NCBI GenBank assembly: GCA_002269645.1
Contig: NIVC01001377.1
Coordinates: 124,001 to 188,000 of the forward strand
Direction: 5' to 3'
DNA length: 64,000 bases
DNA from: Macrostomum lignano
Taxonomy: Eukaryota
Part shown: in pieces, positions 1 to 64,000 of the stretch
Layout of the letters: each line of letters opens with the position of its first letter
How positions within the stretch are numbered: position 1 is the stretch's first letter
Made by a program: the position numbers and the translations under genes
The notes under the pieces: model-generated
Databases searched by the model: none
Seen by the model: the letters and a program-made list of their open reading frames with translations, nothing else
What the model was told of the DNA's origin: nothing

Positions 1-604
1 TGCAAGAGCCAACCAGGAGGTGAGCAGTCATGTCCATTCCGCTGACTTACTATAAGAGCCAACCAGGAGGTGAGCAGTCATGTCCATTCCGCTGACTTAC
101 TATAAGAGTCAACCAGGAGGTGAGCAGTCATGTCCATTCCGCTGACTTACTATAAGAGCCAACCAGGAGGTGAGCAGTCATGTCCATTCCGCTGACTTAC
201 TATAAGAGCCAACCAGGAGGTGAGCAGTCATGTCCATTCCGCTGACTTACTATAAGAGCCAACCAGGAGGTGAGCAGTCATGTCCATTCCGCTGACTTAC
301 TATAAGAGTCAACCAGGAGGTGAGCAGTCATGTCCATTCCGCTGACTTACTATAAGAGCCAACCAGGAGGTGAGCAGTCATGTCCATTCCGCTGACTTAC
401 TATAAGAGCCAACCAGGAGGTGAGCAGTCATGTCCATTCCGCTGACTTACTATAAGAGCCAACCAGGAGGTGAGCAGTCATATCCATTCCGCTGACTTAC
501 TATAAGAGCCAACCAGGAGGTGAGCAGTCATATCCATTCCGCTGACTTACTATAAGAGCCAACCAGGAGGTGAGCAGTCATATCCATTCCGCTGACTTAC
601 TATA
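1..604. repeat. Tandem minisatellite, 50-bp unit (AAGAGCCAACCAGGAGGTGAGCAGTCATGTCCATTCCGCTGACTTACTAT), ~12 copies, runs off the window start
   Basis: AACCAGGAGG recurs at 11, 61, 111 and so on. The array lies downstream of the intron donor of the WSC gene at 985. Confidence 0.97.
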
Positions 605-984
605 AGGACAAACACAAACACAGATACGTACGCACGCACACACGCTCACACGGGGCGCTCACAGCGGCCCAGACTTTTCTTTGAAGTTTAGTCCCCTGGG
701 GACAGGGAATCAGTATAAGCTATTGGGGGCATGCCAATGCTTTGTCCTTAATTGTGACCCGTTATGGACATCGATAACTTTGCTTCAGGGCGCCAAAATG
801 AGTACCTGTGGCGCCAAAATGAGTGCTTACAATATACAGATTCCCAATAATATAATGTAGGAATCTAGCCATGTGGAATTATTGGCTTGGCCCCCCGACC
901 ACTAAAAAATCTATGACTACGCCATGTACAGGTCTACATGTACATGTAGGCGTTGACTGGCCGGCTATTTTGGCTTAAACTTAC

Positions 985-1396
985 ACGGCTTGTAGAACAG
1001 TTCAAAGATTGAATTCCTGGAATATCCACCGCAGATCTGGCTCGAATTTCCAGTGCATGTCGCGCGGCAGTCACCCTCAGAAGCGGCACCTCTCGAACCG
1101 TAGGTTGAGTCGCAGCAGCAGTAATCGTTTGCCTGCACCCCGAAGTAGCGGAACCGACCGTAAGCGCAGATTCGGCCGCACATTCCCAGCGTCATCGTGG
1201 AGCTGCTGACAAAGGCCGGAGCGCCGGGGTCTGTTCCATGCGGACCGAAGCTGCTGAGCCCTTTGAGCCCGATGAGGTCTCGGTCACTGTTGTCGCCGTC
1301 ATAGTAGCAACCGATGTAGGCAAACCCCAGAGGCTGCGATGGCTCGACCGCACAACAGGTGGTGACAAGGTTTGCCCACAGCAGCAGCAGGAACAT
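985..1396 (-). CDS. Secreted WSC-domain (carbohydrate-binding) protein, exon 1; the next exon is not found in the window
   Basis: Signal-peptide-like MFLLLLWANLVTTCCA is followed by the WSC pattern YIGCYYD...MTLGMCGRIC..GRFRYFGVQANDYCCC...C...CTGNSSQICGG..RNSIF. A GTAAGT donor (phase 1) starts at 984, the same position and phase as in the paralog at 16.9 kb. Confidence 0.85.
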
Positions 1397-1685
1397 GCTT
1401 TCTATTGTGCGAATTTTGATCAATGATTCACCAGCAGAGCAGTTGAGTTTTGTTAAACTGATGCAGAGTAGACTCAACTCTTTCAACACAGTAGACAGCT
1501 TAAAAAGCTTTTATAATTCTTGACGAAAGCCAATCGCGTTTTAGCTGGCAGCAATTCTTTTCCTGCAGACACCTGGCATACCCGGTAGCCATGACAACTG
1601 CTATTTTTTGTTGACTTGTAAAATGCAGTGTATGCGTGAATAAAATTCAGGGAGCATGTGAAAGCTGCCATGCATATGAGCTCAA

Positions 1686-3806
1686 CCATTATCCAGGTAA
1701 TAAATCTCTAGTTAGAGACCCCATTATCAAGGTAATAAATCTCCAGTTAGAGACCCCATTATCCAGGTAATAAATCTCTAGTTACAGACCTCATTATCCA
1801 GGTAATAAATCTCCAGTTAGAGACCTCATTATCCAGGTAATAAATCTCTAATTAGAGACGCCATTATCCAGGTAATAAATCTCTAGTTACAGACCCCATT
1901 ATCCAGGTAATAAATCTCTAGTTAGAGACCTCATTATTCAGGTAATAAATCTCCAGTTAGAGACCCCATTATCCAGGTAATAAATCTCTAGTTGGAGACC
2001 TCATTATTCAGGTAATAAATCTCTAGTTACAGACCCCATTATCCAGGTAATATATCTCTAGTTACAGACCCCATTATCCAGGTAATAAATCTCTAGTTAG
2101 AGACCCCATTATCCAGGTAATAAATCTCCAGTTAGAGACCCCATTATCCAGGTAATAAATCTCTAGTTAGAGACCCCATTATCCAGGTAATAAATCTCTA
2201 GTTAGAGACCCCATTATCCAGGTAATAAATCTCTAGTTACAGACCCCATTATCCAGGTAATAAATCTCCAGTTAGAGACCCCATTATCCAGGTAATAAAT
2301 CTCTAGTTAAAGACCCCATTATCCAGGTAATAAATCTCTAGTTACAGACCCCATTATCCAGGTAATAAATCTCTAGTTACAGACCCCATTATCCAGGTAA
2401 TAAATCTCTAGATAGAGACCCCATTATCCAGGTAATAAATCTCTAGTTAGAGACCCCATTATCCAGGTAATAAATCTCTAATTAGAGACGCCATTATCCA
2501 GGTTTTAAATCTCTAGTTACAGACCCCATTATCCAGGTAATAAATCTCCAGTTAGAGACCCCATTATCCAGGTAATAAATCTCTAGTTACAGACCCCATT
2601 ATCCAGGTAATAAATCTCTAGTTACAGACCCCATTATCCAGGTAATAAATCTCTAGTTAGAGACCCCATTATCCAGGTAATAAATCTCTAGTTAGAGACC
2701 CCATTATCCAGGTAATAAATCTCTAGTTACAGACCCCATTATCCAGGTAATAAATCTCTAGTTACAGACCCCATTATCCAGGTAATAAATCTCTAGTTAG
2801 AGACCCTATTATCCAGGTAATAAATCTCTAGTTAGAGACCCCATTATCCAGGTAATAAATCTCTAGTTACAGACCCCATTATCCAGGTAATAAATCTCTA
2901 GTTAGAGACCCCATTATCCAGGTAATAAATCTCCAGTTAGAGACCCCATTATCCAGGTAATAAATCTCTAGTTAGAGACCCCATTATCCAGGTAATAAAT
3001 CTCCAGTTAGAGACCCCATTATCCAGGTAATAAATCTCTAGTTACAGACCCCATTATCCAGGTAATAAATCTCTAATTAGAGACGCCATTATCCAGGTAA
3101 TAAATCTCTAGTTACAGACCCCATTATCCAGGTAATAAATCTCTAGTTAGAGACCCCATTATCCAGGTAATAAATCTCTAGTTAGAGACCCCATTATCCA
3201 GGTAATAAATCTCTAGTTAGAGACCCCATTATCCAGGTAATAAATCTCTAATTAGAGACCCCATTATCCAGGTAATAAATCTCTAGTTACAGACCCCATT
3301 ATCCAGGTAATAAATCTCTAGATAGAGACCCCATTATCCAGGTAATAAATCTCTAGATAGAGACCCCATTATCCAGGTAATAAATCTCTAGATAGAGACC
3401 CCATTATCCAGGTAATAAATCTCTAGTTAGAGACCCCATTATCCAGGTAATAAATCTCTAGTTACAGACCCCATTATCCAGGTAATAAATCTCTAGTTAG
3501 AGACCCCATTATCCAGGTAATAAATCTCTAGTTAGAGACCCCATTATCCAGGTAATAAATCTCTAGATAGAGACCCCATTATCCAGGTAATAAATCTCTA
3601 GATAGAGACCCCATTATCCAGGTAATAAATCTCTAGATAGAGACCCCATTATCCAGGTAATAAATCTCTAGATAGAGACCCCATTATCCAGGTAATAAAT
3701 CTCTAGTTAGAGACCTCATAATCCAGGTAATAAATCTCTAGTTAGAGACCCCATTATCCAGGTAATAAATCTCTAGTTAGAGACCTCATAATCCAGGTAA
3801 TAAATG
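1686..3806. repeat. Tandem minisatellite, 35-bp unit (ATTATCCAGGTAATAAATCTCTAGTTAGAGACCCC), ~60 copies
   Basis: Period of 35 read directly (AGACC at 2101 and 2136). Variants are few (TTAG/TTAC/ATAG). Confidence 0.97.
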
Positions 3807-4259
3807 TCAAACTAGAAATATTTAATTTTTAGCTCGCAAGCAACTTAGCCCTAAGCAAGTATGAACTCCAGTTCAACAAGAAGCAAATATATAAAGAAAT
3901 TGAATAATTTAACAAACTATTCTTGCAGCTGATGCAGCTAAGTTTCATATGCGCGAGTATGTTTCGAAATTTTAAAACGCCTCAAATTTGATGACCGCCA
4001 ATAAGCGATCAAATGGAATTTTCATCATTAAATGTTTCCTAAAAACTTCAAACGTCCAAACTAAATAACAAACTTGCATAGCAACAGAAACCCAGGTGCA
4101 ACGCGTGAAAACAGGACAGGAAAAAACAGTCTGAAAGTGAAACGAAAAGCAGAGTGATTGATTTATTACCCATGCGCTCTGCGGCTCGCAAAACTTTTCC
4201 TTCCGAACTCAACTGGATCCGGAGTCAGCTTTCATCATTCCTTAATCTCTCGGCTTTTC

Positions 4260-5085
4260 ACACCTTCCCCTCCCTTCACTCCCTCCCTCCCTTCACTCCT
4301 TCCCTCCCTTCACTCTTTCCCTCCCTTCACTCTTTCCCTCCCTTCACTCTTTCCCTCCCTTCACTCTTTCCCTCCCTTCACTCTTTCCCTCCCTTCACTC
4401 TTTCCCTCCCTTCACTCCTTCCCCTCCCTTCACTCTTTCCCTCCCTTCACTCTTTCCCTCCCTTCACTCTTTCCCTCCCTTCACTCTTTCCCTCCCTTCA
4501 CTCTTTCCCTCCCTTCACTCTTTCCCTCCCTTCACTCTTTCCCTCCCTTCACTCTTTCCCCTCCCTTCACTCTTTCCCTCCCTTCACTCTTTCCCTCCCT
4601 TCACTCTTTCCCCTCCCTTCACTCTTTTCCTCCCTTCACTCTTTCCCTCCCTTCACTCTTTCCCTCCCTTCACTCTTTCCCTCCCTTCACTCTTTCCCTC
4701 CCTTCACTCTTTCCCTCCCTTCACTCTTTCCCTCCCTTCACTCTTTCCCTCCCTTCACTCCTTCCCCTCCCTTCACTCTTTCCCTCCCTTCACTCTTTCC
4801 CCTCCCTTCACTCTTTCCCTCCCTTCACTCTTTCCCTCCCTTCACTCTTTCCCTCCCTTCACTCTTTCCCTCCCTTCACTCTTTCCCTCCCTTCACTCTT
4901 TCCCTCCCTTCACTCTTTCCCTCCCTTCACTCTTTCCCTCCCTTCACTCTTTCCCTCCACTCATTCCTTCCGATCCCTTCATTCCTTCCCATCCCTTCAT
5001 TCCTCCCTCCCTTCATTACTTCTCTCCCCTCATTCCTTCCCATCCCTTCATTCCTTCCCATCCCTTCATTCCTTCTTTCTTTTCA
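4260..5085. repeat. Polypyrimidine minisatellite (~17-bp TCCCTCCCTTCACTCTT), degenerating at the 3' end
   Basis: The + strand is almost purely C/T. The overlapping ORFs 4154..5119 and 4158..5096 are translations of the repeat. Confidence 0.95.
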
Positions 5086-5671
5086 AACCTCTCTAACGCG
5101 CCAGAAAAAATCATTTTAGCAGAGACTCCAGACAATGGGCAGCGGGATCACAGTGCATGTGAATATAACTTGTACTAAACGGCTCTGAATCGCCAAAGAT
5201 ACTTTATCGATTACACTTCAGTCAATGTTAAAAAATTATTTAAAAATTGCAAAAAAATGTCTGTCATATTCTAAACTGCCTACTACACCGATACTAAAGT
5301 TTTATAGTAGTAGGGATGGAAATATTTCAACCGCCAAAAGGGATGCAAAATCCAAATTTAGTGTAATCCGTACAAGAAGCATAGGACTGCGGGAATGCAG
5401 ATAAACAGTTTGCATTAATTGAAGCGATAATATTCCAAAATTTGACACCAATGTGTGCAACTGTTGGATGTGTGATGTTGTTAGTAAATGTGATAATAAA
5501 AGTACAGATTGAAATGACTGGAAGGTTGTGCACATACTACAAATTAGAAACAGTATTAGTAGTAATAGCAGGACTTTGTATTTTTAAACCAGTCTATAAA
5601 AAGCACATTGAAAATTTTATACAATAGAATTATAGAAACCTTTAAACAGCCGATATCTGGGCAAAGGGGAT

Positions 5672-6410
5672 GTCAACTTAAGCACCAGAATGGAGCCCGA
5701 AGTTCAGCTCCGGACCAAACCGACTGCAATCGATAACTTGTCGGCCCAGACGACTAGAATCGCCGAGACATCCCATCCGGCTCCCTTCCTTGGGGTCCCA
5801 GGGGATAAAGGGGATAAAATGGGGATCTCATGTCAACTTAAGGCTCTGGAATGGAGCCCGAAGTTCAGCTCCGGACCAAACCGACTGCAATCGATAACTT
5901 GTCGGCCCAGACGACTAGAATCGCCGAGACATCCCATCCGGCTCCCTTCCTTGGGGTCCCAGGGGATAAAGGGGATAAAATGGGGATCTCATGTCAACTT
6001 AAGGCTCTGGAATGGAGCCCGAAGTTCAGCTCCGGACCAAACCGACTGCAATCGATAACTTGTCGGCCCAGACGACTAGAATCGCCGAGACATCCCATCC
6101 GGCTCCCTTCCTTGGGGTCCCAGGGGATAAAGGGGATAAAATGGGGATCTCATGTCAACTTAAGGCTCTGGAATGGAGCCCGAAGTTCAGCTCCGGACCA
6201 AACCGACTGCAATCGATAACTTGTCGGCCTAGACGACTAGAATCGCCGAGACATCCCATCCGGCTCCCTTCCTTGGGGTCCCAGGGGATAAAGGGGATAA
6301 AATGGGGATCTCATGTCAACTTAAGGCTCTGGAATGGAGCCCGAAGTTCAGCTCCGGACCAAACCGACTGCAATCGATAACTTGTCGGCCTAGACGACTA
6401 GAATCGCAGA
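5672..6410 (+). repeat. Left arm: 161-bp tandem repeat, ~4.5 copies
   Basis: Identical ORFs start at 5690, 5851 and 6012 (offset 161). Confidence 0.95.
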
Positions 6411-6779
6411 GACATCCGCTGTGCCACTATGTTCCGCTATGTGCTGCTTTGCTGCCATTAAGCAGGACTAATGTGTTAACGAGAGGCACAAACCGTATCA
6501 GTGGCTGCCGTCAGCCGGCTTCAGTGAGCCCACCCGATTAGACGTTGTTATCGAGACCTCGATGGCAAAGTACAACCGGGCGCATCCAGGTTTTGAATCA
6601 TTTAAACAGCTGCCACCGTCATGGACAGGGCTATCGTTGTTCGAATTCGGTCAGAATTTCATGCGCCGAGTGCTCTTGTCCAACGAACTGGACGAAATTG
6701 AGCAGCTGCACTTCAACTGTGATCTGACGCGTGCCCCCCTGCTAACACAAGGGCATGGATTGCTGTCAACCCGCTGGAT

Positions 6780-7265
6780 CCAAAAAGCTCGGGGTTCCCC
6801 CGAATTCACACAGTGAATTTGTCAGAGGTTTTGGTGGGTCCGTATCAACTAAATCAAGCCGATTATTACATTCAAAACATTCGTGTCAAGGAGGTTCTCG
6901 GTAGCTACGAAGGTGACTCCTGGAGAGACTTTGAGTTACACATCCGAGCCGCCGGGAGTGTTGGAAGTTTCGGCAAGAGACGCCGCTAGAAAACTGGAGC
7001 AACCTACTCGGTCGGTGGCATCCGTCTTGGATTTTTCTAGCTGTCGTTTTCTCGCGCCATGATTCGAAATCCTACCGCGTGATTCTTAGAGTGTGTGACA
7101 GCAGCGGACAATCGCTTTGGTTTTAGAGATCCAGGATTGCAACTTCTTCATGGCTACTACTCATCAGCAAAAGCTGGAAGTAGGACTGCAGGCCGCCATT
7201 GTCATGTAATGGCAGTGCTCAAACTCCTGGGCTGCTACGCTTACCACCAAGATAGCTATCGAAGG
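6780..7265 (+). pseudogene. Degenerate transposase-associated remnant with a SWIM-like Zn-finger region
   Basis: Frameshifted fragments FPEFT/VNLSEVLVGPYQLNQADYY, SRHDSKSYRVIL and GYYSSAKAGSRTAGRHCHVMAVLKLLG resemble the FP..(L)G.YQL.QA.SY / SRH / C.C..G.RT.GCC.HV..VL..LG motifs I recall from DDE transposon proteins. Recognised by eye only. Confidence 0.5.
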
Positions 7266-7403
7266 TCTGGTGCTAGCCTTCGCTTTGTTGATTCCGCTCT
7301 TCCACGCAGCCTTGTTGCCAGACTTTATGCCAGAGAAAATGCTTTACCACAGCAGCGGAAGCCTACTGAGCAACAGTCTAGCGGCCAGCAAGAGGAGTTT
7401 TAG

Positions 7404-8985
7404 TCACCCCAAGGAAGGGAGCCGGATGAGATGTCTCGGCGATTCTAGTCGTCTGGGCCGACAAGTTATCGATTGCAGTCGGTTTGGTCCGGAGCTGAAC
7501 TTCGGGCTCCATTCCAGAGCCTTAAGTTGACATGAGATCCCCATTTTATCCCCTTTATCCCCTGGGACCCCAAGGAAGGGAGCCGGATGGGATGTCTCGG
7601 CGATTCTAGTCGTCTGGGCCGACAAGTTATCGATTGCAGTCGGTTTGGTCCGGAGCTGAACTTCGGGCTCCATTCCAGAGCCTTAAGCTGACATGAGATC
7701 CCCATTTTATCCCCTTTATCCCCTGGGACCCCAAGGAAGGGAGCCGGATGGGATGTCTCGGCGATTCTAGTCGTCTGGGCCGACAAGTTATCGATTGCAG
7801 TCGGTTTGGTCCGGAGCTGAACTCGGGCTCCATTCCAGAGCCTTAAGTTGACATGAGATCCCCATTTTATCCCCTTTATCCCCTGGGACCCCAAGGAAAG
7901 GAAGCCGGATGAGATGTCTCGGCGATTCTAGTCGTCTGGGCCGACAAGTTATCGATTGCAGTCGGTTTGGTCCGGAGCTGAACTTCGGGCTCCATTCCAG
8001 AGCCTTAAGTTGACATGAGATCCCCATTTTATCCCCTTTATCCCCTGGGACCCCAAGGAAGGGAGCCGGATGGGATGTCTCGGCGATTCTAGTCGTCTGG
8101 GCCGACAAGTTATCGATTGCAGTCGGTTTGGTCCGGAGCTGAACTTCGGGCTCCATTCCAGAGCCTTAAGTTGACATGAGATCCCCATTTTATCCCCTTT
8201 ATCCCCTGGGACCCCAAGGAAGGGAGCCGGATGGGATGTCTCGGCGATTCTAGTCGTCTGGGCCGACAAGTTATCGATTGCAGTCGGTTTGGTCCGGAGC
8301 TGAACTTCGGGCTCCATTCCAGAGCCTTAAGTTGACATGAGATCCCCATTTTATCCCCTTTATCCCCTGGGACCCCAAGGAAGGGAGCCGGATGGGATGT
8401 CTCGGCGATTCTAGTCGTCTGGGCCGACAAGTTATCGATTGCAGTCGGTTTGGTCCGGAGCTGAACTTCGGGCTCCATTCCAGAGCCTTAAGTTGACATG
8501 AGATCCCCATTTTATCCCCTTTATCCCCTGGGACCCCAAGGAAGGGAGCCGGATGGGATGTCTCGGCGATTCTAGTCGTCTGGGCCGACAAGTTATCGAT
8601 TGCAGTCGGTTTGGTCCGGAGCTGAACTTCGGGCTCCATTCCAGAGCCTTAAGTTGACATGAGATCCCCATTTTATCCCCTTTATCCCCTGGGACCCCAA
8701 GGAAGGGAGCCGGATGGGATGTCTCGGCGATTCTAGTCGTCTGGGCCGACAAGTTATCGATTGCAGTCGGTTTGGTCCGGAGCTGAACTTCGGGCTCCAT
8801 TCCAGAGCCTTAAGCTGACATGAGATCCCCATTTTATCCCCTTTATCCCCTGGGACCCCAAGGAAGGGAGCCGGATGGGATGTCTCGGCGATTCTAGTCG
8901 TCTGGGCCGACAAGTTATCGATTGCAGTCGGTTTGGTCCGGAGCTGAACTTCGGGCTCCATTCTGGTGCTTAAGTTGACATCCCC
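7404..8985 (-). repeat. Right arm: the same 161-bp unit in inverted orientation, ~9.7 copies
   Basis: The same ORF text recurs on the minus strand at 7949, 8110, 8271, 8432 and 8593 (offset 161). Confidence 0.95.
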
Positions 8986-9069
8986 TTTATATAGAAATTT
9001 CTATGAAACTTTATATTCGTGTTAAAGTGGAATTCTTAAACTTGCGACTAAGGAACTGTTACAGAAATA

Positions 9070-9838
9070 GAGTGACATGTAGAGGGAGAGTGACAAGTAG
9101 AGAAAGAGTGACAAGTAGAGGGAGAGTGACAAGTAGAGGAAGAGTGACAAGTAGAGGGAGAGTGACAAGTAGAGGGAGAGTGTCAAGTAGAGGGAGGGTG
9201 ACAAGTAGAGAGAGTGACAAGTAGAGGGAGAGTGACAAGTAGAGGGAGAGTGTCAAGTAGAGGGAGAGTAACAAGTAGAGGGAGAGTGTCAAGTAGAGTG
9301 CCAAGTAGAGGGTGACAAGTAGAGAGAGAGTGACAAGTAGAGGGAGAGTGACAAGTAGAGGGAGAGTGTCAAGTAGAGGGAGGGTGACAAGTAGAGAGAG
9401 AGTGACAAGTAGAGGGAGAGTGACAAGTAGAGGGAGAGTGTCAAGTAGAGGGAGGGTGACAAGAAGAGAGAGAGTGACAAGTAGAGGGAGAGTGACAAGT
9501 AGAGGGAGAGTGTCAAGTAGAGGGAGGGTGACAAGTAGAGAGAGAGTGACAAGTAGAGGGAGAGTGACAAGTAGAGGGAGAGTGTCAAGTAGAGGGAGGG
9601 TGACAAGTAGAGGGAGAGTGTCAAGTAGAGGGAGGGTGACAAGTAGAGAGAGAGTGACAAGTAGAGGGAGAGTGACAAGTAGAGGGAGAGTGTCAAGTAG
9701 AGGGAGGGTGACAAGTAGAGAGAGAGTGACAAGTAGAGGGAGAGTGACAAGTAGAGGGAGAGTGTCAAGTAGAGGGAGGGTGACAAGAAGAGAGAGAGTG
9801 ACAAGTAGAGGGAGAGTGACAAGTAGAGGGAGGGAGGG
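9070..9838. repeat. Purine-rich 18-bp minisatellite (GAGAGTGACAAGTAGAGG) abutting a CFAP46 exon
   Basis: Direct periodicity; the array ends at GGTGACATG, which encodes GDM of the exon. Confidence 0.93.
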
Positions 9839-12800
9839 TGACATGTTTGGCCGCCTGCAGACAGCCTGGGCCCTGGACCGCCTGTCCCAGCGGCTCTGCT
9901 CACGGGGCCGGGCTCACCGCTGGCTTGAGGTGGCCAGGCGGTTCCTGCACTGCGGCCTGGAGAGGCTGACGAACGGTCGGGAGTTTCGGCACGCGTTGGA
10001 GTGCTTCCAGCAGCTGGGCGCCTGCCAGATGGAGATGAGCCGGTTGGCCAATAATGAGGAGGGCAAGAGGTGAGCGATGGGCTTCTTTGCTGAGCGCCCA
10101 CGCATCCACCCACGCACCCACCCACGCACCAAACCACGCACCCACCCACGCACCCACCCACGCACCAAACCACGCACCCACCCACGCACCCACCCACGCA
10201 CCAAACCACGCACCCACCCACGCATCCACCCACGCACCCACCCACGCACCAAACCACGCACCCACCCACGCATCCACCCACACATCCCCCAAGCACTCTA
10301 CAGACAGATGTTAGTGGACGCCGCCAGCTGCTTCCGCGCCGCCACTCGCTACGCCGAAGCCTTCGTCGCCGATGCCCAGACCAGCGGCCCGCCGGGCGAC
10401 CTTCGCAAAGTCTGCCCGCCCGCACACCGGTTGGCTGCGGCGGCAAAGCTGAGTCTGGCTGGCTGCAGCTGCAGCTGCTTGAGATTCAGGTGAGCCGCTC
10501 ACTGATGGCAGTGCTCAGAGCTGCTCCCAGACCCAGAGTGTCAGTTGCTGGGCCAGCCTCCCAGATCCTCAGTTGCTGGGCCAGTCTCCCAGATCCCCAG
10601 TAATAGAGAAACCAGGAAACCCTCTAAGAACCCACTAAACCATTGTCGTCGAAATCCGCACTCGCAGGTGGACGAAGAGCGCACCCAGGCGGAGCTCCAG
10701 CTCGCAAAGTCCGCGGACACCAAAGCCGTCGAGGAATTCGTCCAGGAGACGCCCCGCCTCACCGAGTCCCAGTCCGCCTGGATGTCGAAGGTCCGCCTGG
10801 CCTTCGACCTCGCTGTCGGGCAGCTGCAGGACGCACACTCACTCTGCGCGCCTGGCGGCCCCCTGCCGACTCGCGCCCGCAGCCTGGCCAGGGACACCCT
10901 GAGGAGGACTTCTCTGGTGAGTCCGGTTTGAGCAGCTGGAGTGAGCTGATGGAGCATGGAACTGCCTGAAGCCCCCACCCTGACACAAACTACTCATAGT
11001 AGAGCGATCAGCAAATAAACTGTAAAAAATATTCTCTCTCTTCACCTCATCCCGACTCAGGCCTGGCGCCAGAGCTGCGTGGACCACGCGCACCAGGACA
11101 TCGGCAAGTCGCTGCCGCCCTTCCTGGGCTTCATGGCGCTGCAGCACAGCCCGGACTGCCGGTACCTCTACGCTGGGGCCATGGAGAGGCAGAGGGCCGC
11201 CAAGCCTGGGAAAGGTGAGTTGGAGCTGTTGGTGTGCTGGCGCCCCTGGTGCTGGCGCCCCTGGTGCTGGCGCCCCTGGTGCTGGCGCCCCTGGTGCTGG
11301 CGCCCCTGGTGCTGGCGCCCCTGGTGCTGGCGCCCCTGGTGCTGGCGCCCCTGGTGCTGGCGCCCCTGGTGCTGGCGCCCCTGGTGCTGGCGCCCCTGGT
11401 GCTGGCGCCCCTGGTGCTGGCGGCCCTGGTGCTGGCGCCCCTGGTGCTGGCGCCCCTGGTGCTGGCGCCCCTGGTGCTGGCGCCCCTCAAATGAACGGCA
11501 GCCTCTCAAATGAATGGCGCCCCTCAAATGAACGGCAGCCCCTCAAATGAACGGCAGCCCCTCAAATGAACGGCAGCCTCTCAAACATTTCAGCCGCCCA
11601 ATCTGGTGCAGGCGCCGCCGGCCACCCGCTGCAGAGCTGCAGCTTCGTGCTGCGCCGGGACACCAGCAAGGAGCGGCTGGAGCGGCTGCTGGACGAAGTT
11701 CGCGACTTCAAATCGGAGGTCGGCACCCTGGTGCTCAAGCACGAGTACCAGCGGAGTCAGGCGGCCAAGCAGAAGCGGATGCTGGAGGCCATCACGGCTG
11801 GCGTTGATGGAGAAGGCGGCGGATCCGCTGTGAGTGATGAAGCAATGAAAATAAGAAGTGAAATTGTTTGTTTATTGGTCAGTTTTGGATACAGAATCAA
11901 ATATTTTGATTTGAGGTTACTTCAAATATGGTGGGATCGGTTGATTATGGTATAATGAGATGGTTGATGATGGGATTCAGGGATGGTGATGGGATTCTGT
12001 GATAGTTCATGATGGGATTCTGGGATGGTTCATGATGCGATTCTTTAATTCGCATAAGAAGACTTGTTTCAACTGTAACTTGCTTTGAACGTATGGGTGG
12101 ATACTTAGATAGGTGCATATGTTGATGCGTGAGTGGATGAGTGGGTAAAGATATTGGTGGATGCCTGGGTAGAGTTATTGGTTAATGCGTGGGCGGATGC
12201 TTGGATGGATGCGTGGTGGATGCGCAATAGATGCGTGTTGCGGATGTCCGGGTGGAAGTCTGGGTGGATATCTGAGTGGATGTGTTCTCACTGATTACTT
12301 TTTAACATTCCGAGACTGTACCAGTGTATAATGTAAGCCCATGTCTACTGAAACTCCATCAGGCTTGAATCCCAGACTGAAAATCAAGCTCGCTGCCGAG
12401 ATGCATTGAAAAACTCTACATCGGCCACGCGCTGCACAGATTTGAGTGGCTCAACCAACCCAGCTCGGCAACCACAGTCAGCACCAGCCGACGGGAGCAG
12501 CAGCAGCAGCAGCAGCCAGATGACTGCCTGGTGCTGCTGATCGATCCCAACCTGGCCGAGCTGCCGCTCGAAGCTCTTCAGCAGCTGCACTTCGACAGCC
12601 TGTCAGGCATGAGCCGCGACTTCAGCCTGCAGCTGGTGGCGCGTCGCCTCTTCGGCTCCAAGCACCTGCTGGACGAGGACGGCGGCGCCGGCGGCGGAGC
12701 GGGCGACGACGAGGAAGACGACGACCAGAGAGCTGCCGCGGTGGGCGGCGGCGGCGGCGGTGGCGCGGGCGGCAAGGCGGGCAAGGACAAGGCCTCCAAA

Positions 12801-14747
12801 GCCATCAGCAGGATCCCCGGGCTGCGCGATGCCAGCAAGAAGCAGAGCAAGATCATCCCGCTGGTGAGTGGGGCTGCGTGAACCCTGGCGCACTGTAAGC
12901 GACATTGTCGCACAACCGGCGAGAGGCATTGCTGCCCATTCTGCCGACTCTCCTGAGCAAGCGCACAAGCGCACGAATACGTACTGCCTCTCCGCCTTGG
13001 GGGTTGGCCCTCAAGGGCATTAATTCCACGAGCAGTAGTTCGCATACCGTCACCAGATCTCACGTTTCTGACTGAGAGCAACTATCGTGTCTCAGTTGAA
13101 TGATACGCAAATTCTCCACACTTCCCAGGTGCGCCCGGTTCCTCCAGGACACCTGGCCGTTGACACGAGCCACATCCCTCACGTGGTCGATCCTTATTTA
13201 GACTGCGCCGAAACCGAGCAGTGGAAGCCGCTGGACCAGTTCCGAGCCATGATGGAGCGCCCGGAGCGGGCCCAGCAGTTCACGCCGCGCTGGCTCGGCG
13301 TCACCGGCGACGACCACGCGCCAAGCGTCGGCGAGTACGAAGTCTACCTTCGCGAGGGCACCGGCTTCATTTTCTACGGCATGGAGCGATTCCTGGCCCA
13401 CGTGCCGCCACACGCGGTGGCCAGTCTGGGCCTGACCGACTGCCGCCTGGTGGCCCTGTTCGACATGGCCCAGACCAGCCAGAGCTTCCTGCGGCAGAGC
13501 AAAATCGACGTTGTGAAGCGCAGCGACCAGCTCAGACTGGAGAAACCGGTGGAGACGGCCCTGCTGATGACTCTGGCCGGGGTGCCCGCCCTGTGCTGCC
13601 ACCAGTGGGCCAGCACGCTGAAGGAGAACGCCAGTCGGCTGGGCACTTTTCTGCCAGGTGCGTTGCTTCTTTGCAGCGAGAGGCTGCCTCTCAGCTTTTT
13701 ATTAGAGGCAGAGAGCTGTGTGGGCGCACTTAAGCGAAATTGTCACACAACCGACGAGAGGCATGACTTCCAATTCCTCTGATTTCCTTCAGTAGACACA
13801 CACTCACACAAGAGTGTACAGCGGCTCTAAGTTTTTAATCGTTAGTATTAATAATAATAATTGATTGCACCTGCCCCAATGGGCAGATGTACAACCGACA
13901 GCTCAGCCGCGGCTCATCTGAAGGCCTTGGCTTATCTCTTTCTGATATTTATTAGAAGCAGGGGCTGCGTGCACCCTAGCGCACTTCAAGGGACTCCTTC
14001 TGTAGGTACACAGTCACAGGAGTGTACAAGCGACAGGATCGGAAATCAAACCCCCAACATTTCAGTCGTGAGTCTGACGCTCTATAAAACTACTAGACTA
14101 CAACCCCTTTACGCTACATCTGTACGTTAGGCAAATAAACTTGACGTTAACAACACGAGCAGAGCTAAGCCAAGATTCCAATTTAATCCCAAATTAATGT
14201 GGTTAAATTTATTTGTGGCACTTGGACTCGATCCTGGGCCTCTGGCACATCAGAGCGCCGCGTCAGACCACTGGGCTACGTGTCCCCCTGTATCCATGGA
14301 ATAGAAATGCTATTTACCTCTTATATCCTTCTATATAACAGTGAAGCAAAGCTAACAACTCCCCAAACTCGGCTTCGAAACCCCTCAGACGTGCTCGAGG
14401 GCGGCAAGACGGTGGGCCAAGCCGTCAACTTTGTCTACGAGCCGTACAAGCGCGCCAACACCGAGGATTCCGCAGCTCCAGCTTCTGACGAGCCTGCGGC
14501 CCCTGCAACTGGCGAGGCGATCAATGGTGACGCAGCCGCAGCAGCCGCTGAAGTGCCTGACGGTCAGGCTCTGCAGGATGCCGCGACAGCTACTAGCGCG
14601 GATGCTGGAATAGCGATGACGGAGACGGCAGCTGGAGCTGCAGCCACCGACGGCTCCGAGGCGGATGCGGCCGCAGCGAACCGGACGTCATTCAACATGA
14701 TTCTGTACGGCCTGCCGAACATTCTCGTCACCCTGATTGACAAGTGA
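9831..14747 (+). CDS. CFAP46: Cilia- and flagella-associated protein 46 (TTC40), 3' part. Exons approx 9831-10069, 10304-10489, 10668-10916, 11061-11214, 11594-11829, ~12478-12863, 13129-13657, 14389-14747
   Basis: GC-rich exons bounded by GT/AG encode MALQHSPDCRYLY, LLIDPNLAELPLEAL...SRDFSLQL, VVDPY, FIFYGMERFL, LEKPVETALLMTLAGV...HQW and FNMILYGLP, matching my recollection of the CFAP46 C-terminus. Most checked junction phases agree. The 10489/10668 junction does not, and the 9831 and 12478 boundaries are uncertain. Confidence 0.78.
10086..10285. repeat. Intronic CCCACGCA-type (12-bp) repeat
   Basis: Fills the intron between donor 10070 and acceptor 10303. Confidence 0.9.
11232..11590. repeat. 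Intronic repeats: 15-bp CTGGTGCTGGCGCCC x~17, then ~19-bp CTCAAATGAACGGCAGCC x~5
   Basis: Lies between donor 11215 and acceptor 11593. The overlapping ORFs are repeat translations. Confidence 0.92.
13868..14101 (-). mobile_element. Degenerate tRNA-derived SINE, same family as 51180..51460, in a CFAP46 intron
   Basis: Shares ATGGGCAGATGT(A/G)CAACCGACAGCTCAGCCGC and AACCCCCAACATTT...GTCGTGAGTC...ACTAG(A/G)CTACAACCCC with the 51 kb copy. Confidence 0.65.
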
Positions 14748-16579
14748 CCTTCCGAGGAGCGGAGCTGGGGCGTATTTGTATAATAAATAAGATTTGCAGA
14801 AGCCCATTTGAATTTAATGATTTGCGACAGAGACCAATGCTAGCTGTGGAAGATGCACAATAAGTGCATTCAGAATACATTAAGAATATTTGTACTTGTA
14901 AGGCCAGCTTGTTTTATTCCTGGATATCGAAGTTTTCTAGCCTTTAAAAAAAATAAATTGTCCGATTTTATATTTAAGAGATTAAGTTCTCATAAGCCGG
15001 CTCAGTTGGCAATGAGGATTTCGATGTCAGACATTAAAAGGTATGAGAGCGTATTGCTCCAGTGTAAACGTTACCGTGACAATAATCGCTATACCGTCAT
15101 TGCAAAAAGAGTCGCTAAAGATTCGTTCTGTTACACTTGACTTTGTACTAACTATTACTAGACTATACGGGGCTTGTACAAATACAGTTTTTATAAATGC
15201 GAAATGGGATTCTAATTCAAAAGTGACGCAGGTGCGCTTGAGACGCAACTCAGTGATTCTAAAGCGACTCTGGCACGGCGCAGATACGACTCTACGGCCC
15301 CTGAGTCGTTACAGAAACGCACAGGGTCACTTGCATCGCTCTAGAGTCTCAGACCATAAAACGCCTCGAACCGACTCCGGGGTCAATCTTTGACCTCTTA
15401 ACGACTTTCAGTGTAGCATCTAGTAGTTTTAGAGTCGTTTTCATCTGGATAGAATTAATGCTTAGCATATTCTACAATGAGACTGCAGGAAACTAAAAAA
15501 TGCGTCTTGCGATTGCGAAGCACAAGCTCGTCAATGCATTAGAGACACAGCTGCCTAGCAGGGTTGGTTAGAGTGGCTTCTAATCTATAAAATTTTCATT
15601 TTCATACTAGGCTTTTTAGTTCGCGATTGACTTTCAATTAACGCAACGATGCGTTCTAGGAAGAGATGCGCTTACTTAAGTGGTGCATTGTCAGCTCACC
15701 AGTTTATGGAAACACGAAAGGCTCGCATTTTTTGCATCTTCGATTAACGCAAAATTGAAAAAAAGCAGCTAAAAGCTCCTAAGAGTCTAGTTGATATGCT
15801 CAAGTGAGAAATCTTTTTCAGCAAATGGGTAGGGTGATTTGATACAAATAGAAATCACTTCATTTCCTTTAAAAATGCTTTGCTTGTTGCTTTGTTTGAG
15901 GTGTCGTTGTGAGTCCTTGTAGCAACCGCTTTCATAAAGCCGAAATTTCACAAAGCCGAAATTTCACAAAGCCCAAAAATGCACAGCACCAACATTTCAC
16001 AAAACTCGAATTTCACATGTCTCACAAGCTACATGCAACATTTCACATGTCACTGCTGCAGAAGATGCGGCAATAGAGACACGCCTCATGGTTATGGCTC
16101 CTTTGTGTTTGGCTCCTGGGTCTACGTGAGCAGGCAGCGCTCATTTTTGTGGACTGTCTGAGCAATGCCAACAGATTATCTACTTTTTAAACTTTCTTCG
16201 AATGTCCTAGCCTTCACTTTTAACAACTGTATTTGACGAGACGAGAGAACCTTTTATTCAGTCGCCAAGCCTTCCTTGGTGCATAAGAGAACTGTGTCTG
16301 TTAGTCTCTGCACAAATCATCTGTAATGAACCGTCCTTGTAAGACAACAAGTTGAACACATCAGCTGTTTTCCAGGTGCTTCAACAGTCTTTAACTGTAA
16401 GCGTCAAACTTTTTTATTTTATTTGAAATCCAAGATATCTGAACCGCAGATTTCAAAGTGGAACTGAAAGCCGAAGTAAACAACAGGCTTGTAACATAAT
16501 TAGTGCGTGATTCAGTTTTGAACTTCCGCCTATCAACCGACCATTAACTTCAGTCGGCGTTTCTTCATTTTCACTCTCT

Positions 16580-17348
16580 TCACAGCTTCATCCAGACGTG
16601 CTCAACTTCACTGGCCACCTCGGCGGGCACAGCGAAGAACTTCAGCAGGCGGCACACGCGGCTCAAGGCCACGAAGGCGCAGCCAAGGCAGTCCGGGCTG
16701 CGCTGGCAGGCGGTAGCGCACTGGATGGCGGTGCCCGTCACCGTGGAGCTGTGGGTGATGGAGCCGTACGAGGAGTTGGTGGAGATGCTGGGAACGGAGG
16801 CAATCGGCAACTTCGTCAGCTTCGATCCAGCTGTGGGTGGGGTTGGAATAAGACTTTCTCAAACCACTGATTGACTCACACCTGCAGCAGACTGAATCTG
16901 CCGCTCATCTTACTCGGTGGGTAGGTGACTTCGTAAATCGAGTTTCTCATTGCGCTGCCGCACACCTGCAGCAAGTTGCCATGAAAACTGGAATCGCATT
17001 CCTCCTCCGCCGCTTTGCCGAAGGATCCGATGGTTGAGCTGCAGCCGCAGAAGAAAAAGTACTGAGTGCCGAGCCGAAGTAGCGGAACCGACCGTAGGAG
17101 CAAATCTGGTTGCACAGCTCCAGAGTCATTGTGGATCGGCCTTCAACGAAGCCCGGAGAAAATGTTGACATTTCGTAGGGGCCATAGTGAAAAATTCCTA
17201 AAAGTCCTTTGAGATCGCGACTGTCGCCGTCTTTATAGCAGCCAACGTAGCGAAACTCGAGTGGCTGGACGGGCACGGAAGCCGCGCAGCCTTGAAGGCT
17301 CGCCCACATCAGGGCGAGGCAAACAGCGAGGCCGTTTGACAGCCGCAT
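16580..17348 (-). CDS. Secreted WSC-domain protein with a C-terminal PAN/apple-like Cys domain. Exons 17348-16914 and 16830-16580; one frameshift near 17080
   Basis: Signal-like MRLSNGLAVCLALMWASLQGCAA; WSC motifs YVGCYKD...MTLELCNQIC..GRFRYFG and, after a frameshift, VCGSAMRNSIY. An 83-nt phase-1 intron (GTAAGA...CACAG) leads to QCATACQRSPDCLGCAF...CRLL. Confidence 0.75.
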
Positions 17349-18855
17349 GTCGTCAATGTGCTTTGAATATTTAAAACAGAAGTTCACTGGCTTGATTAGT
17401 CAGGATCGGCTTTCGGAGCGCTTGGGAGTAAATGCATTTCTAATCTGCTTGTCGCATTTATTGCTCTCCGGTTGCCTTGGAAACGAATTTTTTCTCTCCA
17501 TTTTGTTTAAATCTCTGCTTGCCTTGATTAGAGATTGGCTGTGCGAATAAAATTCAATTTAGAGACAGAAGATGGTGATGGAATGGTGCAGAGCCGTTTC
17601 GTTGTGCAGATGAGGAGCTGCTATTTTATGTCTCTCCAGTGTCGCCCTGGTTTAAAAAACAAGCATTGCTCTCAGGCACGTCTTCGCTGGCAGACCGAGC
17701 TCAGTGGCTGATTAGTGAGCTGCATGTTGAACGTCTCTTCACTCGACGTCAGTTGGGATCATCTACAAGCTTGATCAACCATTAACCCGACTGCCGCAGT
17801 AACGTTTTACGACTAACTACTTTCAGTAGTTTCCAATGGGTAAAGAGTTTCAAATAGGAGAAAAGACTTACGAGTTCGAAATTAATTTAGAAAGCTCGAA
17901 TCAGCTAGCAAAGAGAAGATCAGGGCGCCCTGAGCAAAAACATCCCTTCAAACTGCCTGCCTGACTCAGAGAATCTGCTGACAGGCCCGTGGAAGACAAC
18001 CGATCAACTGGGGTCGTTTCTCGAGCCCATAACTTCACAACGTTTAAACCAGAACCTTTAGTAAAACCTAAATTTCCTGATGCATAATTGTCACGTCGAA
18101 GATAAGCAATGCAGCAGATTTTACACCTACAATTTACAAGCCTAAATTTCACGACGCCTAAAAGGTATGCACAGAAGTTGCAAGCTCTAAATTTCATGAG
18201 CCATAAATATCATAACGCTGAAACAAAATCTGCGTCTGATGTCACAACACCTAAATTTCACGAGCCCTAAATTCCACAAGCCCTAAATTTCAAAAACCTA
18301 AAATCATTGCTTCTCTTCTTCACATCCATCTGCACCTGCACCTGTCTCCAACTCTATGGTTGGGCTGCATCCAACTCAGCCTCCATCTGCACCTGCACCT
18401 GTATCTAACTGTATGGTTGGGCTGCATCCAACTCAACCAATGCAACTCCGCTACGCTTGCCAGAGCAGTGCGGACACCCCTAGCAACTGGCTAGTTCAGT
18501 GCTTTCGGGTTACACTTCATCAGAGGCTGCAACCCCACTCTAAACACTGCGAGTGAGTGCTTTTGTCAAGGAGAGGCGTTTAGAAAATGTTATAAAGAAG
18601 GAGCGGTCTCTCGATCATCTACTTGACTAAAGCTCAATTTCGGTCTACAAATCCAAACCTACAATTGTTTCATGATCAGGACTCAAATTCACCGGAGACC
18701 GATGGGACTGAACACAATAGAGACAAGCAAGACCATCGGTATGCTCGTAGTCGGGAAATTGGAAAAAATACCGAGACAGATCGATGTGTAACAACCGTTA
18801 CTAACAGACACGCCTCAGCCATAAGAGTGAAGACAAAGACGTAACAAAGGCAATA

Positions 18856-18990
18856 GAGAGAGGAGAGGAGCGAAGAGGAGAGGAGAGGAGAGGAGAGGAG
18901 AGGAGAGGAGAGGAGAGGAGAGGAGAGGAGAGGAGAGGAGAGGAGAGGAGAGGAGAGGAGAGGAGAGGAGAGGAGAGGAAAGGAGAAGAG
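18856..18990. repeat. (GGAGA)n microsatellite
   Basis: Pure pentanucleotide run. Confidence 0.95.
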
Positions 18991-19864
18991 AGTAATTCCG
19001 TTCTATCAGCCTCCTAATGATGGAGATGATTTGTGACGATATTGGATGGGGCAAAAGGAAGGAAGAGGGGGAAGGGGCTTCGTGTCCCGCTCCCGTGGTG
19101 GCTGATGATCGGCTCCAGCAAATTGCAATAACTTGGGGGATCTGTAGCAGCCTCCTGGCATCCCGGATGTCCGGCTGAAGTTCGCACTGGATTGTTCACT
19201 CAGAAACTGAATGGCGGATGAGACTGCATTGGCGTTTGTTTAACGCTGCGAATGTCTTCGATTCTACTGACAGTAGCAGACTGCGGAAACTGATTTTCTA
19301 TGCATGTTTTATTGTTTGGGCAGAACATACGAGCTAACAGTAGCGAGTTGAAAAGATACCGAGTGCAGCGCTAAACATATGAGTCAATGAAATTTGAATA
19401 GCAATGGGAGATTTCAGGAGAGAGGAGAGGGAGACACTGGGAGCGTTTAGGCTGTCAGTCACTGATTGTTCATGAGGGTTTTCCAGGATCATGCCGACAA
19501 CTGCTGCCTGTACATTTGGCTTGAATATTTCAATAAACAGCATTGGCAATCGGCTATTGAAGTCCGCAGAACAAAATCGCAGAGAAAAGCCCGCATTAAA
19601 GCAGAGGCGCAGTTTGAAAGGAAAAAGCAATTCATCATGCAGTGCGAATTGAATTGCAGCACAAATGTACAAAACTGCAGTTCATAGCAGGAGTTGAGAT
19701 GTAGAGGTGATTCCAGGTGTTTTCATGCGAAATCCAGAGAAGCCTCAACAATTAAGCATGCATCAGAATAAACAGTTTGAACAACTCAAAAGTAAATTGT
19801 GTCATTATCGAACACCGAACCAGACAGTCACTCTGACTCAGCCTTCCTGCTCCGACTTTAAGAC

Positions 19865-22250
19865 TCAATTTTGAGGACTCTGGCGGGCTTCATCAAGTCT
19901 CTTCAGCTTCTGCCTGACCCAGCCGATCTTCTCCTCGTCCTGTGTCTCCATGGCGACGCTTCTCTCTTTCTCGATCATCTCCATCTGCTGCAGGCTGAGC
20001 TTCACGTGCTCATGGAAGTCGCTATAGTGAGCCAGAGTGAGCAGCTCCTCCAAGTCCGGGTCTCCAAGCAGCTCTTCAATCCAAAGACCGAATGCGATTA
20101 CAGGTGCGCGATTGCGGAGCAGCTCAGCTTGGAGACTCCAGCTCAGGCAGCGGAAGTTCACGTACAGGTGGGAGGAGAGAGGCTGCGACAGTCTGGCCGT
20201 GAACAGAGTCTGCGTGAACTCGGGAAGGAATGGAAAGCGAGGCGGAGAGTCGCAGGGGAGGCAGAACCTCCACGCCCAGTCTGAGTCTGATGGCAATTCA
20301 GTAGACCTAAATTGATCTGTTTCAATATTCTGTGGCTTCAACCCTGAATCAACCTGATACTCAACCTGATGTCTCTGCAGCTCCATCGCGAGTCTTTCAG
20401 CCTCCTCAGATTCTCCGAACTTTAAATGTGTCATGGCGGTCATGCACAGGGCGGCGCACTTGCACCACTGCAGATGATGCAGGAGACTGAGCTGCCTCAT
20501 CAGGGTGTCTCTGTCGCTCGATTCCGACTGCAGCTCCCTCACACACTGGTGCACCACACTGTACACGTCTGCAAACTTGTAGTACATTTTTGGAGAATAC
20601 ATTCCTTTCCTGATCTCCGTGACAGCAGGCGGCGCTGTCAGAGGCAGCAGAGTGAACATGTGAAAGTAGAACTTCTCTGACTGCAGAGGTCTCACGAGTC
20701 TCCTCAGCTGCTCGGCCACTCCGCCGACGTCGCTTCTCAGCTCACAAAGTCGGTCTCGAACCCTGGCCTTTGTGTTGTCGAAGTCGCCGCCGATTCCAGC
20801 GTTCTTGAAGTAGAGCGGAGCGTCGGGCATGAAGAAGTGCGGCATGCACTCATCGGGCGAGCTGCTCGAGTCGATGAAGCTCAGCATCCTGTCGAGAGAC
20901 TCCTTGAGCAGAGCGATCAGATTGTGGGGCTGCCAAGCGTCAGTTTCAGGACCTGTGCCATGCTTCTCCAGCATAAAGAAGAGCAGAGTCTTTGCATGGT
21001 AGGTCTTGAGTCCAGGTGTGTCCAGAGTGTGCGGCAAGTGTCTCTTGAAGATGAACTTGATGAGTGTAAACAGCTGGCCCTGGACTGTGCTCAGCCGTCT
21101 CATGATGTATTTTTCTTGGAAGCTGAAGCTCACTCTGAGCTCGTTGGTCGAGCTCGGTCTGGTCGCCCGAACGAGGTGAACATCAGCACCGAATGGAAGC
21201 AGTTTTCTAATTCTGTCCTCACAGAAACTGCTGCAGCACTGGATCGCATGGCACGTGTCCTGTGCAGGCCGCACACCGCACGCCGTGGCTGTCACTGCAG
21301 GTTGGCTGCCTGCAGAGCGCAGTGAGCGGAAAATGGATTTGTGGGGAGTGAAAAACATGGGTTGGTTTGAAACTGCAGTTTTTCGCTTGGCTGGTTGGGA
21401 ATTTCAAGTTATATCATTAAGAAAAAAATATGAAAATTATTTAAGATATCGTTCGATTGAGGCCGTGTCATTTGATTGTCGACAAGTTATTATCAGGACT
21501 CAGTGCCCCGCAACGAGGCACCAATCAGGCAGTCAGGGCGGCTTCGGTTTATTTTGTTTGAAATTTTCCAAGTGAGAGCGGCTGCACCTCAGCAGAGCCA
21601 TGCCGCCTACCGTGGGTCACACAAGCGCCGCTGCACCCACTCTGCTACCATCGGAGCCTGTGAATTCAAAACCCAATGGCCCGGCTCAGCCAGTCGGCAT
21701 CAGAGTTTTCTTTTCAATTTCGCCTGCCGCTTGTTTCAGCACCCAAGCCGACATTCGCAGTCACAGAAGCTGCTGGAGGCTGGGCGCCACTCAGTTGCGA
21801 ATTTAAAATTGAGCAAAGTTAATGGCTTCCAGTTGCATGCGGATCTCAGCATTCTGATGATGAACCCAGCCTCACTCACCTGCTCCCGCTGTCACCTGTG
21901 CGTGGCCCTCCGTGACCAGCAGCCGAGTGGCGGCTCTGCAGGAGTCTTTCTTTGTTTTGCAGCCACCTTCCAGATGGAACTCTTGCCCAGCAACCAGCAC
22001 AGTCCAGTCAATGTCCGAGTCTGCAGCTGTCCTGCCGTTCACTTGCACCAGACTGTTGGCCCAGCCCTCTGCGTAGCTGCCCGTCATCTGCCTGCGATAG
22101 CCATCCTGTGTGAGGACTCGAGCGACTCCTTGCAGCCAGTCAGCCAGACTCTGCTGACACTTTGCTCTCTGCTCGGTGAATCCCGCATCGCTGAGCAGTC
22201 GATGAAGCTCCTCGCTCAGGCGCCTGTCTTGCTGGGAGTCGTCTGAGAGC
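19865..22250 (-). CDS. cGAS/Mab-21-like nucleotidyltransferase domain (cGLR) plus a helical C-terminal extension
   Basis: NTase core MTGSYAEG...DSDIDW and a candidate third Asp in QDTCHAIQC. Mab-21 C-lobe motifs HLVRA, ELRVSFSFQEK, LKTYHAKTLLFFMLE and CMPHFFMP. Confidence 0.88.
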
Positions 22251-25200
22251 CTGGAATGATGCGAGATGCGTGTGGGTGACTTGTTCAGAGTTGGATGGAC
22301 AAAACAAGCAGGAGAGCTGAGAGTGCAGCTGCTGCAGCACTCAGACTGGCATCTCAAGCAGGAGAGCTGAGAGTCCAACCCAATCTCAACTCTCCTGAGT
22401 TTCGCTGCAATTTCTGCCCCAAGCTGCCAGCCTGTCGGAAGGCGCAATGCGGCAGTGAAAGCTGAACCGGTCAGACTCACCGATGGAGGCCCGAATCCAA
22501 GCGGTGAGCGGCTGCCTGCCGGGCCTCTGGGCTTCTGCAATGCGGGAAGGAAAGACAAGGAAAGACTAAGTTGAGTCTGAGATTCTGATGCGGCACAAAT
22601 CACTTCATTGAGTCGGAAACTCCAATTTTTTTCACGCGTAGAGCCGAGGAGGCACAGCTTCATCAAAATACCGGCGCTTTTTCAGTTAAGAAATTCAAAT
22701 AGCGGAGAGAAGGGCGGGCAGAAGCAGATGACCGACAGAAAGCAGGCAATGAGCCAGAGAGAGCCGTTCGCCCCTGGCAATGAGCCAGAGAGAGCCGTTT
22801 GCCCCTGGCAATGAGCCAGAGAGAGCCGTTTGCCCCTGGCAATGAGCCAGAGAGAGCCGTTCGCCCCTGGCAATGAGCCAGAGAGAGCCGTTCGCCCCTG
22901 GCAATGAGCCAGAGAGAGCCGTTCGCCCCTGGCAATGAGTCAGAGAGAGCCGTTCGCCCCTGGCAATGAGCCAGAGAGAGCCATTCGCCCCTCGCAATGA
23001 GCCAGAGAGAGCCGTTCGCCCCTGGCAATGAGCCAGAGAAGCCACAAATTTAGCGCGGAACGGCCGGAGGGAGAAGCAAGAGACGGCAATGCAGACTCGT
23101 GAAAAATATCTTACAGCCCTGACTGCCCGGTATAAAAAAGTGCAAATCGCGAGTATGCTCGCTAATGGAAGCGATTGGACAATAAAGTGAAAAACTGGAA
23201 ACTGTGATTATTTTGTTTTTTACTCAAGCATTACATGCAAACAAAATATTTTTTCACATGAGCCCGCTTCACTCCTTCATTTTTTGCCATTCCGCGCTGT
23301 GGGTCACTAAAATTATCGCTTGTCTCATCCGAAAATGTAAAATTCAAAAAATCTTTCTGTGTCTTTTCTGTCTTCTCTTTCTCTTCCTTTCTTTCTTCTT
23401 AACTTTTTCCCTTGTCCCCGTGTTCGCCTCTTCTCCAAAAACCAAGCAGGCTTACATTTTATAACTGAAAAATTCTAACAAGATTTTTCTGATAAAGTTG
23501 CAGAAATGCTTCACTAAAGCACGATGCAGTACTGAAAGGATTCGCGCAATTCTCGCCTCACTCACCCCGCTCGACTGGCATCCAGCAGCCGCAGCACCTG
23601 CCACTGCTCAAATCGCTCTGCCACTTGCGCACACGTCAGACCCCGACCGTCTCGATGGCTGGCATCCGCTCCTCTGTCCATCAGAGCCTTGGCTGCTCGC
23701 ACGTGACCGGCTTCGCACGCTCGTGACAGAGCAGTCCGACCCTGACTGTCTTCAGCACGCACTGACGCACCGAGATCGATGAGTTTCTCAATGAGCTCGT
23801 GATGACCTGCATCAGCTGCCAGCATGAGAGCAGTGGCTCCAGTGCTGTCTGGCAGATCGACATGCTCTGTGCTAACTCGCTCATCATTGATCAGTGTGAC
23901 AGCAAGTGCGACGTGTCTTTGAGATATGGAGAGATGGAGCAGCTGTGTGATGTGAGCTGGCTGCATTCGAGAGAGGGTGTCGGTGAGAGCAGAGTTCCTG
24001 CCTTCGATGGCCATTGCTGCAATGAAGCTGAGGATGGTGCTGGATTGGAAGAGCCAGTCGGATTCGAGGCCGCCGAGGGAGGCAACCACATCCTCGTGAA
24101 GACGAGAGCAAGCCTTGACTGCGTATGGGAAACGGAGATTCGCTCTCTGATCCGGACTTGAGAGACACGAGATGCACCTAAAGACTTCCCACTGGCCATT
24201 TTCTGCAGCAGACTCGGCAGCGTCGATGCAGCAGCGATCTCTGTTTGCTTGTTCAGCGACTTGTGACACGAGAAACTTGACGACTTCCCACTCAAAACTT
24301 CTTGCAGCATATTTGGCAGTGTCGATGCAGAAGCGATCTCTGTTTGCTTGGTCAGCGACTTCTGGCACGAGAAACTTGACGACTTCCCACTCACGATTTC
24401 TTGCAGCAGATTCGGCAGCTTTGATGCAGCAGCGATCTCTGTTTGCTTGGTCAGCGACTTGTGACACGAGAAAATTGACGACTTCCCAATGACCATAAAA
24501 TACAGCAAGTTTGGCAGCGTCGATGCAGCACTGTTCTCTGTTTGCCTGGTCAGCGACTTGTGGCACGATAAACTTGACGACTTCCCACTCACGATTTCTT
24601 GCAGCAGATTCGGCAGCTTTGATGCAGCAGCGATCTCTGTTTGCTTGGTCAGCGACTTGTGACACGAGAAACTTGACGACTTCTAAGTGACCATTTCTTG
24701 CAGCAGGTTCGGCAACCTCGACGCAGCAGCGATCTCTGTTTGCTTGGTCAGCGACTTGTGGCACGATAAACTTGACGACTTCCCAGCCACGATTTCTTGC
24801 AGCAGATTCGGCAGCGTCGATGCAGCAGCGATCTCTGTTTGCTTGGTCAGCGACTTGTGACACGAGAAACTTGACGACTTCTAAGTGACCATTTCTTGCA
24901 GCAGGTTCGGCAGCGTCGATGCAGCAGCGATCTCTGTTTGCTTGGTCAGCGACTTGTGACACGAGAAACTTGACGACTTCTAAGTGACCATTTCTTGCAG
25001 AAGGTTCGGCAGCGTCGATGCAGCAGCGATCTCTGTTTGCTTGGTCAGCGACTTGTGACACGAGAAACTTGACGACTTCTAAGTGACCATTTGTTGCAGC
25101 AGATTCGGCAGCTTTGATGCAGCAGCGATCTCTGTTTGCTTGGTCAGCGACTTGTGGCACGAGAAACTTGACGACTTTTAAGTGACCATTTCTTGCAGCA

Positions 25201-28200
25201 GATTTGGCAGCTTCGATGCAGCAGCGATCTCTGTTTGCTTGGTCAGCGACTTGTGACACGAGAAACTTGACGACTTCTGAGTGACCATTTGTTGCAGCAG
25301 ATTCGGCAGCTTTGATGCAGCAGCGATCTCTGTTTGCTTGGTCAGCGACTTGTGACACGAGAAACTTGACGACTTTCCAATGACCATAAAATACAGCAAG
25401 TTTGGCAGCGTCGATGCAGCACTGTTCTCTGTTTGCCTGGTCAGCGACTTCTGGCACGAGAAACTTGACGACTTCCCACTCACAAAATCTTGCAGCAGAT
25501 TCGGCAGCGTCGATGCAGCAGCGATCTCTGTTTGCTTGGTCAGGGACTTGTGACACGAGAAACTTGACGACTTCCCACTCACGATTTCTTGCAGCAGATT
25601 CGGCAGCGTCGATGCAGCAGCGATCTCTGTTTGCTTGGTCAGCGACTTGTGGCACGATAAACTTGACGACTTCTAAGTGACCATTTCTTGCAGCAGGTTC
25701 GGCAGCCTCGACACAGCAGCGATCTCTGTTTGCTTGGTCAGCGACTTGTGACACGAGAAACTTGACGACTTCTGAGTGACCATTTGTTGCAGCAGATTCG
25801 GAAGCGTCGATGCAGCAGCGATCTTTATTTGCATGGTCAGTGACTTGTGACACAAGAAACTTGACAACTTCTAAGTGACCATTTCTTGCAGAAGGTTCGG
25901 CAGCGTCGATGCAGCAGCGATCTCTGTTTGCTTGGTCAGCGACTTGTGACACGGGAAACTTGACGACTTCTAAGTGACCATTTCTTGCAGCAGGTTCGGC
26001 AGCCTCGACGCAGCAGCGATCTCTGTTTGCTTGGTCAGCGACTTGTGACACGAGAAACTTGACGACTTCTAAGTGACCATTTCTTGCAGCAGGTTCGGCA
26101 GCCTCGACGCAGCAGCGATCTCTGTTTGCTTGGTCAGCGACTTGTGACACGAGAAACTTGACGACTTCTAACTGACCATTTCTTGCAGCAGGTTCGGCAA
26201 CCTCGACGCAGCAGCGATCTCTGTTTGCTTGGTCAGCGACTTGTGACACGAGAAACTTGACGACTTCCCACTCACAAAATCTTGCAGCAGATTCGGCAGC
26301 TTTGATGCAGCAGCGATCTCTGTTTGCTTGGTCAGCGACTTGTGACACGATAAACTTGACGACTTCCCACTCACGATTTCTTGCAGCAGATTCGGCAGCG
26401 TCGATGCAGCAGCGATCTCTGTTTGCTTGGTCAGCGACTTGTGACACGAGAAACTTGACGACTTCTAAGTGACCATTTCTTGCAGCAGGTTCGGCAGCCT
26501 CGACGCAGCAGCGATCTCTGTTTGCTTGGTCAGTGACTTGTGACACGAGAAACTTGACGACTTCTAAGTGACCATTTCTTGCAGCAGGTTCGGCAGCCTC
26601 GACGCAGCAGCGATCTCTGTTTGCTTGGTCAGCGACTTGTGACACGAGAAACTTGACGACTTCCCACTCACAAAATCTTGCAGCAGATTCGGCAGCTTTG
26701 ATGCAGCAGCGATCTCTGTTTGCTTGGTCAGCGACTTGTGACACGAGAAACTTGACGATTTCTGAGTGACCATTTGTTGCAGCAGATTCGGCAGCGTCGA
26801 TGCAGCAGCGATCTCTGTTTGCTTGGTCAGCGACTTGTGACACGAGAAACTTGACGACTTCTAAGTGACCACTTCTTGCAGTAGATTCGGCAGCTTTGAT
26901 GCAGCAGCGATCTCTGTTTGCTTGGTCAGCGACTTGTGACACGAGAAACTTGATGATTTCTGAGTGACCATTTCTTGCAGCACGTTCGGCAGCCTCGACG
27001 CAACAGCGATCTCTGTTTGCTTGGTCAGCGACTTGTGGCACGAGAAACTTGACGAGTTCCCACTCACAACTTCTTGCAGCAGATTTGGCAGCGTCGATGC
27101 AGCAGCTATCTCTGTTTGCTTGGTCAGCGACTTGTGGCACGAGAAACTTGACGACTTCCCACTGATCATTTTCTACAGCAGATTTGGCAGCGTCGATGCA
27201 GCAGCGATCTCTGTTTGCTTGGTCAGCGACTTGTGGCACGAGAAACTTGACGACTTTTAAGTGACCATTTCTTGCAGCACTTTCGGCAGCCTCGACGCAA
27301 CAGCGATCTCTGTTTGCTTGGTCAGCGACTTGTGGCACGAGAAACTTGACGAGTTCCCACTCACAACTTCTTGCAGCAGATTTGGCAGCGTCGATGCAGC
27401 AGCGATCTCTGTTTGCTTGGTCAGCGACTTGTGGCACGAGAAACTTGACGACTTCCCACTGACCATTTTCTACAGCAGATTTGGCAGCGTCGATGCAGCA
27501 GCGATCTCTGTTTGCTTGGTCAGCGACTTGTGACACGAGAAACTTAACGACTTTCCGCTGACGATATCTTGCAGCAGGTTCGGCAGCCTTGACGCAACAG
27601 CGATCTCTGTTTGCTTGGTCAGCGACTTGTGACACGAGAAACTTGACGACTTCTAAGTGACCATTTCCTGCAGCAGGTTCGGCAGCCTCGACGCAACAGC
27701 GATCTCTGTTTGCTTGGTCAGCGACTTGTGACACGAGAAACTTGACGACTTTCCGCCGACGATATCTTGCAGCAGGTTTTGCAGCCTCGACGCAGCAGCG
27801 ATCTCTGTTTGCTTGGTCAGCGACTTGTGACACGAGAAACTTGACGACTTCTAAGTGACCATTTGTTGCAGCAGATTCGGCAGCTTTGATGCAGCAGCGA
27901 TCTCTGTTTGCTTGGTCAGCGACTTGTGGCACGAGAAACTTGACGACTTCTAAGTGACCATTTCTTGCAGCAGGTTCGGCAGCCTCGGCGCAGCAGCGAT
28001 CTCTGTTTGCTTGGTCAGCGACTTGTGACACAAGAAACTTGACGACTTCTAAGTGACCATTTCTTGCAGCAGGTTCGGCAGCCTCGACGCAGCAGCGATC
28101 TCTGTTTGCTTGGTCAGCGACTTGTGGCACGAGAAACTTGACGACTTCCCACTCACGATTTCTTGCAGCAGATTCGGCAGCGTCGATGCAGCAGCGATCT

Positions 28201-31200
28201 CTGTTTGCTTGGTCAGCGACTTGTGGCACGATAAACTTGACGACTTCCCACTCACGATTTCTTGCAGCAGATTCGGCAGCGTCGATGCAGCAGCGATCTC
28301 TGTTTGCTTGGTCAGCGACTTGTGACACGAGAAACTTGACGACTTTCCGCTGACGATATCTTGCAGCAGGTTCATCAGCCTTGACGCAGCAGCGATCTCT
28401 GTTTGCTTGGTCAGCGACTTGTGACACGAGAAACTTGACGACTTCCCACTCACAAAATCTTGCAGCAGATTCGGCAGCGTCGATGCAGCAGCGATCTCTG
28501 TTTGCTTGGTCAGCGACTTGTGGCACGAGAAACTTGACGAGTTCTGAGTGACCATTTGTTGCAGCAGATTCGGCAGCTTTGATGCAGCAGCGATCTCTGT
28601 TTGCTTGGTCAGCGACTTGTGGCACGAGAAACTTGACGACTTTTAAGTGACCATTTGTTGCAGCAGATTCGGCAGCTTTGATGCAGCAGCGATCTCTGTT
28701 TGCTTGGTCAGCGACTTGTGGCACGAGAAACTTGACGACTTCTAAGTGACCATTTCTTGCAGCAGGTTCGGCAGCCTCGGCGCAGCAGCGATCTCTGTTT
28801 GCTTGGTCAGCGACTTGTGACACAAGAAACTTGACGACTTCTAAGTGACCATTTCTTGCAGCAGGTTCGGCAGCCTCGACGCAGCAGCGATCTCTGTTTG
28901 CTTGGTCAGCGACTTGTGGCACGAGAAACTTGACGACTTCCCACTCACGATTTCTTGCAGCAGATTCGGCAGCGTCGATGCAGCAGCGATCTCTGTTTGC
29001 TTGGTCAGCGACTTGTGGCACGATAAACTTGACGACTTCCCACTCACGATTTCTTGCAGCAGATTCGGCAGCGTCGATGCAGCAGCGATCTCTGTTTGCT
29101 TGGTCAGCGACTTGTGACACGAGAAACTTGACGACTTTCCGCTGACGATATCTTGCAGCAGGTTCATCAGCCTTGACGCAGCAGCGATCTCTGTTTGCTT
29201 GGTCAGCGACTTGTGACACGAGAAACTTGACGACTTCCCACTCACAAAATCTTGCAGCAGATTCGGCAGCGTCGATGCAGCAGCGATCTCTGTTTGCTTG
29301 GTCAGCGACTTGTGGCACGAGAAACTTGACGAGTTCTGAGTGACCATTTGTTGCAGCAGATTCGGCAGCTTTGATGCAGCAGCGATCTCTGTTTGCTTGG
29401 TCAGCGACTTGTGGCACGAGAAACTTGACGACTTTTAAGTGACCATTTGTTGCAGCAGATTCGGCAGCTTTGATGCAGCAGCGATCTCTGTTTGCTTGGT
29501 CAGCGACTTGTGATACGAGAAACTTGACGCTTCCCACTGACCATTTCTTGCAGTAGATTCGGCAGCTTTGATGCAGCAGCGATCTCTGTTTGCTTGGTCA
29601 GCGACTTGTGACACGAGAAACTTGACGATTTCTGAGTGACCATTTGTTGCAGCAGATTCGGCAGCGTCGATGCAGCAGCGATCTCTGTTTGCTTGGTCAG
29701 CGACTTGTGGCACGAGAAACTTGACGACTTCTAAGTGACCATTTCTTGCAGCACGTTCGGCAGCCTCGACGCAACAGCGATCTCTGTTTGTTTGGTCAGC
29801 GACTTGTGGCACGTGAAACTTGACGAGTTCCCACTCAAGACTTCTTGCAGCAGATTCGGCAGCGTCGATGCAGCAGCGATCTCTGTTTGCTTGGTCAGCG
29901 ACTTGTGGCACGAGAAACTTGACGACTTTTAAGTGACCATTTCTTGCAGCAGATTTGGCAGCTTCGATGCAGCAGCGATTTCTGTTTGCTGGGTCAGCGA
30001 CTTGTGACACGAGAAAATTGACGACTTCTAAGTGACCATTTCTTGCAGCAGATTCGGCAGCTAAGATGCAGCAGCGATCTCTGTTTGCTTGGTCAGTGAC
30101 TTGTGACACGAGAAACTTGACGACTTCTAAGTGACCATTTCTTGCAGCAGGTTCGGCAGCCTCGACGCAGCAGCGATCTCTGTTTGCTTGGTCAGCGACT
30201 TGTGACACGAGAAACTTGACGACTTCCCACTCACAAAATCTTGCAGCAGATTCGGCAGCTTTGATGCAGCAGCGATCTCTGTTTGCTTGGTCAGCGACTT
30301 GTGACACGAGAAACTTGACGACTTTCCGCTGACGATATCTTGCAGCAGGTTCGGCAGCCTTGACGCAGCAGCGATCTCTGTTTGCTTGGTCAGCGACTTG
30401 TGACACGAGAAACTTGACGACTTCCCACTCACAAAATCTTGCAGCAGATTCGGCAGCGTCGATGCAGCAGCGATCTCTGTTTGCTTGGTCAGCGACTTGT
30501 GGCACGAGAAACTTGACGAGTTCTGAGTGACCATTTGTTGCAGCAGATTCGGCAGCTTTGATGCAGCAGCGATCTCTGTTTGCTTGGTCAGCGACTTGTG
30601 GCACGAGAAACTTGACGACTTTTAAGTGACCATTTGTTGCAGCAGATTCGGCAGCTTTGATGCAGCAGCGATCTCTGTTTGCTTGGTCAGCGACTTGTGG
30701 CACGAGAAACTTGACGACTTTTAAGTGACCATTTCTTGCAGCAGATTTGGCAGCTTCGATGCAGCAGCGATCTCTGTTTGCTTGGTCAGCGACTTGTGAC
30801 ACGAGAAACTTGACGACTTCTGAGTGACCATTTGTTGCAGCAGATTCGGCAGCTTTGATGCAGCAGCGATCTCTGTTTGCTTGGTCAGCGACTTGTGACA
30901 CGAGAAACTTGACGACTTTCCAATGACCATAAAATACAGCAAGTTTGGCAGCGTCGATGCAGCACTGTTCTCTGTTTGCCTGGTCAGCGACTTCTGGCAC
31001 GAGAAACTTGACGACTTCCCACTCACAACTTCTTGCAGCAGATTTGGCAGCGTCGATGCAGCAGCTATCTCTGTTTGCTTGGTCAGCGACTTGTGGCACG
31101 AGAAACTTGACGACTTCCCACTGATCATTTTCTACAGCAGATTTGGCAGCGTCGATGCAGCAGCGATCTCTGTTTGCTTGGTCAGCGACTTGTGGCACGA

Positions 31201-34200
31201 GAAACTAGACGACTTTTAAGTGACCATTTCTTGCAGCACTTTCGGCAGCCTCGACGCAACAGCGATCTCTGTTTGCTTGGTCAGCGACTTGTGGCACGAG
31301 AAACTTGACGAGTTCCCACTCACAACTTCTTGCAGCAGATTTGGCAGCGTCGATGCAGCAGCGATCTCTGTTTGCTTGGTCAGCGACTTGTGGCACGAGA
31401 AACTTGACGACTTCCCACTGACCATTTTCTACAGCAGATTTGGCAGCGTCGATGCAGCAGCGATCTCTGTTTGCTTGGTCAGCGACTTGTGACACGAGAA
31501 ACTTACGACTTTCCGCTGACGATATCTTGCAGCAGGTTTGGCAGCCTTGACGCAACAGCGATCTCTGTTTGCTTGGTCAGCGACTTGTGACACGAGAAAC
31601 TTGACGACTTCTAAGTGACCATTTCCTGCAGCAGGTTCGGCAGCCTCGACGCAACAGCGATCTCTGTTTGCTTGGTCAGCGACTTGTGACACGAGAAACT
31701 TGACGACTTTCCGCCGACGATATCTTGCAGCAGGTTTTGCAGCCTCGACGCAGCAGCGATCTCTGTTTGCTTGGTCAGCGACTTGTGACACGAGAAACTT
31801 GACGACTTCTAAGTGACCATTTGTTGCAGCAGATTCAGCAGCTTTGATGCAGCAGCGATCTCTGTTTGCTTGGTCAGCGACTTGTGGCACGAGAAACTTG
31901 ACGACTTCTAAGTGACCATTTCTTGCAGCAGGTTCGGCAGCCTCGGCGCAGCAGCGATCTCTGTTTGCTTGGTCAGCGACTTGTGACACAAGAAACTTGA
32001 CGACTTCTAAGTGACCATTTCTTGCAGCAGGTTCGGCAGCCTCGACGCAGCAGCGATCTCTGTTTGCTTGGTCAGCGACTTGTGGCACGAGAAACTTGAC
32101 GACTTCCCACTCACGATTTCTTGCAGCAGATTCGGCAGCGTCGATGCAGCAGCGATCTCTGTTTGCTTGGTCAGCGACTTGTGGCACGATAAACTTGACG
32201 ACTTCCCACTCACGATTTCTTGCAGCAGATTCGGCAGCGTCGATGCAGCAGCGATCTCTGTTTGCTTGGTCAGCGACTTGTGACACGAGAAACTTGACGA
32301 CTTTCCGCTGACGATATCTTGCAGCAGGTTCATCAGCCTTGACGCAGCAGCGATCTCTGTTTGCTTGGTCAGCGACTTGTGACACGAGAAACTTGACGAC
32401 TTCCCACTCACAAAATCTTGCAGCAGATTCGGCAGCGTCGATGCAGCAGCGATCTCTGTTTGCTTGGTCAGCGACTTGTGGCACGAGAAACTTGACGAGT
32501 TCTGAGTGACCATTTGTTGCAGCAGATTCGGCAGCTTTGATGCAGCAGCGATCTCTGTTTGCTTGGTCAGCGACTTGTGGCACGAGAAACTTGACGACTT
32601 TTAAGTGACCATTTGTTGCAGCAGATTCGGCAGCTTTGATGCAGCAGCGATCTCTGTTTGCTTGGTCAGCGACTTGTGGCACGAGAAACTTGACGACTTC
32701 TAAGTGACCATTTCTTGCAGCAGGTTCGGCAGCCTCGGCGCAGCAGCGATCTCTGTTTGCTTGGTCAGCGACTTGTGACACAAGAAACTTGACGACTTCT
32801 AAGTGACCATTTCTTGCAGCAGGTTCGGCAGCCTCGACGCAGCAGCGATCTCTGTTTGCTTGGTCAGCGACTTGTGGCACGAGAAACTTGACGACTTCCC
32901 ACTCACGATTTCTTGCAGCAGATTCGGCAGCGTCGATGCAGCAGCGATCTCTGTTTGCTTGGTCAGCGACTTGTGGCACGATAAACTTGACGACTTCCCA
33001 CTCACGATTTCTTGCAGCAGATTCGGCAGCGTCGATGCAGCAGCGATCTCTGTTTGCTTGGTCAGCGACTTGTGACACGAGAAACTTGACGACTTTCCGC
33101 TGACGATATCTTGCAGCAGGTTCATCAGCCTTGACGCAGCAGCGATCTCTGTTTGCTTGGTCAGCGACTTGTGACACGAGAAACTTGACGACTTCCCACT
33201 CACAAAATCTTGCAGCAGATTCGGCAGCGTCGATGCAGCAGCGATCTCTGTTTGCTTGGTCAGCGACTTGTGGCACGAGAAACTTGACGAGTTCTGAGTG
33301 ACCATTTGTTGCAGCAGATTCGGCAGCTTTGATGCAGCAGCGATCTCTGTTTGCTTGGTCAGCGACTTGTGGCACGAGAAACTTGACGACTTTTAAGTGA
33401 CCATTTGTTGCAGCAGATTCGGCAGCTTTGATGCAGCAGCGATCTCTGTTTGCTTGGTCAGCGACTTGTGATACGAGAAACTTGACGCCTTCCCACTGAC
33501 CATTTCTTGCAGTAGATTCGGCAGCTTTGATGCAGCAGCGATCTCTGTTTGCTTGGTCAGCGACTTGTGACACGAGAAACTTGACGATTTCTGAGTGACC
33601 ATTTGTTGCAGCAGATTCGGCAGCGTCGATGCAGCAGCGATCTCTGTTTGCTTGGTCAGCGACTTGTGGCACGAGAAACTTGACGACTTCTAAGTGACCA
33701 TTTCTTGCAGCACGTTCGGCAGCCTCGACGCAACAGCGATCTCTGTTTGCTTGGTCAGCGACTTGTGGCACGTGAAACTTGACGAGTTCCCACTCAAGAC
33801 TTCTTGCAGCAGATTCGGCAGCGTCGATGCAGCAGCGATCTCTGTTTGCTTGGTCAGCGACTTGTGGCACGAGAAACTTGACGACTTTTAAGTGACCATT
33901 TCTTGCAGCAGATTTGGCAGCTTCGATGCAGCAGCGATTCTGTTTGCTGGTCAGCGACTTGTGACACGAGAAAATTGACGACTTCTAAGTGACCATTTCT
34001 TGCAGCAGATTCGGCAGCTAAGATGCAGCAGCGATCTCTGTTTGCTTGGTCAGTGACTTGTGACACGAGAAACTTGACGACTTCTAAGTGACCATTTCTT
34101 GCAGCAGGTTCGGCAGCCTCGACGCAGCAGCGATCTCTGTTTGCTTGGTCAGCGACTTGTGACACGAGAAACTTGACGACTTCCCACTCACAAAATCTTG

Positions 34201-37200
34201 CAGCAGATTCGGCAGCTTTGATGCAGCAGCGATCTCTGTTTGCTTGGTCAGCGACTTGTGACACGAGAAACTTGACGACTTTCCGCTGACGATATCTTGC
34301 AGCAGGTTCGGCAGCCTTGACGCAGCAGCGATCTCTGTTTGCTTGGTCAGCGACTTGTGACACGAGAAACTTGACGACTTCCCACTCACAAAATCTTGCA
34401 GCAGATTCGGCAGCGTCGATGCAGCAGCGATCTCTGTTTGCTTGGTCAGCGACTTGTGGCACGAGAAACTTGACGAGTTCTGAGTGACCATTTGTTGCAG
34501 CAGATTCGGCAGCTTTGATGCAGCAGCGATCTCTGTTTGCTTGGTCAGCGACTTGTGGCACGAGAAACTTGACGACTTTTAAGTGACCATTTGTTGCAGC
34601 AGATTCGGAGCTTTGATGCAGCAGCGATCTCTGTTTGCTTGGTCAGCGACTTGTGGCACGAGAAACTTGACGACTTTTAAGTGACCATTTCTTGCAGCAG
34701 ATTTGGCAGCTTCGATGCAGCAGCGATCTCTGTTTGCTTGGTCAGCGACTTGTGACACGAGAAACTTGACGACTTCTGAGTGACCATTTGTTGCAGCAGA
34801 TTCGGCAGCTTTGATGCAGCAGCGATCTCTGTTTGCTTGGTCAGCGACTTGTGACACGAGAAACTTGACGACTTTCCAATGACCATAAAATACAGCAAGT
34901 TTGGCAGCGTCGATGCAGCACGTTCTCTGTTTGCTGGTCAGCGACTTCTGGCACGAGAAACTTGACGACTTCCCACTCACAAAATCTTGCAGCAGATTCG
35001 GCAGCGTCGATGCAGCAGCGATCTCTGTTTGCTTGGTCAGCGACTTGTGACACGAGAAACTTGACGACTTCCCACTCACGATTTCTTGCAGCAGATTCGG
35101 CAGCGTCGATGCAGCAGCGATCTCTGTTTGCTTGGTCAGCGACTTGTGGCACGATAAACTTGACGACTTCTAAGTGACCATTTCTTGCAGCAGGTTCGGC
35201 AGCCTCGACACAGCAGCGATCTCTGTTTGCTTGGTCAGCGACTTGTGACACGAGAAACTTGACGACTTCTGAGTGACCATTTGTTGCAGCAGATTCGGAG
35301 CGTCGATGCAGCAGCGATCTTTTTTGCTGGTCAGTGACTTGTGACACAAGAAACTTGACGACTTCTAAGTGACCATTTCTTGCAGAAGGTTCGGCAGCGT
35401 CGATGCAGCAGCGATCTCTGTTTGCTTGGTCAGCGACTTGTGACACGGAAACTTGACGACTTCTAAGTGACCATTTCTTGCAGCAGGTTCGGCAGCCTCG
35501 ACGCAGCAGCGATCTCTGTTTGCTTGGTCAGCGACTTGTGACACGAGAAACTTGACGACTTCTAAGTGACCATTTCTTGCAGCAGGTTCGGCAGCCTCGA
35601 CGCAGCAGCGATCTCTGTTTGCTTGGTCAGCGACTTGTGACACGAGAAACTTGACGACTTCTAACTGACCATTTCTTGCAGCAGGTTCGGCAGCCTCGAC
35701 GCAGCAGCGATCTCTGTTTGCTTGGTCAGCGACTTGTGACACGAGAAACTTGACGACTTCCCACTCACAAAATCTTGCAGCAGATTCGGCAGCTTTGATG
35801 CAGCAGCGATCTCTGTTTGCTTGGTCAGCGACTTGTGACACGAGAAACTTGACGACTTCCCACTCACGATTTCTTGCAGCAGATTCGGCAGCGTCGATGC
35901 AGCAGCGATCTCTGTTTGCTTGGTCAGCGACTTGTGACACGAGAAACTTGACGACTTCTAAGTGACCATTTCTTGCAGCAGGTTCGGCAGCCTCGACGCA
36001 GCAGCGATCTCTGTTTGCTTGGTCAGCGACTTGTGACACGAGAAACTTGACGACTTCTAAGTGACCATTTCTTGCAGCAGGTTCGGCAGCCTCGACGCAG
36101 CAGCGATCTCTGTTTGCTTGGTCAGCGACTTGTGACACGAGAAACTTGACGACTTCCCACTCACAAAATCTTGCAGCAGATTCGGCAGCTTTGATGCAGC
36201 AGCGATCTCTGTTTGCTTGGTCAGCGACTTGTGACACGAGAAACTTGACGATTTCTGAGTGACCATTTGTTGCAGCAGATTCGGCAGCGTCGATGCAGCA
36301 GCGATCTCTGTTTGCTTGGTCAGCGACTTGTGACACGAGAAACTTGACGACTTCTAAGTGACCACTTCTTGCAGTAGATTCGGCAGCTTTGATGCAGCAG
36401 CGATCTCTGTTTGCTTGGTCAGCGACTTGTGACACGAGAAACTTGACGACTTCTAAGTGACCACTTCTTGCAGTAGATTCGGCAGCTTTGATGCAGCAGC
36501 GATCTCTGTTTGCTTGGTCAGCGACTTGTGACACGAGAAACTTGACGATTTCTGAGTGACCATTTCTTGCAGCAGTTCGGCAGCCTTGACGCAACAGCGA
36601 TCTCTGTTTGCTTGGTCAGCGACTTGTGACACGAGAAACTTGACGACTTCTAAGTGACCATTTCTTGCAGCAGGTTCGGCAGCCTCGACGCAGCAGCGAT
36701 CTCTGTTTGCTTGGTCAGCGACTTGTGACACGAGAAACTTGACGACTTTCCGCTGACGATATCTTGCAGCAGGTTCGCAGCCTCGACGCAGCAGCGATCT
36801 CTGTTTGCTTGGTCAGCGACTTGTGACACGAGAAACTTGACGACTTCTAAGTGACCATTTGTTGCAGCAGATTCGCAGCTTTGATGCAGCAGCGATCTCT
36901 GTTTGCTTGGTCAGCGACTTGTGGCACGAGAAACTTGACGACTTCTAAGTGACCATTTCTTGCAGCAGGTTCGGCAGCCTCGGCGCAGCAGCGATCTCTG
37001 TTTGCTTGGTCAGCGACTTGTGACACAAGAAACTTGACGACTTCTAAGTGACCATTTCTTGCAGCAGGTTCGGCAGCCTCGACGCAGCAGCGATCTCTGT
37101 TTGCTTGGTCAGCGACTTGTGGCACGAGAAACTTGACGACTTCCCACTCACGATTTCTTGCAGCAGATTCGGCAGCGTCGATGCAGCAGCGATCTCTGTT

Positions 37201-40200
37201 TGCTTGGTCAGCGACTTGTGGCACGATAAACTTGACGACTTCCCACTCACGATTTCTTGCAGCAGATTCGGCAGCGTCGATGAGCAGCGATCTCTGTTTG
37301 CTTGGTCAGCGACTTGTGACACGAGAAACTTGACGACTTTCCGCTGACGATATCTTGCAGCAGGTTCATCAGCCTTGACGCAGCAGCGATCTCTGTTTGC
37401 TTGGTCAGCGACTTGTGACACGAGAAACTTGACGACTTCCCACTCACATCTTGCAGCAGATTCGGCAGCGTCGATGCAGCAGCGATCTCTGTTTGCTTGG
37501 TCAGCGACTTGTGGCACGAGAAACTTGACGAGTTCTGAGTGACCATTTGTTGCAGCAGATTCGGCAGCTTTGATGCAGCAGCGATCTCTGTTTGCTTGGT
37601 CAGCGACTTGTGGCACGAGAAACTTGACGACTTCTAAGTGACCATTTCTTGCAACACTTTCGGCAGCCTCGACGCAGCAGCGATCTCTGTTTGCTTGGTC
37701 AGCGACTTGTGGCACGAGAAACTTGACGACTTCCCACTCACGATTTTTTGCAGCAGATTCGGCAGCGTCGATGCAGCAGCGATCTCTGTTTGCTTGGTCA
37801 GCGACTTGTGACACGAGAAACTTGACGACTTTCCGCTGACGATAACTTGCAGCAGGTTCGGCAGCCTTGACGCAGCAGCGATCTCTGTTTGCTTGGTCAG
37901 CGACTTGTGACACGAGAAACTTGACGACTTCCCACTCACAAAATCTTGCAGCAGATTCGGCAGCGTCGATGCAGCAGCGATCTCTGTTTGCTTGGTCAGC
38001 GACTTGTGGCACGAGAAACTTGACGACTTCTGAGTGACCATTTGTTGCAGCAGATTCGGCAGCTTTGATGCAGCAGCGATCTCTGTTTGCTTGGTCAGCG
38101 ACTTGTGGCACGAGAAACTTGACGACTTTTAAGTGACCATTTGTTGCAGCAGATTCGGCAGCTTTGATGCAGCAGCGATCTCTGTTTGCTTGGTCAGCGA
38201 CTTGTGATACGAGAAACTTGACGCCTTCCCACTGACCATTTCTTGCAGTAGATTCGGCAGCTTTGATGCAGCAGCGATCTCTGTTTGCTTGGTCAGCGAC
38301 TTGTGACACGAGAAACTTGACGACTTTTAAGTGACCATTTGTTGCAGCAGATTCGGCAGCTTTGATGCAGCAGCGATCTCTGTTTGCTTGGTCAGCGACT
38401 TGTGGCACGAGAAACTTGACGACTTTTAAGTGACCATTTCTTGCAGCAGATTTGGCAGCTTCGATGCAGCAGCGATCTCTGTTTGCTTGGTCAGCGACTT
38501 GTGACACGAGAAACTTGACGACTTCTGAGTGACCATTTGTTGCAGCAGATTCGGCAGCTTTGATGCAGCAGCGATCTCTGTTTGCTTGGTCAGCGACTTG
38601 TGACACGAGAAACTTGACGACTTTCCAATGACCATAAAATACAGCAAGTTTGGCAGCGTCGATGCAGCACTGTTCTCTGTTTGCTGGTCAGCGACTTCTG
38701 GCACGAGAAACTTGACGACTTCCCACTCACAAAATCTTGCAGCAGATTCGGCAGCGTCGATGCAGCAGCGATCTCTGTTTGCTTGGTCAGGACTTGTGAC
38801 ACGAGAAACTTGACGACTTCCCACTCACGATTTCTTGCAGCAGATTCGGCAGCGTCGATGCAGCAGCGATCTCTGTTTGCTTGGTCAGCGACTTGTGGCA
38901 CGATAAACTTGACGACTTCTAAGTGACCATTTCTTGCAGCAGGTTCGGCAGCCTCGACACAGCAGCGATCTCTGTTTGCTTGGTCAGCGACTTGTGACAC
39001 GAGAAACTTGACGACTTCTGAGTGACCATTTGTTGCAGCAGATTCGGAAGCGTCGATGCAGCAGCGATCTTTTTTGCTGGTCAGTGACTTGTGACACAGA
39101 AACTTGACAACTTCTAAGTGACCATTTCTTGCAGAAGGTTCGGCAGCGTCGATGCAGCAGCGATCTCTGTTTGCTTGGTCAGCGACTTGTGACACGGAAA
39201 CTTGACGACTTCTAAGTGACCATTTCTTGCAGCAGGTTCGGCAGCCTCGACGCAGCAGCGATCTCTGTTTGCTTGGTCAGCGACTTGTGACACGAGAAAC
39301 TTGACGACTTCTAAGTGACCATTTCTTGCAGCAGGTTCGGCAGCCTCGACGCAGCAGCGATCTCTGTTTGCTTGGCCAGCGACTTGTGACACGAGAAACT
39401 TGACGACTTCTAACTGACCATTTCTTGCAGCAGGTTCGGCAACCTCGACGCAGCAGCGATCTCTGTTTGCTTGGTCAGCGACTTGTGACACGAGAAACTT
39501 GACGACTTCCCACTCACAAAATCTTGCAGCAGATTCGGCAGCTTTGATGCAGCAGCGATCTCTGTTTGCTTGGTCAGCGACTTGTGACACGATAAACTTG
39601 ACGACTTCCCACTCACGATTTCTTGCAGCAGATTCGGCAGCGTCGATGCAGCAGCGATCTCTGTTTGCTTGGTCAGCGACTTGTGACACGAGAAACTTGA
39701 CGACTTCTAAGTGACCATTTCTTGCAGCAGGTTCGGCAGCCTCGACGCAGCAGCGATCTCTGTTTGCTTGGTCAGTGACTTGTGACACGAGAAACTTGAC
39801 GACTTCTAAGTGACCATTTCTTGCAGCAGGTTCGGCAGCCTCGACGCAGCAGCGATCTCTGTTTGCTTGGTCAGCGACTTGTGACACGAGAAACTTGACG
39901 ACTTCCCACTCACAAAATCTTGCAGCAGATTCGGCAGCTTTGATGCAGCAGCGATCTCTGTTTGCTTGGTCAGCGACTTGTGACACGAGAAACTTGACGA
40001 TTTCTGAGTGACCATTTGTTGCAGCAGATTCGGCAGCGTCGATGCAGCAGCGATCTCTGTTTGCTTGGTCAGCGACTTGTGACACGAGAAACTTGACGAC
40101 TTCTAAGTGACCACTTCTTGCAGTAGATTCGGCAGCTTTGATGCAGCAGCGATCTCTGTTTGCTTGGTCAGCGACTTGTGACACGAGAAACTTGACGACT

Positions 40201-42079
40201 TCTAAGTGACCACTTCTTGCAGTAGATTCGTCAGCGTTGATGCAGCAGCGATCTCTGTTTGCTTGGTCAGCGACTTGTGACACGAGAAACTTGATGATTT
40301 CTGAGTGACCATTTCTTGCAGCACGTTCGGCAGCCTTAACGCAACAGCGATCTCTGTTTGCTTGGTCAGCGACTTGTGACACGAGAAACTTGACGACTTC
40401 TAAGTGACCATTTCTTGCAGCAGGTTCGGCAGCCTCGACGCAACAGCGATCTCTGTTTGCTTGGTCAGCGACTTGTGACACGAGAAACTTGACGACTTTC
40501 CGCCGACGATATCTTGCAGCAGGTTTTGCAGCCTCGACGCAGCAGCGATCTCTGTTTGCTTGGTCAGCGACTTGTGACACGAGAAACTTGACGACTTCTA
40601 AGTGACCATTTGTTGCAGCAGATTCAGCAGCTTTGATGCAGCAGCGATCTCTGTTTGCTTGGTCAGCGACTTGTGGCACGAGAAACTTGACGACTTCTAA
40701 GTGACCATTTCTTGCAGCAGGTTCGGCAGCCTCGGCGCAGCAGCGATCTCTGTTTGCTTGGTCAGCGACTTGTGACACAAGAAACTTGACGACTTCTAAG
40801 TGACCATTTCTTGCAGCAGGTTCAGCAGCCTCGACGCAGCAGCGATCTCTGTTTGCTTGGTCAGCGACTTGTGGCACGAGAAACTTGACGACTTCCCACT
40901 CACGATTTCTTGCAGCAGATTCGGCAGCGTCGATGCAGCAGCGATCTCTGTTTGCTTGGTCAGCGACTTGTGGCACGAGAAACTTGACGACTTTTAAGTG
41001 ACCATTTGTTGCAGCAGATTCGGCAGCTTTGATGCAGCAGCGATCTCTGTTTGCTTGGTCAGCGACTTGTGATACGAGAAACTTGACGCCTTCCCACTGA
41101 CCATTTCTTGCAGTAGATTCGGCAGCTTTGATGCAGCAGCGATCTCTGTTTGCTTGGTCAGCGACTTGTGACACGAGAAACTTGATGATTTCTGAGTGAC
41201 CATTTGTTGCAGCAGATTCGGCAGCGTCGATGCAGCAGCGATCTCTGTTTGCTTGGTCAGCGACTTGTGGCACGAGAAACTTGACGACTTCTAAGTGACC
41301 ATTTCTTGCAGCACGTTCGGCAGCCTCGACGCAACAGCGATCTCTGTTTGCTTGGTCAGCGACTTGTGGCACGTGAAACTTGACGAGTTCCCACTCAAGA
41401 CTTCTTGCAGCAGATTCGGCAGCGTCGATGCAGCAGCGATCTCTGTTTGCTTGGTCAGCGACTTGTGGCACGAGAAACTTGACGACTTTTAAGTGACCAT
41501 TTCTTGCAGCAGATTTGGCAGCTTCGATGCAGCAGCGATTTCTGTTTGCTGGGTCAGCGACTTGTGACACGAGAAAATTGACGACTTCTAAGTGACCATT
41601 TCTTGCAGCAGATTCGGCAGCTAAGATGCAGCAGCGATCTCTGTTTGCTTGGTCAGCGACATGTGGCACGAGAAACTTGACGTCTTTTAAGCGACCATTT
41701 GTTGCAGCATCTGCAGCAGCTTGTACGACTTCTAAGTGACCATCTTGTGCAGCCCGTACAGCTTTTTGTGAGATGTCAGTCACGGCTGCTGTCAGAGTGG
41801 CAGATGTCAGTCACGGCTGCTGTCAGAGTGGCAGATGTCAGTCACGGCTGCTGTCAGAGTGGCAGGTGTTTCAAAGGTTTGTGCAGCCGGTTGGCAGAAA
41901 GATTTTACCGCCTCATCTCTCAACTGCCCCCCCCCTTTTGCAGCCTCTGGCGAGGCCACCCCCTGACCACCCCGGCCTGAGCAGCCGAAACTTCTCTCCC
42001 GAGCATGAGCGCTGAGTCCGCCGCCTTCGCCTCTGTGCACCCAGCATGGCAACGGAGAGGCTGCGGCTGCAGCGGCCAC
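19865..42079 (-). CDS. Giant ankyrin-repeat / cGAS-like (Mab-21 family) nucleotidyltransferase fusion. Model: ~42079-23566, 22534-22481, 22250-21880, 21309-19865 (~6,700 aa if indels are corrected)
   Basis: Donors GTGAGT at 23565, 22480 and 21879 and acceptors TTGCAG, TTCCAG and CTGCAG give phases 2/2, 2/2 and 1/1, keeping one frame from the ANK exon to the NTase stop. The 5' end is uncertain, and there are many 1-bp indels between 29.5 and 39.2 kb. Confidence 0.8.
22745..23040. repeat. Intronic 31-bp minisatellite (GAGCCAGAGAGAGCCGTTCGCCCCTGGCAAT), ~9.5 copies
   Basis: GAGCCAG at 22751 and 22782. Lies in the intron between the ANK exon and the 54-nt linker exon. Confidence 0.93.
23566..24160 (-). 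CDS. Unique linker plus ~3 canonical ankyrin repeats closing the ANK exon
   Basis: DSTGATALMLAADAGHHELIEKLIDLGA, DSQGRTALSRACEAGHVRAAKALMDRGA and DGRGLTCAQVA match the ankyrin consensus. Confidence 0.9.
24160..41750 (-). repeat. Coding tandem array of 99-bp / 33-aa ankyrin-like units (VVKFLVSQVADQANRDRCCIDAAESAARNGHLE), ~177 copies
   Basis: 99-bp periodicity over ~17.5 kb. AAxxGHLEVVKFL is the ankyrin helix-turn-helix core. ORFs of 1991, 587, 813, 520 and 889 aa tile the array. Confidence 0.95.
41771..41864. repeat. 31-bp unit x3 (AGATGTCAGTCACGGCTGCTGTCAGAGTGGC) at the 5' end of the ANK ORF
   Basis: AGATGTCAG at 41771, 41802 and 41833. Confidence 0.92.
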
Positions 42080-42582
42080 CCCAAGCTGTACTTGATGAGG
42101 CTGAGCTGACCCATTGTGCCTCAGAGCAGTGTGAGATCGTTAAATGAATTTAATGGCCTACTGAGCGGTGTAAAATGCTGCTCAGTCCCGCAGTGCATCG
42201 GTTTGAGGAGGCGGTCAAATGTACAGAAAATGCATTGTTAAACTGGGTCAGTTTTCTCTCTCACTCTGCACTCTGGCCTTCTTAACTGCAGCAGCTGCAG
42301 AGCATTGGCTGGCTGGCAACAGGGCTCAGGCTCTCTCCCGGCTCTCCTATGCTTTCACCTGTTCCTCTCGTGCGCATCTCAGGCAGTTGAGAGTCTGCTG
42401 GGCTGAGTTTGGCGAGTGCATTTAGCAGCAATAATTGACATTCCTTTGCTTTTCTACAGAAGCCTCTTATCACTGCCGCTCCTTCTGTTTCATGTTTTGA
42501 ACAGGTGGCAACCGGCCCCTGTGGCAGGACTTGGCTTGCAAGCGCAGGCAGAAACTTGCAGTGACGATTCGATTAATGAAAC

Positions 42583-42913
42583 CATCCCTACAGTCACCAT
42601 CCCTACAGTCACCATCCCTACAGTCACCATCCCTACAGTCACCATCCCTACACTCCCATCCCTACAGTCACCATCCCTACACTCCCATCCCTACAGTCAC
42701 CATCCCTACAGTCACCATCCCTACAGTCACCATCCCTACAGTCACCATCCCTACAGTCACCATCCCTACAGTCACCATCCCTACAGTCACCATCCCTACA
42801 GTCACCATCCCTACAGTCACCATCCCTACAGTCACCATCCCTACAGTCACCATCCCTACAGTCACCATCCCTACAGTCACCATCCCTACAGTCACCATCC
42901 CTACAGTCACCAT
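42583..42913. repeat. 15-bp minisatellite (CATCCCTACAGTCAC)
   Basis: Direct periodicity, ~22 copies. Confidence 0.95.
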
Positions 42914-43021
42914 CAGAAATTGGCTTTTGTGTCTGCAATTGCATCATCGAAACTTGAGATTGAAGTCCTCTGACAAGGAAGAGATTGGTGCGACTTGACA
43001 CCAACGACTAGCTTGTAGTTC

Positions 43022-43272
43022 TTATCTGACACCCTCTAGATTTGAGCCCCATCTGACACCCTCTAGATTTGAGCCCCATCTGACACCCTCTAGATTGGCG
43101 CCCCATCTGACACCCTCTAGATTTGAGCCCCATCTGACACTCTCTAGATTTGAGCCCCATCTGACACCCTCTAGATTGACGTCCCATCTGACACACTCTA
43201 GATTGACGTCCCATCTGACACCCTCAAATTGGCGCCCCATCTGACACCCTCTAGATTGGCGCCCCATCTGAT
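43022..43272. repeat. 27-bp minisatellite (ATCTGACACCCTCTAGATTTGAGCCCC)
   Basis: ~9 diverged copies. Confidence 0.9.
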
Positions 43273-43549
43273 ACCCAGTCCAAATCCTGTCGCACAGGTC
43301 CGGTTCAAACGCAGTGCATGCGCCTAAATCGCGGCCTGCCAAGCTGATGGGGTGAGCACGGACTTTCCTGGGCAAACCGAATTCCTATCACCTGTAGCCG
43401 CTGCACGGCGATGTTCCGCAAAGGCTGCTCCGGGCTCTCACGAACCGATGGACCTGCCCGCAATGTACTCTCACCATATCGGTCTCGAGCACCACAGCAG
43501 TGACTCAGAAACGGCAAACAACCCACGCTGCCAGTTTCCGTGCCACTAC

Positions 43550-43960
43550 CCGTCAGGAGACGCTGCAGATTCTCCAGTAGAACGCGGACGGCATCTCCAC
43601 CCGGATCGCTGAGCTGGCGGGCTGTGCCACCAAACTCAAGACGGATGTGATCTTGATCCAGGAATCCAGGAATCTTAATTCGCACGAGCGACATCACCCC
43701 GTTCATTCCCGGTTTCGCCACTTTCCGCGTGGATCGCAAGCATCCTGATGGCGGGGCTGGTCTGCTGACCTTTATTCGAGACCACCTGGCATACAAGCGC
43801 ATCCCAGTTGACACAGCGGAGCCGATCGAGATCTGCCACGTGCGCATATTTCTGAGTGCCAAGAAGGCCCTGCTCGTTGACAACATCAACGTCCCGCCGG
43901 TCCGCGGTTACGAGGAACAAACCGAAGAGCTGTGGAACGCCTTCCCCTCTGACCTGACGT
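43550..43960 (+). mobile_element. Non-LTR retrotransposon APE-type endonuclease fragment (degenerate)
   Basis: LQILQ*NADGI...DVILIQES (N-terminal EEP motifs), then DRKHPDGGAGLLTFIRDHL and IEICHVRI...NINVPP. Contains stops and frameshifts. Confidence 0.75.
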
Positions 43961-44449
43961 CCTCGTTGGTGACTTTAATGCTCACTCGACCACTTTTGAC
44001 TCGGTTTACCCAGCTGATAGCCAGGGGACACTTTCCTGGACTGGGTGAGCGGCACAAGCGGGTATTGAAGCGGCTTTTACTGCACTGCTCTGGGTTGCTA
44101 ATCTGATTTGTGTAAATACTTTTGTATCATTTGCATCGGTGTGTCTGATGTGCAATGTTTACTTTATTGTCCCGTCAGAGGTGCACACACGTACGAGTAT
44201 CTGCAGTGGTCACACACTAATGTTATCAACTTTCCCAAGAGCTTTATGAGAATATATATTTTTGATTTGCTTGACTGTGGCTCTCTCGTGTTTGCCCCAC
44301 AATGCGTGCTTGCGTCACCTTGCAGCTGAGCTCTGCAGCCGCTCCATGTGGCTTTTGGTTCCGCAAATATAAGCCCGATATTTACTCGGATCATACGATT
44401 TGTCTCTTGACTGTCTCCGTGTTGGTTTCGCTTTCAATATTGAGATCCT

Positions 44450-44697
44450 CAGCTCCATCACACAGCTGCCCAGCTCCTCAGCTCCATCACCCACTGCCCA
44501 GATCCTCAACTCTATCACCCAGCTGCCGAGAACCTGAGCTCCATCACCCAGCTGCCCAGATCCTCAGCTCCATCACCCAGCTGCCCAGATTCTCAGCTCC
44601 ATCACCCAGCTGCCGAGAACCTCAGCTCCATCACCCAGCTGCCCAGATCCTCAGCTCCATCACCCACCTGCCCAGCTCCTCAGCTCCATCACCATCC
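44450..44697. repeat. ~29-bp minisatellite (CAGCTCCATCACCCAGCTGCCCAGATCCT)
   Basis: ~8 diverged copies. Confidence 0.85.
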
Positions 44698-45074
44698 TTG
44701 CAGGTCCTCTCACCTATTTTTAAGCACACAAGTTTCCCATATACTTGTGGAGTTTATTGACACCAGTTCCTACGAAATTGACTGCTATAGTTTATCTGCG
44801 AAAAATCTGCAACCGGTTTCAATATTCCTCACTTTCTACTTTCTACTTCATCAGTAGTGTACCTGAACTGTGAGCACAGAAAATGTTCTGAAATTAGCGC
44901 GTATATTTTCGTGAAAGGAGCCAGACTTCCCCTATTATGGGATTAGACACTAGAGCGTACATTCTACTAACTGATCTATACTTAGTAGTGTAGAGCTTTA
45001 GGGGTAGGATGCTTAAGGCTGCTTGTTAGTGTGACAGAGGCGAGTAGCTAGAGTGTCAGAGACTGTCAGGGTGC

Positions 45075-45755
45075 TTGAGCTGGCTCAGAATCTGCTGCTC
45101 AACTGCCTGCTGAGCAGAGCTGGTTAACTGGCTCAGAATCTGCTGCTCAACTGCCTGCTGAGCAGAGCTGGTTAACTGGCTCAGAATCTGCTGCTGAACT
45201 GCCTGCTGAGCACAGCTGGTTAACTGGCTCAGAATCTGCTGCTCAACTGCCTGCTGAGCAGAGCTGGTTAACTGGCTCAGAATCTGCTGCTCAACTGCCT
45301 GCTGAGCAGAGCTGGTTAACTGGCTCAGAATCTGCTGCTCAACTGCCTGCCTGCTGAGCAGAGCTGGTTAACTGGCTCAGAATCAGCTGCTCAACTGCCT
45401 GCTGAGCACAGCTGGTTAACTGGCTCAGAATCTGCTGCTCAACTGCCTGCTGAGCAGAGCTGGTTAACTGGCTCAGAATCTGCTGCTCAACTGCCTGCTG
45501 AGCAGAGCTGGTTAACTGGCTCAGAATCTGCTGCTCAACTGCCTGCTGAGCAGAGCTGGTTAACTGGCTCAGAATCTGCTGCTCAACTGCCTGCTGAGCA
45601 GAGCTGGTTAACTGGCTCAGAATCTGCTGCTCAACTGCCTGCTGAGCAGAGCTGGTTAACTGGCTCAGAATCTGCTGCTCAACTGCCTGCTGAGCAGAGC
45701 TGGTTAACTGGCTCAGAATCTGCTGCTCAACTGCCTGCTGAGCAGAGCTGGCTAA
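45075..45755. repeat. 48-bp minisatellite (CTGGCTCAGAATCTGCTGCTCAACTGCCTGCTGAGCAGAGCTGGTTAA), ~14 copies
   Basis: Direct periodicity. The minus strand is largely open (SSAQQAVEQQILSQLT)n. Confidence 0.95.
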
Positions 45756-45814
45756 CTGAATCGCCTGAACTGGCACTGGAAATCACTCACAAAAATCGCC
45801 CCAAATCGCCCAAG

Positions 45815-46550
45815 GTCGAGACGAAGCGCGCGATGCCCCGCAAAGAAGCCAACAACCCGGAGGCGCACATCCCCACCAAGAAGCTGTTTGTCGGCACCCT
45901 TCGCAAGGACGTCACCGACCAGCTGCTGCGGGACTTTCTCAGCCTACGGCACAATTGTCGACGCGTACATCGTCAGGGACAACGCCACGGGAGACAGTCG
46001 CGGCTTCGGCTTCGTCGTGTTCGATGACTATGACCCCGTGGACAAAGCGATGCTGTACAAGCCTCACCTGCAGCGCGCTGGAGGCTCAGTCAGCATCACG
46101 GACGTGAAGAAAGGCCTCACCAAGGAGGAGCTGGCCAGAGCGCACCTTCTCGAGCAGCAGCAGTCAAGGCATGGAGGCCAACATGGGTGGCCCTCCCGGC
46201 GCTATGATGATGTCAGGCGGTGCCATGGGGCCCTGGGGTCCCATGATGGGCGGCGGCAGCGGACCGAAGCCGCAGTATCAGCAGCAGCAGCAGCAGCAGC
46301 AGCAGCACAGAAAGCAGTCGCAGGCCGCGTCTTCAAAGCCCTTCAAGAGTCCCGCTGGGTCTGGCGGCGGTGGTGGCCCAGGACCCAACGGCATGGGCGG
46401 CCCTGGCGGCTCGATGGGAGGAGAGAAGGGAGGGAGAAGGAGGGAAGGGAGAAGGAGGGAAGGGAGAAGGAGGGAAGGGAGAAGGAGAGAGGGAGCGGGG
46501 GTGGAGGCTGCCGAAGAGCTGCTGCCGCAATGCCTGCAATGGACTTTTGA
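45815..46550 (+). pseudogene. hnRNP A/B-like RNA-binding protein fragment (RRM2 plus Gly/Met-rich tail) with two frameshifts; either a pseudogene or a mis-called gene
   Basis: VETKRAMPRKEANNPEAHIPTKKLFVG (RRM1-RRM2 linker plus RNP2), SRGFGFVVFDDYDPVDK (RNP1), then MGGPPGAMMMSGG. Indels near 45938 and 46167. Confidence 0.75.
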
Positions 46551-47929
46551 ATTTCAAACCTTTTGTTTTCGAGTTTTCCTGTTGGAGAGTTTTTGCGATT
46601 GTGACTCAATGTCAAGACGCTGTCAAATATTTTAATCCTAATGCTCAGGCTGGTTGTCAGTGTCTTGAGATCGCATTGAAACCCTTTAGTGCCGCTCTCC
46701 TAACGTAAGAGAAAATTATTCGGAGATGCGACTGCTGCAACTCAAAACATTGCACTTAATTCCGCGTTGGGGTAACTTGAAAAGTCAATGTTTGCAACGT
46801 ATTTTCACAAAGAGCTCTAAGTTATTTGCGCTTACAAAGCTTATTATGAGTATTTAAGCGTGCTAACTAGCATGATTAAATAAATAATTAATAACCTGCA
46901 GCAACTATGGAAATAGATTCAACTCAGCTGCAGGGAGCTCCGTGCAACCCAATGATCATATATACACAAGATGGGCCACTCACTAATCACTTATGTGGCC
47001 ATAGAAGCTAATGTAAAAAATTTTGCTTCTCGCGACAGCGCAAAAATCAACTACTGAACTCAATTTCGCCAGTAGTCTCTGCAGTGCATGAATAATTCTT
47101 AGTTTGATTGAGTAGCTTTTTATTCAATTCATGAGAAGCTCTGGTAAATTCTCAAAAAATAGTGTCTATGTCCCTAAGCTACTGAACTCATATTTATAAG
47201 CAACCCATGTCGGCTATTTCGCACAAGTGACGAAAAACGGCGGTTGCACTTTCCCTATCACCGCCATACAAAGTGGTCTATTTAGGGAATATAAGATCTA
47301 TGGTGCATCCTGATACAGCGAGGAGGCGTTGCCGCCCCCATTCCGCTAACCCCTGGTGACTACGGGCAGCTGGTGTTGTGTTGTCGCGCAGGGAGATCAA
47401 AATTCGAACCCCGGCCCATATCTTTTCCCCTGCCCGACCGCACTTCGCTCGTAGCCTTGCCAGCGTAACACTCGCGGTGACCTCGTTTGAGTTTGTTGCT
47501 GGCAAGCGCGGTCTAGATAGGAGCTCTTGGTTTTGACTCGGTACGCGACCTCTCGACCCAGTAGGATTTGGCCGGGGGATCTGCGGGACTGTCAAGCCGT
47601 GAGTGTCCTGTGCTGAGAGTAGGACCACGGGATTAGGCCAGAAGTAGGAGCTTCTCCGTTAGTCGTAAAATCTGATTGCCAAATTTCGGTAAATTGCGAA
47701 TCGAATTATCTAATCCTGTGTGAATTTATCGAGAGGCAAGTATACGATTTAAAAGCCCATTATTCATCAGCAGTTAGTATCAAAATCGAGCTATCACTCA
47801 ATCGAAATCAATCTGGAATCATCTTATCCGCGTTATTCATTTACCGTACCTGCGACTATTGGAGAAAGTTTGGTAGGACTCACCGACCGGCGATAGGCAC
47901 ATAGGGATCAATAGTTTTGAAACCTTCGA

Positions 47930-48955
47930 TCACTTTAATAGATTTGTCAAGGGCCAAACTACTTTCTGTATCGCAATATTCATTTTATTACAGCTGGCAG
48001 AGGTTCTCAGGCCTGAAAACGCCGGAGAGGTCCGGGTTTGGGCCGAGATAGGTGAGCCTGTCCTGAGTAAAGGCGGGGCATTCACAGATAAAGTGTTCCG
48101 CATTCTCGATACGGGAGAGGCAGAATGGGCATTCCTCACTGCGGATTTTTCCGCAGTGAAGTTGCAATGAAGTGGCGATGCCTGGCAAAGCAGCCATGAC
48201 CCGAGAGAGCCATGGTCACCGCCCTGATGTCTCTGCGGTTGAGCCCAAGCAGCCGCGTGGGGACAGCCGCGTGGGATTGCCGGCAGTCGGGGGCGTTAGC
48301 CCACCTCTCCCTGTGCTTTGAAGCCACCCACTGGTTGATATGAGTGGTGACAACGGCGGTGGGGGTGGGGGCCCCGGGCAGGGGACCAGTGAAAGAACCG
48401 GTCGAGCCAGCCTTGGCCAGGCGATCGGCCAGCTCGTTGCCGGGGTGGCCCGAGTGCCCAAGGATCCACCTTAGGGACACCTTGCTAGAGGCGCCTAAGC
48501 GGTTGAGCTGCCGGATACAGTCGAGGACTGAACGCTGCTCGTGGTGGTGCGCTCAAGGGCGTGAATCGCCGCTTGACTGTCCGAGTGGAGGGTAATCTCC
48601 TTCTCCCAGACGCGCTGATTGTACAGCTCTATGGCGCAGGAGCTGATGGCGAGAACTTCGTTCTTGAAATCGGTGGAGCAGGTTGCCGGTATGCTGGTAG
48701 AAGTTCTCCCTCACCACAGTTCTCTCTCAAGACACGATGCAGTAGCCATAGCCAGATGCGGAGTTGATTTGGGACCCGTCAGTGAAGCAGTGGATTTCAT
48801 GGGGTTTCCAGTTGTCTTGGCCTTATGACGTTGGCGGAATGCTGGTTTTAAATTTGAGCGGATTGCAGAGAGTGGACAGGATTCCGTCTGAGAGAGTCAG
48901 TAGGCCTCCCGCTGCTTCCAGGTCTCGCAGGCTGAGGTTGCTGTGCGGCCGGAAC
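47930..48955 (-). mobile_element. 5'-truncated non-LTR retrotransposon: RNase H domain plus C-terminal CCHC region
   Basis: [51 protein letters not shown] and CPFC...ENAEHFICECPA. It begins where GPCR copy A's 3' flank diverges from copy B (~48955). Confidence 0.85.
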
Positions 48956-49212
48956 ATGGGTTTACTTTTGCTAATATCAACATGCGAATGATCAGGAGTT
49001 CTTTTCATGGTGACTACTAACAGAAATATGGACACAGAGTTTTGGAATGCCTGAAAATAATTGTCCGTTTATTAGGATATCTTACAACTCATGGATCTCA
49101 ACTGTCTTTTTCATTTGTTAGAATCACAGACAATAAAATATTTCAGTGTTTAGTAGAATCAAGTCGAACTGTCACAATTAACGAGTTCCATTGCAGATCA
49201 GGACTCGCACTA

Positions 49213-50474
49213 TCAACCGCTGTTGCCACCCGTGCTGCTGACATTGGCGCCTCCGCATCTGGGCAGCTGCTTCTTGAACAGCGGAACCCGAACGCAGTAC
49301 ACGGCCCAGCTCAGAGCGCAGTTGACGTAGAACAGATAGTTCAGACACTTTGCCAACGGAAATATCAGTGAAAGAATGTCAGCAGAGTTGTCGGAATCAA
49401 TCAAATTATAGTTTAGTAGGAACACAATAAAGTAAATTACAGCCTTGGGCACGGAGGCGATCAGGTAAACGGCAGCCATGATTATCAGGGTGACGCTGGT
49501 TCGGACCTGACCTTTGCTCGGCTGTTCAGTGACTCCGTAGCGAACTGGACTGTTTTTTATTCGCCAGATGCGATAGCAGAGAAACACGTTAATGACAGCA
49601 AGAAAAATGCCAGGTACGAAACCATTCATCACCAGGTTGGTGTACAGCTGGACAGCTAGACCGACAGCGGGGTCGACAGTCAGGATCACGTAGCAGTACC
49701 GAGCTCCGTAATATTCGTAGGATTCGTACAGCAGAATGCCGTGAACCGACACGATGGCGAAGACGGAGATGAAGAATCCGAGAGCGATGCAGTAGCGGGC
49801 CTTGGTCATGTTCGCCCGATGTTGCAGAGGCCAGACAAGAGCGTACACTCGGTCAGCGGCCATCAGGCATAGCAGGTTCGAGGACAAGCTGTTGCTCAGG
49901 ATCCAGAAGAACGACCAGGTCTTGCAGGCCCAAGTGTAGTTGTGGTGCGGCACGCCTATATTGGGTATAAGGCTCTTAAGTCCGTCAGCCAGGTAATCCT
50001 CGATTAGTAATCTGGAAATTCGATAGAATGCTCCAGTAGTCAATGTAGATTAATTTGTAAGTAAAGTCTGCAACAGAAAACTGAAGCGGGACGCTGCTCG
50101 CAAACTTTTCCCGGTAAAAGCATTGTCAAAAGTGCAACTACGACTATAAACTGCATCGCGAGACCTCTCTCCAGGAAAAAAACGTCGACTTTCAGGCATG
50201 CATTGATTTACACTTCATTCTGAAATAACAACAAAGAGTTCCAATCGGACTCACGAGAAGAGCATGGTAGAGAAGTCTGAGGCCGTGATGGCGCACAAGA
50301 TGAAGTGGCTGCCCTTCAGTTGAGACCGAATCTTAGACACGCAGTAGATGACGAAAATTGCACCAACGGTGGCCACAACAAACAGCGGTGGTGCAATGTA
50401 AATTCGCAGGTTCTTTGATATCAGAATGGCGACTTTGGCAGCCTGAAGGAGCGACGACTGACTTGAAGGCGTCT
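49213..50474 (-). CDS. Class A (rhodopsin-like) GPCR, probable peptide receptor, copy A. Exons 50474-50255 and 50011-49213; start exon not located
   Basis: Seven hydrophobic segments: TM2 LCAITASD, WACK, TM3 LMAADRVYALVWP, TM5 GFVP, TM6 ASVP, TM7 VNCALSWAVY. The phase-2 junction is consistent. Confidence 0.85.
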
Positions 50475-51179
50475 CTGTGGGAAGTCAGTAAGACGTCCGG
50501 TTATTCTTTTCAATTACAGTTGAAAGCGATGCAATGATAACTGAGTCATGATTTCTTAAAGAAACTCTATTTGATTTTTAGGCGGATGGAACACAGTAAA
50601 AAGAAACGATTGAATGCTGCCTACCTGCTCAAACAGAGTGTTTTTGTTAAACTGAAATCCAAACAAAACGCTACGCTTGTCATCGTCCAGACGGGTTGTG
50701 CTTTAAAACTATTTTTTACACTACAAGTGTCTGCTGTCTATCTCTTCTGATTGCTCTCTTTATTTACGGTAAAGTGCTTGAAATCGTTGAGTAGCTGAAG
50801 TGCCCTGTTGGAAAAATTGCAATACAAATTTGAACCGAACCCTGTTGTGCTATAGTTTGAAGGTATACTTTTTGTAGTTACGTTTACTAGACGCACGTTT
50901 TCCGAACCCCTGAGAACACGAATATGTTCACAGGCACGCGTTCGCAAACACGGTCTACAGCGGCCCTGATTACAAGTATCTCCTCGTCAAGCACTCTCTG
51001 ATCCTTATTTGGATTTGGCCTTCATGAGTCCGAGTGATAGTTGAATATTCACTTTTGCCTTTGGAAAAAGCACAAAAAATCATTGAATTCATAGTAAGGT
51101 ACACTCTAAAAGGTACCGGTATAATAAGGTACAATTTACTGTACCGTACACTCAATAATAATAGTTTTTAATTGAATTC

Positions 51180-51460
51180 ACCTGCTATCATGGGCAGATG
51201 TGCAACCGACAGCTCAGCCGCAGCTATTGCGCGGCACACCTGAAGGTTGCGTACGGCTGTTCAGTCCAAGAACTGGGGGAGGGGGGGTCGCCACACACCT
51301 TCAATTACTCCAGCTAATGCTGCACCCATTTTACAGCTGGGTGAACTGAAGCAATGCAGAGTTAAGTGCCTTGCTCAAGGGCATAGATTGTCCCGAGTGG
51401 ATCGAGAATCGAACCCCCAACATTTTGGTCGTGAGTCCAACGCTCTTATCACTAGGCTAC
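51180..51460 (-). mobile_element. tRNA-derived CORE-type (MIR-like) SINE
   Basis: The minus strand starts GTAGCCTAGTGATAAGAGCG (A box) ... GGTTCGATTC (B box). The + strand CCCATTTTACAG...AACTGAAGCA...AGAGTTAAGTGCCTTGCTCAAGG parallels the MIR CORE consensus as I recall it. Confidence 0.75.
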
Positions 51461-54014
51461 AACCCCCATCACTCCACAGGAATTGCTATACTTACATTTA
51501 AATTGTAATTGATAGCCGGAGAGAGGCAATGCCTCTAAATGTATTTTTAATATTTAAATACTAGCAATATGAGTGTCTATAGTCATAGTCAATGATGCAA
51601 CCCGTTGAAGGTGCCTATGGAAACACTGGCGCTTATGGAAACAATCCGAACTTCGGGCAGAATCATCGAATATCTCGATGGTCCGGAGAGCTGTCGACTT
51701 GATTCTTGTTAGAGATGGTGCGCAACAAAAAGTTTGCCCATGGTCTTGAATTTCGTGTGCCTACATTTTCCCGTTAATGTTAACCTGCAAATGTTAACCC
51801 CTCCTTTGGTAGTTCGACAGGCGGAAAATGGGTTGGTATCCTACTGTTACTGGTAATCAAGAATACTTTAGTTTTTGTTACAATAAAATGCATGAAAAAC
51901 TTACCCAGAGAAGTTGTTTCGTTCATTGTTTTAGATTCCATAATGAAAAAAATATCAGCACACCGAGTTTGCCGGGAATATAAAACAACCTGTGAAAAGT
52001 TTGTCCCAGTCATTCTGAGCTGGCCGATTTTATAGACGTGAAGACGTTTCGGTTGGCCAATGAAACTCGCGCAAGAAACGGAAACTGAGGTGAACGGAGG
52101 CGAAGAATGCAACTCAATTCGGGTTCATATTTTGTTAGCTTCGAGTGAGACAGAGTTGTAGATTTAATTCGAGTTTAGGGGGGCGTAAACAGATAAAAAA
52201 CTAATTGAAAAACCCAGTTAAACAGGGTTTTATAATTCTAATTAACAAAAAACAAAATACTCGTATTAGCAGGAGTAATTTGGCTCATCTAAACTGCTCA
52301 TAGGTTTTTCAGTCCTCAGACTTGGCTTTGTTGTGAAATCTCTGTCACTCTTTTGGTGTAGTTAGGGGTAGCCAATTGCAAGATTATAGCCACTGCAGGT
52401 CCTTGATGCAAGCGAATGTACAGATCAACATTCTGCAGCGTTCGTCAGGTTTGCGGTTGCAGCAGCTGCAGCAGGCGGTTTTGAATGGCCGAAGGTTTGA
52501 TTAAGCCACAACCAGTTAAACGGTGGTATCACCCCTGCTACTCTCTGGAGTCTTTGAAATTGGGGTCGGCAAACTTCTTTAACCTCGAAGAATCCCAGCT
52601 CATGTCTGCGGGCCAGATGAGAGAGGAAAGAGAGGAGAGATGAGAGAGAGTAGAAAGGAGAGAGAAGAGATAAAATAGTAGAGAGAAGAGACGAGCGAGA
52701 GAGAAGAAAGAGACTGGGCGTCCAGTTGCAACAGGGTCTACTACTGAGGACCAGAGCTGCTGTCCAAGAGGTCCTAGCTATTGCGCATTTACCAGTCCAG
52801 CGCATTCCTACTGCTGGACCGGCCTGCTCAGATTCGCCATGCCAACCTGTTCTCAACGCGCTCACTGGGCCGCGCAAGTGACCTACAGTGGCGCATCAAC
52901 GGGATCCGGGTGTCAAAAACCAATCATCTGAGGCAACGGGACCATGAGTATGTTCAGCGGCCAAGACTGGCCATAGAACATGTCATCTGCCCGACCAAGA
53001 CACCCAATGGCACTGTTCAGCTTCCGCTCCAGCCGGGATCGTGGTCGACGGTCGATGGTCGATGGTCGAAGGTCGATGGTCGACGGTCGATGACGTGAAA
53101 CAGCTTGGCGGCTGGCGCAACAACGCCGTCCTGTGCTGTCTGCCTTTAATGAGCAGCTCTCGGCGTGTTGTGGGAGCCTTTGCGGCCAACGCCCAATTGT
53201 TTAACTTTTTGCTTAACCGACTGCTTTCTTCTCGCATCCGCTCTGTCTATGTTGTTTTTTGGGCCTTTTTTGTCTTCCTTTCTGGGTGTCGTTTGCTAGG
53301 CTATGTGTTGTCTCTCTCACTCTGTCTTGCTGGGATTGACGCTTGAGCCGCCCCACCCAAGCTTTTGAGTGGTTTTTATGCAACCACACACGAGGCTTCT
53401 CACTTTGTCTACTTTGTTAGTCTTCTTTTTTTAATTTCCGAACCTGTCAGAGTTATTAAGTGCACTAAATAACTTTCGTTTATCCCACGGGGTTTGTTCT
53501 GCTTCCTTTTTCTTCATCACCATTGTGTGACAATGTGCTTTAACTTTTTTGTCAAAGTCAGCCGAGGATTGTTGCTTGACCTGGGTAGCTGACAAGCGGG
53601 TAAATATTCTCTAAAGCTTGTCTCGAGCAGATGAAGTGCTCCGTCTTCTCTACACGTGTGGAGAGGCAGAATGGGCATTGCTCACTTGAACATCGAGTTG
53701 AACCACCTGAGCCAATGCAAAACTTACAGGTACTTTAACTTTACAAACTATGGATTATCGATTTAAACAAACCGAAACAAGACAATGAGCAGGAAGCTAA
53801 CAAAAACATTAGCTAGAAGTAAAACTGGAAATTGCTTTGAATTCTAGAACTCAAAAAGTGTCAATAAAACTGTAAAAGATTTTTGACTTTCTGGTTTTAC
53901 AATTCAAAAGGGGCTGCTGCATGTGTTTTAGGCGCCATTTTATTTGAGAGTTGGGCCATTTCATTTGAGAGGGGCGCCACTTCATTTCAGGGTTGGTGCC
54001 ATTTTTTTAAGTTT

Positions 54015-54918
54015 GCGCCAAAACTACTGCAAGGTGGCGCCAAAGCTACTGCAAGGTGGCGCCAAAGCTACTGCAAGGTGGCGCCAAAGCTACTGCAAGG
54101 TGGCGCCAAAGCTACTGCAAGGTGGCGCCAAAGCTACTGCAAGGTGGCGCCAAAGCTACTGCAAGGTGGCGCCAAAGCTACTGCAAGGTGGCGCCAAAGC
54201 TACTGCAAGGTGGCGCCAAAGCTACTGCAAGGTGGCGCCAAAGCTACTGCAAGGTGGCGCCAAAGCTACTGCAAGGTGGCGCCAAAGCTACTGCAAGGTG
54301 GCGCCAAAGCTACTGCAAGGTGGCGCCAAAGCTACTGCAAGGTGGCGCCAAAGCTACTGCAAGGTGGCGCCAAAGCTACTGCAAGGTGGCGCCAAAGCTA
54401 CTGCAAGGTGGCGCCAAAGCTACTGCAAGGTGGCGCCAAAGCTACTGCAAGGTGGCGCCAAAGCTACTGCAAGGTGGCGCCAAAGCTACTGCAAGGTGGC
54501 GCCAAAGCTACTGCAATGGGGGCGCCAAAGCTACTGCAATGGGGGGGGCGCCAAAGCACTGTAATGGGGGGGCACCAAAGCTACTGCAATGGGGGCGCCA
54601 AAGCTACTGCCTGCAATGGGGGCGCCAAAGCTACTGCAATGGGGGCGCCAAAGCTACTGCAATGGGGGCGCCAAAGCTACTGCAATGGGGGCGCCAAAGC
54701 TACTGCAATGGGGGCGCCAAAGCTACTGCAATGGGGGCGCCAAAGCTACTGCAATGGGGGCGCCAAAGCTACTGCAATGGGGGCGCCAAAGCTACTGCAA
54801 TGGGGGGCGCCAAAGCTACTGCAATGGGGGCGCCAAAGCTACTGCAATGGGGGCGCCAAAGCTACTGCAATGGGGGCGCCAAAGCTACTGCAATGGGGGC
54901 GCCAAAGCTACTGCAAGG
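54015..54918. repeat. Two-part minisatellite: 22-bp GGCGCCAAAGCTACTGCAAGGT switching near 54515 to 23-bp GGCGCCAAAGCTACTGCAATGGG
   Basis: GCCAAAGC at 54061 and 54083; the variant switch is visible. Confidence 0.95.
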
Positions 54919-55839
54919 TAGTACGAAAGTATAGTAGTCTAGACGCTAAGACCAGCCAGGTTTGACACGTCCATCATCCCGTCGAAAAGGCTGTTTCTGT
55001 TTGCTTAGAACCTGCTCAGACGAATGCCATAATTCAGTTCACTCGAAAGAAGGCACGTCAAATATCTAAGAGCCCAAGTCTACAGCAAAGAGCCATATCA
55101 AATTTAGACTGCAGATAAGGGGTTTCAGTAAATTCATTGGACTTTAGCCAACCTCGTGACTAGTTGCTTGATGAAGCCTGCCATATGCAGCGAGGATGAG
55201 AGCTCATATTCTCATCAGGTTTGCCGTGGCTTGCAAGAAAAAAATGCTCATATCATACATTTAAAAGTCATATTGATTACAAACATGCTTTGAGCTACAT
55301 GTATTGTTCTTAATTGAAAAAATGCGAAACCTATTGTCGACAGTAGCATAGGCCGAAGCAGGAGGTTGAACTCATATTGTTTCATACCGTATTTTTTATG
55401 AGACGCAAGGAGGCTATGTAAGCGACTTCAAGCGACATTGTCACACATCCGGCGAGTGGAATTACTGCCCATTCCACCGACTCCCCTGAGCAGGCACACA
55501 AGCGCGCGGATACGTACGCAGGCACACACTCACACAGGAGTGCACAGCGGATCTAACATTATTTATCGTTAGGCATGTACACTTCACTGTGCCTTTGGGG
55601 TTGGCCTTCAAGACCGTTAATTGCCCCCCCCCCCGAGCAGACTCAAGCCGAGATTCCAATTTAGTCTTAAAACAATGTGACTGCACTTGGAATCGAGCCT
55701 GGGCAGCTGGCATATGAGAGCTCCCAGGCTCGGCGCCCAGCGCCCAGCCACTAGGCTACGGGCCCCGTAGATGCGCATCGCTGAAAGATTTCATAACAGC
55801 TTGACATTCACTAGCAGCTATCGAAGTTAAGACAGGGGC

Positions 55840-56365
55840 TCCCATCAAGAGACAGGGGCGCCCACCAAAAGACAGGGAGACAGGGGCGTCCACCAAGAGA
55901 TAGAGGCGCCCACCAAGAGACAGAGGCGCCTCACAAAGAGACAGAGGCGCCCCACCAAGAGACAGAGGCGTCCACCAAAAGACAGGGGCGCCCGCCAAGA
56001 GACAGGGGCGTCCACCAAAAGACAGGGCGCTCACCAAGAGACAGAGGCGCCCACCAAGAGACAGAGGCGTCCATAAAGAGACAGAGGCGTCCATCAAGAG
56101 ACACAGGCGTCCAGAAAGAGACAGAGGCGCCCACCAAGAGACAGAGGCCCGCAAAAAGAGACAGAGGCGCGCACAAAGAGCCGGAGGTGCCCCACCAAGA
56201 GACAGAGGCGTCCACCAAAAGACAGGGGCGCCCGCCAAGAGGCAGGGGCGCTCACCAAGAGACAGAGGCGCGCACAAAGAGACAGAGGCGCGCACAAAGA
56301 GACAGAGGCCCACAAAAAGAGACAGAGGCGCGCACAAAGAGCCGGAGGTGCCCCATCAAGAGACA
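55840..56365. repeat. Diverged ~20-bp minisatellite (GACAGAGGCGCCCACCAAGA)
   Basis: ~25 degenerate copies. Confidence 0.88.
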
Positions 56366-57072
56366 GGACCTCTTGGGGTTGCGGCCCCCTCCAATGCCCT
56401 TGAGTCAATGGCTACGACGTAAACTCAATACTGAATCAGCTCGTATCGAGTCTCAAGGCTATTTTTTGCAGTCAAAGCTGACGTGATGTGGAAGCTGACG
56501 TGATTTCATAAGCCGTATGAAATATCAACAGCAACATGTCACGGAAACCATGCCAAACACACAGCTTGAGTTGCAGATCCTGAACACTTCCTGTAGCGTT
56601 CCTGTCAGGCTTTTATAAGCACCTCGTAACCTTTATACGAGTATAAACTGTACAACTATAATTCCCACCTATCTGAAAACATTGCAAATGTAAGATTTCC
56701 TCGAAAAAATCAATAGAAAAAACCCACGAGGGCCAACCTCTAACGAACAATGGTATCGCAAAAATCTCCAGTGCCGCTGTCTTAAACAGGTTCTCCAAAT
56801 GCACTTACACCGTCTCAAGTTCCTTGATTTAGCAGGTTTATCTTTGCTAATCTCAACATAAGAATGCTCAGAAAATGTTTTCATGCTGATTAAATACAGA
56901 AATATGGACACGATGACACAAACGAGTTTTGGAATGCTTGACAATATTTGTCCGTTTATTACGATATCTGACAGCTCATTGATCCCAGCCGTCGTTTTCA
57001 TTTGTTAAAACACGAACCTAAAGTCGAACTGTAACAATTAACGAGTTCCATTTCAGATCAGGACTCGCACTA

Positions 57073-58869
57073 TCAACCGCTGTTGCCACCCGTGCTGCTG
57101 TCATTGCCGCCGCCTCCGCATCTGGGCAGCTGCTTCTTGAACAGCGGAACCCGAACGCAGTACACGGCCCAGCTCAGAGCGCAGTTGACGTAGAACAGAT
57201 AGTTCAGACACTTTGCCAACGGAAATATCAGTGACAGAATGTTGACAGAGTTGTCGGAATCAATCAAATTATAGTTTAGTAAAAACATGATAAAGTAGAT
57301 GATGGCCCTGGGTACGGAGGCGATCAGGTAAACGGCAGCCATGATGATCAGGGTGACGCTGGTTCGAACCTGACCTTTGCTCGGCTGGTCGGTGACTCCG
57401 TAGCGAACCGGGCTGTTTTTTATTCGCCAGATGCGATAGCTGAGAAACACGTTGATGACAGCGAGGAAAATGCCAGGTACGAAACCATTCATCACCAGGT
57501 TGGTGTACAGCTGGACAGCTACACCGACAGCTGGGTCGACAGTCAGGATCACGTAGCAGTACCGAGCTCCGTAATATTCGTAGGATTCGTACAGCAGAAT
57601 GCCGTGAACCGACACGATGGCGAAGACGGAGATGAACGCCCCGAGAGCGATGCAGTAGCGGGCCTTGGTCATGTTCGCTCGATGTTGCAGAGGCCAGACA
57701 AGAGCGTACACTCGGTCAGCGGCCATCAGGCATAGCAGGTTCGACGACAAGCTGTTGCTCAGGATCCAGAAGAACGACCAGGTCTTGCAGGCCCAATTGT
57801 AGTTGTGGTGCGGCATGTTCACCCAAGGCAGAACGCTCTTAAGTCCGCCAGCAAGGAAATCCTCAATTAGCAGTCTGTGGATTTGATAGATTGCAATACA
57901 ATACAGTAAGTGAAATTTGCAAAATACTCTCACTGATTCATAGGCAACTGAAGCAACACTCTGCATAGGCAAACTATTTAAGCTAGGAAGTTTTCAGCTT
58001 TTACAACGGCTATCCAGATAGTTCCGACACTTTTAATCCCAAAGCAATAACGGAGGAAGCTGTAAACGTAACGTTAGAGTCATTTTGAAGCTACACATTT
58101 CTTTTTTTTAACAAATTTAATCGCGTATATTTTGGTAGTTTCAGTTAAAAGCCTGAAAAAGCATCGGAATGTCACTGAAAGTCTGACAAGAAGCCGCTTT
58201 CGAGACACCGATGTTTGTACGAGTATTAAATCGTTATCATCTGCTTTCTAGGCATGCAGGCAGCCTTCTCAACACACTCTCCGGCTGTCAATTGCATCAG
58301 AACAGCACTATAAATAAGAAATAAGCCTCTTTGAAATATCACCAAAGCTACACTCAACAAATTAAAAAGTCGCCACCTTTGAGAGTGCGCAGTAAACTCT
58401 AGCTCAGTATTGACTTTTGAGTGACGCAACTTTCGCTCAGGAGGGATAGGGAAGAGCGGATGGCAAAGATTTGATGTCTATATCCAATTATTAAAAGTAT
58501 CCTGAAATTAAAAGTTTCTAAACTTTCCAGACATCCTCGTAAGTTGACAATTACCTCGAAAAACACCCAATATGCCACGATTGTAGCGTCCTTACCTTAG
58601 CAGTGCTTTCATTCCGGAAATTGCAACAAATAGTTCCAATCGAACTCACGAGAAGAGCATGGTAGAGAAGTCTGAGGCCGTGATGGCGCACAAGATGAAG
58701 TGGCTGCCCTTCAGTTGAGACCGAATCTTAGACACGCAGTAGATGACGAAAATTGCACCAATTGTGGTCACAACAAACAGTGATGGAGCAATGTAAATCC
58801 TTAGGTTATTTGATATCAGATTGGCAATTTTGGCGGCCTCAAGGAGCGCCGACTGACTTGAAGGCGGCT
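57073..58869 (-). CDS. Class A GPCR, copy B. Exons 58869-58650 and 57874-57073; start exon not located
   Basis: Highly similar to copy A, with the same 220-nt first visible exon and the same splice phases. Confidence 0.85.
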
Positions 58870-59664
58870 CTGTGGGAAGTCAGTTAGACGTCCGGTTATT
58901 CTTTCCAATAACAGTTGCAAGAGATGTAATTAGAATTGAGTCATAATTGCTCAAAAATAAAGATAATAAAGTGCTGCGATGCAATGCCAAAATAACATGG
59001 CTGCATCTGCTAATTCAAGAGAACAGGTGATCAAGTGTCGCAAAAAACTTTGAGTCTGCGTTACTCCTTGTACGTAAACGCGTCTTTATCCCAAAAGTAT
59101 TGTAGCTTTATGAACAAAGATTATTTCAGTTTTATAACAAATAAAATATGTATGAACTACTTACCCAGAGAAGTGGTTTCATTCATTATTTTAGAATCTA
59201 TAAGAAAAAGTTGCACACCTGTAAACACCCAATGTCACAGAAATTTATAAAACAACCTGTGAAAAGTCCGATTTTATATAGGCATTTCAGTCAGCCAATA
59301 AAACTCGTGCAAGAGACGGAAGCTGGCAAGCAGGGAGGGAGGCCACGGATGAGGTGGCGACTGCAGCCAGTTAACAGGTGAAGAATGCAACGCGATGCGG
59401 GTTCACGTTTTATTATATAGCCTTGAGTCAGACGGAATTGGAAATTTAATTTGAGTTTTGGGGGCGTAAACGAATGGAAAATGAATTGAAAAAATCATTT
59501 AAACTGGGTTTCATAATTCTAATGAACATATATTTAGCAGTCCTCAGATTTGGCAATCTTCGGAGGTTTCAGCTGTGAAATCTCCATCACTCTTATTGAG
59601 TCCAGGGTGAGCACCATGGTAGCAACTAGCGTATTGTTCTTGACGTGGTCCTTGGTGCTTTTCA

Positions 59665-59935
59665 TTTGAGGGTGGCGCCATTTCATTCAAAGCTGGGTGG
59701 CGCCATTTCATTCAAAGCTGGGTGGCGCCATTTCATTCAAAGCTGGGTGGCGCCATTTCATTTGAGGGTGGCGTCATTTCATTCAAAGCTGGGTGGCGCC
59801 ATTTCATTCAAAGCTGGGTGGCGCCATTTCATTCAAAGCTGGGTGGCGCCATTTCAGTTGAGGTTGGTGCCATTTCATTAAAGGGTGGCGCCATTTCATT
59901 TGAGGGTGGCGTCATTTCATTTGAGAGTGGCGTAA
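59665..59935. repeat. 25-bp minisatellite (GGTGGCGCCATTTCATTCAAAGCTG)
   Basis: ~10 copies. Related to the sequence at 53930-54000. Confidence 0.88.
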
Positions 59936-62394
59936 ATTTGAAATGTACTAATAACACGGGCCCAAGCCTGTTGACGAAGTTATTTTCGTAATGATTACCT
60001 TTGCAAAGCTGCCGGGAAAGTTGTGTTTGACAGACAGCTCAGCTGGTTCCGCGTGAAAGCCGGAGTACAAAAAGACGCGACCTCGCATAGAATGAATTTT
60101 AGAACAATTCACTGTCAGACACAAGAAAATGTTTAAGATGGATTCTGTCTTCAAACATCTGCTGCTGAATTTCGCTAACCAAGGTTCAAAATAAAAGTTC
60201 GTAAAGGTTTAACTGAAGCTTTTTACATGTACAAGCGTATACACAGCCACAGCATCAGCTCAGACAGAAAAACCCACAAGGTTTCTCGATTCAACGCAAG
60301 GAAGTTCGTAATAACATAAATATTTGATTTGATTAGAGTTGGCCAGTAATATGCAGCTACATGTAAATAGGCTTGCGTCACCCATTAAGGACATCGACTG
60401 TGAACGAGTGGGTCACAGCTCTTGGCCTCAGAGCCGCTGTAGACAGCTGCGATCCCCCCCCCCGCCCTGCACGTGGCCGCGTGTGTTGATCCGTTTCCAG
60501 CAGCCGTGAACTCTCCATGAAAAAGGCATCAACTGGCTCGGCTCAACTATGCAAAGACTGAGCAAAGTGTGTCTTTTGTCGAAGACCTATACTAATCATT
60601 GTATTCGAGGGACCCGAATTCCTGACCTGAAGGACTCTGGTTTTGTACTTAGTTGACATAATGTGCATTTCTGGGCAGCAAAACGAAGCAACTGTGCGAC
60701 GCTACCTATCACGGAAATGTGACAATGTCGTACGGGAGGCTTCATCGTCCATCGGCCAGGCTCTCGTGAAGTCTGCAAGCAGTGCTGGTCCGTTGTTAAC
60801 TTCAGCATCGGCAATTGAACCTACCTACGGCGAATCACTTGAACCTGCGGTTGCTACGCCGGCAGCAATCCAATCGATCAATCGGTGTCACGAGTTGCAT
60901 GGGATCTATATTCACAGAGTGCAAGTTCGAGAACTGCTCTTTTACTTTTTCCAAGTGATAGTTCACCGGCTTCGAAAATTCAAACTTACTGTTTTGAACA
61001 AAAAAACTCTAAACTGTTGTCGCGTTTAATTTTTCCATTGCTTTGTTAAATAAATTTACACCCACGACTGTCTATTACCAAGTCAGCAGGTTAAACAACC
61101 CCAGTTATTGCCTTATGTGAAGCAATGCAAATATCTATGGGACAATGCATAGTTGCGTATGTGGTTTAAGAGATTGAAGACTTGTTTTTCATTGTCTATG
61201 GCCCAAAATGGGGGGGGGTCTATGGAGCAAACAATTTGAGAATCTGGGCGCGTAGTTAATCCTTTTCACAGTGCTCGTACATCCTTCACGAATAACTTCA
61301 CTGAAATAACGTCTGCAAATAGCTGATGGCATACCAAAAAACGATTCACATTAACACTTTGATTTCAGAGAAACCAATCAAAACAGGCAAAGGAAAAATC
61401 ATGGCATACAGTATATGGCGTGAACAAGCAATCGTGTCTCTCAAAACAGTGTTGGACAGATTGAAATCAAACCCGATCAATGTTCAGAAAATTTCTTCCT
61501 CGTTTAAGCAGCGCGGGATGAAGCGAAGCATCTGCCGAAACCAGCCACCGCATTTGGCTACTGTGATCTCAGCCATTACCTCCTCCGCAATCCGATGAAG
61601 AACGAGTACGCGCCACTCGAGCAGAGTTGTCTCTGGCGGTGGATTGTCCTCCATCTTTGGCTGTAGCTAAACTTTGGTCACTGCTCTGCTCGCTAAATTC
61701 TTCGTCTGCCATATCTATGTTTGTCTACTGAAATCTGTTATTTTCTATGGTCTTAAGGCTTGCACAACTGTGGAAAGTGATGAGGACGCACTTTTTTCCA
61801 AACCCCGCGCTAGCACACGGGCTCTAAACTTACTAGACTACTAACAGTGGGCAATGGGCATTTTTATCCTTTTCCTGCGAATAGTCATAGAATCTATACT
61901 AGATATAATGTCTCGTCGAACTAGTAGTCATACTCGTAATAACGTAGGCGCAGCTTTTTGGGTCATAAATCATCGCTTTCAAAGCTGGTCTGACAGCCAC
62001 CTGCGCCTCACTCAGTGTTGAGGCGGGCGCCAGATGGTCTGAGAGGATGCGGGCGGTAGCTTTTTTCTCATCATTTTGACAGGCCATCAAGATTTATGAG
62101 GTCAGAGCCTATTGTTCGTGTTCACTCAAGCGTGTGACAGCTTTGACAGCTATGCGTTTTACCCCTAAAAGTACTTTGGGATTAGCGATTAGCGATTTCT
62201 CTTCATTATCTTTACTTTCTATTTAATAAGAGCTTTCTAATGTATATTTTTTCATTAATTTCCGTCAATCCTACGCGAAAAGTCATAAATCATTTTGTTG
62301 CGATTTTGATTGATTTATGGCTGCACCTGTCATCTTTTTACGACCCTGTGGGAACTGATAGGAACTCCCAGTCACGTGATTCTGGGTAGTAACA

Positions 62395-62510
62395 AGCTTA
62401 GCCAATCAGAAAATTCGGCGCTCATTTTAACAAAACGGCTCAGCCAATCAGAATCGACGTGCTCCATTATAACAAACTGTGGTCCAGTTGGCGGCTATTT
62501 AAACCGGTGT
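62395..62510 (+). promoter_or_regulatory. Pol II promoter-like cluster (two CCAATCAGA boxes, then TATTTAAA), possibly from a retroelement LTR
   Basis: GCCAATCAGAA at ~62401 and ~62443 and CTATTTAAA at ~62496. No downstream gene identified. Confidence 0.3.
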
Positions 62511-64000
62511 TTTTGGCCCGGTCGGACCTGGACCGCCTGGGACCTTAGCCTAGCTTGAGACATCCCGGAGCGCGACCGTCATTTCTTGATCCCCGGATTG
62601 CGACTTCCCCCATCATCATCAAGGACGAGTCCCCCCGGTCATCAGCAGCGAACATCAAAGTTAAGATCATCACCTGCTAGCTATCTGCGAAGACCGTGAC
62701 ATCAGCATCATCCCGGGTCTACAGCTGCGAAGCATCAAGCCGATTCGGTCACTGTGGATTACCTGGTCTCCGGCTGTTGAGTTTCTGATTGGTTGGGTGA
62801 GAGGCTACCTAGACTTGCTTGATTGGGTGATTCCCTATCTGTCCCCTGTTTCAGTAGCTGGATTAGGCTCTTTTGCTCATTTTGTCCAGTAGTGCTGTTA
62901 CTGAGGCAGAAATCATTCAATAATACTGCTAGTAGTCTGAAACTCCAATTCAATCTGAGGTGTGAAGTGATTTAAGGAGGTTAAATCTGACAGTTATTTT
63001 TATTGGTTTTATTTCTTTGTTCGCCGATGGCTCAGATGAGTAGCTAAGCTAGTAGGCGCCGGTCACAGTGGACCAATGGCAAGGCAGTTCTCAGTCGATC
63101 AATCTATCAAATCAGTTAGCGAAACTGCCAGTAGTGCAGAATCGGCTCCAGAGATGTACTTTGTGCACTCTAGGGTAGCCAAGCGGCTCGGGTGATGAAT
63201 CATGCGGTCTCTGAGGTTCGAGTTAGCCTATCATCAGCGCTATGAGATGCTAGTTGGCGCGTTGAAGGCCAAAAGTACAATTCCTCGTATTTAGCAATGT
63301 AATAGTACATGTAGCTACCCAATAGACTCGCCACTGCAAGAATCCCCTGCACTATGCGATGCGATCCCATGCGATCTAGTCCCAGCAGTGTCCCTTATCA
63401 TCGGCTATGACTTCGAGATTGACAGCAAAAAGACACTAGTTGGCAGGTAAGTGCTAAGCCCCTTCTAGTCGGAAGCCTGATTTCGAGAGTCCCGGTGTGG
63501 TGAGCCAGGGCTGGTGGCAGCGAGTAAGATAATCTGCGGATTAGCTAATTTCTACCTTCAAAATTCTCCCTGCTTGTCTCTCGCTGTCCCTCTCTTAGCT
63601 ATAGGACCTAGACTGCTCGCCACACGATCAAGCTACCATGGGGCTGACCATCTGACAGGAGAGGAGTGGGGGGCCAGGACTCTAATTGATTTATTTCTGA
63701 GACCTGAGGCCCGAAGGCTTCCCCACAAGGGGGCCGGAAGGTCGAAACCCATCAAAAGGATTAAAAGCGCGCCCAAATTATCAAATTAGTTACTCCATAG
63801 ACCCCCCCTTTCGGGTCATAGACGATGAAAAGAAAATCTTCAATAGCTTGATTCTCCCACTAAGGATTAAATTGCTGGCTCCTAGGCTCTATTGGCTTGA
63901 AAAATGCTATGGTATAAACTAGGTTAAAAAGTCGCAATTAATCATGTTGACAACACCGATTTCACGTTGGATTTTTTCCCACTTAAATCTGTACCCAGTA

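What the first reader, a model, noticed from the sequence alone, without database searches (positions are those of the whole stretch)
19865..42079. Giant ankyrin-array / cGAS-like enzyme fusion: candidate variable innate-immune sensor
Seen: ~177 tandem 33-aa ankyrin-like units plus 3 canonical ANKs splice in frame (phases 2/2, 2/2, 1/1, via a 54-nt linker exon) to a Mab-21/cGAS-fold NTase with GS, DxD and a candidate third Asp. Established: cGAS-like receptors make cyclic dinucleotides upon ligand sensing, and ankyrin arrays are binding scaffolds. Inference: a ~6,700-aa receptor in which a very long, reshufflable sensor array gates second-messenger synthesis. I do not know of a cGLR with an array of this size and homogeneity, but I could not search for one.
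Basis: partly seen in the sequence, partly recalled or inferred. Interest (0 to 1): 0.95.

Follow-up and report, generated by a model that had tools for sequence, protein, structure and literature searches.

The report
Overgrown ankyrin array beside cGAS-like gene
This flatworm (Macrostomum lignano) gene belongs to a family of well over 100 ankyrin-repeat plus cGAS-like enzyme genes already listed as candidate immune sensors. Its 177-repeat array is in the assembly, but as assembled the array has no start codon and a broken reading frame, so the proposed 6,700-residue receptor is not supported.

Summary
The sequence features are largely real. A 99-bp array of 177 copies (24196-41709, minus strand) encodes ankyrin units. 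Three canonical ANKs, a 54-nt linker exon and two more exons follow. They encode a cGAS/Mab21-fold nucleotidyltransferase with conserved GS, DxD and a third Asp. The spliced product from Met 24014 equals GenBank PAA68678.1 (772 aa) exactly.

The array is not one ORF. It carries about 23 one-base deletions, all between 39.2 and 29.5 kb, and one TAG. About 87 bp holding the family's start codon are missing. The deletions look like long-read consensus errors: 18 of 23 sit where a sister unit has a rare base (P=1e-9).

The genome is Macrostomum lignano. At least 144 paralogues carry the same architecture, with 0 to 58 units; a duplicate about 98% identical has none. Hypervariable positions recur at the same codons in intact paralogues.

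Li et al. 2023 already catalogued this family as cGLRs and listed ANK-cGLR fusions. None of its members is named among the active enzymes they describe. No STING domain was found, though that test is weak.

Verdict: an extreme, probably non-translated or truncated member of a known kind. The undescribed part is the family's variable, near-identical ANK arrays.

The parts
41771..41869 (-). 31-bp minisatellite (3.2 copies) directly upstream of the array frame. It abuts the coding sequence at 41771/41770, where about 87 bp holding the family's ATG are missing.
   Evidence: TRF. Alignment with paralogues C247b and C278 shows the missing segment, '...ATAATGGACCAAAACCAAAGC...'. The same minisatellite flanks the paralogues.
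24195..41810 (-). Array of about 177 ankyrin-like units of 99 bp / 33 aa. The frame opens at 41810 after a stop and contains no ATG. It is built from large near-identical blocks.
   Evidence: There are 74 distinct DNA units and 72 distinct peptides. A 34-unit block is duplicated at an offset of 40 units with 3 substitutions and 4 gaps. An 18-19-unit block occurs three times.
29539..39218 (-). Interior of the array, holding all of the roughly 23 single-base deletions (frame changes).
   Evidence: Eighteen of 23 deletions lie within 1 nt of a site where the nearest intact sister unit has a non-consensus base (background 19%, binomial P=1.3e-9).
31205..31207 (-). In-frame TAG in unit 104. The sister unit 144 has AAG at this codon.
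23566..24194 (-). 3' end of the first coding exon: a cap-like region, the annotated start Met at 24014-24012 and three canonical ANK repeats (about 23840-23610). The donor GT follows 23566.
22535..23565 (-). Intron 1. It contains a 31-bp minisatellite at 22745-23043 (9.7 copies).
   Evidence: Conserved in paralogue C85, 98% identical.
22481..22534 (-). 54-nt linker exon encoding SPEARQAAAHRLDSGLHR.
   Evidence: Identical in PAA68678.1.
21880..22250 (-). Exon for the N-lobe of the NTase, with GSYAEG (22081-22064) and DSDID (22021-22007).
   Evidence: G, S and both Asp residues are kept in 37-41 of 41 family members.
19865..21309 (-). Last exon. It holds the third catalytic Asp in RPAQD (21271-21257), the Mab-21_C helical lobe, a family-specific C-terminal domain of about 245 aa, and the stop codon at 19865-19867.
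   Evidence: Mab-21_C E=3.3e-7. cGAS/MAB21L1 fold matches. The C-terminal domain model has pLDDT 88.9 and no PDB match better than E=0.12.
41810..42139 (-). It is in a different frame from the array and ends at about 41810. It is not homologous to the family's N-terminus.
   Evidence: The same element lies upstream of the true start in C85.

Best explanation
The locus is gene BOX15_Mlig024437g1 (GenBank PAA68678.1, annotated as 772 aa) of the flatworm Macrostomum lignano. It is one copy of a very large, apparently lineage-specific, tandemly clustered family.

The normal family architecture (shown) is a first coding exon that starts with MGQxxS or MDQxxS, then a variable run of near-identical 33-aa ankyrin units, then three canonical ANKs. 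A short linker exon and two further exons follow. They encode a cGAS/Mab21-fold nucleotidyltransferase with a complete GS / DxD / D signature and a family-specific C-terminal domain.

In this copy (shown) the unit array has grown to about 177 units (17.5 kb) by recent duplication of blocks of 8 to 34 units. A deletion of about 87 bp has removed the family's initiation codon.

The most likely consequence (inferred) is that the array is not translated here. The copy then makes only the 772-aa ANK3-NTase protein from Met 24014, or it is on its way to becoming a pseudogene. The interior frameshifts are most likely consensus errors of the PacBio/Canu assembly rather than mutations.

For the family (inferred), the ANK array is a binding scaffold whose inner-helix positions (unit codons 1-2, 24, 27 and 31-33) are diversified. 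The array grows and shrinks by unequal recombination. Ligand or partner binding is presumed to control the NTase, which would make a nucleotide signal. The product, the ligand and the receiver are all unknown.
For: - Organism and family: all homologues down to about 30% identity are M. lignano proteins.
- Family size: 88 matches to the last exon at 77-100% identity, from 84 scored of 661 candidates. There are 144 matches to the ANK tail, with open frames of 189-2177 aa.
- Intact long arrays exist in paralogues: C278 has an ORF of 2177 aa with 58 units and a start codon, and C2902, C247a and C247b have 1100-1160 aa.
- The nearest duplicate, C85 (exons 95-99% and introns 97-99.6% identical), has no units at all. 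C1823 has nine.
- The start codon is deleted in the window relative to C247b and C278, and there is no Met in any unit.
- The annotated protein PAA68678.1 equals my spliced model from Met 24014. That annotation is RNA-seq guided.
- Deletions are confined to the array interior and sit at variant sites. The assembly is Canu 1.4 polished only with short reads, and 64% of its bases are error-free by REAPR.
- Fold: the AF2 model of the 98% paralogue has pLDDT 88.3 and pTM 0.88. Its best PDB matches are cGAS and MAB21L1, E about 1e-6, TM 0.50-0.54 over 350-400 columns.
- Sequence: a profile without ANK hits cGLR1 8gjy at E=7.5e-5.
- The catalytic residues are conserved in 42 divergent members.
- Hypervariable codons are the same in the window and in four intact paralogue arrays. 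pN/pS is 2.05 in the window and 0.8-1.3 in the paralogues.
Against: - If the deletions are artefacts, about 5,900 codons could be open apart from one TAG. The recency of the duplications means openness says little either way.
- The M. lignano spliced leader ends in ATG (PMC8629364), so an ATG-less frame could in principle be initiated after trans-splicing. I found no in-frame acceptor with a pyrimidine tract in the first 110 nt, and only a bare AAG|TTT in each unit.
- The 87-bp deletion lies next to a minisatellite and could itself be an assembly fault.
- I saw no reads or transcripts.
- NTase activity is unproven. Five family members were cloned by Li et al., but no flatworm enzyme is named among the 15 active cGLRs in their main text.
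- No STING_LBD match was found in the genome.
Confidence: 0.5

Rival explanations
1. The array is a continuous ORF in the animal and is translated with the NTase as a protein of about 6,700 aa. The frameshifts, and perhaps the missing start, would be assembly errors, or initiation would use the AUG of the spliced leader.
For: - Eighteen of 23 deletions sit at variant sites, as expected of consensus errors.
- All deletions lie in the interior that is hardest to anchor, and the outer 898 and 2011 codons are open.
- An intact 58-unit paralogue shows that long arrays can be coding.
- The spliced leader ends in ATG.
- The assembly was polished only with short reads.
Against: - The canonical ATG segment is absent.
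- There is one TAG at 31207-31205.
- The RNA-seq-guided annotation begins at Met 24014.
- The array is three times longer than the largest open frame among at least 144 paralogues.
- The closest duplicate has lost the array and has an out-of-frame start, so this pair looks like decaying copies.
Confidence: 0.2
2. The size and order of the array are partly an assembly artefact. Near-identical blocks were laid down more often than they occur, and the true array is much shorter, within the family's usual range.
For: - A 34-unit block recurs at 99.8% identity and an 18-19-unit block occurs three times. Copies differ about as often by one-base gaps as by substitutions.
- Only 74 distinct units exist, or 52 clusters at one substitution or fewer.
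- The deletions imply that reads from different units were piled together.
- Only 64% of assembly bases are error-free.
Against: - The array lies inside one contig between unique flanks.
- Even the non-redundant set of 52-74 units is about as large as, or larger than, the longest intact paralogue array of 58 units.
- The intact C278 array shows similar internal redundancy, 35 distinct of 58 units.
- Block copies carry a few distinguishing substitutions.
Confidence: 0.25
3. The enzyme half is not a signalling cGLR. The family would be Mab21-like scaffolds or another kind of NTase with no cyclic-nucleotide product, and the expansion would be unrelated to immunity.
For: - No hit to the Mab-21 NTase model PF03281.
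- PDB sequence similarity is limited to the C-lobe.
- No STING domain was found.
- Li et al. state that most flatworms lack cGLRs, and they name no active flatworm enzyme in their main text.
- MAB21L1 is an equally good fold match.
Against: - G-S, D-x-D and the third Asp are kept in 37-41 of about 41 members down to 24% identity. According to Li et al., Mab21L1/2/3 lack a predicted functional active site.
- Li et al. classed these proteins as cGLRs with predicted complete active sites.
- Massive tandem expansion, many damaged copies and hypervariable repeat positions are typical of immune receptor families. This last point is my inference.
Confidence: 0.25

Closest known systems
ANK-cGLR fusion proteins catalogued by Li et al. 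2023 (PMC9980059), including M. lignano PAA68676.1 and PAA93208.1
   Same: Same family and architecture. PAA68676.1 carries the same locus tag as my hit P0010, which is 84% identical to the window's NTase and C-terminal region. N-terminal ANK repeats precede a cGAS-like NTase with a predicted complete active site.
   Different: In the text and tables held here I found no description of near-identical unit arrays, their copy-number range, their hypervariable positions or a 177-unit case. Only constructs starting near the NTase domain were cloned. The window's copy lacks a start codon for the array.
cGAS and Drosophila cGLR1 (solved structures 4k9b, 7uux, 8gjy)
   Same: Bilobal NTase fold (Foldseek E about 1e-6, TM about 0.5), a GS loop, acidic residues on neighbouring strands and a Mab-21_C helical lobe.
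   Different: Only 13-17% identity. The N-lobe is undetectable by PF03281. There is an extra C-terminal domain of 245 aa with no PDB match. The core has pI 8.3 and the whole protein is acidic. No ligand or product is known, and no STING was found.
MAB21L1 (5eom) and the canonical Mab-21 genes of M. lignano
   Same: Same fold superfamily.
   Different: M. lignano has three loci of a canonical Mab-21 that match PF03281 end to end. The ANK family is a separate, divergent branch that keeps the catalytic triad.
Long natural ankyrin arrays (ankyrin-R/B with 24 repeats, NOMPC with 29) and designed DARPins
   Same: A 33-residue register that aligns without gaps to Pfam Ank. The canonical ANKs superpose on DARPins at rmsd 1.6 Å. 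Unit positions 31 and 32 correspond to the two helix-1 positions randomised in DARPins, which is my own mapping from the register.
   Different: The units read DAAE where canonical repeats have TPLH. Their loop, QANRDRCC, is invariant. Units are about 90% identical to each other at the DNA level. Intact paralogue arrays reach 58 units and this one reaches 177, far beyond the arrays I know of (from memory, not searched).
Fungal NLR-type (STAND) receptors with highly similar ANK, TPR or WD40 repeats, and lamprey VLRs (recalled from memory, not tested)
   Same: Arrays of near-identical repeats with a few hypervariable positions. Repeat number changes by recombination. Large gene families show birth and death of copies.
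   Different: The effector module is different (NTase, not NACHT/NB-ARC). There is no evidence of somatic assembly. Immune function is untested here.

Membership tests
cGAS-like receptor (cGLR) / Mab21 NTase superfamily | Bilobal cGAS/Mab21 nucleotidyltransferase fold | tested here: met
   The AF2 model of PAA91513.1 (98% identical paralogue) has pLDDT 88.3. Its top PDB matches are cGAS and MAB21L1, E 7e-7 to 1e-5, TM(target) 0.47-0.54.
cGAS-like receptor (cGLR) / Mab21 NTase superfamily | Match to Pfam Mab-21_C (PF20266) above its cut-off | tested here: met
   Window exon: E=3.3e-7, 30.8 bits against a cut-off of 24.1. 38 of 42 family members match.
cGAS-like receptor (cGLR) / Mab21 NTase superfamily | Match to Pfam Mab-21 NTase domain (PF03281) | tested here: not met
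   No hit at E<=1 for the window exon or at E<=0.01 for any of 42 members. The genome search finds only three canonical Mab-21 loci. More distant relatives (E 1e-5 to 1e-9) do carry PF03281.
cGAS-like receptor (cGLR) / Mab21 NTase superfamily | Complete active site: G-S loop, [DE]x[DE] and a third acidic residue | tested here: met
   The window has GSYAEG, DSDID and RPAQD. In the family, G is kept in 41/41, S in 40/41, D245 in 37/41, D247 in 38/41 and D307 in 37/40. The Asp of GADVH is not conserved. Spatial proximity was not measured.
cGAS-like receptor (cGLR) / Mab21 NTase superfamily | Synthesis of a nucleotide second messenger on ligand binding | not testable with these tools
   Li et al. 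cloned five M. lignano members. The 15 active enzymes they describe come from insects, anemones, molluscs, hydras and corals.
cGAS-like receptor (cGLR) / Mab21 NTase superfamily | A cognate receptor (STING) encoded in the same genome | tested here: inconclusive
   PF15009 gave no match even at E<=10. The search is exon by exon and the control genomes also gave nothing.
Ankyrin repeat | 33-residue repeats matching Pfam Ank models | tested here: met
   Thirty array units: Ank_2 E=1.6e-87 in 20 stretches, Ank E=2.8e-54. The three terminal repeats: Ank E=7.8e-21.
Ankyrin repeat | TPLH-type signature at the start of helix 1 | tested here: not met
   Array units read D-A-A-E at the positions that align with T-P-L-H. 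This uses the register and the unit consensus. The three terminal repeats are canonical (TALMLAA, TALSRAC).
Single intact gene for a ~6,700-aa protein | Uninterrupted reading frame through the array | tested here: not met
   About 23 one-base deletions and one TAG. The longest open stretches are 898 and 2011 codons. The deletions are probably artefacts, so the true state is open.
Single intact gene for a ~6,700-aa protein | Initiation codon in frame with the array | tested here: not met
   About 87 bp holding the ATG are missing relative to paralogues. There is no in-frame ATG before 24014. ATG 42079 is out of frame.
Single intact gene for a ~6,700-aa protein | In-frame splicing of the ANK exon to the NTase exons | tested here: met
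   GT-AG junctions with phases 2, 2 and 1. Identical to the RNA-seq-guided annotation PAA68678.1.
Diversified repeat-array receptor families | Near-identical repeats with variation focused on a few surface positions, and copy number that differs between close paralogues | tested here: met
   Codons 1-2, 10, 24, 27-28 and 31-33 vary while codons 5-22 are nearly fixed. pN/pS is 2.05. The same positions vary in C278, C2902, C247a and C247b. Unit counts are 0, 9, 26, 58 and 177.
Diversified repeat-array receptor families | Demonstrated role in recognition or immunity | not testable with these tools
   I found no paper on this family in M. lignano beyond its listing as cGLRs.

The most novel reading that the evidence does not exclude
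Macrostomum lignano runs a repertoire of well over 100 ANK-array cGLR-like enzymes. In this reading, near-identical ankyrin units with hypervariable groove positions are shuffled, expanded and lost by unequal recombination, giving 0, 9, 58 and 177 units in close paralogues. That would generate recognition diversity feeding a nucleotide-signalling pathway that does not use a recognisable STING. The window's array, if its frameshifts are assembly errors and it is initiated through the ATG-ending spliced leader, would be by far the longest ankyrin array in any protein.
Probability: 0.2. Interest if true: 0.85.

Novelty: new variant of a known kind. Interest (0 to 1): 0.5.

Why it matters
cGLRs are a recently recognised class of animal pattern-recognition receptors. 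What most of them sense is unknown, and flatworms were thought mostly to lack them.

This family pairs a conserved cGAS-like active site with an unusually plastic ankyrin array. It has focused hypervariability, large copy-number swings between near-identical duplicates and many damaged copies. That looks like a receptor family evolving under diversifying pressure. M. lignano is also a transgenic and RNAi-tractable model, so the question of whether non-nucleic-acid ligands drive cGLR signalling, and through which receptor, could be tested directly.

For the scan itself, the case shows how a striking giant ORF in a long-read assembly can rest on a repeat whose frame, start and length all need read-level confirmation.

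Tried and rejected
It is in a different frame, stops at about 41810, and the 31-bp minisatellite has stops in two of its three phases. The same element lies upstream of the true start in C85.
- The GADVH Asp as the third catalytic residue: rejected. It is not conserved (Pro is the family consensus). The conserved one is the Asp of RPAxDxVxA.
- Single-sequence PDB search with the 604-aa C-terminal part: only a chance hit. A profile containing ANK was swamped by ankyrins. A profile without ANK gave the cGLR1 and cGAS hits.
- The C-terminal 245-aa domain: the model is confident, but no PDB fold matches better than E=0.12, with only weak TPR-like hits.
- The large annotated relatives (2,111-3,379 aa) as precedents for giant arrays: rejected. 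They contain few or no units, and P0061 looks like a chimeric prediction.
I replaced it with the open-frame lengths.
- Looking for a second, allelic copy of this array: no locus above 91% identity. The search did not list the window's own array either, so it is uninformative.
- The look-up of encoding contigs for PAA68678.1: nothing on record.
- STING search at E<=10: nothing, and the control was silent.
- In-frame trans-splice acceptors near the start of the array frame: the AG sites in the first 110 nt all give early stops. This was read by eye from the sequence.
- A transposon context: the neighbours are ordinary genes (WSC, RRM, two GPCRs), and paralogues lie in tandem clusters.

Full report
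**What is there**

TRF finds a 99-bp tandem array at 24196-41709 with 177.2 copies and 90% matches. On the minus strand one frame of the consensus reads HLEVVKFLVSQVADQANRDRCCIDAAESAARNG. I parsed 175 in-register units. Thirty of them score Ank_2 E=1.6e-87 and Ank E=2.8e-54, so 'ankyrin-like' is correct. The units align to the Pfam repeat without gaps in a 33-residue register, but they read DAAE where canonical repeats have TPLH.

Downstream in the same exon lie a cap-like stretch and three canonical ANKs. The exon ends at 23566 before GTGAGT. A 54-nt exon (22534-22481), a 371-nt exon (22250-21880) and a last exon (21309-19865) all have AG/GT borders and join in frame.

From the Met at 24014, this spliced product is identical, residue for residue, to GenBank PAA68678.1 (BOX15_Mlig024437g1, 772 aa). 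That annotation was built from RNA-seq-guided transcripts.

**What is not there**

The array is not one open frame. The minus strand changes frame about 20 times. Seventeen units are shorter or longer than 99 nt, because of about 23 single-base deletions, all between 39218 and 29539. One unit has an in-frame TAG at 31207-31205 where its sister unit has AAG. Only the outer parts are open: 898 codons at the 5' end and 2011 codons at the 3' end.

The frame opens at 41810 right after a stop and contains no ATG before 24014, because no unit contains Met. In paralogues the same exon begins with MGQNLSS, MGQKLSS or MDQNQS. Aligned with two of them, the window lacks about 87 bp that hold this ATG, and the 31-bp minisatellite abuts the coding sequence at 41771/41770.

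The ATG at 42079 belongs to another frame that stops at about 41810. The same element sits upstream of the true start in a paralogue.

**Are the frameshifts real?**

Probably not.
- The array consists of large near-identical blocks. A 34-unit block is repeated at an offset of 40 units with 3 substitutions and 4 gaps, an 18-19-unit block occurs three times, and there is an 8-unit higher-order repeat.
- Comparing damaged units with intact sister units, 18 of 23 deletions lie within one base of a site where the sister carries a rare, non-consensus base. The background expectation is 19% (binomial P=1.3e-9; examples). That is what a consensus caller does when reads from different units are piled together. 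It is not what random mutation does.
- The genome matches Mlig_3_7 (764 Mb). That assembly was made from PacBio reads with Canu 1.4 and polished only with short reads. REAPR scores 64% of its bases as error-free, and tandem repeats make up 15% of it.

The same facts cast doubt on the exact length and order of the array. The missing start segment and the TAG are different kinds of lesion, and I could not check them without reads.

**Family context**

Every homologue down to about 30% identity is from Macrostomum lignano.
- The last exon has 88 matches in the genome at 77-100% identity, from 84 scored of 661 candidates.
- The ANK tail has 144 matches, whose open frames range from 189 to 2177 aa. 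Twenty-three of them are 1000 aa or longer.
- Paralogues lie in tandem clusters, four of them on the window's own contig.
- Intact examples exist. C278 has a 2177-aa frame with a start codon and 58 units, followed by the NTase exon. C247b and C1823 are also intact at the N-terminus.
- Others are damaged. C2902 has ATT in place of ATG, and C247a is frameshifted.
- C85 is the closest duplicate (exons 95-99% and introns 97-99.6% identical). It has no units at all and an out-of-frame start. C1823 has nine units.

So the architecture is typical and unit number is highly unstable. The window holds the extreme case, about three times the largest open frame elsewhere.

**Variation among units**

The window has 74 distinct DNA units encoding 72 distinct peptides. 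Variation is concentrated at codons 1-4, 10, 23-24, 27-28 and 31-33, while codons 5-22 are almost invariant even at silent sites. Overall pN/pS is 2.05. The same positions are the most variable in four intact paralogue arrays, with pN/pS of 0.8-1.3.

In the ANK register, these positions fall in helix 1 and the inter-helix turn. They include the two helix-1 positions randomised in designed ankyrin binders. The finger loop (QANRDRCC) is fixed. This mapping is my inference. The pattern fits diversification of a binding surface in the family. In the window it may simply be inherited.

**The enzyme half**

Pfam finds Mab-21_C in the last exon (E=3.3e-7, above the cut-off) but not the Mab-21 NTase domain.

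An AlphaFold model of the 98% identical paralogue, built on 42 family members, is confident (pLDDT 88.3, pTM 0.88). Its best PDB matches are mouse and human cGAS and MAB21L1 (E about 1e-6, TM 0.47-0.54 over 350-400 columns), along with DARPins for the ANK part. A family profile without ANK hits cGLR1 (8gjy, E=7.5e-5) and cGAS (E=2e-3), through the C-lobe only.

G-S, D-x-D and the Asp of RPAxDxVxA are kept in 37-41 of about 41 members down to 24% identity. The Asp of GADVH is not conserved. The NTase core has pI 8.3, and the C-terminal extension and the units are acidic.

The last 245 residues form a confidently predicted domain (pLDDT 88.9) with no PDB match better than E=0.12.

**What is already known**

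Li et al. 2023 (PMC9980059) list ANK-cGLR fusions as a minor architecture. They state that most flatworms lack cGLRs other than Mab21.

Their Table S3 shows that they cloned five M. lignano proteins for their 140-enzyme screen. These include PAA68676.1, which has the same locus tag as my hit P0010 (84% identical to the window's NTase and C-terminal region), and PAA93208.1. The 15 active enzymes they describe come from other phyla.

I found no paper that describes the unit arrays. The genome gave no STING_LBD match even at E<=10, but that search is exon-wise and its controls were silent. Three loci encode a canonical Mab-21.

**Verdict**

The 6,700-aa protein is not supported at this locus. As assembled there is no start codon for the array, one stop codon, many (probably artefactual) frameshifts, and an annotation that begins after the array.

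The most likely state is a copy that is N-terminally truncated or decaying, and whose array has recently ballooned. I put this at 0.5. The giant protein remains possible at about 0.2, for instance if the start region is mis-assembled or if the ATG-ending spliced leader supplies initiation. Partial mis-assembly of the array is a non-exclusive rival at about 0.25.

The part worth following up is the family. It comprises well over 100 cGAS-like genes with unstable, near-identical ANK arrays that are hypervariable at fixed positions, in a tractable flatworm with no recognisable STING.

Noticed in passing
window 41771-41869 and 22745-23043; C85 (L009) and C1823 loci: Two different 31-bp minisatellites sit at fixed places in the gene, one just upstream of the start and one in intron 1. 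Both are kept in paralogues with different copy numbers (3.2 against 11.8, and 9.7 against 12.7). The start-codon deletion in the window abuts the upstream one.
   Followed up: partly
paralogues: P0010, C247a, C1823 and C85 against C278, C247b, P0014 and P0011: The family has two N-terminal types. MGQ(N/K)(L/Q)S fits the N-myristoylation consensus MGxxxS. MDQ(N/T)xS does not. This hints that only part of the family is membrane-anchored.
   Followed up: no
window 19868-20602 (minus strand): The C-terminal domain of about 245 aa is conserved in the family and is predicted with pLDDT 88.9. It has no significant structural match in the PDB (best E=0.12, weak TPR-like hits). Its function is unknown.
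   Followed up: yes
protein P0041 (M. lignano relative, 45% identical): This predicted protein joins the family's NTase and C-terminal region (residues 2-565) to ANK repeats and a caspase domain (Peptidase_C14, E=2.7e-25, residues 872-1094). It may be two neighbouring genes merged by the predictor, or a real link to cell death.
   Followed up: no
G000:C85:996748-1002811 (L009): This duplicate locus is 95-99% identical to the window's in exons and introns. It has lost the whole unit array, and its MGQKLSS start is out of frame with the ANK tail. It is annotated from an internal Met as PAA91513.1 (770 aa).
   Followed up: yes
G000:C2902:73399-76758 (L018): This paralogue has an open 1120-codon frame with 26-27 units, but ATT (Ile) stands where the family has the start ATG (HGSRTIGQNLSS). 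It is another array-bearing copy without its initiation codon.
   Followed up: partly
window 968-1510 (-), 45756-46547 (+), 49216-50049 (-), 57076-57993 (-): The neighbouring open frames match WSC, RRM_1 and two rhodopsin-type GPCRs (7tm_1). This is ordinary host gene context with no transposon signature.
   Followed up: partly
window 42581-42914, 43024-43276, 18858-18992, 18242-18435: The gene's flanks are dense with short tandem repeats: 15-bp x22, 27-bp x9, (GAGAG)27 and 57-bp x2. This agrees with the 15% tandem-repeat content reported for this genome.
   Followed up: no
window ~41925-41935 (minus strand): A run of nine G residues lies in the upstream open frame. Relative to C85, the frame shifts exactly here, which makes it a likely homopolymer length error or polymorphism.
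   Followed up: partly

What the first reader, a model, noticed from the sequence alone, without database searches (positions are those of the whole stretch)
24160..41750. Repeat variation is confined to the predicted binding face and uses a small module alphabet
Seen: the segment VVKFLV(S/P)QVADQANRDRCC is nearly invariant even at DNA level, while the next ~14 residues switch among about a dozen recurring types. Examples: VEAAEPAARNGHLE, IKAAESAATNGHSE, IDAAESAARFCEWE, IDAAESAARNREWE, VKADEPAARYRQRK, IDAAKLAVFYGHWK, IDAAKSAVENGQWE, IDAAESAARSLEWE. Established: the xx of AAxxG are target-contacting positions randomised in DARPins, and fungal NLRs (het-d/het-e) use highly conserved repeats with hypervariable sites that are shuffled to change specificity. 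Inference: a natural DARPin-like combinatorial code, with the constant segment as the recombination track.
Basis: partly seen in the sequence, partly recalled or inferred. Interest (0 to 1): 0.9.

Follow-up and report, generated by a model that had tools for sequence, protein, structure and literature searches.

The report
Giant ankyrin-repeat array in flatworm gene
A flatworm (Macrostomum) gene for a cGAS-like enzyme carries 177 near-identical 33-residue ankyrin-type repeats, and their recurring "modules" come mainly from recent copying of multi-repeat blocks, not from a working combinatorial binding code.

Summary
Window 24186-41684 (minus strand) holds 177 tandem 99-bp units that encode an ankyrin-type repeat. 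Codons 8-19 are almost fixed (nucleotide diversity 0.019). Codons 20-33 are polymorphic (0.177), with 41 distinct blocks, of which 12 cover 68% of intact units.

- **Module order is not shuffled.** About 70% of units lie in 5-19-unit blocks that recur with at most 2 differences per unit.
- **Recent substitutions are spread evenly** along the unit.
- **The "constant" loop varies between paralogues,** so its uniformity here reflects recent amplification or homogenisation, not constraint.
- **The DARPin match is partial.** Variable sites form a stripe on one predicted helix plus the turn. They include the AAxxG positions, but not the other DARPin contact positions, which are invariant.
- **Selection evidence is modest.** dN/dS in the variable block is about 2.1.

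The array is the 5' exon of a Macrostomum lignano-type gene that continues into an intact cGAS/Mab21-like nucleotidyltransferase. The family has more than 35 paralogues, each with 1 to at least 9 such repeats. As assembled, the array lacks a start codon and has one TAG and 16 units with deletions, which may be assembly artefacts. A syntenic copy has no array.

Most likely this is a runaway higher-order amplification of already diversified repeats. Whether it functions is uncertain.

The parts
24186..41684 (-). Array of 177 tandem 99-bp units, each encoding a 33-residue ankyrin-type repeat. 161 units are intact in length. 16 units (numbers 25-122, counted from the 5' end) carry 1-3 bp deletions. 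One unit has an in-frame TAG at 31205-31207.
   Evidence: TRF. Segmentation and unit alignment. Pfam Ank_2, Ank_4 and Ank. AlphaFold2 model of units 124-131 with pLDDT 91.3. Foldseek hits to ankyrin and DARPin proteins.
41685..41783 (-). Degenerate N-terminal repeat or cap (VTDISQKAVRAAQDGHLEVVQAAADAATNGRLKD). The open frame starts only 10 codons after a TGA and holds no ATG.
   Evidence: Sequence. It aligns to residues 10-62 of paralogue P0026, whose first 9 residues, including the Met, have no counterpart here.
41771..41869 (.). 31-bp minisatellite (3.2 copies) that overlaps and replaces the expected start-codon region. The syntenic locus L001 has 11.8 copies.
   Evidence: TRF. Sequence.
23566..24185 (-). 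3' end of the same exon: a divergent linker, then canonical ankyrin repeats (GATALMLAADAGHHELIEKLIDLGASV...). It ends at a canonical GTGAGT splice donor.
   Evidence: Pfam Ank, Ank_2 and Ank_3 at residues 421-527 of the tail query. Homology to M. lignano proteins. Donor context.
22745..23043 (.). 31-bp minisatellite (9.7 copies) inside the intron between the ankyrin exon and the nucleotidyltransferase exon. It is also present in L001.
   Evidence: TRF. BLAST against L001.
21884..22252 (-). Exon 2 (approximate limits): nucleotidyltransferase core, with the G-S motif (about 22081) and the D-x-D motif DSDIDW (about 22021). It ends at a GTGAGT donor.
   Evidence: ORF translation. G55, S56, S76, D77, I78 and D79 are invariant or nearly so in 24 family members. 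Coordinates and splice context.
19865..21310 (-). Exon 3: the rest of the cGAS/Mab21-like fold (Mab-21_C about 20801-21082) plus a helical C-terminal extension of about 270 residues that is conserved in the family. The frame is intact to the stop codon.
   Evidence: Pfam PF20266 at 30.7 bits against a cut-off of 24.1. AlphaFold2 pLDDT 82 and pTM 0.84. Foldseek to cGAS and MAB21L1, E = 3e-7. 98% identical to the L001 gene with dN/dS 0.35.

Best explanation
The array is a very recent, nested (higher-order) tandem amplification of the repeat-coding 5' exon of a lineage-specific ankyrin + cGAS/Mab21-like nucleotidyltransferase gene of Macrostomum lignano or a very close relative.

The ancestral exon probably held about 10-12 repeats. 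These had already diverged at the exposed stripe of the long helix and the following turn, which are the same sites that differ among repeats of other family members.

Unequal crossing-over or replication slippage then copied blocks of 8, 11-19 and about 40 units. The few pre-existing repeat types therefore recur many times (the 'small alphabet'). The rest of the unit looks invariant even at synonymous sites because all copies are young or homogenised, not because that segment is specially constrained.

Mutations since the amplification fall evenly along the unit.

Shown here: the repeat anatomy, the block structure, the gene context, the family, and the absence of the array in a syntenic copy.

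Inferred: the order of events, and that this oversized array is not itself a tuned binding code. It is probably selectively neutral or decaying. The variable-stripe pattern it inherited most likely reflects ligand or partner recognition in the family.
For: - **Block structure.** A 19-unit run recurs at an offset of 40 units with 2 differences in 1881 bp. A 13-unit run recurs with 4 differences. An 11-unit run is present three times. An 8-unit block is tandemly duplicated. In all, 127 of 177 units lie in such runs of at least 5 units.
- **Order far from random.** There are 73 distinct adjacent pairs against 130 expected, and 104 distinct 4-mers against 173.
- **Recent substitutions are uniform.** Within-type substitutions number 30 in the constant part and 15 in the variable part (expected 57:42, p = 0.23), with 38 non-synonymous to 7 synonymous.
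- **The constant loop is free to vary in the family.** Positions 7-10, 13, 14 and 17 carry 1.7-2.6 bits between paralogue repeats. Positions 21, 24, 25, 28 and 29 vary both in paralogues and in the array.
- **The block types are old.** Types such as ARNGQWE, ARNRQWE and AATNGHLE also occur in other genes (P0002, P0056, P0054).
- **Ordinary family members are much smaller.** They have 1 to at least 9 repeats, and one has 6.8 units at 82% DNA identity.
- **The syntenic copy has no array.** L001 (dS 0.025 in the effector exon) has about 640 bp where the window has 17.6 kb.
- **The genome is prone to tandem expansion.** TRF intervals cover about 46% of the window, or about 18% without this array.
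- **Lesions as assembled.** There is no ATG, one TAG, and 16 frameshifted units.
- **No counterpart in databases.** No near-identical repeat protein exists among 5.8 billion sequences.
Against: - The frame is kept in 161 of 177 units, with only one stop in about 5,800 codons.
- All 27 indel bases are deletions. Of these, 19 sit at or next to copy-specific variant bases, against 5.7 expected (p = 5e-8). That pattern suggests consensus artefacts in repeat pile-ups rather than real decay, so the true array may be open.
- The variable block shows dN/dS of about 2.1.
- The two halves of the variable block occur in recombinant combinations, as expected for a diversifying receptor domain.
- The downstream exons and their splice sites are intact, and the effector exon shows dN/dS of 0.35.
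- The paralogue P0052 shows a similar pattern on a smaller scale, with at least 9 near-identical repeats.
- An upstream exon or trans-spliced leader could supply the start codon. This was not testable here.
Confidence: 0.6

Rival explanations
1. The array is a functional, rapidly diversifying recognition domain of a cGAS-like receptor. [quoted passage not shown] In that model, concerted evolution keeps the scaffold uniform, positive selection diversifies a few surface sites, and unequal recombination changes repeat number and order. The frameshifts would be assembly artefacts.
For: - High internal conservation: 90% at DNA level and 86% mean column identity at protein level.
- Variation is concentrated at a helix-face stripe (positions 21, 24/25, 28/29) plus the turn.
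- dN/dS in the variable block is about 2.1.
- The two halves of the variable block occur in recombinant combinations.
- Repeat number differs greatly between the two syntenic copies, 177 against 0.
- The deletions have an artefact-like signature.
- The effector exons are intact and under some constraint.
- Fusions of ankyrin repeats to cGLRs are known (PMC9980059).
- The fungal precedent includes positive selection on the concave face of ankyrin repeats (PMC4986451).
Against: - 177 repeats far exceed the roughly 7-13 or more per locus in the P. anserina isolates tabulated. From my own knowledge, known ankyrin domains have about 24-34.
- The order is explained by block duplication.
- Post-amplification changes are evenly spread.
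- There is no start codon, and the TAG is a substitution, not an indel.
- Some deletions are shared by two block copies but absent from the third, which fits inheritance.
- No expressed or annotated counterpart was found.
Confidence: 0.27
2. Copy number and part of the block structure are assembly artefacts, that is, over-expansion or mis-joining of reads from a shorter array or from homeologous arrays.
For: - The deletions cluster at copy-specific variants in the interior of the array. This shows that the consensus there was built from mixed pile-ups.
- Some block copies are nearly identical (2 differences in 1.9 kb).
- The source assembly is not in the public contig collection that was searched.
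Against: - The blocks differ by private substitutions and are nested at three levels, which assemblers do not invent.
- Both flanks are unique and collinear with L001.
- Unique coding sequence in the window is clean.
Confidence: 0.08
3. The array is a donor or acceptor store for programmed somatic diversification, in the manner of lamprey VLR cassettes, so that individual cells express different module orders.
For: Only the modular appearance, and the presence of recombinant half-blocks.
Against: - There are no flanking cassettes, recombination signals or separate incomplete germline gene.
- The units are in one continuous exon in frame with the effector.
- No somatic data are available.
Confidence: 0.02

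Closest known systems
Highly internally conserved ANK/TPR/WD repeats of fungal NLRs (Podospora het-d, het-e, nwd genes; Dyrka et al. 2014, PMC4986451)
   Same: - Near-identical tandem repeats of a solenoid-forming motif.
- Variation limited to a few positions with an excess of amino-acid change.
- Evidence of exchange between repeats.
- Large repeat-number differences between copies.
- The repeats are attached to a signalling or effector domain of innate-immunity type.
   Different: - The organism is an animal, not a fungus. The source paper finds such repeats in only 0.8% of metazoan repeat proteins.
- The partner domain is a cGAS/Mab21-like nucleotidyltransferase, not NACHT or NB-ARC.
- There are 177 units, against about 7-13 or more per locus in the P. 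anserina isolates tabulated.
- The order is dominated by block duplication.
- The coding status is doubtful.
DARPins (designed consensus ankyrin libraries; Binz et al. 2003, cited from my own knowledge)
   Same: - 33-residue consensus-like ankyrin units (AARNGHLEVVKxL).
- A fixed scaffold.
- Variable residues at positions 13 and 14 (AAxxG).
- DARPins are the best structural matches to the model.
   Different: - DARPin positions 2, 3 and 33 are invariant here, and position 5 is only I/V.
- The beta-turn region is predicted to be helical, merged into a 17-residue helix.
- The framework G15, H16 and L17 positions vary.
- The TPLH motif is replaced by DAAE.
cGAS-like receptors fused to ankyrin or TPR repeats (Li et al. 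2023, PMC9980059)
   Same: A cGAS/Mab21-fold enzyme with ankyrin repeats attached, proposed there as ligand- or protein-interaction modules.
   Different: [quoted passage not shown]
- Here there is a family of more than 35 members in one flatworm.
- The repeats are N-terminal, of an unusual long-helix subtype, and in one locus hugely amplified.
- Enzymatic activity is untested.
TAL effector repeats (from my own knowledge)
   Same: - Units of 33-35 residues that are almost identical at DNA level.
- Each unit is a two-helix hairpin.
- Hypervariable residues sit at the end of one helix and in the inter-helix turn.
- Repeat order is changed by recombination.
   Different: - There is no sequence or fold relationship (ankyrin solenoid here).
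- There is no evidence that one repeat reads one ligand unit.
- Variation spans about 8 positions, not 2.
Higher-order-repeat satellites and coding macrosatellites (for example alpha-satellite HORs and VNTR exons; from my own knowledge)
   Same: - Multi-unit blocks are more alike than neighbouring units.
- Duplications are nested.
- Copy number is unstable.
- The surrounding genome is rich in tandem arrays.
   Different: The unit is a protein-coding structural repeat that remains almost entirely in frame inside an otherwise intact gene.

Membership tests
Ankyrin repeat (Pfam clan Ank) | Repeat period of about 33 residues | tested here: met
   The period is 99 bp, and 161 of 177 units are exactly 99 bp.
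Ankyrin repeat (Pfam clan Ank) | Sequence match to curated Ank models above their cut-offs | tested here: met
   On array-only sequence (window 40986-41783), Ank_2 scores 97.4 bits (cut-off 27.3), Ank_4 75.6 (22.7) and Ank 60.5 (21.1).
Ankyrin repeat (Pfam clan Ank) | Stacked helix-turn-helix solenoid resembling solved ankyrin domains | tested here: met
   The AlphaFold2 8-unit model has pLDDT 91.3. All 50 Foldseek PDB matches listed contain an ankyrin-repeat or DARPin domain, with E down to 2.6e-6 and TM up to 0.73. This is a prediction, not a solved structure.
Ankyrin repeat (Pfam clan Ank) | Canonical TPLH motif and beta-hairpin or loop between repeats | tested here: not met
   The sequence has DAAE in place of TPLH and no Gly in the loop. 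DSSP on the model gives one 17-residue helix (QANRDRCCIDAAESAAR) through the region that is a beta-turn in canonical repeats. This places it as a divergent subtype.
DARPin-like variable-position scheme | Variability at helix-1 positions 13 and 14 (AAxxG) | tested here: met
   Codons 28 and 29 carry 1.37 and 1.38 bits with 7 and 4 residue types. In paralogue repeats they carry 2.8 and 2.5 bits.
DARPin-like variable-position scheme | Variability at beta-turn and loop positions 2, 3, 5 and 33 | tested here: not met
   The corresponding residues R17, C18 and R15 carry at most 0.29 bits. Position 5 (codon 20) only switches I/V. The position mapping is by gap-free alignment on AAxxGH, which is my inference.
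DARPin-like variable-position scheme | Framework residues (G15, H16, L17) kept constant | tested here: not met
   Codons 30-32 carry 1.47-1.65 bits, as G/R/C, H/E/Q and L/W/S/R.
Fungal-NLR-type highly internally conserved repeats | More than 85% identity between repeats over at least 100 residues | tested here: met
   Mean pairwise difference is 9.6 of 99 nt. Mean column identity of 8-unit stretches is 86%.
Fungal-NLR-type highly internally conserved repeats | Positive selection at a few sites on the interaction surface | tested here: inconclusive
   dN/dS is 2.1 in codons 20-33 by Nei-Gojobori and by tree parsimony (p = 0.02). Recombination and tiny site numbers weaken the test. No coordinates were available to measure exposure. 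Only the i, i+3/4, i+7 spacing on the predicted helix supports a single face.
Fungal-NLR-type highly internally conserved repeats | Repeat-number polymorphism and repeat reshuffling between alleles | tested here: inconclusive
   A syntenic copy (L001) has 0 units against 177, but whether it is an allele or a homeologue is unknown. No second array was available to compare order. Within the array, the order reflects block duplication.
Fungal-NLR-type highly internally conserved repeats | Attachment to a NOD (NACHT or NB-ARC) domain | tested here: not met
   The downstream exons encode a Mab-21/cGAS-like fold, and no NOD domain was detected.
cGAS-like receptor / Mab21 nucleotidyltransferase family | Mab-21 C-terminal domain and cGAS-like bilobed fold | tested here: met
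   PF20266 scores 30.7 bits against a cut-off of 24.1. Foldseek to mouse and human cGAS gives E = 3e-7 and target-normalised TM 0.54-0.57, and MAB21L1 gives E = 1e-5.
cGAS-like receptor / Mab21 nucleotidyltransferase family | Catalytic G-S ... [DE]-x-[DE] motif plus a third acidic residue | tested here: inconclusive
   GSYAEGW and DSDIDW are present. S56 is invariant, and G55, S76, D77, I78 and D79 are nearly invariant, in 24 relatives. The third acidic residue could not be assigned.
cGAS-like receptor / Mab21 nucleotidyltransferase family | Ligand-activated synthesis of a nucleotide second messenger | not testable with these tools
   This needs biochemistry.
Higher-order-repeat tandem array | Multi-unit blocks repeated at higher identity than neighbouring units share | tested here: met
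   Blocks of 8-19 units recur with 0.05-0.55 differences per unit, against 9.6 between random units. There is a strong deficit of distinct k-mers of unit types.

The most novel reading that the evidence does not exclude
The Macrostomum ANK-Mab21 genes are an animal innate-immune receptor family. In this reading, a cGAS-like enzyme is coupled to a highly internally conserved, hypervariable ankyrin sensor that diversifies by repeat amplification, exchange and positive selection. That would be convergent with fungal NLRs. The 177-unit locus would be either a functional extreme or a germline reservoir from which new repeat combinations spread to paralogues by gene conversion.
Probability: 0.15. 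Interest if true: 0.8.

Novelty: new variant of a known kind. Interest (0 to 1): 0.45.

Why it matters
If the family pattern reflects recognition, it would have three consequences.
- It would extend the 'conserved scaffold with hypervariable surface' strategy of fungal NLRs and engineered DARPins to an animal cGAS-like receptor family.
- It would do so in a phylum said to mostly lack immune cGLRs (PMC9980059).
- It would give a tractable model, because transgenesis exists for M. lignano (PMC5730564), for asking what non-nucleic-acid ligands cGLRs can sense.

The 177-unit array shows how a coding repeat can run away into a 17.5-kb higher-order satellite inside a gene.

It is also a caution for scans. 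A small recurring 'alphabet' in a tandem array can be produced by block duplication alone. Frameshifts in the interior of such arrays may be consensus artefacts.

Tried and rejected
- **Fuzzy-regex anchoring of units.** It gave spurious spacings, so I replaced it with alignment-guided segmentation.
- **Search for the same array elsewhere.**
  - Exact-product look-ups of two window ORFs found nothing.
  - A protein search with six units found no repeat more than 64% identical. The remaining hits are generic ankyrin proteins, including giant-virus and oomycete ones at 35-45%. I therefore rejected a viral or microbial origin. The flanks and the effector exons are Macrostomum.
- **Test of the 'constant segment as recombination track' idea.** I used the conditional entropy of flanking markers given the upstream or downstream variable block. 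The values are 0.47 against 0.52 bits, or 0.82 against 1.12 with half-blocks. The difference is too small to support the idea.
- **Stop-codon test for selection on the frame.** Only about 46 recent substitutions were counted, one of them the TAG. By my own rough estimate, which was not computed with a tool, this is too few to distinguish selection on the frame from chance.
- **Sequence search of the effector against PDB.** It gave only marginal hits (E about 0.05). The fold search was needed.
- **Literature searches.** Macrostomum with ankyrin, and Macrostomum with cGAS, found no description of this family.
- **Readings considered and set aside.**
  - A TALE-like one-repeat-one-unit code: no evidence.
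  - VLR-like somatic assembly: no cassettes or signals.
  - Pure assembly artefact: nested private variants argue against it.
- **Not done.** I did not map variable sites on 3D coordinates, because the structure tool returns only confidence and secondary structure.

Full report
**1. What is there**

Tandem Repeats Finder reports one array of period 99 bp, 177.2 copies and 90% matches at 24196-41709. The coding sense is the minus strand. In that frame the consensus unit reads VVKFLVSQVADQANRDRCCIDAAESAARNGHLE.

Alignment-guided segmentation gives 177 units from 41684 down to 24186.
- 161 units are exactly 99 bp.
- 16 units (numbers 25-122 from the 5' end) are 96-98 bp. They carry 27 deleted bases and no insertion.
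- One unit has an in-frame TAG at 31205-31207.

Because of these lesions, the array appears as about a dozen ORFs. The last 54 units plus the tail form one ORF of 1991 codons (23562-29537).

**2. Check of the observation**

| Measure | Constant part | Variable part (codons 20-33) |
|---|---|---|
| Amino-acid entropy | at most 0.36 bits at codons 2-19, except codon 5 (0.6) and codon 7 (S/P, 0.94) | 1.0-1.8 bits at codons 20, 21, 25, 28-32 |
| Nucleotide diversity | 0.019 (codons 8-19), 0.034 (codons 1-19) | 0.177 |
| Sites with a common variant | 4 of 57 | 20 of 42 |

So the contrast is real and large. 'About a dozen types' is a fair summary of a skewed distribution: 41 distinct 14-residue blocks in 160 intact units, with the top 12 covering 68%.

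**3. Synonymous against non-synonymous change**

Among 71 distinct intact units, two methods give these values.

| Method | Segment | dS or S | dN or N | dN/dS | Note |
|---|---|---|---|---|---|
| Nei-Gojobori | constant | 0.046 | 0.043 | 0.93 | 0.49 without codons 1 and 7 |
| Nei-Gojobori | variable | 0.115 | 0.247 | 2.1 | |
| Parsimony on NJ tree | constant | S 12.5 | N 54.5 | 1.23 | not different from neutral |
| Parsimony on NJ tree | variable | S 11.5 | N 84.5 | 2.15 | p = 0.02 |

This suggests diversifying change in the variable block. It rests on about 10 synonymous sites, and recombination violates the tree assumption.

Two nuances matter.
- Synonymous divergence is also about 2.5-fold higher in the variable block, so part of the contrast is age or homogenisation, not selection.
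- Counted as events, the constant part is only 2-fold poorer. Its variants are rare rather than absent.

**4. Module order**

Clustering units at 3 or fewer average differences gives 38 types. Written 5' to 3', the array reads:

YGNJHOKCAABPARZLHFAACFAAAISACDTBGBOKBDECaBbECCAABcARLLHFAACFAAAISACDTBGBBDEFAUGNJHOKBDECCAABBDECCAABPAdeMVWMQBGBBDEFAUGNJHfKBDECCAABBDECCAABPAEgMVWMJLHFAACFAAAIhACDQBGBIIijXQXkl

Long blocks are obvious.
- LHFAACFAAAISACD(T/Q)BGB occurs three times.
- A super-block of about 40 units (BDEFAU-GNJH.K-BDECCAAB-BDECCAAB-PA..MVWM) occurs twice.
- The 8-unit BDECCAAB block is itself tandemly duplicated.

The numbers agree with this picture.
- A 19-unit run recurs at an offset of 40 units with 2 differences in 1881 bp. 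A 13-unit run recurs with 4 differences, and an 11-unit run occurs three times with 4-6 differences.
- 127 of 177 units lie in such runs of at least 5 units.
- Random unit pairs differ at 9.6 of 99 positions.
- Distinct adjacent pairs number 73, against 130 under shuffling (minimum 120 in 1000 shuffles).

The 'small alphabet' is therefore chiefly the footprint of nested block duplication, that is, a higher-order repeat.

**5. Old and recent layers of variation**

I counted substitutions that distinguish copies within a type and treated them as post-amplification changes.
- There are 45 unique events: 30 in codons 1-19 and 15 in codons 20-33. This does not differ from the 57:42 expected by length (p = 0.23).
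- They split 38 non-synonymous to 7 synonymous.

The confinement of variation to the variable block belongs to the older, between-type layer.

Those older types are shared with repeats of other genes of the family, for example ARNGQWE, ARNRQWE and AATNGHLE in P0002, P0056 and P0054.

Exchange between repeats has occurred. The half-blocks IDAAES and IKAAES each combine with RFCEWE, RNREWE and TNGHSE. That shows exchange inside the variable block.

Linkage of the flanking markers (codons 1, 5 and 7) is nearly as tight across the invariant stretch as across the unit junction (0.52 against 0.47 bits). The idea that the constant segment is the preferred recombination track is not supported, and it is not excluded either.

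**6. Fold and position of the variable sites**

- Pfam ankyrin models match array-only sequence well above their cut-offs (Ank_2 at 97 bits).
- An AlphaFold2 model of units 124-131, using other stretches of the array as its alignment, has pLDDT 91.3.
- Every one of its 50 listed Foldseek PDB matches is an entry containing an ankyrin-repeat or DARPin domain.

Secondary structure per unit in the model is as follows.
- A 10-residue helix (LEVVKFLVSQ).
- A 3-residue turn (VAD).
- A 17-residue helix (QANRDRCCIDAAESAAR).
- A 3-residue turn (NGH).

The stretch that forms the beta-turn 'finger' in canonical repeats is thus predicted to be helical, and TPLH is replaced by DAAE.

I aligned the unit without gaps on AAxxGH to the DARPin consensus. 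The DARPin numbering is from my own knowledge of Binz et al. 2003.
- DARPin positions 33, 2 and 3 correspond to R15, R17 and C18, which are invariant. Position 5 only switches I/V.
- The framework G15, H16 and L17 positions (codons 30-32) are among the most variable.

Codons 21, 24/25 and 28/29 follow an i, i+3/4, i+7 spacing. That places them on one face of the long helix, running into the turn.

**7. Is the constant segment constrained?**

Across 22 distinct full-length repeats taken from paralogous proteins:
- Positions 7-10, 13, 14 and 17 carry 1.7-2.6 bits.
- Positions 21, 24, 25, 28 and 29 carry 1.9-2.8 bits.
- The G-H-L turn carries 0.7-1.3 bits.

So the loop that is frozen in this array is free to vary in the family. 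Its uniformity here reflects recent common ancestry or homogenisation. The helix-stripe positions vary everywhere, which suggests specificity positions for the family.

**8. Gene and organism**

The array exon ends in a divergent linker and canonical ankyrin repeats, followed by a canonical GTGAGT donor directly after ...SRAG.

Two further exons on the same strand encode the effector.
- Exon 2 (about 22252-21884) has the GSYAEGW and DSDIDW motifs.
- Exon 3 (about 21310-19865) continues to the stop codon.

Evidence for the effector fold:
- Pfam Mab-21_C passes its cut-off.
- An AlphaFold2 model has pLDDT 82 and pTM 0.84.
- Its best Foldseek matches are cGAS (E = 3e-7) and MAB21L1.

The best protein match is a Macrostomum lignano hypothetical protein at 97% identity. 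More than 35 M. lignano paralogues share the ANK + Mab-21 architecture. One paralogue (P0024) carries a second nucleotidyltransferase module.

Family members have far fewer repeats of this type.
- Annotated paralogues carry 1 to at least 9.
- The paralogous locus L002 has 6.8 units at 82% DNA identity.

The literature describes ANK-cGLR fusions as a minority architecture. [quoted passage not shown] I found no paper on this flatworm family.

**9. Comparison with a second copy**

Locus L001 (M. lignano assembly GCA_002269645.1, contig NIVC01000085.1) is collinear with both flanks at 92-98% identity.
- Its effector exon differs at 18 of 1491 bases: 8 synonymous and 10 non-synonymous, with dS 0.025 and dN/dS 0.35.
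- Between the 5' minisatellite and the tail it holds about 640 bp with no 99-bp unit and an MGQKLSS start in another frame. The window holds 17.6 kb there.

So two very recently diverged copies, alleles or homeologues, differ by 0 against 177 units. The window's own source is not in the contig collection. No protein with near-identical repeats exists among 5.8 billion sequences; the best is 64% identical.

**10. Is the array coding?**

*Against:*
- The frame opens only 10 codons after a TGA and has no ATG.
- Paralogue P0026 aligns from its residue 10. The Met region is replaced by a 31-bp minisatellite, whose unit length is not a multiple of 3.
- There is one TAG, and there are 16 frameshifted units.

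*For:*
- All indels are deletions.
- 13 of 27 fall in homopolymers, against 33% expected by position.
- 19 of 27 lie at or next to a base where the nearest intact relative differs from the array consensus, against 5.7 expected (p = 5e-8). I read this as the signature of consensus-calling on mixed repeat pile-ups.
- Unique coding sequence in the window has no indels relative to L001.

*Against the artefact reading:*
- Deletions in units 25, 26 and 30 are shared by their block copies 63, 64 and 68 but are absent from the third copy (159, 160, 164). That pattern fits inheritance.

I put the chance that most deletions are artefacts at roughly 60%. Even then, the missing start codon and the TAG remain.

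**11. Verdict**

The mechanism I think most likely (0.6) is a runaway, nested amplification of about 10-12 already-diversified ankyrin-type repeats inside a member of a flatworm ANK-cGAS-like family.
- The recurring modules are explained by block copying.
- The frozen scaffold is explained by youth or homogenisation.

The fungal-NLR-like reading, a functional and actively diversifying sensor, keeps about 0.27. Assembly over-expansion gets about 0.08, and somatic diversification about 0.02.

The family-level pattern is the part most worth following up: a conserved scaffold, a variable helix stripe, modest dN/dS above 1, and attachment to a cGAS-like enzyme.

Noticed in passing
window 41771-41869 and L001 9123-9484: A 31-bp minisatellite sits exactly where the start codon of the ankyrin exon should be. 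Its unit contains the first codons of the open frame (…GTG ACT GAC ATC T). It has 3.2 copies in the window and 11.8 in the syntenic locus. It may have destroyed the original ATG.
   Followed up: partly
window 1-64000: The merged TRF intervals, 32 in number, cover about 29.3 kb, which is 46% of the window, or about 18% without the ankyrin array. Many of the same minisatellite families recur in L001 and L002. This genome seems unusually prone to tandem expansion.
   Followed up: partly
window 5670-6417 and 7406-8981: Two arrays of a 161-bp unit (4.7 and 9.8 copies, 98% matches) have consensus units that look like reverse complements of each other. They form an inverted pair about 1 kb apart.
   Followed up: no
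window 22745-23043 (intron) and L001 11681-12071: A 31-bp minisatellite lies inside the intron between the ankyrin exon and the nucleotidyltransferase exon. It is conserved in position in the syntenic copy, with 9.7 against 12.7 copies.
   Followed up: no
protein P0024 (M. lignano paralogue): One family member carries a second nucleotidyltransferase module after the first (…GSYSEGWGNSLTTLDGRTDSNSDIDVMCLI…). This is a tandem cGLR-like fusion reminiscent of OAS2 and OAS3.
   Followed up: no
window 19865-20800 (minus strand), residues about 330-600 of the effector query: A largely helical C-terminal extension of about 270 residues follows the Mab-21 fold. It is conserved across the family (for example the ...DWAWRFCLPCDSPPRFPFLPEF... 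motif) and modelled with good confidence, but it has no Pfam match. Its function is unknown.
   Followed up: no
L001 9830-9870, window 42114 (minus strand), and paralogues P0025 and P0054: Several family members start with MGQxxS, an N-myristoylation-like motif. The window has an out-of-frame ATGGGTCAG (MGQLSL) 331 nt upstream of the array frame. L001 has MGQKLSS just before its tail, in another frame.
   Followed up: partly
window 23566-24185 against L001 9860-10450: The ankyrin tail is only about 90% identical in protein between the two syntenic copies, while the Mab-21 exon is 98% identical. The N-terminal recognition part evolves faster than the effector.
   Followed up: partly
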